From: an uncultured delta proteobacterium
Lineage (GTDB): Bacteria > Desulfobacterota > Binatia > UBA9968
Direction: 5' to 3'
Length of the DNA: 33,391 nucleotides
Assembly (NCBI GenBank): GCA_963840855.1
Contig: CAWJBB010000077.1
Coordinates: forward strand, 1 to 33,391
The notes under the pieces are model-generated. The model did no database searches. It was not told the origin of the DNA and saw only the letters and a program-made list of their open reading frames with translations. The position numbers and the translations under genes are program-made. Of this stretch, positions 1-33,391 are shown in pieces; the stretch's first letter is position 1; each line of letters begins with the position of its first letter.

Positions 1-189
1 CTGAGGACGAGAAAAGAAAAAAGAAAAAGGAGGCCTAGGAAGGCGAGGCCTCAGACTGACCCACCTAACTCCTGACCCGCACAAAGGTCGTAGCGCAATG
101 GAATCCGCTAACGCATAATTTCGCCGCTCAGGGCGATCATTCACGGCAATTTGAAAAAAGTCGAGTATGAGCAAATCAGCCCACGATTC

Positions 190-256
190 GATTGAAGGCT
201 GCGATATAAATCTTGGCTAAGATTCAGTCGTAGGAGAAATCAGTTCAATCCTGGCA
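190..256. repeat. Junction site copy 1 (GATTGAA...GGAGAAATCAGTTCAATCCTGGCA)
   Basis: 226-256 is identical (31/31) to 15658-15688; lies just past the stop codon of the SBP gene. Confidence 0.85.
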
Positions 257-269
257 GCGCTGCTGGTTT

Positions 270-1238
270 TCACTTAATCACTTTATCTGCTCTCGCCAGC
301 ACGTTAGGCGGGATCGTCAGGCCGATTTGCTTGGCGGTTTTCAGATTGACGATGAAGAGTAATTTAGTTGGGCGCTCCACGGGGATTTCGCCTGCCTTGG
401 TTCCTTTGAGAATCTTGTCGACAACCCGGGCCACTTGCCGGGCGATGTCCGAGTCGTTCGCACCATAGCTCGCCAAAGCTTCCTCCGTGCTTCCTGTGCG
501 CGCGTGGAATATGGTGGGGAGCCGCTTGGCATTTGCGGCCTGGATGATCTCTTTATAGTGCGCCGTGGGTTGGCCGCCGGGAATCGCAAGAAAAGCGTCA
601 ACGTCACTCAGCGCTTTCAATGCTTGGATTATCTCCTGGCTGGTGCGCGTCTCTCGCTGTACAAGCGTGATGCCGAGTTTTGGCGCGGGGTCCCGGGCGG
701 CCTCCACTCCTTGCTTGGGCGAATCGTCGCGCGGGTCGTACATCACCATTACTCGGCGAACTCTTGGCGCCACCTCTTTCAAAAGCTCCAGCCGTTTGCC
801 CGACAGCTCCGGATACTCAAAGGTCATCCCAGTGGTATTGCTACCAGGACGAGCCAGACTCATAACTAGGCCGGATGCCACAGGGTCACCTGGTGTTATA
901 AAAACAATTGGCAGATCAGTTGAGACTTGGCGAATCAACGTTACCAGTCGCGAGCCGATGGCGAAGAACAGCCGAATGCGCTGCTGCATCACCCGTTCAA
1001 CCACGGCTCGTTCATTCGCTCGGTCGTCCCTTGAGACGCGTCCTTCGACAATCACTATGGCCTGTTCCGAGTAGCCGAGGTCCCGAAGCCCGTGCTTAAG
1101 GCCAGCCACAAGTTCAGAAAACCGAGGCTCTTCCGGCGCGCCGAGCACTCCAATCCGAGCACCACTCACTTGGCCCAGAGCTGGACTAACGGAAAGCAGC
1201 ATTAAGAAAGTCGATAACAGAGATCTCATTCGCCTCAT
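270..1238 (-). CDS. ABC transporter substrate-binding protein (ABC_sub_bind / periplasmic binding protein type I)
   Basis: Signal peptide; motifs DPVASGLVxSLARPGxNxTG, GKRLELLKE and C-terminal NLKTAKQIGLTIPPNVLARADKVIK; start ATG 1238 or 1229. Confidence 0.9.
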   Translation of the reverse strand: MRRMRSLLSTFLMLLSVSPALGQVSGARIGVLGAPEEPRFSELVAGLKHGLRDLGYSEQAIVIVEGRVSRDDRANERAVVERVMQQRIRLFFAIGSRLVTLIRQVSTDLPIVFITPGDPVASGLVMSLARPGSNTTGMTFEYPELSGKRLELLKEVAPRVRRVMVMYDPRDDSPKQGVEAARDPAPKLGITLVQRETRTSQEIIQALKALSDVDAFLAIPGGQPTAHYKEIIQAANAKRLPTIFHARTGSTEEALASYGANDSDIARQVARVVDKILKGTKAGEIPVERPTKLLFIVNLKTAKQIGLTIPPNVLARADKVIK

Positions 1239-1338
1239 TTTGTTTCCGAATACCAAACCTGTCCTGAGCAAATGCGAACAGTTTCAGTGGTCCCCGCAGC
1301 TACATCTGTCGTATCTTTAGGCGGAAGGCAACACGTTC

Positions 1339-2568
1339 TTACCGGCGCAATGGAATCATGAGCAAGCCGCTTGCTGCCATGAGCGCAAGCGCGCCTCCTG
1401 CGAGAAACGGAGCCGCCGGACCGTACCAATCCCAGAGTAATCCTGCAAGCATACTGGCAGGAAAAGCCACTATTCCGAGCGCAGCGTTGAAGATTCCGTA
1501 GGCTGTACCGCGGAGGTGCTCAGGAACTAAATCGGCTACTAACGCGCTAGAAGCTCCTAGAAACGCTCCATAGTAGAGGCCGTATCCAGTGTAAAGAATC
1601 CAAACGTGCCACCATGCCGACGCAAAGGCAAAGCCAATGTAAATCAGAGCGTAGATAACCCACCCTGCCAATATCAAGCCACGCCGCCCCATAGTGTCAG
1701 AGAGAGCGCCCCCCCTTGTCGAGGTAAGAGTAACGACAAGGTTGAAGACAGCAACGACGAGAAAAATTTCAACTGTCGAGAATCCGAGCGTCTGGGCTCG
1801 GAGCATGAGAAAGGCATCGCTAGAGTTACCGAGTGTGAAGATAGTTAGGACCACGATGAAAGCCCAGAAACGGCTGTCCATTTGCGACCAGGCCAGGCGA
1901 GGCGAACCATTCAATGGCTTCGGCTGCTCCTCGACCCATTTTGCCAGCACCCCGACCGCGGCAAGGCCGGGAAATACCGCGAGCAGCACAAGCCATTGAT
2001 AACTTCCCCGAGTGAGCGCCACTGCGTCCTGCTGGCTTAGGTAGACTACGGCCGCCGCGATAAGCAATCCAATCACTGCGCCCGCCTTATCCATTGCCTT
2101 ATTGAAGCCGAATGCGCGACCTCGCATTTCAGGCGGAGTAACATCTGCGATCAAAGCATCCCGAGGCGCCGTACGGATGCCTTTGCCGACCCGATCGAGG
2201 AATCGGACAACAAGCACTAGTCCCCAAGAAGTGGCAAAGTAGAGTAGTGGTTTGGTGAAATTGGAAAGACCATAGCCCCATAGGGCCAAGGCTTTTTTGT
2301 GGCCGATGCGGTCCGAGAGATGGCCGGAAACGAGTTTAAGTAAAGTCGATGTGCTTTCAGCGATTCCTTCGATAAGTCCGATGACCGTAGTCCTAACTCC
2401 CAACACATTAGCTAAGAACAACGGCAAAGTTCTGACTGCAACTTCGCTTGAGAGGTCGTTTAGGAGGCTAACCACCCCCAGCGCGCGCACCGTCGGATCT
2501 AACTGAGCTGGTTTCTGATTGGCGATGCTACCTATAGCAACGCTATGCTCAGAAGGGACACTAGGCAT
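1339..2568 (-). CDS. MFS transporter
   Basis: About 12 hydrophobic segments; motifs GHLSDRIGHK and DRVGKGIRTAPRDALIAD. Confidence 0.9.
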   Translation of the reverse strand: MPSVPSEHSVAIGSIANQKPAQLDPTVRALGVVSLLNDLSSEVAVRTLPLFLANVLGVRTTVIGLIEGIAESTSTLLKLVSGHLSDRIGHKKALALWGYGLSNFTKPLLYFATSWGLVLVVRFLDRVGKGIRTAPRDALIADVTPPEMRGRAFGFNKAMDKAGAVIGLLIAAAVVYLSQQDAVALTRGSYQWLVLLAVFPGLAAVGVLAKWVEEQPKPLNGSPRLAWSQMDSRFWAFIVVLTIFTLGNSSDAFLMLRAQTLGFSTVEIFLVVAVFNLVVTLTSTRGGALSDTMGRRGLILAGWVIYALIYIGFAFASAWWHVWILYTGYGLYYGAFLGASSALVADLVPEHLRGTAYGIFNAALGIVAFPASMLAGLLWDWYGPAAPFLAGGALALMAASGLLMIPLRR

Positions 2569-2818
2569 ATCGGATCCTATCCCACTTAAACATCACTGTG
2601 CAATTTAGCTGCGGGGTGTCTGTTACTCCTTCTAAATTCTGAGCAGCTGACAGCCCGTGTTCAACTGCGAGGCCAAGCGGCATTCGCCGGGCTGCACGCT
2701 GGTATCAGCGGCTCCTAAACTTCCTATGGGCTACGTTGTTAGTGCGAGCCGGATTGCTGATAGAAGGATGATTCTGGCGGGATACCGCTTGGCCGATCTG
2801 CTGACGCGGATACTCAAA

Positions 2819-2856
2819 CTTTGATAGACGAAGAAATCAGTTAGTTCAATCTTAGC
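2819..2856. repeat. Junction site copy 2 (right arm, variant)
   Basis: tttgatagacgaagaaatcagttagttcaatc resembles tttgttagaccgagaaatcaatttaatt at 4112-4139 and the copy 1 right arm. Confidence 0.6.
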
Positions 2857-2905
2857 GACTTCTCGCGGAGCGGGCTTGAGAACGATGCGAGGTGCGAACG
2901 GAGTA

Positions 2906-3652
2906 TTATTTCATGAAGGAACCCTCCGTGATCGTCTGGTTTCCGCCGGCTTCTATCGCCAACACCTCAAACAGTTGCTCCCCTGGGGCGAGAGATTGGA
3001 CGAATTGTGGTGTAACCGTCACACACATCGATAAGCTGGCGGGGACGGTGACGATGGTGCACGGGATGTTGGCCGGGACAGTGACCTGAAACGCGCCGAC
3101 GATGACTTGGTAGCCGACGATGTTGATTGGTAGACTCGTTAGCGAACCTGCGGGGGCGTTCCAGCTGATGACGAGGGAGTTACCATTTAGCACTGCGCGG
3201 ACATTGAAGGGCCCGTCCGGAATAGCGTGCGAGAGCGTCGCCGTGCCCACGATCCTTTCTCCGTCAACCGTCTTGCCCACGAGGTCATAGTCCCCCGCTG
3301 GGAACTGCGCCAAAAGCTCCTCGAGCGGGACGTCGGCCAGGTCCGGCTCAGCGCCCTCGAAGAACAGCTCGGTAAGGCCGAGATCCTTGTAGGGCCCTTT
3401 GCCCTTGACCTCGAAGATCTTGCGCCCATTCGGGTTGACTATCTTGAACTCCTTCCAGTCTTCTCCGTCGAGGAAGACGTGAACGCCCAGATCACCCAGT
3501 TCGCTAGCCGAGGAGTTGAACTCGAAGAAGATCTTCGCAATGTCGAAGGAGATGCCCTTTTTCTTTGCCCGAGCCTCTGTGGCAGCGGCCGTCAAGATAA
3601 TAGCGGCCATTGCTACCGAAAAAACGTACAACATACGCATGTGTCTCTTCAT
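2906..3652 (-). CDS. Secreted hypothetical protein with Fn3-like C-terminal region
   Basis: RBS aggaga; signal peptide; C-terminal PxNVRA...LVISWNAP...GYQV is Fn3-like. Confidence 0.75.
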   Translation of the reverse strand: MKRHMRMLYVFSVAMAAIILTAAATEARAKKKGISFDIAKIFFEFNSSASELGDLGVHVFLDGEDWKEFKIVNPNGRKIFEVKGKGPYKDLGLTELFFEGAEPDLADVPLEELLAQFPAGDYDLVGKTVDGERIVGTATLSHAIPDGPFNVRAVLNGNSLVISWNAPAGSLTSLPINIVGYQVIVGAFQVTVPANIPCTIVTVPASLSMCVTVTPQFVQSLAPGEQLFEVLAIEAGGNQTITEGSFMK

Positions 3653-3759
3653 TTTGATCTCCTGTCCAATTGTTAATCTTAAGGAACCGCCTAACCATTT
3701 CGGCTTACCGGCGGCGGGATAAGGAAGCCGACATGGAGGGTGTTAAATCATCCCCGCTG

Positions 3760-3843
3760 TCAGGTGTAGTCGGTAGAAAAGACGGAAGAACATGCCAGGG
3801 TGGATAAACATACGATGGGCCGAGTGACCGGACTGATTTTCAT
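3760..3843 (-). CDS. Possible 27-aa small ORF or gene remnant (MKISPVTRPIVCLSTLACSSVFSTDYT)
   Basis: Strong RBS gggagg before ATG; TTGACA about 120 bp upstream on the minus strand (3967-3962). Confidence 0.3.
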   Translation of the reverse strand: MKISPVTRPIVCLSTLACSSVFSTDYT

Positions 3844-4078
3844 GGTGCACCTCCCTTGGGGGCAACGTTAGCGGAGGGAGTCAGTGTGGCCGCCTATCCC
3901 AGACAGCTCTTAGACCAACTTAGACCAGAATTGCACTTAATATCCCTCTCTTACGAAAATCTTGTCAAGCGGCTATTGGGTGAAAAATTGCTGCTGCTCT
4001 GGCGTCCTCAGGCTATCAGCCCGCAGCCTATTTCCGTCTTGAGACCCGTCGCCAGGCTCTCCAATTCCGTTGAAATTG

Positions 4079-4139
4079 AATTGAACGACCCATCCGGCAA
4101 ATCTTAAAGGATTTGTTAGACCGAGAAATCAATTTAATT
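4079..4139. repeat. Junction site copy 3
   Basis: aattgaac...aaatctt...gatt...gagaaatcaatttaatt; same 61-bp span as copy 1 (190-250). Confidence 0.65.
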
Positions 4140-4235
4140 ACATGGTTGACATTCCCCGTGTGCGTCACGCCACGATGAACATCGGCCACAATTCAGTGGC
4201 AAAGTTTAAGAGAAAAATGCTGTTGACTGGGCCTC

Positions 4236-4870
4236 GGTTCCAGCGGCGCCATGACGATATGGGTGGTGCCGACTTTGTATGCACTCTTCAGTTGCAAAAA
4301 CGACATCGCCGGCGCGGTTACGCTTGAGCCGTTCGTTGGCGATCGCTGGACGGGTGATATAGCGGCAGAGATGCTCCAGCTGTTGGCGCTGATCGGCGCC
4401 CCAGCGCACCGCCGCATGGAGGCTGAAGCCGTGGAGTTTAGCGCACAGGTCCTGCGATGATGGTTTGTCTGGGCTCGGCACGCTTTGCAGACTCAGCACC
4501 TTCTGGCCTGCTCGCGGCTCGAGCGCGATGCGGTAGCTGCACGAGGCCGCTTGCAGGGTCAAAAGCGAGCTTTCCCTATCCGCTTCGGCGAGGTAGGTGC
4601 GGTCTTGCTCTTCGATGACAATCCCCTGCTTGGTCAACAATCGCATGATGCGCGTGATGATCTTAGCAAGTAAGACCTGCAGTTCTTCGCTAGTCGGGGC
4701 AGCCACCTCATGGAAACCCGCCCCCGCCCTCGCTGTGCCGATAGACGCCGTCGAGCACCAGGCAGTGCAGATGAATATTCAAAATTGGCGGCGGAGCCGA
4801 AGCGCTGGATGAGCGTGACCGCACCCGTGTTGGCTTGGCGGCGTTTCAGTCCCGCCTGCTTGCCCAGGAA
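4236..4870 (-). mobile_element. IS91-family (HUH, rolling-circle) transposase internal fragment, frameshifted pseudogene
   Basis: Joined frames give GAVTLIQRFGSAAN-LNIHLHCLVLDGVY (HUH), GFSLHAAVR, LEHLCRYITRPAIANERL and LKSAYKVGTTHIVMAPLE; +1 shifts near 4782 and 4298; both ends missing. Confidence 0.85.
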
Positions 4871-4994
4871 AAGTTTTCCGGTCAACCCTGAGTCGCGCTT
4901 TTATCCATGTTGACATTCAGTTTTACCCGGGATAGGGGAGGACAAGTTCCGTACGTTCGACGAGATTGGAACCCTTAACCATTTGGGAGGAACC

Positions 4995-6071
4995 ATGAAC
5001 AAAATTGTGACAACCACGGTGGTTTTTCTTGTTCCACTGGTCCTGGCAGTATTTTCGCGGGCTCCTGTGTCGGCCCAGGAGACGGCGGGCCAAATCCTAG
5101 CGAAGCTTAACAAACTACCGGGGGAAAAACGGCAGCAAGTCCTGGCGGAAAAGGCCAAGTCCGAGGGGGAGGTGACCTTCTATAGCTCCTTGCAGTCGTC
5201 CCAGTTGGAGCCTATCGCGCAACTGTTCAGCAAGCGGTATCCTTTCGTGAAGGTCAACACCGCGCGCATGTCAGGCGGGGCGCAGATCAACAAAATTCAA
5301 ACAGAATACCGGGTCCGCCGATATCTGGTGGACGTCATAAACGGGGGCGCGGAACAGGCGGCCGCTATCAAAGGGTTCGGGGCAGCTGACGCCTATGACT
5401 CGCCGCAACGCCAATTTTTCCCCCCCGAGCTTAAGGACAAAGAAAGCTACTTTACCTCGCTGTATATTACTCCCATGGTCCTGGGGTACAACACCAAGCT
5501 GGTTAAACCGAATGAGGCTCCCAAAAAATACGAAGATCTGCTCAACCCTAGATGGAAAAACGGCATGTTTCTCGACGATGAGGCGTTTGAATGGTACGCG
5601 GTTTTGCTCCGGCATTTCGGCAGAGAGAAGGGCCTGCAGTATATGAAGAAGCTTGCGCAACAGGATATCTCCATGCAGCGGGGGAGAACCGGTCAGACAC
5701 AACTGCTCGTAGCCGGCGAGCGGCCCATTGGTATCTACCTCTCAGGCCATACGGTGCTCGATCTCAAAGATAAGGGCGCCCCGCTCGGCTGGGTTGCGCT
5801 CGATCCTTATCTTTCTCAGGCGAACATGATCATGTTGGCGCGCCATGCGCCCCATCCTTATGCGGCCGCACTGTTCATCGATTGGAGCCTCTCAGAGGAA
5901 GGGCAGGGGATGATCACAACCTTTGGCCGTGTTGTGGCACGCAACGGGGTTAAGCAGAGATTCCCGGAACTGATTGAAAAGAAGAGCACCTTGGTCGACG
6001 CGGAGATGATGGGTCCCATTCTGGCCGAGACTTCCAAAGAATTCAGGTCGATCTTCATGCCCGGGCGCTGA
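4995..6071 (+). CDS. Extracellular solute-binding protein (Fe3+/polyamine/thiamine-type SBP)
   Basis: RBS ggagg; signal peptide; AKSEGEVTFYSS, YNTKLV...PKKYEDLLNPRWK, APHPYAAALFIDWSLSEEGQ. Confidence 0.9.
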   Translation: MNKIVTTTVVFLVPLVLAVFSRAPVSAQETAGQILAKLNKLPGEKRQQVLAEKAKSEGEVTFYSSLQSSQLEPIAQLFSKRYPFVKVNTARMSGGAQINKIQTEYRVRRYLVDVINGGAEQAAAIKGFGAADAYDSPQRQFFPPELKDKESYFTSLYITPMVLGYNTKLVKPNEAPKKYEDLLNPRWKNGMFLDDEAFEWYAVLLRHFGREKGLQYMKKLAQQDISMQRGRTGQTQLLVAGERPIGIYLSGHTVLDLKDKGAPLGWVALDPYLSQANMIMLARHAPHPYAAALFIDWSLSEEGQGMITTFGRVVARNGVKQRFPELIEKKSTLVDAEMMGPILAETSKEFRSIFMPGR

Positions 6072-6311
6072 GAGCGCTTAGAATTTCAGACGCCTCGGTT
6101 TTTTCCCCTGCCCCTCTGTGCGTAACGGCGTGGAGCGCCCGAAATGATGCCTGAAGCGGGTAGACCCTAGCCCTCGCTCGAACTCAGAGCGAGCGGCTCC
6201 GTCGGCTGGCGTTGGCAACCGGTTTCGGCTCCTCAGATTGTCTGGAATAGATCGAATCGCTGCGCCGGGGAGCGCGGCGGGGCGCGGGTCGGTACGCCTG
6301 AATGGCTGTCT

Positions 6312-6595
6312 TCACTTGATCACTCTGTCCGCTCTCGCCAGCACATTCGGCGGAATCGTCAGCCTGATCTGCTTCGCTGCTTTCAGATTGATGATGAACT
6401 CGAACTTCTTCGGCTGCTCTACGGGAAGATCGGCGGGCTTGACGCCTTTGAGCATCTTATCGACGTACGTGGCGGCACGTCGGAATAAGTCGGCACGATT
6501 CGGTCCATATGCCATGAGACCCCCAGCCTCGGTGAATGTGGACGATGAGTATATCGCTGGCAGCCGGTTCTTGGCCGCGAGGTCCACAATCAATG
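6312..6595 (-). pseudogene. 3' fragment of an ABC_sub_bind SBP gene
   Basis: Only the C-terminal ~93 aa (IVDLAAKNRLPAIY...IPPNVLARADRVIK) match the full copies. Confidence 0.85.
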
Positions 6596-6677
6596 CTAGA
6601 TAGACCCTATGCGTGACCCTACAGATCGAGATTGACCTCTTTCCCGAACCGATATGCACGATCAATCTTCGCGCATG

Positions 6678-7760
6678 TCAACGCTCAACTCCGATGGCGT
6701 CCGGAGCACTGGCCTCACGTAGCGTGAATCCTTCCATTGAGACCGTGTACTCGTTGGCTTGAGAATCGTAGCGGGTACAAGACTGGGTGGGGTAGTAGCC
6801 CTTGAGGTTCACGGCTGGCGGCGACTTTATCGGGAAACAAGCAGCGGGCCGGCTCAGCATGTACTCACGCGTCAACATTTCCTCAAAGAACGTGACGCGG
6901 CCGTCATAGACGCCGTAGATCCAGGTGCGGGTGAACTTCTTGCCGTTGAATTCGGCGCTCGTCGGGTCGATGAGGTGATTGCCCATCGCCGGCGCCACCG
7001 CGTCCACGTTTTTGAAGTCGCCATGCATGTAATTGGCTGGCAGCGGCTTGGTCGCGAGCTTGAACTGGTCGCAGCGGACGAATTCGGGGCCGCAGGGCCC
7101 CGATTCAATAGCGAAGATCTTCTCGATCGGTTCGATATAAAAGTGGACATCGAAGTGCGGCAAGTCATACACCCCGGGAGGGATATGTCCGTGCGGGTTC
7201 CAGTTCAGGCCCACCCATTTGAATAGGATCTCTGGGCGCCGAGCCGCTTCACTGGGCAGTGGGATGATCCACTCGTGGGAAGCGAAGCACTCGGTCTGCC
7301 GGTCAACCTTGCCATCCTTGTTCCGGTCAAAGCAGTGATTTCCATCGGAAACCGCGGTGGGAAGTCCCTCTAAAGCACTTGCCTGGAATACGATGCCGAT
7401 CGCTCTGGGTGCTCCGTTGTTGTCAAACTCGGCGTAGCTCGACACTGTCCCGTTACCGACGCTGGAATTGGCGCCGAGCAAACGCCCAGTCGATATCTCA
7501 GCCTGCCTATTTTCCGAACATCCCAGGATTGCCAACAGAGTGAACAACAAAATTATTTTTCGCAGGTTGGTCGCCTTTAACCGTCGACGTGTCACCGACG
7601 ATCGAAAGGTATCGCGGTTTGATCCGCGTCCTCTTGGTCTAATCCCAACATGTTTCATGGTTTTACTTTGAGACTTTTCTAACAGCCAAGTTCGTAGAAG
7701 TTGCGCGTCTCTTCCGAGTCGCGACAACGATAAGCCCCTATGCTGGAGCCGGCGAATCAT
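6678..7760 (-). CDS. TTHB210/DUF5602-like predicted lipoprotein (true start probably near 7565-7658)
   Basis: WNPHGHIPPGVYDLPHFDVHFY and VAPAMGNHLID motifs; lipobox-like RKIILLFTLLAILGC. Confidence 0.7.
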   Translation of the reverse strand: MIRRLQHRGLSLSRLGRDAQLLRTWLLEKSQSKTMKHVGIRPRGRGSNRDTFRSSVTRRRLKATNLRKIILLFTLLAILGCSENRQAEISTGRLLGANSSVGNGTVSSYAEFDNNGAPRAIGIVFQASALEGLPTAVSDGNHCFDRNKDGKVDRQTECFASHEWIIPLPSEAARRPEILFKWVGLNWNPHGHIPPGVYDLPHFDVHFYIEPIEKIFAIESGPCGPEFVRCDQFKLATKPLPANYMHGDFKNVDAVAPAMGNHLIDPTSAEFNGKKFTRTWIYGVYDGRVTFFEEMLTREYMLSRPAACFPIKSPPAVNLKGYYPTQSCTRYDSQANEYTVSMEGFTLREASAPDAIGVER

Positions 7761-7788
7761 CGGATCTCGCTCGCGTGACCCAATGGAC

Positions 7789-8464
7789 TCAGATGGTGAT
7801 GAATGGTGTGTCCTTGATCGAAGCGGCGAATCCGTCGCTGACCTCGTGCACCTTGGCCCAGCTCTTGAGGCCTTTCATGCGGCGCAACCAGTGCTCGACG
7901 TTCGGATATGTCGAGTAGCGGCAACAGATGAGATCACCCACAGGCAACTATCTCCACGCCAAAGTAATCCGCCAAGGTCATCTTGTCACCGCAAAGAAAA
8001 GACTTCTTCGGGCCGAGCAGATGCTCGTCGAGGATCTTCAACCAACCCTGCGCTTTCTGCTTTCCCCAGGCCACCGTCCCTTCCTGAATCTCGTCGCTGG
8101 GTCGCTTGTGGTGGGGGAACAGCTGCGGATAGATCAGTCCGTAGCCTAAATCTTTATACAGGTTGGCGTTGAACCAGTCCATCATTTCGTTGACGCGCGC
8201 ACGTTCCTTCAGGTCCTTCGGATACGCAGCGGACCCCACCTTCTCGGCGAGGTACTTAAGGATCGCGGAGCTTTCCGTCAGCCGGAAGTCGCCGTCCTCG
8301 AGCGCTGGAACCAGGCAGTTGGGGTTGATCGCGGCGAAATCGGGCTTGAGATGTTCGCCGGTGAACAGATCGACGACCTTGTAGTCGAGATCGATGCCCT
8401 CTTCCGACGCAAACAACATGATCATTCTACTGGTGGTCGATGCAGGATGGTAATAAAGCCTCAT
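7789..8464 (-). pseudogene. Glutathione S-transferase family protein, frameshifted near 7943
   Basis: INPNCLVPALEDGDFRLTESSAILKYL; reading continues in another frame as GDLICCRYSTYPNVEHWLRRMK...FITI* to 7789. Confidence 0.85.
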
Positions 8465-8639
8465 AATTTTCCTTTCTTATCAGAAGGTAATTTCCTACTT
8501 TAAAACTTCACTACATTCATGCCTCTTTCCCCGCCGTGGATTCCGCTTCCGTATTGGTATGGATTCACCAGCATTGTCAGTTGCAGGATGAAGGCGGTAC
8601 GCTGACGGTTCGTCTCGCTTCGCGGTTCACCGTATTGCG

Positions 8640-9825
<1,186 letters not shown>

Positions 9826-9840
9826 GCTTGTTCCTGTCGC

Positions 9841-9933
9841 TTATTCCTTACGAAGCACCGGACGTTTGAACATTCCAATTCCTTTGATCTCCACTTCGAC
9901 GAGATCGCCGCCCTGAAGAAAATTGGGCGGGTC
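9841..9933 (-). pseudogene. C-terminal remnant of a fumarylacetoacetate hydrolase family gene
   Basis: Manual translation DPPNFLQGGDLVEVEIKGIGMFKRPVLRKE* matches the typical FAH C-terminus; stop lies 15 bp before pobA. Confidence 0.65.
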
Positions 9934-9983
9934 GGTCCATCAAGGTGTCGCGATATTTTCCAAAGAGCATCGGAACTTTTAAA

Positions 9984-11210
9984 TTAACTGGCTGTATGAT
10001 GGATCGAGGCCAATACCTGCTCGACGATCGCGTCGGCAAACTGCGGATCGTTGATGTGGCAGTCGAACTCGGTCACTGGCACGGACGCCGGCAGGGCCTT
10101 CTTCAGCGCGTCCGAGAACACCGGGCACAGCGACGGATCGTGCAGATGCCCCTCGGGGCTGTCGTGGTGCGAGAAGCCTTTTAGCGGCACGAAGAACGAG
10201 ACCGGCCCCTTGGCGCTGGCGATCAGGCCACCCAGGTGCTTCGCCAACTGCTGCAGTTCGCCAGCCTCGGTGCGCACCGCGGTAATCGCCTGGTTGTGGA
10301 TGTGATAACGTTTGCCCGGGAATTGCGTCTTCGCCATGTCGATGGGTCCGGACAGCATGAAGTCCGCGTTGCCCGGCGCGAAGATCACCGGCACGCCCTT
10401 CTCGAGTGCCGCTTTGGCGCGGTCCGGGCCGGCGCTGAACAGGCCGTTGTTCAGGTAATCGTTGATCTCGACCAGCGACACGTCGACGACCGCGGCGACG
10501 TCGCGCTCGCGCACGATCTGGTCCATCGCCATGCCGCCGGTACCGAGCGTGTGGAACACCATCACCTCGTAGCCCTTGCCCTCCAGCGACTTGCGCACGC
10601 GCACGGTGCAGCGATCGGTCGTGCCGAGCGTCGTCATCGCGATCAGCGGCTTCGGTTCGGTGCGCACCGGCGAATAGCTCTTCGCCATCGCGGCGGTGGC
10701 GATCGCCGCGTTGCGGAACGCGTCGCGGGTGATGCTGTTGAGCCCGGCGATGTCGCATACCGGGTTCACCATGATGATGTCCTTCGCGCCGACGAACGGC
10801 CGGGTGAAGCCCGATGCCATCGTCGACACCATCACCTTCGGCAGGCCGTACGGGAACGCCTGCATCACGACGCTGCCGAGCGTGGTGCCCATCGATCCGC
10901 CCACACCGATGATGCCGGCAATGCCATGCTTCGCCTGGGCCTCCAGCGCGCACTTGACGGCGCCTTCGATCATCACCGCCTGGCACTTGCCTTCATGACG
11001 CAGGTCGCGAACCTCCTGGATCGTCTTGCCGGCCGCTGCGGCGATGGCCTCCGGCGCGATCTCGACGTTCTTATCGGTCGACTCGCGGATGCTGGCGTCA
11101 AGGTGAACCACGTCCACCCCTTCGGCCTCCAGTGTCTGCCGGACGAATTGCGCTTCCACCGCCTTGGTGTCGAGCGTCACGATCATCAGAACCTTGGGTT
11201 TGCTGCTCAT
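9984..11210 (-). CDS. Tm-1-like ATP-binding domain / UPF0261 protein
   Basis: RBS aaggaga; TLDTK, GVGGSMGT, PYGLPKVMVST, CDIAGLNSI, VFHTLGTGG and CHINDPQFA motifs. Confidence 0.88.
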   Translation of the reverse strand: MSSKPKVLMIVTLDTKAVEAQFVRQTLEAEGVDVVHLDASIRESTDKNVEIAPEAIAAAAGKTIQEVRDLRHEGKCQAVMIEGAVKCALEAQAKHGIAGIIGVGGSMGTTLGSVVMQAFPYGLPKVMVSTMASGFTRPFVGAKDIIMVNPVCDIAGLNSITRDAFRNAAIATAAMAKSYSPVRTEPKPLIAMTTLGTTDRCTVRVRKSLEGKGYEVMVFHTLGTGGMAMDQIVRERDVAAVVDVSLVEINDYLNNGLFSAGPDRAKAALEKGVPVIFAPGNADFMLSGPIDMAKTQFPGKRYHIHNQAITAVRTEAGELQQLAKHLGGLIASAKGPVSFFVPLKGFSHHDSPEGHLHDPSLCPVFSDALKKALPASVPVTEFDCHINDPQFADAIVEQVLASIHHTAS

Positions 11211-11582
11211 GGCCTGTCTCCTTGTCGAATGAAAGCACTTCAAATCGCCGGCGCCGACGGCAATCGGCACCGACAACTCGTCTCGGGGCCGTTCAGGTGA
11301 TAGGAATTTGCTTTTTGGAGGCCGACCCTAATAACTGAACACCGGCTCCATCAGCTGCTTGCAAGGCCGCTATCAACAGCTCGATAGCGAGTCGGACAGA
11401 AAAAGCAGCCTCCATTCGCCGTGTCGTGCGAACCCTATCCGATAAGCTGGTCTTATACAATCTTAATCGGCTTGAGTGAGAGGGGATCAACCTTGCCTCC
11501 AGGCTAGGGTGCAGAAAACGGAACGTCGTAGGAAGTCATGAAGCATGACGCGCGCCCAGCAACCGGCGCTATTCGCGGAACA

Positions 11583-11663
11583 CGGCTGCTGCGCTTCGGA
11601 TATCACTCCAACAGCAAGCAGTACCACTGCAATCAGGATTGATGACAGACCAGCTTTCTTCAT
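11583..11663 (-). pseudogene. 5' (signal peptide only) fragment of an ABC_sub_bind SBP gene
   Basis: MKKAGLSSILIAVVLLAVGVISEAQQP versus MKKAAVPSILVAVVLLALGVIAEAQQA at 16706; similarity then stops. Confidence 0.8.
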
Positions 11664-11765
11664 CCATCTATCAAGAACGAGGAAATTTTCGAGACGTGAA
11701 CCAAATTGGAATGAAAAACCCAGCTTCGGAGGGTAGAGACTGGCTTCGCTTTGGAAGCGAGACCG

Positions 11766-11829
11766 TCAGCACCAAAACCGGTCTATCTTTTGTCACTGTA
11801 ACGGTGTCTTTTTCCTTGCGAGATGAACT
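11766..11829 (+). repeat. 64-bp direct repeat, copy A (ends in a junction-site left arm)
   Basis: 55/64 identical to 14116-14179 by manual alignment. Confidence 0.9.
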
Positions 11830-12208
11830 GACTGATTTGATCCCCAATTTGTTGGAAAGAGTCTGGACGTGACTTGTCGAGTGTTCTAGGCCGAGCCGAC
11901 GAATAGTATTCCGTCAACTTAAGCTCGACGCCAATCTATAACCTAGCATCTATCACAACTATGGAAAAAAAATATTAGACATTGTTCTTATTTGCGAATA
12001 AAAGATGTCGAGGTCTCGTCCTTCAAGAATTCATTTGTCGAGGGGGATGGTCCACGATGGCAAGATTATCTTCCGGAGCGCCGCCGCTGAAACAGCTCAG
12101 CAGAGGTCTAAGACTGATAGGGCGACGTAAACGAAAGTATTGTTTCCGTGTCACTCAGTGAAAGAACCAACAGTCTGCGCCTAAAAGGAAGGAGGGTTTC
12201 GCAAGAAT

Positions 12209-13897
12209 ATGGTTAAACTGATTCTTGATAACTGTCATCGTGCCGTTCGAGCACAATTAGTGCTGGGATTGATAGCCACCGCGGTCACTGTTGCCGCAGC
12301 CGTTGCTCCCGCGGCCGCTGATAAGATGGATGACTCTCCGGACCTTGTTCTGTACGATGGGAAGATTTCCACGGTCGACGCGAACAACTCGACCGTCGAG
12401 GCGATTGCGATTCGCGACGGGACGATCATCGCGAGAGGCGGGAGCAGACAGGTCCGGGCGCTAGCGACGAAGAGCACCCGGCTGATCAACCTCAACGGCC
12501 GCCGAGTGCTGCCCGGCCTGATCGATGGCCACCTTCACGGAATGCGCAACGCCTATCATTGCTTCACCCAAACGGTTCGTCTGGACCTTGTCACCTCCCG
12601 GACAGAGGCCCTTGCCGCCTATGCGGCGAAGGCCGCCTCGCTCTCGGCAGGCCGATGGATCTGGACGACATCCGGCGGCTGGAACCTTAACCAGCTCGAC
12701 ACCCCCATGGTCTTCACCCTCAACGAGCTCAGCGCCGCGGCGCCGAACAATCCGGTCTGGATTCAGGGCAGCGGCGTGACCGGAACTCGGGTGAATCAGG
12801 CGGCGCTGACTGCGCTCGGGCTGAGTGCGGGTGACCCAGGAGTGGTGCTGGATGCCAACGGTCAGCCCACCGGTCAGTTGAACGCGCCGGCGACCACCTT
12901 GGCAAACCAGGCGATCATCGCCCAGCTCGACAGCCTGACCTTGGAGCAGCGGGCGGCGTGTCTGGCGCGCTTCATGCGGGAAGTCAACCGCCGCGGCATG
13001 ACCGCTTGGAAGGATGCCGGTGGCAACCAAGCCCCATGGGGCGGCGGAGCGGCTGAGATCGGCGATCGTTTCAATGTGCGCGAGCCCACGATGCACCTCT
13101 ATCGAAGCGGCGGGTTCACGGTCCGTATCGCCTATCACGACATGAGCAACTACCAGGGGTTCCAGCAGGTTCTGCTCGACACCCGCACCAGGGTCGGGCC
13201 TCTCGGCGACGATGTGTTCCGCTACATGGGTCCCGGTGAGGACACGATGGCGACCGATACGGACTACCCTGACTTCACGCGCTACGCCGCCTCCAAGCGG
13301 TTCAGCGTCGAGACTCACGTGGGGGATCTGGACGCAATCCTCACTGGGTTCGAAGCGGGAAACGCCGTGTATCCAATCTCCCAGTTGATCTGGATGATCG
13401 CACACCCCGATAACGGTCAGCCAAACGACACGCAGCTTGATCGCGCATCGGCGCTAGGGATCGGTTACCACTTGACATTCTCCGGGGTGAGGAACGGGCA
13501 AACAGGTCCGCGGTTTCGTAGCACGATGGAGAGCGGCGTACGCATGTGCCTGGCCTCGGATGCGATGAACGTGTCGCCGTATGCGCCGTTCCAGAACCTG
13601 TGGTATGTCACGACTGGCCAAACGCTTCTTCCGGGTGTGCCGGGAGTACCCGTGGCCCAGCGGCTCACGCGCGAGGAGGCACTTCGCCACGCCACCGTCG
13701 AGTGCGCTTGGTTCCTCGGCCAAGAGGGCAGGCTGGGGTCACTAGAAGTCGGCAAGCACGCCGACCTCATCGTGCTGAGCGACGACTACTTCGCCGTGGC
13801 GGACAGCGCGACCAAGGACATCCGCTCCGTACTTACGGTCGTTGCCGGCCGCATTGTCTACGCCGACGCGGAGTATACCGGCCTGGAACAAAACTAA
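12209..13897 (+). CDS. Secreted amidohydrolase 3 (YtcJ-like) family protein
   Basis: Signal peptide; DLVLYDGKISTVD, LPGLIDGHLH (HxH), ASDA, GSLEVGKHADLIVL, TVVAGRIVY. Confidence 0.9.
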   Translation: MVKLILDNCHRAVRAQLVLGLIATAVTVAAAVAPAAADKMDDSPDLVLYDGKISTVDANNSTVEAIAIRDGTIIARGGSRQVRALATKSTRLINLNGRRVLPGLIDGHLHGMRNAYHCFTQTVRLDLVTSRTEALAAYAAKAASLSAGRWIWTTSGGWNLNQLDTPMVFTLNELSAAAPNNPVWIQGSGVTGTRVNQAALTALGLSAGDPGVVLDANGQPTGQLNAPATTLANQAIIAQLDSLTLEQRAACLARFMREVNRRGMTAWKDAGGNQAPWGGGAAEIGDRFNVREPTMHLYRSGGFTVRIAYHDMSNYQGFQQVLLDTRTRVGPLGDDVFRYMGPGEDTMATDTDYPDFTRYAASKRFSVETHVGDLDAILTGFEAGNAVYPISQLIWMIAHPDNGQPNDTQLDRASALGIGYHLTFSGVRNGQTGPRFRSTMESGVRMCLASDAMNVSPYAPFQNLWYVTTGQTLLPGVPGVPVAQRLTREEALRHATVECAWFLGQEGRLGSLEVGKHADLIVLSDDYFAVADSATKDIRSVLTVVAGRIVYADAEYTGLEQN

Positions 13898-13914
13898 AAG
13901 ACACTGACTGAACG

Positions 13915-13948
13915 CCGGCTCTCGCGTACAGCAGAGAGCCGGTGTCTT
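13915..13948 (+). terminator. Hairpin after the amidohydrolase, possible terminator
   Basis: ccggctctc / gagagccgg 9-bp stem; weak U tract. Confidence 0.45.
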
Positions 13949-14115
13949 CGGGATTGGAACAGAACCGAAGTCTAGGCGCTTTCCTTGCGCGAATTTTGGG
14001 CGCAGGAAAATGATCGGCAGATTCTTGAGCAAAAGAGCTCTCCGCATTGGGTTGTTCACACTTCAACTCAATCCCGTTGCTCATAATTCGTATTACCGCG
14101 GTCGAACTGAGGCTT

Positions 14116-14179
14116 TCAGCACCAAAATCGGTATATCTTTTGATACTCTAATAGGGTCTTTTTCCTTGCGCGATGAACT
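14116..14179 (+). repeat. 64-bp direct repeat, copy B
   Basis: 55/64 identical to 11766-11829. Confidence 0.9.
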
Positions 14180-14198
14180 ACCGGAATTCAGCGCAGTC

Positions 14199-14259
14199 TG
14201 TTGAACCCCAAAATGTTATCAGGGATTTAATTGAAGGAGAATTCAGTTCAATTCTGGCA
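14199..14259. repeat. Junction site copy (ttgaac...ggattt...aggagaattcagttcaattctggca)
   Basis: Right arm matches aggagaaatcagttcaatcctggca at 23/25. Confidence 0.8.
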
Positions 14260-14400
14260 TCGCGGCTAAGCGTTTCACTGTCTAATTTCGCGGTGCTTTG
14301 CTGTTGCGCCTATCCTGCCGCTTGACTTTTTAGCGTGTCAAGAATAGAAGGCCCTTCTGCTCGTCGAGTGCCTTTACTACAAACTACAGGGAGGGTTTAT

Positions 14401-15516
14401 ATGTTGTTTCGCCATTCTACCAACCCTACTTCGTTTTTCTCCATCCTTATGGCTGCGCTCATTTTCTCGCTCTCTATGGCGGGGGTTGCTACGGCGCAGG
14501 GCAACACCAGTCTGGGGATAGATGCGCTTCAGAACAACACCACGGGCGAGTTCAACACCGCCAGCGGAGCCAGTGCGCTCTTTAGCAACACCACGGGCAG
14601 CCTCAACACCGCCAGCGGAGTCGGTGCGCTCGTTAGCAACACCACGGGCTTCCAAAACACCGCCAGCGGAGTCCAGGCGCTCTTTAGCAACACCACGGGC
14701 GAGTTCAACACCGCCAGCGGAGTCAATGCGCTCTTTGGCAACACCACGGGCAGCCTCAACACCGCCAGCGGAGTCGGTGCGCTCGTTAGCAACACCACGG
14801 GCTTCCAAAACACCGCCAGCGGAGTCCAGGCGCTCTTTAGCAACACCACGGGCGAGAACAACACCGCCTTTGGAGTCAGTGCGCTCTCTTTCAACACCAC
14901 GGGCAACAACAACACCGCCATCGGGGCCGGAGCCGATGTGACTGCTGGGAATCTGACCAATGCTACGGCTATCGGCTTTTTAGCCGCGGTCAATCTCAGC
15001 AATAAGATCCGGCTGGGAAACAATCAGGTCACGATGATCGAGGGGAATGTGGCGTTTACTGCCAGTTCGGACAAGACCCAGAAGGAAAACTTCCAGCCGG
15101 TCGATGGAGAAGAAGTGCTGGGAAAGATTCGCGGCTTTGAGCTATCGAGCTGGAACTTCATTGGCCACGATCCCAAGAAGTTTCGCCACTATGGTCCCAT
15201 GGCGCAAGACTTCTATGCAGCCTTCGGCCACGACGAATTAGGACAGATCGGCTCGGCGACGACGATCAACTCCGGCGATCTGGCGGGGATTCTTATGATC
15301 GCCGTGCAGGCGCTGGAGAAGCGCACGGCGGAGCTAAAACAAAAGGAGGCGCAGCTTGCGGTGCTGGAATCGAAAGTCGAAGAGCTAAAAGCGAAGTACG
15401 CCTACTTTGAGACTGTGGCGGCGCGGCTGGAGGGGCTGGAGTTGCGACAGAACCACTCGATCCAGATAACAGCCGGGAAAAGCCTCAGCGATAAGATGGT
15501 CGACGTGATGCCGTAA
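14401..15516 (+). CDS. Secreted repeat protein with C-terminal peptidase S74 (intramolecular chaperone) domain and coiled coil
   Basis: RBS ggaggg; signal peptide; NTTG repeats; SSDKTQKENF, HYGPMAQDF, LMIAVQALEKR. Confidence 0.85.
   Translation: MLFRHSTNPTSFFSILMAALIFSLSMAGVATAQGNTSLGIDALQNNTTGEFNTASGASALFSNTTGSLNTASGVGALVSNTTGFQNTASGVQALFSNTTGEFNTASGVNALFGNTTGSLNTASGVGALVSNTTGFQNTASGVQALFSNTTGENNTAFGVSALSFNTTGNNNTAIGAGADVTAGNLTNATAIGFLAAVNLSNKIRLGNNQVTMIEGNVAFTASSDKTQKENFQPVDGEEVLGKIRGFELSSWNFIGHDPKKFRHYGPMAQDFYAAFGHDELGQIGSATTINSGDLAGILMIAVQALEKRTAELKQKEAQLAVLESKVEELKAKYAYFETVAARLEGLELRQNHSIQITAGKSLSDKMVDVMP
14536..14925 (+). repeat. Intragenic tandem repeat, 8 x 51 bp (17 aa), with 153-bp higher-order period
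   Basis: aacaccacgggc recurs at 14536, 14587, 14638, 14689, 14740, 14791, 14842 and 14893. Confidence 0.95.
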
Positions 15517-15610
15517 GTAAATAGTAGTAGTCAAAAAAATTTTGATTTCCCTGGAGGGTCTTGAACTTTACGGACAGAAGGTTATTCCTCGAATGAGAAG
15601 ACCAGAATTA

Positions 15611-15688
15611 GCCTGAGATTGAACTAATCGACGCAACAGTCGCGTCTTGTAGGATTAAGTCGTAGGAGAAATCAGTTCAATCCTGGCA
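15611..15688. repeat. Junction site, most complete copy (gcctgagattgaacta...tcagttcaatcctggca)
   Basis: Inverted arms GATTGAACT / AGTTCAATC; 31 bp identical to 226-256. Confidence 0.85.
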
Positions 15689-15695
15689 TTTTCCA

Positions 15696-16706
15696 TCACT
15701 TGATTACCCTATCCGCTCTCGCCAGCACATTCGGCGGAATCGTTAGCCCGATCTGCTTCGCTGCTTTCAGATTGATGATGAACTCAAACTTTGTTGGTTG
15801 CTCGACAGGGAGTTCAGCCGGGTTGGAGCCCTTTAGGATCTTGTCGACATAGGTCGCTGCGCGGTAATACAGATCGCCTGTGTTGACGCCATAGGCCATG
15901 AGGCCCCCTTCCTCGACAAATTGCCTTGTCGGGTACATTCCTGGCCAACGATTCTTTAAGGCAAGTTCCACTATGCGCTTCGAATGAAGAGTCGTTAGTG
16001 GATCGAGCATGGTCAGGAGCGCGTTCAGCCGCGCTTTTTTCATCCCTACGAATGCAGTGTCAATATCTTCACCGGAGCGAACCTCTAGGGAATGAAGCTG
16101 TAGCCTATAAGCCTGGGCCGCCACCTCTATTTCCTTGAACGCGTTCGCCGCCGGTATGCTCAAAGTGCGCCCCCAACGTTGAACGGCGGCATCCGTTGGA
16201 TTCCAGAGCACGCCTATACGGGTAATCTTGGGCAAAGTCTCTTTTAGCAGCTCCAACCGCTTACCGCTCAGCTCCGGCAGCAGTACTGATAAGCCCGTGA
16301 CGTTTCCTCCAGGTCTCGCCAAACTGGCAGCTAGACCCGTGCCGACTAGATCTCCGGTTGTTAGTACGATGGGAATAGTCTTAGTTACTTGCTGGGCCGC
16401 ATAGGCGCTTCCAGAGGTCGTGGTCACAATGACATCGACCTTGAGACTTACCAGCTCGGCTGCGAGTTCGCGTAGCCGATCGAATTTTCCCTCGGCATAG
16501 CGGTACTCAAAGACAATGTTTTTCCCCTCAACATATCCCAACTCGCGCAGCCCCCGCAGAAATGACTCCAAATGGGGTTGGTTCCGGGAGCCAAAAAAGA
16601 GCACACCTATGCGGTGCGTCTTTCCCGCTTGCTGCGCCTCGGCTATCACTCCAAGAGCAAGCAATACCACTGCAACAAGGATTGATGGCACCGCAGCCTT
16701 CTTCAT
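15696..16706 (-). CDS. ABC transporter substrate-binding protein (ABC_sub_bind)
   Basis: Signal peptide; GLRELGYVEGKNI, SLARPGGNVTG, C-terminal IPPNVLARADRVIK. Confidence 0.92.
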   Translation of the reverse strand: MKKAAVPSILVAVVLLALGVIAEAQQAGKTHRIGVLFFGSRNQPHLESFLRGLRELGYVEGKNIVFEYRYAEGKFDRLRELAAELVSLKVDVIVTTTSGSAYAAQQVTKTIPIVLTTGDLVGTGLAASLARPGGNVTGLSVLLPELSGKRLELLKETLPKITRIGVLWNPTDAAVQRWGRTLSIPAANAFKEIEVAAQAYRLQLHSLEVRSGEDIDTAFVGMKKARLNALLTMLDPLTTLHSKRIVELALKNRWPGMYPTRQFVEEGGLMAYGVNTGDLYYRAATYVDKILKGSNPAELPVEQPTKFEFIINLKAAKQIGLTIPPNVLARADRVIK

Positions 16707-16810
16707 TGCGTACCTCGTTTCGAGCGTTATGTATCACGCGGACGAGAATAAAGAAAAGGTAATTTACGCCGAAAGGCGACAGGAAGTCGTCGAGTAGGAA
16801 GGTCGGATTT

Positions 16811-16830
16811 CTCCTGAGATTGAACTGAAT
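16811..16830. repeat. Junction site left arm
   Basis: cctgagattgaact at 16813-16826 is identical to 15612-15625. Confidence 0.7.
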
Positions 16831-16849
16831 GACTCCTCAATGCGGTCTC

Positions 16850-17030
16850 GTGTCGATAGCAGCCGACCACTCAACGGAATCGTTAAACCCTTCTTGTTCT
16901 TTGACAGTTCAATTGGCAATCGGATCACTTTTGCTTCCAGGTCAATATGTTTGTCCTCCAGTTTCTTTGCTGCTCCGCTCCTCATTCCGACGAACCAGCA
17001 GAAACTGATCAAAGAGCATGGATCAGGCTT
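16850..17030 (-). pseudogene. Tyrosine recombinase (phage-integrase family) fragment
   Basis: LISFCWFVGMRSGAAKKL...IDLEAKVIRLP...SKNKKGLTIPL is the box I Arg and catalytic Lys region; HxxR and Tyr are absent. Confidence 0.7.
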
Positions 17031-17403
17031 ATCTCCTCGATCCTCTGTCTGCCAGCGACTCGCTGTAATGACTTTATGAGGGTTCAGAAATTAAAGGTCG
17101 GCGATCGAATAAAGGAGTGAATTAAAGAGGGTTCGGATAGCAGTGAAACCAGAGCGAAGCGGGAGCGGCCCGAAGCTTCGTCAACATCTTCAATCGGAGA
17201 TTCGCATTCGAAATAATCGTCCAAGCCCTCCGTCACAATCTACAGCGAAATCAACCGGACCCCGATCCAAGATTTCTCTCAAATTATCGGTCAAATCCTG
17301 AACGAGATTTCAGCCACAAATCGAAATCTAAACGAAATCAGTCGCTGTACAGCGCTGTTGTAGAAGGCTAGTGGTCTCTGATATCACAGTGGCCTGAGTG
17401 CAC

Positions 17404-17449
17404 AATGGCATTCAAGAGGTCGTCGGTTCGATCCCGATCGGCTCCACCA
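17404..17449 (+). other. 3' fragment of tRNA-Ala(GGC), probable attR of an integrated element
   Basis: aatggcattcaagaggtcgtcggttcgatcccgatcggctccacca has anticodon loop, T-arm and CCA; no D-arm or 5' acceptor strand upstream. Confidence 0.85.
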
Positions 17450-17539
17450 ATCGACTCGCGTTAAACGCGCTTGCTCATGGCAGGCCATTTATTCCCGCCA
17501 CCTTACATTAGAATGGAGCGCTTCAACAGGTAAAGGAGT

Positions 17540-18452
17540 GTGACCGTCATGGCTTTTCCCGATTTCGTAGATGCGTACCAGTGGAATTACCGGCCGCAGC
17601 ATCCCAGGCGGCCTGACTGGTTCAGGGAATGGCCTGGCGGCGCCAGGATGGCGGTGATGCTCATCTTGCTGCACGAATGGGAGTCGGTGCCCGCACCAGG
17701 CAGGCCGATGCCCAGCGGAGCACACCATACATTCGACTACCTGGCGCTGGGCGCGCGTGAATATGGCGCGAGGTTCGGGATCTGGCGCCTCCTGGACGTA
17801 TTGGACCGGCACAAGGTCAAGGCCACGGTCGTCACAAGTGGTCTGGTCGCTGAACTATTCCCGGAGAGCGTGCGAGAGGTTAGAGCGCGAGGGCACGAAC
17901 TCGCCACCCACGGGTGGGATCAATCGATGCATCCTCCTGTCTTCAAAACAAGGGACGACGAACGAATCGCGGTCGTTAAATCCATAACTGCACTCGAACA
18001 GGCCACCAAAGAGCGAATCGTCGGGTACATGTCCCAGGGGCCGCGGCCGACGCCGAACACGCTGGACATATGTGCGGAGCTCGGGTTTGTCTGGACTGCT
18101 GACTATTCTGACTCGGACGTCCCGTACGTCATCGACGTGAATGGGAAAAACGATCGTGTCGGTGGGCTATGTCATGCCGAATTACACTGACAACAATCTC
18201 GTACCACTCGGTCTGGCTGCGGGTCTTAGCCAAATAAAGGATGCCTTCGATGCCAGCTACGAGGAGTCTCAGAGGCATCCCATGAAGTTCTGCTACGCCT
18301 GCCACGTGCACATCAGCGGCAGACCCGGGATGAGCAAGTTATTGGATCAATTCATCGCCTATGCCCAGCGGCACGATGGGGTGCGGTTTTACCCTTGCAT
18401 CGATATCGCAAACTTCTGGCTCCAACGAGAAGGAAATAAATTTGCGCCGTGA
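17540..18452 (+). pseudogene. Polysaccharide deacetylase (PuuE-like CE4) family protein, frameshifted at A5 run 18146-18150
   Basis: WPGGARMAV, REYGARFGIWRLLDVL, GHELATHGW, then NGKTIVSVGY and HVHISGRP in the next frame. Confidence 0.85.
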
Positions 18453-18618
18453 CCCTTCTCTGGTAAAATTTAACGGCGTGTTTTCACATAACCGAGATCC
18501 CCGAATTGGCTTCTGCTGGCGGGGTGGGCTGTGATAGTCACGCCAATTGCGTAACGCAAATTGCGTAATATAAAGAACCCCTTTGAATACGGTGGCGTGG
18601 TGATCGGAAACGCCTTCA

Positions 18619-18647
18619 TTGAAGCCCGCTAGGCCTTGTGTTATAAA
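18619..18647 (+). promoter_or_regulatory. Putative sigma70 promoter of rpmE
   Basis: TTGAAG-17 bp-TATAAA with extended -10 TG. Confidence 0.5.
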
Positions 18648-18663
18648 CTTTTGAGAGGTTGTT

Positions 18664-18867
18664 ATGAAAGAAGGCATCCATCCGGCATACAAAACCGCCG
18701 TCATCGCTTGCGCTTGTGGCCATACGGTCGAAACCCGCTCCACGGTGGGTAACATCCACGTGGAAATCTGCTCCGCCTGCCACCCTTTTTATACCGGCAA
18801 GCAGAAATTGGTCGATACGGCGGGGCGCGTGGAAAAATTCAGAAAAAAATACGGTCTCAAGAACTGA
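18664..18867 (+). CDS. rpmE: 50S ribosomal protein L31 (Zn-binding type)
   Basis: [32 protein letters not shown]. Confidence 0.98.
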
Positions 18868-18920
18868 TCCGCGCGGAGGATTGAGGCTGAATGTGACCTA
18901 TTAAACGTTTAAGGTTCTGA

Positions 18921-18957
18921 AAGGGCAAAGGGCGGATCGTTCCTTTGCCCTTTTTTT
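18921..18957 (+). terminator. Rho-independent terminator after rpmE
   Basis: aagggcaaagg / cctttgccctt stem followed by a T run. Confidence 0.85.
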
Positions 18958-19099
18958 ATTCTCCTTCGCCGAATACCTCGCAGCTTGCTGCGAGGATGAA
19001 GGTGAGGAGAACCCTCCGTAGCCTTGGCGAAGGAGGGTGGAAGGGCTTCGGAGAATTTCGCAAGATACCTCGGAGCTTTGCTCCGAGGAGCTTCATTTC
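18958..19099. repeat. Palindromic element with two related hairpins and an internal REP-like hairpin
   Basis: cctcgcagc-tt-gctgcgagg (18976-18995), cctcggagc-ttt-gctccgagg (19068-19088), ccctcc...ggaggg (19012-19037). Confidence 0.7.
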
Positions 19100-19133
19100 T
19101 CTTGTCCCAGTCTAAGAGCTGTAGCTTAAATAT

Positions 19134-20195
19134 ATGTTCGAGAAGCTCGCCGAAGTTGAAAAACGTTATCAGGAGCTGGAAGATCTGATGTCGGACCCCA
19201 ACCTGCTCCATCAACAGAAGGAGTACTCCAAACTCGCCAAGGAGCGCTCGGAGCTAGGGGAGATCGTCGCCTGTTATCGCGAATGGAAAAAGGTGGAACG
19301 GGAATCCCAGGACAACCGCTCGCTCCTTGAGGAAAACGATGAAGCGATCCGGGAGCTGGCCAAAGAGGAATTGAACACGCTGCGCGAGCGCAAAGAGAGG
19401 CTCGAAAGCCAACTCAAGGTTTTGATCCTGCCCAAAGATCCCAACGACAGCAAGAACGTCATCCTGGAGATTCGCGCCGGTACAGGCGGCGACGAAGCAG
19501 CCCTTTTCGCCGCGGAATTATTCAGAATGTACAGCCGCTACGCCGAATCGCGCGGCTGGCGCGTCGAGTTGATGACATCCAATCCCACCGGCTTGGGCGG
19601 TTTTAAAGAAATTATCGTTAGCATCGAAGGACATGGCGCCTACAGCCGGCTCAAGTTCGAAAGCGGGGTGCACCGCGTGCAGCGCGTGCCGGTGACGGAG
19701 GGATCGGGGCGTATTCACACCTCGGCCGTGACCGTGGCGGTGTTGCCGGAGGCCGATGAAGTGGAAGTCGCCATCGACCCGAAGGAAATTAGAATCGATG
19801 TCTTTCGCTCGTCCGGCCCCGGCGGGCAAAGTGTTAACACGACGGACTCGGCCGTGCGCATCACCCATATCCCCACGGGCATCGTGATTTCCTGCCAGGA
19901 TGAGAAGTCGCAGCACAAGAACCGCGCCAAGGGAATGAAAATCCTGCGCGCGCGCTTGCTGGAAAAAAAGCAGGAAGAGCAGCGCTCGGAAATCGCCGCG
20001 ACACGAAAGTCCATGGTCGGCAGCGGCGACCGGAGCGAACGCATTCGCACCTATAATTTTCCCCAGGGGCGACTCACGGACCACCGAATCAACTTGACGA
20101 TTTATCAATTGGACCGGCTCATGGAAGGTCAAATCGACGACGTGGTGGAGGCGCTGATCACGCACTATCAGGCGGAGGTGTTGAAGGCGAGCTGA
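19134..20195 (+). CDS. prfA: Peptide chain release factor 1
   Basis: [14 protein letters not shown] recognition motif, GGQ motif. Confidence 0.98.
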
Positions 20196-21127
20196 TGAGA
20201 ACGGCGATGGTTATGAATGTCGAAGAAACCGCTGCATCATCGTTGGAAAGTCCGACGTTACGCGGCGCGTTGCAACAGGGCGCCGCGCGGCTATTTGCGG
20301 CCGGCGTTGACAACGCGGCGCTCGACGCCGAGGTCTTATTGCGTCACGTCCTGGAATTGGCGCAAGGCGCACTTTATCTCCGCCTTAAGAATCGGCTAAG
20401 CTCAGGTGACCAAGAACAATTTCAGAAGTTGCTGGAACGGCGTGCGGCGCGTGAGCCGTTGGCCTATATCACCGGGAACAAAGAATTCTGGTCTCTCGAT
20501 TTCATCGTAACGCCGGCGGTTTTGATTCCGCGACCGGAGACGGAGTTGCTGGTGGAGCTGGCGTTGGATTGCGCGCGCGAGCTGCCCAGCCGTCAGCGGA
20601 TCAAGATCCTCGATGTCGGCACCGGCAGCGGCGCCATCGCCGTGAGTCTGGCCAAGCACCTGCCGGAGTCGGAAGTCTGGGCCGTGGATATTTCCGCCGC
20701 GTCGCTGCGCGTCGCCGAGGCAAACGCCAAACGGCATAACGTAGCGGAGCGCATACGCTTTCTGCAAGGCGATCTGCTCGACGCCCTGGACCAGGTAGGG
20801 GCGACGTTCGATTTGATACTCTCCAATCCTCCCTACGTTCGCAGCGCGGAACTGGACAGGCTTGCGCCGGAGATTCGCAATTGGGAGCCGCGCACGGCGC
20901 TGGACGGCGGAGCCGATGGACTTGATTACTCTCGCAGACTGATTGGCGCTGCGCCGAGCCATTTCAACGAGGGTGGGCGAATGCTTCTCGAAATCGGCAG
21001 CGACGCGGCGCAAGCCGTAGTTGATCTTTTTGCACGCGCCGGTTGCTACGAGCCCGCGAGGGTCCATCGAGATTACGCGGGCCGGGACCGTGCCGTGGCT
21101 GCGGTGAAAGGGGCGCGCCGTGGATAA
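20195..21127 (+). CDS. prmC: Release factor glutamine methyltransferase
   Basis: [20 protein letters not shown]; follows prfA. Confidence 0.96.
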
Positions 21128-22388
21128 AATCGTCATCGAAGGCGGCCGCCGGCTGGAAGGTGAAGTGGCGGTGAGCGGGTCAAAAAACGCCGCGCTGCCG
21201 ATCTTGATCTCGTCCTTATTGACTTCCGAGCGGTGCGTTTATCAAGGAGTTCCCCATCTCGCCGATAGCCGCACGACGCTGCGGCTTCTCGCTGGCCTGG
21301 GCGTCGCGGTGGACAGAGAGAAGTGGAACCGCGGCGCCGGGGACATCACGATTGCGACGGGCAATGTAACGAGCGTCGAGGCGCCCTATGAACTGGTGAA
21401 AACCATGCGCGCGTCGTTCTTGGTCCTTGGACCCCTGGTGGCGCGTTTCGGCCAAGCGCGGGTTTCTACTCCCGGCGGCTGCGCCATCGGCGCGCGGCCG
21501 GTCAATCTTCACCTCAAGGGTTTGGAGGCAATGGGCGCGAAGATTGAGCAATCGCACGGTTACGTCGAAGCCAAAGCAGCGCGGCTTTGCGGCGCAAAAA
21601 TTTATCTCGATCTACCATCCGTGGGCGCCACTGAAAATCTCATGATGGCCGCGGCGTTGGCGGATGGAACGACGATTATTGAGAATGCCGCCAAGGAGCC
21701 GGAAATCGATGATCTCGCCAACGCCCTCAACAAAATGGGCGCTAAAATCGCAGGCGCCGGCACGGACATTCTGCGCGTCGACGGCGTTAAAGAATTGCAC
21801 GGTCTAACCCACCGCGTCATCCCGGATCGCATCGAGACCGCGAGCTTCGTCATCGCGGGCGCGCTGATGGGCGGTGAAGTGCGCGTTACGGGCGCGCGCC
21901 CGGACCATCTCGATGCTTTCTTTATCAAACTGAAGGAGACCGGCGTGGACCTTACAACCGGCGCGGACAGCATCACCGTCAGGGGCGGGAGCAAAGTCAA
22001 GAGCGTCGATGTTACGACGTTGCCGTATCCCGGTTTTCCCACCGACTTGCAGGCGCAGATGATGGTCCTCATGTCGTTGGCCGACGGGGTCAGCGTGATC
22101 ACTGAAACAATCTTCGAGAATCGCTTTATGCATGCCCAGGAACTCGACCGCATGGGCGCCGATATTCGCCTCGAAGGCAACCGCGCGATCGTGCGCGGCG
22201 TGCAGGAGTTATCCGGGGCGCCGGTGATGGCGAGCGATCTACGCGCCAGTGTGGCGCTCGTGCTAGCAGGTTTGGTGGCCAATGGCAAAACCGAAGTTTC
22301 GCGTGTCTACCATCTGGACCGGGGCTATGAGCAAGTTGAGAAAAAGCTCTCGAAATTGGGCGCGCTTATCGAGCGGGTGAAAGAGTAG
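21120..22388 (+). CDS. murA: UDP-N-acetylglucosamine 1-carboxyvinyltransferase
   Basis: [18 protein letters not shown] (active-site Cys), [19 protein letters not shown]. Confidence 0.98.
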
Positions 22389-22397
22389 GAACGCCCG

Positions 22398-22427
22398 GTT
22401 CAAGGTTCAATGTTCAAGGTTCAAAGT
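22398..22427 (+). repeat. Heptamer tandem repeat (GTTCAAN x4)
   Basis: gttcaag gttcaat gttcaag gttcaaa. Confidence 0.85.
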
Positions 22428-22487
22428 ACGATTCGAAAATCTAGATCCTGTACTGCGGCGTCGAAGATTTAGAAGGGCTAACAAAAG

Positions 22488-23783
22488 TTGAAGATCAGAG
22501 TCGTCAAGACCGCCGAGCCGGGTTTCAAGGCCCTGATGGCGCGCATCATGCGGCGCAGAGGCAACCGGCGAGGCGAGATCGAAAAGCGCGTGGAGGAGAT
22601 CGTCAGCGCGGTCAGGCGCCAGGGCGACCGGGCGTTGCTGCGTTACACCCGGTTGTTCGACAAAGTGCGCTTGAGCGCCGGATCGCTGGAGGTGACCCGC
22701 GCGGAAATCGCTGGCGCCGTAGCGCGGGTGCCGAAGAAGGATATCGACACGCTGCGGCTTGCCGCCAGGAGGATTGCCGCCTTTCACCGCCGCCAACTGC
22801 AGAAAAGCTGGCAGTATCGCGATCCGCTGGGAATGCTCTTGGGACAGCGGATTTCTCCGTTGGAAAGAGTCGGTGTTTATGTGCCGGGGGGTAAAGCTTC
22901 TTATCCTTCGACGGTGTTGATGAACGCGATTCCGGCGAAGGTGGCCGGCGTCAAAGATATCATCGTGACCTCGCCCATCGGCAACGACGGTGACATCATT
23001 CTCGCGGCGGCGCATATTGCCGGGGTCAATAGAATTTTTCGCGTTGGCGGCGCCCAGGCGGTGGCGGCATTAGCCTTCGGCACTCGCACCATTCCGAAAG
23101 TCGATAAGATCGTCGGGCCGGGAAACATATTTGTCGCCACGGCAAAACGCATGGTCTTCGGCGAAGTCAATATTGATTCCATCGCGGGGCCGAGCGAAAT
23201 CTTGCTTGTGGCCGACGCTTCCGCCGATCCGGTTTATGTTGCCGCGGATATGCTTTCGCAGGCTGAGCACGACGAGCTGGCGTCGGCGTTGTGCGTTACG
23301 CCGTCCATGAAGGTGGCATTGAGAATTCAAAATGCCGTCGAGGAACAGTTGCGTGGAACAAAGCGCCGGGCCATTACCCTCGAGTCGTTGAGACGGTACG
23401 GTGCGATCATCGTGACGCGCGGCATGGACGAATGCGCCGAGATCGCCAATTTGATTGCGCCTGAGCATATCGAGTTAATCGTCCGCCGGCCGCAAAGGCT
23501 GGCGCGTTCGATTCGCAACGCCGGGGCGATTTTTTTGGGGCCGTATTCCGCGCCGCCGCTGGGCGATTACTTGGCGGGGCCGAACCATGTTCTGCCTACC
23601 AGCGGGAGCGCGCGGTTTTTCTCCCCTCTGGGGACCTATGACTTTCTGAAACGGACGACTATTATCCAAGCGGAGAAGCGCGCATTGCGCGCGTTGGCGC
23701 CGCGCATCACGCATCTCGCGCGGCTCGAGGGGCTGGACGACCATGCGCGCTCGGTGGAGGTCCGCTTTGGTAGGAGTTTCTAG
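22488..23783 (+). CDS. hisD: Histidinol dehydrogenase
   Basis: VGVYVPGG, VGPGNIFV, AGPSE, SQAEHD, APEH. Confidence 0.97.
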   Translation: MKIRVVKTAEPGFKALMARIMRRRGNRRGEIEKRVEEIVSAVRRQGDRALLRYTRLFDKVRLSAGSLEVTRAEIAGAVARVPKKDIDTLRLAARRIAAFHRRQLQKSWQYRDPLGMLLGQRISPLERVGVYVPGGKASYPSTVLMNAIPAKVAGVKDIIVTSPIGNDGDIILAAAHIAGVNRIFRVGGAQAVAALAFGTRTIPKVDKIVGPGNIFVATAKRMVFGEVNIDSIAGPSEILLVADASADPVYVAADMLSQAEHDELASALCVTPSMKVALRIQNAVEEQLRGTKRRAITLESLRRYGAIIVTRGMDECAEIANLIAPEHIELIVRRPQRLARSIRNAGAIFLGPYSAPPLGDYLAGPNHVLPTSGSARFFSPLGTYDFLKRTTIIQAEKRALRALAPRITHLARLEGLDDHARSVEVRFGRSF

Positions 23784-23844
23784 TGAAGGGCAATATTCCA
23801 GGATAGATCCGTGACGTCGACATCGATCCACGGGGGAGAAAATC

Positions 23845-24432
23845 ATGGGACGGACAGCTAAGGTCAGCCGTAAAACCAAAGAAACGGATATCACGGTTAA
23901 CGTGGATCTCGATGGCAGCGGGAAAGCCGAGATCGAGACCGGCATGCCGTTCTATAATCACATGCTCGACGCCTTCACGCGCCACGGGTTGTTCGACATA
24001 AACGTGCGGGCGAAGGGGGACATCGAGGTGGACTATCATCACACCGTGGAAGATGTCGGCCTCGCCTTGGGCCAGGCGTTCAAGGATGCTTTGGGCGATA
24101 AGCAGGGCATCCGCCGCTTCGGCGAGGCCAGCTGCCCGCTCGACGAGACGCTTGCCAGAGTCGTCGTCGATCTGAGCGGACGGCCTTATCTGTCTTACAA
24201 CGTCAAAATACGCCCGGGTCGCGTCGGCAATTTCGACACCGACTTGCCGCACGAGTTTTACGCTGCGTTCACCAACCAGTTGGGCATGAATCTGCATATT
24301 GACGTAGTGCGCGGCGAAAACCCGCACCATATCATCGAAGCCTGCTTCAAGGCGTTCGCGCGCGCCATGGATTTAGCCACGCAAGTCGATCCAAGAGTGC
24401 AGGGCGTGCCTTCGACGAAGGGAAGTCTCTAA
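23845..24432 (+). CDS. hisB: Imidazoleglycerol-phosphate dehydratase
   Basis: [24 protein letters not shown]. Confidence 0.98.
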
Positions 24433-24437
24433 CAGGT

Positions 24438-24480
24438 CGTTCAATACGTTCAAAACGTGCAAGCAGTTCAAATCGTCCAG
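24438..24480 (+). repeat. Degenerate nonamer tandem repeat (CGTTCAANN)
   Basis: cgttcaata cgttcaaaa cgtgcaagc agttcaaat cgtccag. Confidence 0.75.
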
Positions 24481-24482
24481 AT

Positions 24483-25100
24483 ATGATAGCGATTATTGAC
24501 TATGGTATGGGCAATCTGCGCAGCGTGCAGAAAGGCTTTGAGCGCGTCGGTTTTGAGGCCGTCGTCACGCGCGATGCCGGAGAGATTCAATCCGCACGCG
24601 GCGTGGTGCTGCCGGGGGTGGGCGCGTTCAGTGCCTGTATGGAGAATCTTGAGCGATTCGGGCTCGTCGCGCCGATTCGCGAAATCGTCAGGGAAGAAAA
24701 ACCGTTTCTCGGCATTTGCCTGGGATTTCAACTGCTCTTCTCAGAAAGCGAGGAGTTCGGCAACAAGAAAGGTCTCGATCTGTTTCGGGGAAAGGTCGTC
24801 GGTTTCCAGCCCGCCGAAAATTTGAAAGTGCCGCATATGGGTTGGAACCAGATCGAAAAGACCAAGGACTCGCCGTTTTTAGATGGACTTTCCAGCGGCG
24901 ATTTCGTCTATTTCGTTCATTCGTTTTATGTGGTTCCCGACGATAGCTCGCTGATCGCGACAACGACGGATTATGGTAACTCGTTCGTCTCCAGCATCGC
25001 CACGGATCATCTGTTCGCGTGCCAGTTCCACCCCGAGAAAAGCCAGGAGCTCGGATTGCGCATCCTGGCTAACTTCGGGCGCTTCGTCGCGGCGAACTAA
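24483..25100 (+). CDS. hisH: Imidazole glycerol phosphate synthase subunit HisH
   Basis: DYGMGNLRSV, LPGVGAF, GICLG, QFHPEKS. Confidence 0.98.
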   Translation: MIAIIDYGMGNLRSVQKGFERVGFEAVVTRDAGEIQSARGVVLPGVGAFSACMENLERFGLVAPIREIVREEKPFLGICLGFQLLFSESEEFGNKKGLDLFRGKVVGFQPAENLKVPHMGWNQIEKTKDSPFLDGLSSGDFVYFVHSFYVVPDDSSLIATTTDYGNSFVSSIATDHLFACQFHPEKSQELGLRILANFGRFVAAN

Positions 25101-25104
25101 CATC

Positions 25105-25836
25105 ATGCTCATTATCCCCGCCATTGATATCAAGGACGGTCGCTGCGTGCGCCTGTTTCAAGGCGAAATGGACAAGGAAACGGTCTATTTCGAGAGGCCA
25201 ATTGACGCCGCGCGACATTGGGTGAAAGAGGGCGCGACGTTCGTTCACGTCGTCGATCTGAACGGCGCCGTCGAAGGCCGCCCGGTGCACATAAAAGACG
25301 TACAAGCGATATGCCGGGAAACCAGTCTGGCGGTGGAACTCGGCGGCGGATTACGCTCCGTCGAAGCCGTTCAGGCTGCGCTCGATCTGGGCGTGGCGCG
25401 CGTTGTTATCGGGACAGCGGCATACGACAACGCCGAACTCCTGCGCACGCTGTGCGAAAGATTTCCCGGCAAGATCGTCGTCGGCATCGACGCCCGAAGC
25501 GGCAAAGTAGCAGTCAAAGGCTGGAAAGAAACGACGTCGATGAGCGCGGTAGAATTGGCGCAGCGCTGCGAAGCCGACGGCGCATCACGGATTATCTACA
25601 CCGATATTAGCCGCGATGGCACGCGGGAAGGCGTAAACCTCGACGAAACCCGCAAACTGGCACAGTCAGTCAATCTTCCGGTGATCGCCTCCGGCGGCGT
25701 GGCGACGCTGGACGATATTCGCAAGCTTCTGCCGCTAGAAAAAGAAGGCGTGGAGGGGGTGATTGTGGGCAGAGCGTTGTATAGCGGAGCATTCACTGTC
25801 AGGCAAGGACAATCGGAAGCGAAAAAGTTCCTCTAA
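25105..25836 (+). CDS. hisA: ProFAR isomerase
   Basis: IIPAIDIKDGRCVRL, HVVDLNGA, TDISRDG, ASGGV. Confidence 0.97.
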   Translation: MLIIPAIDIKDGRCVRLFQGEMDKETVYFERPIDAARHWVKEGATFVHVVDLNGAVEGRPVHIKDVQAICRETSLAVELGGGLRSVEAVQAALDLGVARVVIGTAAYDNAELLRTLCERFPGKIVVGIDARSGKVAVKGWKETTSMSAVELAQRCEADGASRIIYTDISRDGTREGVNLDETRKLAQSVNLPVIASGGVATLDDIRKLLPLEKEGVEGVIVGRALYSGAFTVRQGQSEAKKFL

Positions 25837-25886
25837 TTTATCTACCACTTGAGCGGATTCAAGTCCTTGATTAGTATATTGAAGCC

Positions 25887-26321
25887 TTAGGACGGTTGGA
25901 GAACTCTCAAGGCGAACTCTTTGTGCCTTTGAATGAGCCGGAAGTCATCCTTGTTGTAGGTAAAGAGTGTGGCCCCCACCCTACGCGCGCAGAGGGCAAT
26001 CAGAATGTCGTTTAGCAATCGCGGTAGCTTCGATCGCCAACGCTGGTCTTTTTCACTGATGGACGCTACGATCGTGGAAGCTTCAATCCAGTCACCGAAT
26101 GTCGGCGTTACAAGGCGCCCGGTCCGTTCCAAAGGACGAATGAACTCATGAAGCAAATTTTGCGTTAGGGCGTCCCTAGCGTTTACCTGGAGTTCGTAGG
26201 CGACGACCGCGGAGAGATGGGTGACAGGCAAGAGGGGAAAATAGGTTTGACGGAACAGCGTTCTTTTTGCCTGGGAACGAAAAGCGTCAATGTAGACGTT
26301 CGTATCGAGTAGATATTTCAC
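25887..26321 (-). CDS. vapC: PIN-domain toxin, type II toxin-antitoxin system
   Basis: YLLDTNV, YEL, NDILIAL, TYNKDDF acidic PIN residues. Confidence 0.9.
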   Translation of the reverse strand: MKYLLDTNVYIDAFRSQAKRTLFRQTYFPLLPVTHLSAVVAYELQVNARDALTQNLLHEFIRPLERTGRLVTPTFGDWIEASTIVASISEKDQRWRSKLPRLLNDILIALCARRVGATLFTYNKDDFRLIQRHKEFALRVLQPS

Positions 26322-26512
26322 CGGTAGATAGTCCGGAACCGACCCTTTTTCAATAACGAGTCTAAGGACTCTTCAATTTCCTTGTCGTCCAGAGTCTTTT
26401 GCAGCGCCCTTTGTATGGCTTCTGTATCCGTCTTGACGTTAAACAACTGCCGCACCTTGCCAATCATCTCCTCGTCGAGGTTGTAAGTCTTTTTTCTAAC
26501 CGTAGCCTTCAT
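26318..26512 (-). CDS. vapB: VapB-like RHH antitoxin
   Basis: TYNLDEEMI...KTDTEAIQRAL; 4-bp overlap with the PIN gene. Confidence 0.8.
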   Translation of the reverse strand: MKATVRKKTYNLDEEMIGKVRQLFNVKTDTEAIQRALQKTLDDKEIEESLDSLLKKGRFRTIYR

Positions 26513-26583
26513 GTTGTCCCTCCCTTGAGTACGATACAGACAAACTATCAGGATCATCCATACGAGTCAAATTAGCCGTTGGG

Positions 26584-27165
26584 TTAATGCGGCCGTTCCC
26601 CGATCCGCCATAAATAGATCACATGCTGGTGCTTGTAGCCGCCGGGTTTGAGTTCAGGTTCCGGCAACTTTTCGGTTCTGTCTGGCTCCCAGCCTTCGAT
26701 GCCGAAGTCGTGGGCGACGATGCGGGCGCCGGGTTTTAGGTATTTCTTAAAGCTTGGTTTCATCGCTTCATTGAACCACGGGAGCATGTAGAGGGTTACG
26801 ACAGTCGCTTTCGAAAGATCGGCCTTGAGAGCGTCCTCGGAGCGGAATTCCACCAGGTGGCTGACTCCGGCCGCCTTGGCGTCCTTTTTCGCTTTGTCCA
26901 GGAGCCAGTTATCCATCTCAATTCCGACAGCGCGGACGCCGTATTTTTTCGCGGCGCGGATGACGATGCGCCCGTCGCCGCTGCCCAGGTCGTAGACAAC
27001 ATCGCCTTTTTTGACCTCGGCGAGTTCCAGCATGCGGTCGACGACTTCGATGGGAGTGGGGACGAACGGAATCTCCTCCTGGAACTCGGCGGCTACTGCG
27101 CTGGCAACGGCAATCAGAAAGCAGTTCGAAATGAGAAAGAAAAGCAATCGTTTCACAGGCGTCAT
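26584..27165 (-). CDS. Class I SAM-dependent methyltransferase with N-terminal signal-like segment
   Basis: PFVPTP, VYDLGSGDGRIV, VTLYML, GARIVAHDF. Confidence 0.9.
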   Translation of the reverse strand: MTPVKRLLFFLISNCFLIAVASAVAAEFQEEIPFVPTPIEVVDRMLELAEVKKGDVVYDLGSGDGRIVIRAAKKYGVRAVGIEMDNWLLDKAKKDAKAAGVSHLVEFRSEDALKADLSKATVVTLYMLPWFNEAMKPSFKKYLKPGARIVAHDFGIEGWEPDRTEKLPEPELKPGGYKHQHVIYLWRIGERPH

Positions 27166-27296
27166 TCATAGCATGGCTGCAGGCGAGCAGGAAACGGTGT
27201 CGCGGGCTCGCCGTGAGAAAGGCTGCCGGGAGGTCGCACGTTGTGGTTTTGGGCCAAGGCGGTTATATAAAAAGGATAAGGAAAGAAACACACATA

Positions 27297-28607
27297 ATGG
27301 ATATGCAGAGACGCCCCCCGATTTCGCTGCCCTTTTACTATGGTTGGTTCGTCGTCGGCCTGTGCTTTTTGACCACGATTACCAGCGCCGGTGTGCGCTC
27401 GTCGCCGCAAGTCTTAATTCTTCCGCTTCAGGAGGAGTTCGGTTGGAGCCGCGCGCTGATCGCAATGGCCATCAGCATGAATCTCTTGCTCTTCGGCGTG
27501 GCCGCGCCGATTAGCGGCTATTTGATCGACCGGTACGGGCCGCGAAAAATCATGCTGGCAAGCCTGTCGCTGTTGATCGTCGGTGTCAGCGGCACCATTG
27601 CCATGGATCAGTTCTGGCAGTTCTTTCTGGTCTGGGGAGTCATCGTTGGAGTCGGCGCCGGCGGGGTTGGCTCTGTTCTCACCGCAACAGTGGGAAACCG
27701 CTGGTTCGTCGCACGGCGCGGTCTGGCATTGGGCGTGCTCGGCAGCGCAAGCTCGACGGGCCAGCTTATTTTTCTGCCGTTTTTCATGGCGATGATCGCC
27801 TATTCCGGTTGGCGCATCGGCTCCATGACGCTCATTGTAATAGCTATCCTATTATTACCGCTGATTTTCTTTTTCATGCGCGATGATCCGGCGGATGTCG
27901 GATTGGAGCCTTACGGCTCCGGGCAGGCGGGCGCCGCAAAATCCGGAAGCGCCGCTTCATTGCGTGGCATGTCCGCGAAAAACGCTACAATCACGGCGCG
28001 AGAAGTCGTAGGCAGCCCAACCTTTTGGTTGCTCTGCGGCAGCTTTTTCGTCTGTGGCGGTACGGCCAATGGTTTGATCGGCACGCACCTCATCCCGCAC
28101 GAGATTGAGATTGGCATTCCCCAAGTCGCCGCCGCCTCTCTGGTGGGCATCATGGGCGCGCTCAACATCGTTGGCACGACATTCTCGGGCTGGATGATCG
28201 ACCGGGTTCAGCCCCATAAGTGGCTGGCCCTCGTTTATGCCTTGCGCGGGGCATCGCTGTTGCTACTGCCGTTTGTCCGTGATTTCTACGGCCTGGTGGT
28301 TTTTGCCGTTATTTACGGCTTGGATTGGTTTGCCACGGTTCCGCCGTCGATGGTAATTACTGCGGATACCTTTGGCAGGCAGAATGTCGGCAAGGTTTAT
28401 GGTTGGATTTTTATGTCGCACCAAATCGGCGCGGCGATCATGGCTTCGGCCGCGGGCGCGATTCGCGACTATGTCGGCGACTACAATTTCGCCTTTCTCT
28501 CAGCCGGCGTGATCGCGATGATCGCAGCTGGCTTGGCGCTCCAGATCAAGCCGAATCCTAAGAGAGAGGCGCCGCCACCTGTAAGCGCGCAGCCGGCGGG
28601 GGCATGA
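27297..28607 (+). CDS. MFS transporter
   Basis: FYYGW, GYLIDRYGPR, multiple transmembrane segments. Confidence 0.9.
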   Translation: MDMQRRPPISLPFYYGWFVVGLCFLTTITSAGVRSSPQVLILPLQEEFGWSRALIAMAISMNLLLFGVAAPISGYLIDRYGPRKIMLASLSLLIVGVSGTIAMDQFWQFFLVWGVIVGVGAGGVGSVLTATVGNRWFVARRGLALGVLGSASSTGQLIFLPFFMAMIAYSGWRIGSMTLIVIAILLLPLIFFFMRDDPADVGLEPYGSGQAGAAKSGSAASLRGMSAKNATITAREVVGSPTFWLLCGSFFVCGGTANGLIGTHLIPHEIEIGIPQVAAASLVGIMGALNIVGTTFSGWMIDRVQPHKWLALVYALRGASLLLLPFVRDFYGLVVFAVIYGLDWFATVPPSMVITADTFGRQNVGKVYGWIFMSHQIGAAIMASAAGAIRDYVGDYNFAFLSAGVIAMIAAGLALQIKPNPKREAPPPVSAQPAGA

Positions 28608-28612
28608 TACAA

Positions 28613-28684
28613 GTTTCTGGTTCATGGTTTCTAGTTTTTAGTTCGTCAGAAACAACGTGAACCGAGTAACTAGAAACCAGGACT
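28613..28684. repeat. Inverted heptamer repeats between convergent genes, possible bidirectional terminator
   Basis: gtttctg gttcatg gtttcta gttttta facing aactagaaaccag. Confidence 0.6.
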
Positions 28685-28689
28685 ATTCT

Positions 28690-29100
28690 TTACTCGGACT
28701 CGGTGAAATTCGACACCCGCCAATCGTTTCCTTCCTTGCGCGCTGTGATGAGCCATTTGCGGGTGAACGCAGTGCCGTCATCCGAAGTAATTGTTCCCTC
28801 ATAGAGAAACGATGCCCGTCTGTCTCCCTCTCTTTTTTCCAACAGTTTATAGTTGATTCTCGGCTTTTGTGTCGATGCGTCAATCTTCTGGCCGGCGGTC
28901 AGGCGGATCTCTTCGTTCACTTTCGCCAGAGCGACACTCACGGCGTAAACCTTTGCTTTGGCCAGATCGAAATGCACGAAGCGCTGGTCGACGAACTCTT
29001 CGACGACGCCCTGCGCCGTGCTGAGATCGTTGCCGCAGGCGCCGAGCAAGACGGCGAAAACGACCCAGAAACAGCTACCGATGGAAAGTCTATTCTTCAT
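28690..29100 (-). CDS. Hypothetical lipoprotein
   Basis: MKNR...AVLLGAC lipobox; follows the hydrolase gene closely. Confidence 0.7.
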   Translation of the reverse strand: MKNRLSIGSCFWVVFAVLLGACGNDLSTAQGVVEEFVDQRFVHFDLAKAKVYAVSVALAKVNEEIRLTAGQKIDASTQKPRINYKLLEKREGDRRASFLYEGTITSDDGTAFTRKWLITARKEGNDWRVSNFTESE

Positions 29101-29110
29101 CGTGCGCTTC

Positions 29111-29866
29111 CTACCGAACATGCTCCATGAGCCAATCGAGGGCTTCGCTGACGGTGCGCCGCATCATTTCCGGATTGGATAGTCGATGATCGGCGCCTTG
29201 CAAAATAGACAGCCGCTTCGGGCTCGTGAGACATTCATGCAACTCGTAGGCTTCCTCCACCGGCACGACATCATCGGCGTCGCCATGCAGGATCAGCACG
29301 GGGCAAGTGACTTTGCGCGCGCACACGCAGACATCGATGGTTTCTAGGTCCTGAAGCAGCGTAACATTTAACCGTTGGTCGTTGTAGAGAGTGAAGCCGC
29401 GCTCACGCCAGTCCCGAAGCTGGGCGGGGGTGAGAATTCTATCAGGAAATTTTTCGGGATGAAGCGGAGCCGAGATGGTGACGAGCGCCGCGGCGGCGGG
29501 CTCCCGCGCCGCGAACATCAGCGCCACCGTGCCGCCCATGCTCGAGCCCAGGATTGCCGTTTTGCCGGCGTGGCGGCTCCGCAGGAGGGCGTAAGCGGCC
29601 TTTAAGTCTTCGACTTCGCCGCTATAGGTAATGTCCTCGAATTTTCCGCTGGATTCCCCCACATAGGAAAAATCGAAACGCAGCGCGAGGACGCCCCGCC
29701 GGGCGAGCTCGCGACTCAAAAAAACCAGCTTTTGACTATTCTTGTCCGACTCCATGCCGTGACAAAGAATAACGGCGCCGCGGGCGGAGTGCTTCTCCGC
29801 ATGATGCAGCACGCCGCTCAGTGTGTCACCGCGGGAGTTGATAAAGGAGATTTTCTCTTCGCGCAT
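29111..29866 (-). CDS. Alpha/beta fold hydrolase
   Basis: ILCHG, GSSMGG nucleophile elbow, ILHGDADDVV, GADH. Confidence 0.9.
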   Translation of the reverse strand: MREEKISFINSRGDTLSGVLHHAEKHSARGAVILCHGMESDKNSQKLVFLSRELARRGVLALRFDFSYVGESSGKFEDITYSGEVEDLKAAYALLRSRHAGKTAILGSSMGGTVALMFAAREPAAAALVTISAPLHPEKFPDRILTPAQLRDWRERGFTLYNDQRLNVTLLQDLETIDVCVCARKVTCPVLILHGDADDVVPVEEAYELHECLTSPKRLSILQGADHRLSNPEMMRRTVSEALDWLMEHVR

Positions 29867-30081
29867 GAATCCGGACTTTTCGTTTTGGCAATACGCATCG
29901 AAATAACATAATCGTGAAGCGGCTGAAAGCAAGGTGTGACTCGGCCAGTATGACGCGGCTCGTCCGGCGTTATCGTGCGCTGTCGATGAGATAAATCCTG
30001 ATTGAAATCATACATTTGGATTTTCAAGTCATAGTTTCAAAGATCGCGACGCTGTGTTAAAATTTCTTTCGTTAAACGCAC

Positions 30082-30996
30082 TTGGCCGTGGACGATCTCA
30101 TTCAAGCATACGCCGATCATTTGCGCGGGGAGCGTCATGTCTCGCCGCACACGCTGAGGAACTATGTCAGCGACCTAGCGCAGTTCCACCAGTTTCTCGC
30201 CCGGCGCAAGCTCTGTCTCGATGATGGCGACGCCGTTGATGCAAGAAAGGTCGACATCCACGTCGTGCGGGCTTATCTCGCTTCGCTCACGAAGGCCCTC
30301 AAGAAAAGCTCCGTCGGACGAAAGCTCGCCGCGCTCAAAGGCTTCTTTCGTTACCTGGTCGCGGTTCGCCGGCTCGAAAAAGACCCTTTGCTGTTGATTC
30401 AAACGCCGAAGCAGGAAAAACCGCTGCCCGGTTTTCTCTCGGTGGATGACGTTTTCCAATTATTGACGGGCATCAAAGTGAAAAACTCGCTGGACATCCG
30501 CGACCGGGCGATGCTGGAATTTTTTTATTCCACGGGAGTGCGCGTAAGCGAGCTGGTGGGCCTTAACTGGGCGGCCATCGATTTTCAACTCGAAATTGTC
30601 CGCGTCGTCGGCAAAGGCTCGAAGGAACGCATCGTGCCTTTTGGCAGAGTGGCGAAAGAGGCGTTGGGGGAATATGCTTCGGAGCAGCGGAAGAGGTGGA
30701 ATTATGCGTGCAAAGGCGAGGCGCCGGTGTTTTTGAATAACCGGGGCAGCCGTATTACCACCCGGAGCGTGGCGCGCATCGTCGAGAAGCATTTGCGGCA
30801 CGCCGGGATCGCGGTAAAGATGGGTCCCCACGGCTTGCGCCACACTTTTGCGACTCATCTCCTTAACAGCGGCGCGGATCTCAGGGTGATTCAAGAGATG
30901 CTCGGCCACGCGAGCTTGTCGACGACGCAGCGGTACACGCATTTAAATCTGGATCAGTTGACGGCGGTGTATGACAAGGCGCATCCGCGCGCTTAG
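30082..30996 (+). CDS. xerC: Tyrosine recombinase XerC
   Basis: SPHTLRNY, RDRAMLE..YSTGVRVSEL, GKGSKER, HGLRHTFATH, LGHASLSTTQRY; lies before hslVU; start may be GTG 30088. Confidence 0.93.
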   Translation: MAVDDLIQAYADHLRGERHVSPHTLRNYVSDLAQFHQFLARRKLCLDDGDAVDARKVDIHVVRAYLASLTKALKKSSVGRKLAALKGFFRYLVAVRRLEKDPLLLIQTPKQEKPLPGFLSVDDVFQLLTGIKVKNSLDIRDRAMLEFFYSTGVRVSELVGLNWAAIDFQLEIVRVVGKGSKERIVPFGRVAKEALGEYASEQRKRWNYACKGEAPVFLNNRGSRITTRSVARIVEKHLRHAGIAVKMGPHGLRHTFATHLLNSGADLRVIQEMLGHASLSTTQRYTHLNLDQLTAVYDKAHPRA

Positions 30997-31123
30997 CAGA
31001 CCAGTGAAAAAGACTCACATGCTTCGTTGCGCTCGTTCGGCTCGCTCCAACGTACACTCAGAGTACGCCTTCGCTCGCCGATATATCGCGCGCCTTGCCT
31101 CTGAGCCTTTTTGACTGGTCTGC
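30996..31123. mobile_element. 128-bp MITE-like element with 22-bp terminal inverted repeats
   Basis: gcagaccagtgaaaaagactca versus reverse complement of tgagcctttttgactggtctgc, 20/22 match. Confidence 0.65.
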
Positions 31124-31144
31124 GAAGATGAGTTATTTGATTAG

Positions 31145-31179
31145 AATCCAAAATCCAAAATCGAAAATCCAAAATTGAA
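31145..31179 (+). repeat. Heptamer tandem repeat (AATCCAA x5)
   Basis: aatccaa aatccaa aatcgaa aatccaa aattgaa directly before the hslV ATG. Confidence 0.9.
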
Positions 31180-31710
31180 ATGTTTCAAGGGACAACCATA
31201 TTAGCGATCCGTCATGGCGGCAAAGTCGTCGTGGTGGGCGACGGACAGGTCAGCCTGGGGCAGACGGTGATGAAGCATAGCGCGCGCAAGGTGCGCAAGC
31301 TTCATCACGACAAGGTGATCGCCGGCTTTGCCGGCGCCACGGCGGACGCCTTCACGCTGTTCGAAAAATTCGAGGCCAAACTGGAACAATTCAACGGCAA
31401 CTTGAAACGAGCGGCTGTGGAACTGGCGAAGGATTGGCGCACGGACCGCGTGCTGCGCCGCTTGGAAGCGTTGCTCATCGTCGCGGACTTGAATGATCTG
31501 TTGGTGATCTCCGGCGCGGGCGATGTGATCGAGCCGGACGACGACGTCATCGCCATCGGCTCGGGCGGCAACTACGCGCTGGCGGCGGCCCGCGTGCTGG
31601 TCAAGCACACCCAACTGGACGCCCGAACCATCGCCGAGGAGGCGATGCGGGTCGCCGCTAGCTTGTGCGTCTATACCAATGATCAGCTCACCTTCGAAGA
31701 GTTGGTATAG
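31180..31710 (+). CDS. hslV: ATP-dependent protease subunit HslV
   Basis: [29 protein letters not shown]. Confidence 0.98.
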
Positions 31711-31728
31711 CGCCGCCGGCGCAAAGCT

Positions 31729-31767
31729 GTTCCAAACGTTCCAGTCGTTCAAAACGTTCCAAACGTT
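31729..31767 (+). repeat. Nonamer tandem repeat (GTTCCAAAC x4)
   Basis: gttccaaac gttccagtc gttcaaaac gttccaaac gtt. Confidence 0.85.
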
Positions 31768-31825
31768 TTTGGTGATTCAGGCCATTCATGTAGCTTGAGT
31801 GGTTGGTGTTGTGGACGAATCCGAG

Positions 31826-31868
31826 CCACCCATCGGCTTCGCTCAGGGTGGTAAGTCTGTCAAACCAC
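31826..31868. repeat. REP-like palindrome
   Basis: ccaccc...gggtgg stem followed by gtctgtcaaaccac. Confidence 0.4.
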
Positions 31869-31931
31869 GAGCACGAGGAACGCTCTTCGATTGCATTTCC
31901 TGGTGAAGTTGTTAGGAGTTATCCTATTCTT

Positions 31932-33311
31932 ATGAATGACATGAAACACGCGGCGTTAGCAGATTCGGCGTTCTCTCCGGCGCCGGTGATGACGCCGCGG
32001 GAGATTGTTTCGGAGCTTGACCGCTATATCGTCGGGCAAAAAGAAGCCAAGCGCGCCGTCGCCATCGCGCTGCGCAACCGTTGGCGGCGCCAACAGGTTT
32101 CCGAGGATCTGCGCGAGGAGATCGTGCCGAAGAATATCATCATGATCGGCCCCACCGGCGTCGGCAAGACCGAAATTTCGCGTCGCCTCGCCAAACTGGC
32201 GCAAGCGCCGTTTATCAAGGTTGAAGCTTCCAAATTCACCGAAGTGGGCTACGTCGGGCGGGATGTCGAGTCGATCATCCGCGACCTCACGGACCTCGCG
32301 GTAAACATGGTCAAAGAAGAAGAAAAACAGAAAGTCGAGATCAAGGCCCGCGAAATCGCGGAAGAGCGGGTGCTGGACTTGCTTCTGCCCTCGGCGAGCG
32401 TCGATGGCGAAAGCATCGACGCCGCGCGCGTTCAAGGGACCCGGGAAAAGCTCAAAAAGATGCTGCGCGAAGGCAAAATGGACGAGCGCTTCGTCGAGAT
32501 CGAGATGTCGCAGTCGGCGATGCCGATGATCGAGGTCCTGGCGCCCCAGGGCCTGGAGGGGATGGAATTCAACCTCAAAGAGATGTTTTCCAACCTGATG
32601 CCCAAGAAGACAAAAAAAAAGACGGTGAAGATTCCCGAGGCCCTGGAAATTCTGACACAGGAAGAAGCCGCCCGCATGGTAGACATGGACAAGGTGGTCG
32701 GCGAAGCGGTGCGCCGGGTCGAGCAAACCGGCATCGTATTTCTCGACGAGATCGACAAAATCGCCGGACGCGACAACATTCATGGGCCGGATGTCTCCCG
32801 CGGCGGCGTGCAGCGGGACCTTTTACCCATCGTCGAAGGCTGCACGGTCAACACCAAATACGGCATGGTAAAAACCGACCATGTGCTTTTTATCGCCTCG
32901 GGGGCGTTTCACACGGCCAAGCCGTCCGACCTGATTCCTGAGTTTCAGGGCCGCTTTCCGATTCGCGTGGAGTTGAAATCTCTTACCCAGGAAGACTTAG
33001 TGCGCATTCTAACCGAGCCGAAAAACGCGCTGCTCAAACAATATGCCGCGCTGCTGGACACTGAAGGGGTATGTCTGAGCTTTCGCGACGACGCGGTTCA
33101 GGAGATCGCCCGCATCGCCACGGACGTTAACGAGCGGACGGAAAACATCGGCGCCCGGCGATTGCACACCATATTGGAGCGGCTGCTGGACGAGATTTCC
33201 TTTGCGGCGCCTGAGACGCGCGGTAAAGAAGTCGCCATCGACGCTGAGTACGTGCGTGAGCGGCTCAACCCGATCTTGAAGAACGAGGACCTATCGCGCT
33301 ATATCCTGTGA
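31932..33311 (+). CDS. hslU: ATP-dependent protease ATPase subunit HslU
   Basis: [38 protein letters not shown]; start among 31932, 31941 and 31989. Confidence 0.98.
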
Positions 33312-33330
33312 ACTGAGGAATCGGGCATCG

Positions 33331-33391
33331 ATGGAAGATTTCATTAGCAAAGCGGAAGTGTTGATGGAGACGCTGCCGTATTTTCGGCGTT
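33331..33391 (+). CDS. argB: Acetylglutamate kinase, N-terminus only (runs off window)
   Basis: MEDFISKAEVLMETLPYFRR matches the ArgB N-terminal pattern; common position after hslU. Confidence 0.75.
   Translation, partial: MEDFISKAEVLMETLPYFRR

Follow-up and report, generated by a model that had tools for sequence, protein, structure and literature searches.

Is the short intergenic site that recurs through the accessory half of this locus a recombination site that assembles captured genes? A sequence-only reading of the window, by which we mean the whole 33,391-nt stretch of contig CAWJBB010000077.1 (assembly GCA_963840855.1; uncultured delta proteobacterium, Binatia, UBA9968), had proposed this on the basis of seven co-oriented copies separating unrelated gene modules. 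The repeat consists of an L box (AGGATTGAACTGAWTTCTCC), a variable centre of ~30 nt and an R box (GCGTCGWTCAGTTCAATC), which together span ~75–110 nt as an imperfect palindrome with an outer stem of 12–15 bp and a bulged-out TTCTCC. The L box lies ~27 nt past the stop codon of the upstream gene, and after the R box come ~100 nt of conserved, promoter-like sequence and then the next gene. A profile made from 21 full copies in the genome and run on the window alone, on the gene-sense strand (nhmmer), supported six of the seven proposed copies, all of them intergenic and co-oriented.

Four copies, all on the minus strand, are highly significant. The best, at 15608–15690, is full, with L box, centre variant B and R box (77.7 bits, E 1e-23; CM 90.3 bits, E 6e-18); it lies 2–8 nt past the stop of the binding-protein gene at 15696–16706, and its hairpin fold has z-scores of −3.0 and −3.2 on the two strands. 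The copy at 4067–4138 is full but degenerate (48.1 bits, E 2e-14; CM 63.7 bits), with a fold not better than shuffles (z −0.7). No binding-protein gene lies upstream of it; it is found 68 nt past a Y2_Tnp remnant and ~415 nt before the ORF at 3652–2906. Past the stop of the binding-protein gene at 270–1271 and 180 nt from the contig end, the copy at 180–260 (37.4 bits, E 5e-11; CM 40.7 bits) combines an intact L box (233–256 on the plus strand) with a decayed right arm. The fourth, at 14223–14263 (32.4 bits, E 2e-9; CM 37.9 bits, E 7e-6), has an L box with 2 mismatches and a decayed right half, the CM alignment extending to 14157; it lies upstream of an opposite-strand S74 gene, and the 60 nt upstream of it match the flank of copy C50:77722.

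Two further minus-strand copies are marginal, yet above shuffles: 2820–2858, a degenerate L box with a 3-nt insertion ~50 nt past the stop of the ORF at 2906–3652 (11.3 bits, window E 0.0065, genome E 1.4), and 16810–16840, an R-box-only remnant (profile positions 55–85; 11.5 bits, window E 0.0055; repeat family D4) just upstream of the gene at 15696–16706 and adjoining a binding-protein 3′ remnant at 16868–16899. When 100 dinucleotide-shuffled versions of the window were searched with the profile, a score of 11.3 bits came up in only one; in the whole-genome search both weak copies had E 1.2–1.4. The seventh proposed copy, at 11812–11854, gave no profile match at any threshold and was called falsely because of a separate 92-nt direct repeat in which it sits (D5; 11747–11838, partner 14097–14188, 77% identity, flanking the copy at 14223). 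The 31 identical bp reported for two copies were recovered between 226–256 and 15658–15688, and a third near-identical right arm matched at 22 of 24 positions. At up to 3 mismatches, the 24-nt right arm matched the window at 233, 14236 and 15665, all on the plus strand, with 0.00 matches expected from 100 dinucleotide shuffles. The inner aatctt...gatt dyad, which had been described as part of the site, proved to be one of several centre variants and not a constant feature.

Around these copies, two PF04392 (ABC_sub_bind) solute-binding protein genes lie on the minus strand at 270–1271 (333 aa; Pfam 172 bits) and 15696–16706 (336 aa; 172.3 bits), the former with an MFS transporter as module-mate (1339–2568, minus strand, 409 aa; MFS_1, 186 bits). 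Copies 4067–4138 and 2820–2858 bracket a 248-aa ORF without a Pfam family (2906–3652, minus strand), and the Y2_Tnp remnant adjoining the first of them is an IS91-family transposase (4206–4706, minus strand; PF04986, 35.3 bits, partial). PF04392 genes also left a 3′ remnant at 6308–6603 (minus strand; direct repeat D2, 71% to 266–467), a stretch that matches dozens of paralogues in congeners, and a 5′ signal-peptide remnant at 11587–11663 (minus strand; direct repeat D7, 86% to 16630–16706). On the plus strand are an amidohydrolase module (12209–13897; Amidohydro_3, 177 bits) and, between the copies at 14223 and 15608, the Peptidase_S74-domain protein (14335–15516; 38.4 bits) with its 51-nt tandem repeats (D1). 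The island edge holds a short tyrosine-recombinase remnant (16764–17012, minus strand; PF00589, 19.6 bits, E 8.5e-4, under the curated cut-off) and the 3′ piece of a tRNA gene (17404–17450, plus strand), an att-like boundary. ARAGORN found no whole tRNA gene in the window, and soil-run contigs fitting from 17404 or 17416 onward have tRNA 5′ halves in front. Core synteny begins at this tRNA piece: the core half of the window is collinear with congeners at 84–96% and, as previously stated, carries no copy past 17 kb, and the island half, like the array on contig C69, has no syntenic counterpart in four congeners.

Across the genome, the profile search returned 83 significant copies, spread over 15 of 93 contigs: 47 are full, 24 L-only and 12 R-only. 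Of the 83, 80 have another copy within 10 kb, and orientation is the same in 64 of 64 neighbouring pairs. The modules measure 0.7–6.8 kb and contain a conserved promoter-like region. A 20-mer of the repeat is present in 17 of 41 related genomes (reversed control, 0), in many Ca. Binatia-titled MAGs as well, and is retained in at least 14 genera. Arrays occur also on contigs of up to 1.97 Mb. The repeat family appears to be lineage-specific and intergenic. Its position at module boundaries in accessory DNA, first proposed from the window, holds genome-wide and in relatives, in same-orientation arrays; copies are confined to accessory arrays and are not scattered through core intergenic DNA. The genus carries several further high-copy short repeats.

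The modules are, however, not mainly the unrelated ones that had been proposed: the repeat is tied to one paralogous family, the PF04392 binding proteins. An ORF or remnant of this family precedes 33 of the 83 copies, the commonest distance to the profile start being 16 nt. Combined with the final ~35 nt of the PF04392 genes, the repeat forms a conserved ~200-nt junction between co-oriented accessory modules, running from the PF04392 3′ end through the repeat and the promoter-like stretch to the 5′ end of the next gene. The entire intergenic stretch is kept between paralogues with only ~50–58% amino-acid identity. Since a 12-gene PF04392 array in the congener G002 lacks the repeat entirely, the family can also form arrays without it.

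Such a junction might be no more than a cis-acting signal of the binding-protein genes that is copied along with them and has no role in recombination, either a 3′-UTR hairpin (transcript stabiliser, processing site or insulator), an operator of the downstream promoter, or both. The fixed position just past the stop codon and the orientation in the direction of transcription would fit, as would the stable hairpins of the best copies (z −3.0 to −4.5), in which the unpaired TTCTCC, the most invariant part of the repeat, would suit recognition by a protein or RNA. The L box can also stand alone ~50–70 nt upstream of a gene, and in a lone L box of G002, AATTCTCC is complementary to GGAGAATT in the ribosome-binding region of the next gene, which encodes a recombinase. 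We nevertheless consider a signal without any recombination role improbable. The ORF/BLAST test found no PF04392 ORF immediately upstream of 50 of the 83 copies. Rfam returned no family for the window at gathering scores, nor for three strong copies at E ≤ 1, and no covariation supporting the hairpin was found, the stem being nearly invariant, with compensatory change in 2 of 10 pairs and a W/W test at p 0.24. Without a U-run behind it, the hairpin does not qualify as a canonical intrinsic terminator. A cis-acting signal also leaves unexplained the module breakpoints, IS insertion and recombinase unit found at the boxes.

These breakpoints fall into two classes, in a small sample of 6 + 11 pairs, several of them non-independent. 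Among 3486 anchored pairs in the L-box comparison, six were one-sided: five had 140 to >449 nt in common upstream and diverged 0–9 nt past TTCTCC, and one had >450 nt in common downstream, starting within the L box. In the R-box comparison, 11 of 8384 anchored pairs had at least 100 nt in common downstream, and in nine of these similarity began only 5–10 nt ahead of the R box. A three-gene module of ~4 kb, present at both C69 and C85 with different neighbours, starts within an L box and ends directly past GTTCAATC of the next R box, with 96.3% identity over 1303 nt and then 99.96% over 2352 nt; because the genome is a MAG with an estimated contamination of 8.27%, some cases of the same module in different contexts could be repeat-mediated misassembly. 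A Xer-like recombinase unit starts exactly at the ATTGAAC of the L box in five of its seven copies, and on C35 an intact two-gene IS91-like element, a relative of the window remnant at 4206–4706, interrupts a repeat copy between GCGTCGTT and TCAGTTCAATC. Between copies in L034, a MAG with Binatia in its title, lie a TENA/THI-4 gene, a methyltransferase and small unknown ORFs, the TENA gene with ~30-nt binding-protein 3′-end remnants on both sides.

Copies are clustered and polar, modules vary between congeners, and the similarity of recently copied modules stops at L- or R-box edges, in agreement with the proposed module boundaries. What did not hold is the idea of a single recombination site, as the breaks occur at two different boxes and not at one crossover point, and no dedicated recombinase co-occurring with the site was found in the genome or its relatives. 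The gene-capture array therefore survives in part: a boundary site, polar arrays and matching breakpoints speak for it, while the missing dedicated recombinase, the two boxes and the mostly related modules speak against it. The outcomes that had been named as refuting the proposal did not occur: core intergenic DNA is free of scattered copies, the weak copies score above shuffles, and synteny with congeners is lost in the island but kept in the core half. We tentatively favour, at somewhat short of an even chance, the view that the repeat is a conserved cassette junction where modules are duplicated, swapped and captured by recombination, probably driven by homology. The repeat looks like a hot spot for swapping modules, mostly orphan solute-binding-protein genes, and not like a classical integron site. 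Recombination between junction copies would tandemly amplify, delete, swap and capture modules, most simply by homologous recombination or gene conversion anchored in both conserved boxes, with Campbell-type entry of circles bearing one junction as a further part; new genes would substitute the body of a binding-protein gene while its flanks stay. That breaks occur in two classes is easier to reconcile with homology than with one crossover site. Weighing against it, boxes of 18–24 nt are short for RecA-type exchange unless flanking conserved DNA assists, and the invariance of TTCTCC and the retention of the 20-mer in at least 14 genera hint that a specific protein or RNA recognises the repeat, something that plain homology does not call for. 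The hairpin probably separates transcription units too, because every downstream module has its own promoter-like region.

Another explanation sees the repeat as a selfish, non-autonomous palindrome (MITE or REP-like) that transposes by means of an IS-encoded enzyme and simply accumulates in accessory DNA. Its terminal inverted repeats of 12–13 bp (GGATTGAACTGA / TCAGTTCAATCC) are in keeping with this, and in copies without an upstream binding-protein gene the palindrome reaches TTAACCC...GGGTTAA. The right end of the intact C35 element (GGTTAAAACCTAT) resembles the outer palindrome arm, Y2_Tnp genes or remnants adjoin copies on C35, C65, the window and G003:C16, and the other short repeats of the genus would suit a selfish origin as well. 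We hold this to be quite unlikely. Transposing MITEs normally insert in both orientations, whereas all 64 neighbouring pairs share one orientation and the copies run in the same direction as the genes beside them. The fixed spacing to the upstream stop codon favours co-inheritance with the gene over insertion, and inspection by eye of a few junctions showed no target-site duplication. All 10 Y1_Tnp (RAYT-type) matches are more than 30 kb away from any array, and co-occurrence of Y2_Tnp with the element in family f1 (G000 and 24 relatives, counts including the unpublished G009 and G015) is weak: both in 10 genomes, the element only in 5, Y2_Tnp only in 4 and neither in 6.

Homology at the junction also has to be weighed against the copies being divergent attC-type sites and the arrays CALIN (attC clusters with no integrase close by), with an integron integrase from elsewhere in the genome recombining folded single strands. 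The length of the repeat falls within the attC range of 57–141 nt, and its build is attC-like, with two stems, a one-arm bulge and a variable tip. The inverted ends ATTGAAC...GTTCAAT are conserved and retain the AAC/GTT triplets; as had been noted, they lack the RYYYAAC/GTTRRRY ends, each being one base off. Copies in an array all point one way, with co-oriented genes, and are highly alike within one genome, resembling sedentary integrons. A bona fide integron integrase is encoded on C1 (TIGR02249, 442 bits, cut-off 265) and a partial one on C21, and 11 of 41 relatives have one above the cut-off. In f1 (counts including G009), element and IntI occur together in 9 genomes, the element only in 6, IntI only in 3 and neither in 7, a weak association among related genomes (odds ratio ~3.5 by plain arithmetic). 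According to parts of Cury et al (2016; PMC4889954), CALIN are common and often distant from intI, half of them in IntI-encoding replicons, and promoters are rare in integron cassettes.

The IntI contigs of G000, however, carry no repeat copy, and at the IntI loci of relatives the CM found nothing at nine of ten and only matches of E 0.12–0.45 at the tenth. In three long-contig genomes the nearest L boxes lie 35, 37, 120 and 440 kb away from IntI loci; a fourth, with the element, lacks IntI. In none of five upstream-sharing pairs does the centre move with the upstream gene, and at C69/C85 it goes with the downstream module, the opposite of a cassette made of a gene and its attC. Half copies are frequent (36 of 83), and the cassettes are large with a conserved promoter-like region. 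Integron membership of the repeat was rejected, an integrase never lying beside an array and the centre not following the upstream gene; divergent attC sites are in our view unlikely.

Among known systems, REP/BIME, ERIC and Correia-type repeats are multi-copy, lineage-specific hairpin repeats located between genes, 3′ of genes and inside transcription units, which may act on RNA or be hot spots of recombination or IS insertion. The present repeat has the same traits and may play the same roles, but it has only ~80 copies in accessory arrays instead of a core-wide spread, is strictly polar, is tied to one paralogous family and has no adjacent RAYT-type gene. The pdif (XerC/D-site) modules of Acinetobacter plasmids and the minimal mobile elements of Neisseria exchange modules without a transposase of their own and, as here, consist of discrete, context-switching modules with short conserved sites or flanks at their ends. 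Unlike pdif, the repeat is not dif-like, in line with what had been stated; its L box has no 11-6-11 dyad, and its sites share one orientation instead of alternating. Unlike both systems, its flank takes in the 3′ end of a gene and promoter-like DNA. IS91/ISCR rolling-circle elements are gene-capture agents with GTTC as the IS91 target tetranucleotide. The boxes contain GTTC, one copy holds an IS91-family element and remnants lie beside others; however, the genome has a single intact element, cross-genome co-occurrence is weak, and the observed junction (GCGTCGTT / IS / TCAGTTC) is no clean GTTC joint. The CALIN attC sites, as far as they are described in parts of PMC4889954, share with the repeat imperfect palindromes of similar length between co-oriented genes, one direction per array, likeness within a genome, several array loci in a genome with an integron integrase elsewhere, and conserved AAC...GTT ends, with a variable middle between them and unpaired bases in one of the arms. 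Set against that description, the repeat has ends one base off the consensus and arrays away from the integrase, breaks at both boxes, has a centre that follows the downstream module, is frequently a half site, and bounds large modules with promoter-like DNA in which one gene family is dominant.

We located the copies of the element, an imperfect palindrome made up of an L box, a variable centre and an R box that lies between gene modules, in the island half of the window by motif search and by profile. The 24-nt right arm gave three matches at up to 3 mismatches (positions 233, 14236 and 15665, all on the + strand) against a shuffle expectation of 0.00. A profile built from 21 full copies elsewhere in the source genome and then run on the window alone identified four strong copies on the − strand, at 15690–15608 (77.7 bits), 4138–4067 (48.1 bits), 260–180 (37.4 bits) and 14263–14223 (32.4 bits), together with two weak ones on the same strand at 16840–16810 (11.5 bits) and 2858–2820 (11.3 bits), both with a window E of ~0.006; a later covariance model (CM) agrees with the profile on these copies. 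The profile backs six of the seven sites that the sequence-only reading had proposed as recombination sites or element ends of a cassette array. The seventh, 11812–11854, had zero profile match and is instead part of a separate 92-nt direct repeat (11747–11838 and 14097–14188). The weak copies stood up to shuffled controls, as 11.3 bits was reached by 1 of 100 dinucleotide shuffles of the window. Two further statements of that reading were borne out: the core half is free of profile matches, and all supported copies point one way, namely along the sense strand of the two PF04392 (ABC_sub_bind solute-binding protein) genes they follow. Three genes inside the window lie on the opposite strand (4983–6071, 12209–13897 and 14335–15516). 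The last of these encodes a Peptidase_S74 domain and contains seven 51-nt tandem repeats (17-aa units, 14471–14975), which show very high summed depth in contigs of soil sequencing runs. The island ends at a tRNA-gene 3′ fragment (17404–17450) with a decayed integrase (16764–17012) beside it; contigs from other soils have complete 5′ tRNA halves here, and on contig C399 of the congener G002 a Y2_Tnp gene adjoins the same core edge.

The source genome (G000; 7.1 Mb, 93 contigs, 56% G+C, with the window as the complete 33.4-kb contig C77) is a MAG whose estimated contamination is 8.27%, and part of the differences in context may therefore stem from assembly. Genome-wide, the 24-mer gave 51 matches at up to 5 mismatches and the profile 117 non-overlapping matches, 83 of them at E<0.001. 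These 83 copies (47 full, 24 with the L side only and 12 with the R side only) sit on 15 of the 93 contigs, and 80 have another copy less than 10 kb away, most often at a spacing of ~1.1–1.2 kb. Neighbouring copies are co-oriented in 64 of 64 pairs, and in the eight mapped arrays the inter-copy genes point the same way as the element. A PF04392-like ORF directly precedes 33 of the 83 copies (20 near full length, 13 remnants), in a genome with 62 near-full-length PF04392 loci by tblastn. Other modules consist of 971-aa and 1979-aa ORFs, each followed by a 127-aa ORF, and of several two- or three-gene units. The PF04392 family can form arrays without the element, since a tandem array of ~12 such genes in G002 (C277:26–41 kb) holds 0 copies and has spacers of 50–60 nt with GAGCAGN-type heptamer repeats. 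The element serves as a marker of variable regions in these MAGs and is a likely cause of their assembly breaks: many integrase and array contigs terminate at repeats, and the window itself begins 180 nt from a copy.

The element extends well beyond this genome. Allowing up to 2 mismatches, a 20-mer was found in 17 of 41 genomes (G000 and 40 relatives, including the unpublished G009), the relatives being distributed over families f1, f2 and f3 as 14/24, 2/5 and 0/11, and the reversed 20-mer gave 0 matches in every genome. An exact 19-mer scan with one genome per species returned 82 stretches, 80 of which were made into loci, where our own arithmetic predicts ~9 chance matches; five loci had no profile match and four matched over the seeded ~21–24 nt only (Planococcus, Parabacteroides). 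Most source titles were Candidatus Binatia or 'uncultured delta proteobacterium' MAGs, and several were Pyrinomonadaceae/Blastocatellia, Verrucomicrobiia or Chloroflexia (a 1.76-Mb contig). PF04392 homologues lie beside the copies in 9 of 10 checked loci, the exception being the Binatia locus L034; the nine include all eight checked loci from MAGs labelled as other phyla. Short contigs may have been mis-binned in the soil MAGs. Within the collection searched, literature queries pairing Binatia with integron, or attC with Binatota, returned nothing, and the PF04392 papers, as listed, were not about such arrays.

On the gene-sense strand, ~27 nt separate the stop codon from the L box (AGGATTGAACTGAWTTCTCC), which is followed by a centre of ~30 nt in at least three variants and by the R box (GCGTCGWTCAGTTCAATC). 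An outer stem of 12–15 bp pairs GGATTGAACTGA with TCAGTTCAATCC, WTTCTCC forms a one-sided bulge on the 5′ arm, and many copies have a short second stem (e.g. GACG/CGTC). Folded as single-stranded DNA, the two strands of the best copy in the window scored z values of −3.0 and −3.2 against shuffles, and two copies on contig C69 scored −4.4 to −4.5; the decayed window copies folded no better than shuffles (−0.6 to −0.7). RNAalifold was given 58 of 66 unique full copies, eight being left out for large indels or decay (L103:8216, L033:48, L103:2265, L103:14842, L092:5706, window:170, L031:436 and L103:6934), and recovered only the outer stem. Compensatory change occurred in only 2 of 10 pairs, and a W/W test, scored in 40 of the 58 copies, gave p 0.24; the outer stem is almost invariant, and covariation is therefore uninformative. 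The hairpin is followed by no T-run, the AT-rich stem giving way to CTCAGGCTAA or CCTGCG, which does not correspond to an intrinsic terminator with its GC-rich hairpin and U-run. Rfam 15 gave 0 matches at the gathering score in the window and 0 at E≤1 on 2.8 kb with three strong copies. IHF and CsrA sites were compared by eye and set aside for want of a consensus match. A regulatory or RNA role alone would account for TTCTCC in the bulge being the least variable stretch of the alignment, and such a role could also coexist with one in recombination; by itself it offers no explanation for why joints, an insertion sequence and a recombinase unit all fall at the boxes, and as the sole role we regard it as quite improbable.

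In tandem arrays, conservation covers the whole ~200-nt intergenic stretch, comprising the 3′ end of the binding-protein gene, the element and the stretch that follows. Before each binding-protein gene, ~100 nt are conserved and end in an extended −10-like TGATACATAAC, ~20 nt ahead of a GAGG ribosome site and ATG; by eye, we read this stretch as a predicted promoter. A working promoter there would set these modules apart from integron cassettes, which a passage of one source describes as rarely containing promoters (PMC4889954).

We then compared copies in pairs, taking as breakpoints those cases in which the likeness of two copies is confined to a single side. For the L-box anchor, 84 copies had enough flank and gave 3486 pairs, of which six were one-sided and 0 were alike on both sides. 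Five of the six have 140 to >449 nt of upstream gene in common and diverge 0–9 nt after TTCTCC, and the sixth (C69:68177 / C85:101459) is identical over >450 nt downstream from a point within the L box. With the R box as anchor (8384 pairs among 130 copies of the source genome and of retrieved loci), 11 pairs had at least 100 nt in common downstream, with similarity setting in 5–10 nt before the R box in nine of them and 29 nt and 67 nt ahead of it in the remaining two. The three-gene module of ~4 kb on C69 and C85 matches at 96.3% over 1303 nt and then at 99.96% over 2352 nt, with one 612-nt indel; its neighbours differ, and it ends directly after GTTCAATC of the next R box. Module boundaries thus coincide with the site, as the sequence-only reading had proposed, in the six L-box pairs, which include the C69/C85 module, and in nine of the 11 R-box pairs. 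Nor did the congeners refute that reading: synteny is kept along the core half of the window (collinear, 84–96% identity) and not along the island half; the latter and the C69 array gave only scattered gene-length, paralogue-level matches, those for C69 in four congeners being at 68–83%, with one short match at 91%.

At L034, the spaces between six copies hold small unrelated genes, among them TENA/THI-4, a methyltransferase gene and three ORFs with no Pfam family; the TENA gene has ~30-nt remnants of a binding-protein 3′ end on both flanks, the trace that single-crossover entry at a conserved junction would leave. The read search found 24 runs, none with more than 0.23 of the sampled words; contigs of X1, X2, X3 and X16, at 90% likeness, had very high summed depth on repeated parts. 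The many soil-contig 'joints' between copies were rejected as excision or empty sites, their short sides (21–42 nt) and the foreign letters between them pointing to copies in other organisms. The element is a genuine, non-random feature of the whole lineage and marks the joints between modules. As to the mechanism of module exchange, we infer that exchange anchored in conserved sequence fits better than a single-site enzyme, because breakpoints occur at both boxes, half copies are frequent and no recombinase is linked. If the repeat does drive exchange, it would provide a sequence-defined handle on the build-up and reshuffling of a very large orphan solute-binding-protein repertoire, and on the capture of unrelated genes in a large uncultured soil lineage.

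No enzyme could be tied to the element: the sequence-only reading had called for an intact recombinase co-occurring with the site, and none of the IntI (integron integrase), Xer-like, Y2_Tnp or Y1_Tnp candidates examined could be linked to it. G000 encodes IntI at C1:45987–46880 (442 bits against a cut-off of 265), with a partial copy on C21, and both contigs have 0 element copies. Among ten IntI loci of relatives, the CM was blank in nine and gave three weak matches in the tenth (G002:C23); on long contigs the nearest L boxes are 35–440 kb from IntI, and a Chloroflexia-titled genome has the element and no IntI. A scan for RYYYAAC…GTTRRRY over 45 kb around the C1 IntI yielded two palindromic candidates (4 hits, both strands) and no array. 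There (C1:42–47 kb), IntI, a 353-aa ORF, adjoins three tandem tyrosine-recombinase genes (331, 327 and 336 aa) in a layout resembling a recombinase-in-trio, with no recognisable attC-like array. In place of cassettes, an SBP_bac_6 gene, tctB and four tandem TctC-family receptor genes come after IntI on G024:C216. Seven integrase loci of relatives, searched for adjacent repeats, revealed 9-nt GTTCAA tandem clusters and a TctC gene array, and no copy of the element.

The weak CM matches on G002:C23 are L boxes that stand ~50–70 nt ahead of a tandem pair of genes encoding a 307-aa Xer-like tyrosine recombinase. An L box precedes five of seven copies of this gene (one in G000, two each in G002 and G003), and in these five units conservation begins exactly at ATTGAAC, with unrelated upstream flanks. 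The G002 locus (10804–15058) consists of two tandem units, each an L box and then the recombinase gene, with an O-methyltransferase gene in the first unit and a short-chain dehydrogenase gene after the second recombinase; G003:C8 has a matching tandem pair with an L box before each. From their sequence layout, the G002 and G003 units look like small cassettes flanked by L boxes. As a general partner the recombinase was rejected, its gene being present in only 5 of 41 genomes and split into separate ORFs in G000. We also considered whether an undescribed gene-cassette system, independent of integrases, could use the L box as its core site. Promoter-bearing modules between directly repeated L boxes would then be moved by the Xer-like tyrosine recombinase, whose gene, seen intact in G002 and G003 and in split form in G000, would itself travel as an L-box-flanked cassette. 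The second arm of a folded single-strand substrate would come from the R box, the invariant TTCTCC bulge would fix polarity, and soil Binatia, possibly with other phyla, would share a second integron-like platform of independent origin. Taken jointly, we hold this set of propositions to be rather a long shot.

Two other enzyme families were rejected as partners. An IS91-like two-gene element on G000:C35 (32233–34666), encoding a 280-aa tyrosine recombinase (SAM_4 and Phage_integrase) and a 333-aa Y2_Tnp, with ends GGACTAAACC… and …GGTTAAAACCTATCCGT, splits an element copy between GCGTCGTT and TCAGTTCAATC, and a Y2_Tnp remnant adjoins the window copy 4067–4138. Y2_Tnp was found in 15 of 41 genomes (including the unpublished G009 and G015), overlapping only loosely with the element, and the co-occurrence is weak. 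Y1_Tnp (RAYT-type, PF01797) has 10 matches, 0 of them within 30 kb of an array.

Several other repeats were noticed. One family is built of 9-nt units in tandem, (GTTCAANNN)n, often in inverted pairs 25–30 nt apart, and occurs in the window at 24438–24476 and 31737–31766; G000 has 148 clusters of at least three exact units, on most contigs and also in core intergenic DNA. It is dense ahead of the IntI genes of G002:C23 and G016:C86, and has the hexamer TTGAAC/GTTCAA in common with the L and R boxes. A ~120-nt element (~30995–31115; 31-nt inverted arms 30992–31022 and 31097–31127), just after an Xer-like gene (30082–30996), has scores of matches at 77–87% identity in four congeners, many on different contigs. 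A ~145-nt stretch (~18953–19100) recurs on at least 11 contigs of the congener G001 at 75–99% identity, six copies being at 97–99%, and is probably a short mobile repeat. Between an SBP_bac gene and a PF04392 remnant lies a ~136-nt repeat (6173–6308), with at least 14 copies at 78–93% in G002, G003 and G004 and very high summed depth in soil-run contigs.

The element was compared with integrons and with other known systems. The attC core sites are R″ RYYYAAC and R′ GTTRRRY; an adjacent integrase is required of a complete integron and not of CALIN (attC clusters without a nearby integrase), and a cassette is a gene with its own downstream attC, joined at G|TT of R′. The element ends, ATTGAAC…GTTCAAT, contain the AAC and GTT triplets and are one base off the consensus at each end, in line with the sequence-only reading that attC ends are lacking. 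In its fold the element resembles attC, with an imperfect palindrome, two stems, unpaired bases and a variable tip. Unlike complete integrons, its arrays have no adjacent IntI. Contrary to the cassette rule, five of five pairs with a common upstream gene have different centres, and the C69/C85 module brings the centre of the upstream site; joints may also lie inside the R box. That the copies are integron attC or CALIN sites draws real support from the way the site is built and from an integrase being encoded at another place in the genome, and misses three defining tests, namely the core consensus, integrase adjacency (not demanded of CALIN) and the pairing of attC with the upstream gene; we consider it unlikely.

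The dif and pdif sites span 28 bp, a 6-bp spacer separating two inverted arms of ~11 bp, and alternate in orientation around modules. The L box lacks this dyad, with 3 of 8 matches of GGATTGAA to the arm after the spacer, and the 64 neighbouring element pairs do not alternate. REP sequences are short palindromes across core intergenic DNA that flank a Y1 (RAYT) transposase gene, whereas the element is clustered on its 15 contigs, away from all 10 PF01797 matches. MITEs carry terminal inverted repeats, lie in both orientations, duplicate their target site and share their ends with an autonomous partner. The element has inverted termini and a uniform orientation, with no duplication at the few junctions inspected by eye, and the right end of the IS91-like element resembles only its outer arm; a freely transposing MITE is disfavoured because of the strict polarity and the fixed spacing to the stop codon. 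The element belongs to none of the families tested (integron, dif, REP/RAYT and Rfam). Its arrays offer a test case for how cassettes could work with no integron integrase beside them; we read the element as akin to palindromic intergenic repeats and to clusters of cassettes lacking an integrase, both of them known kinds.
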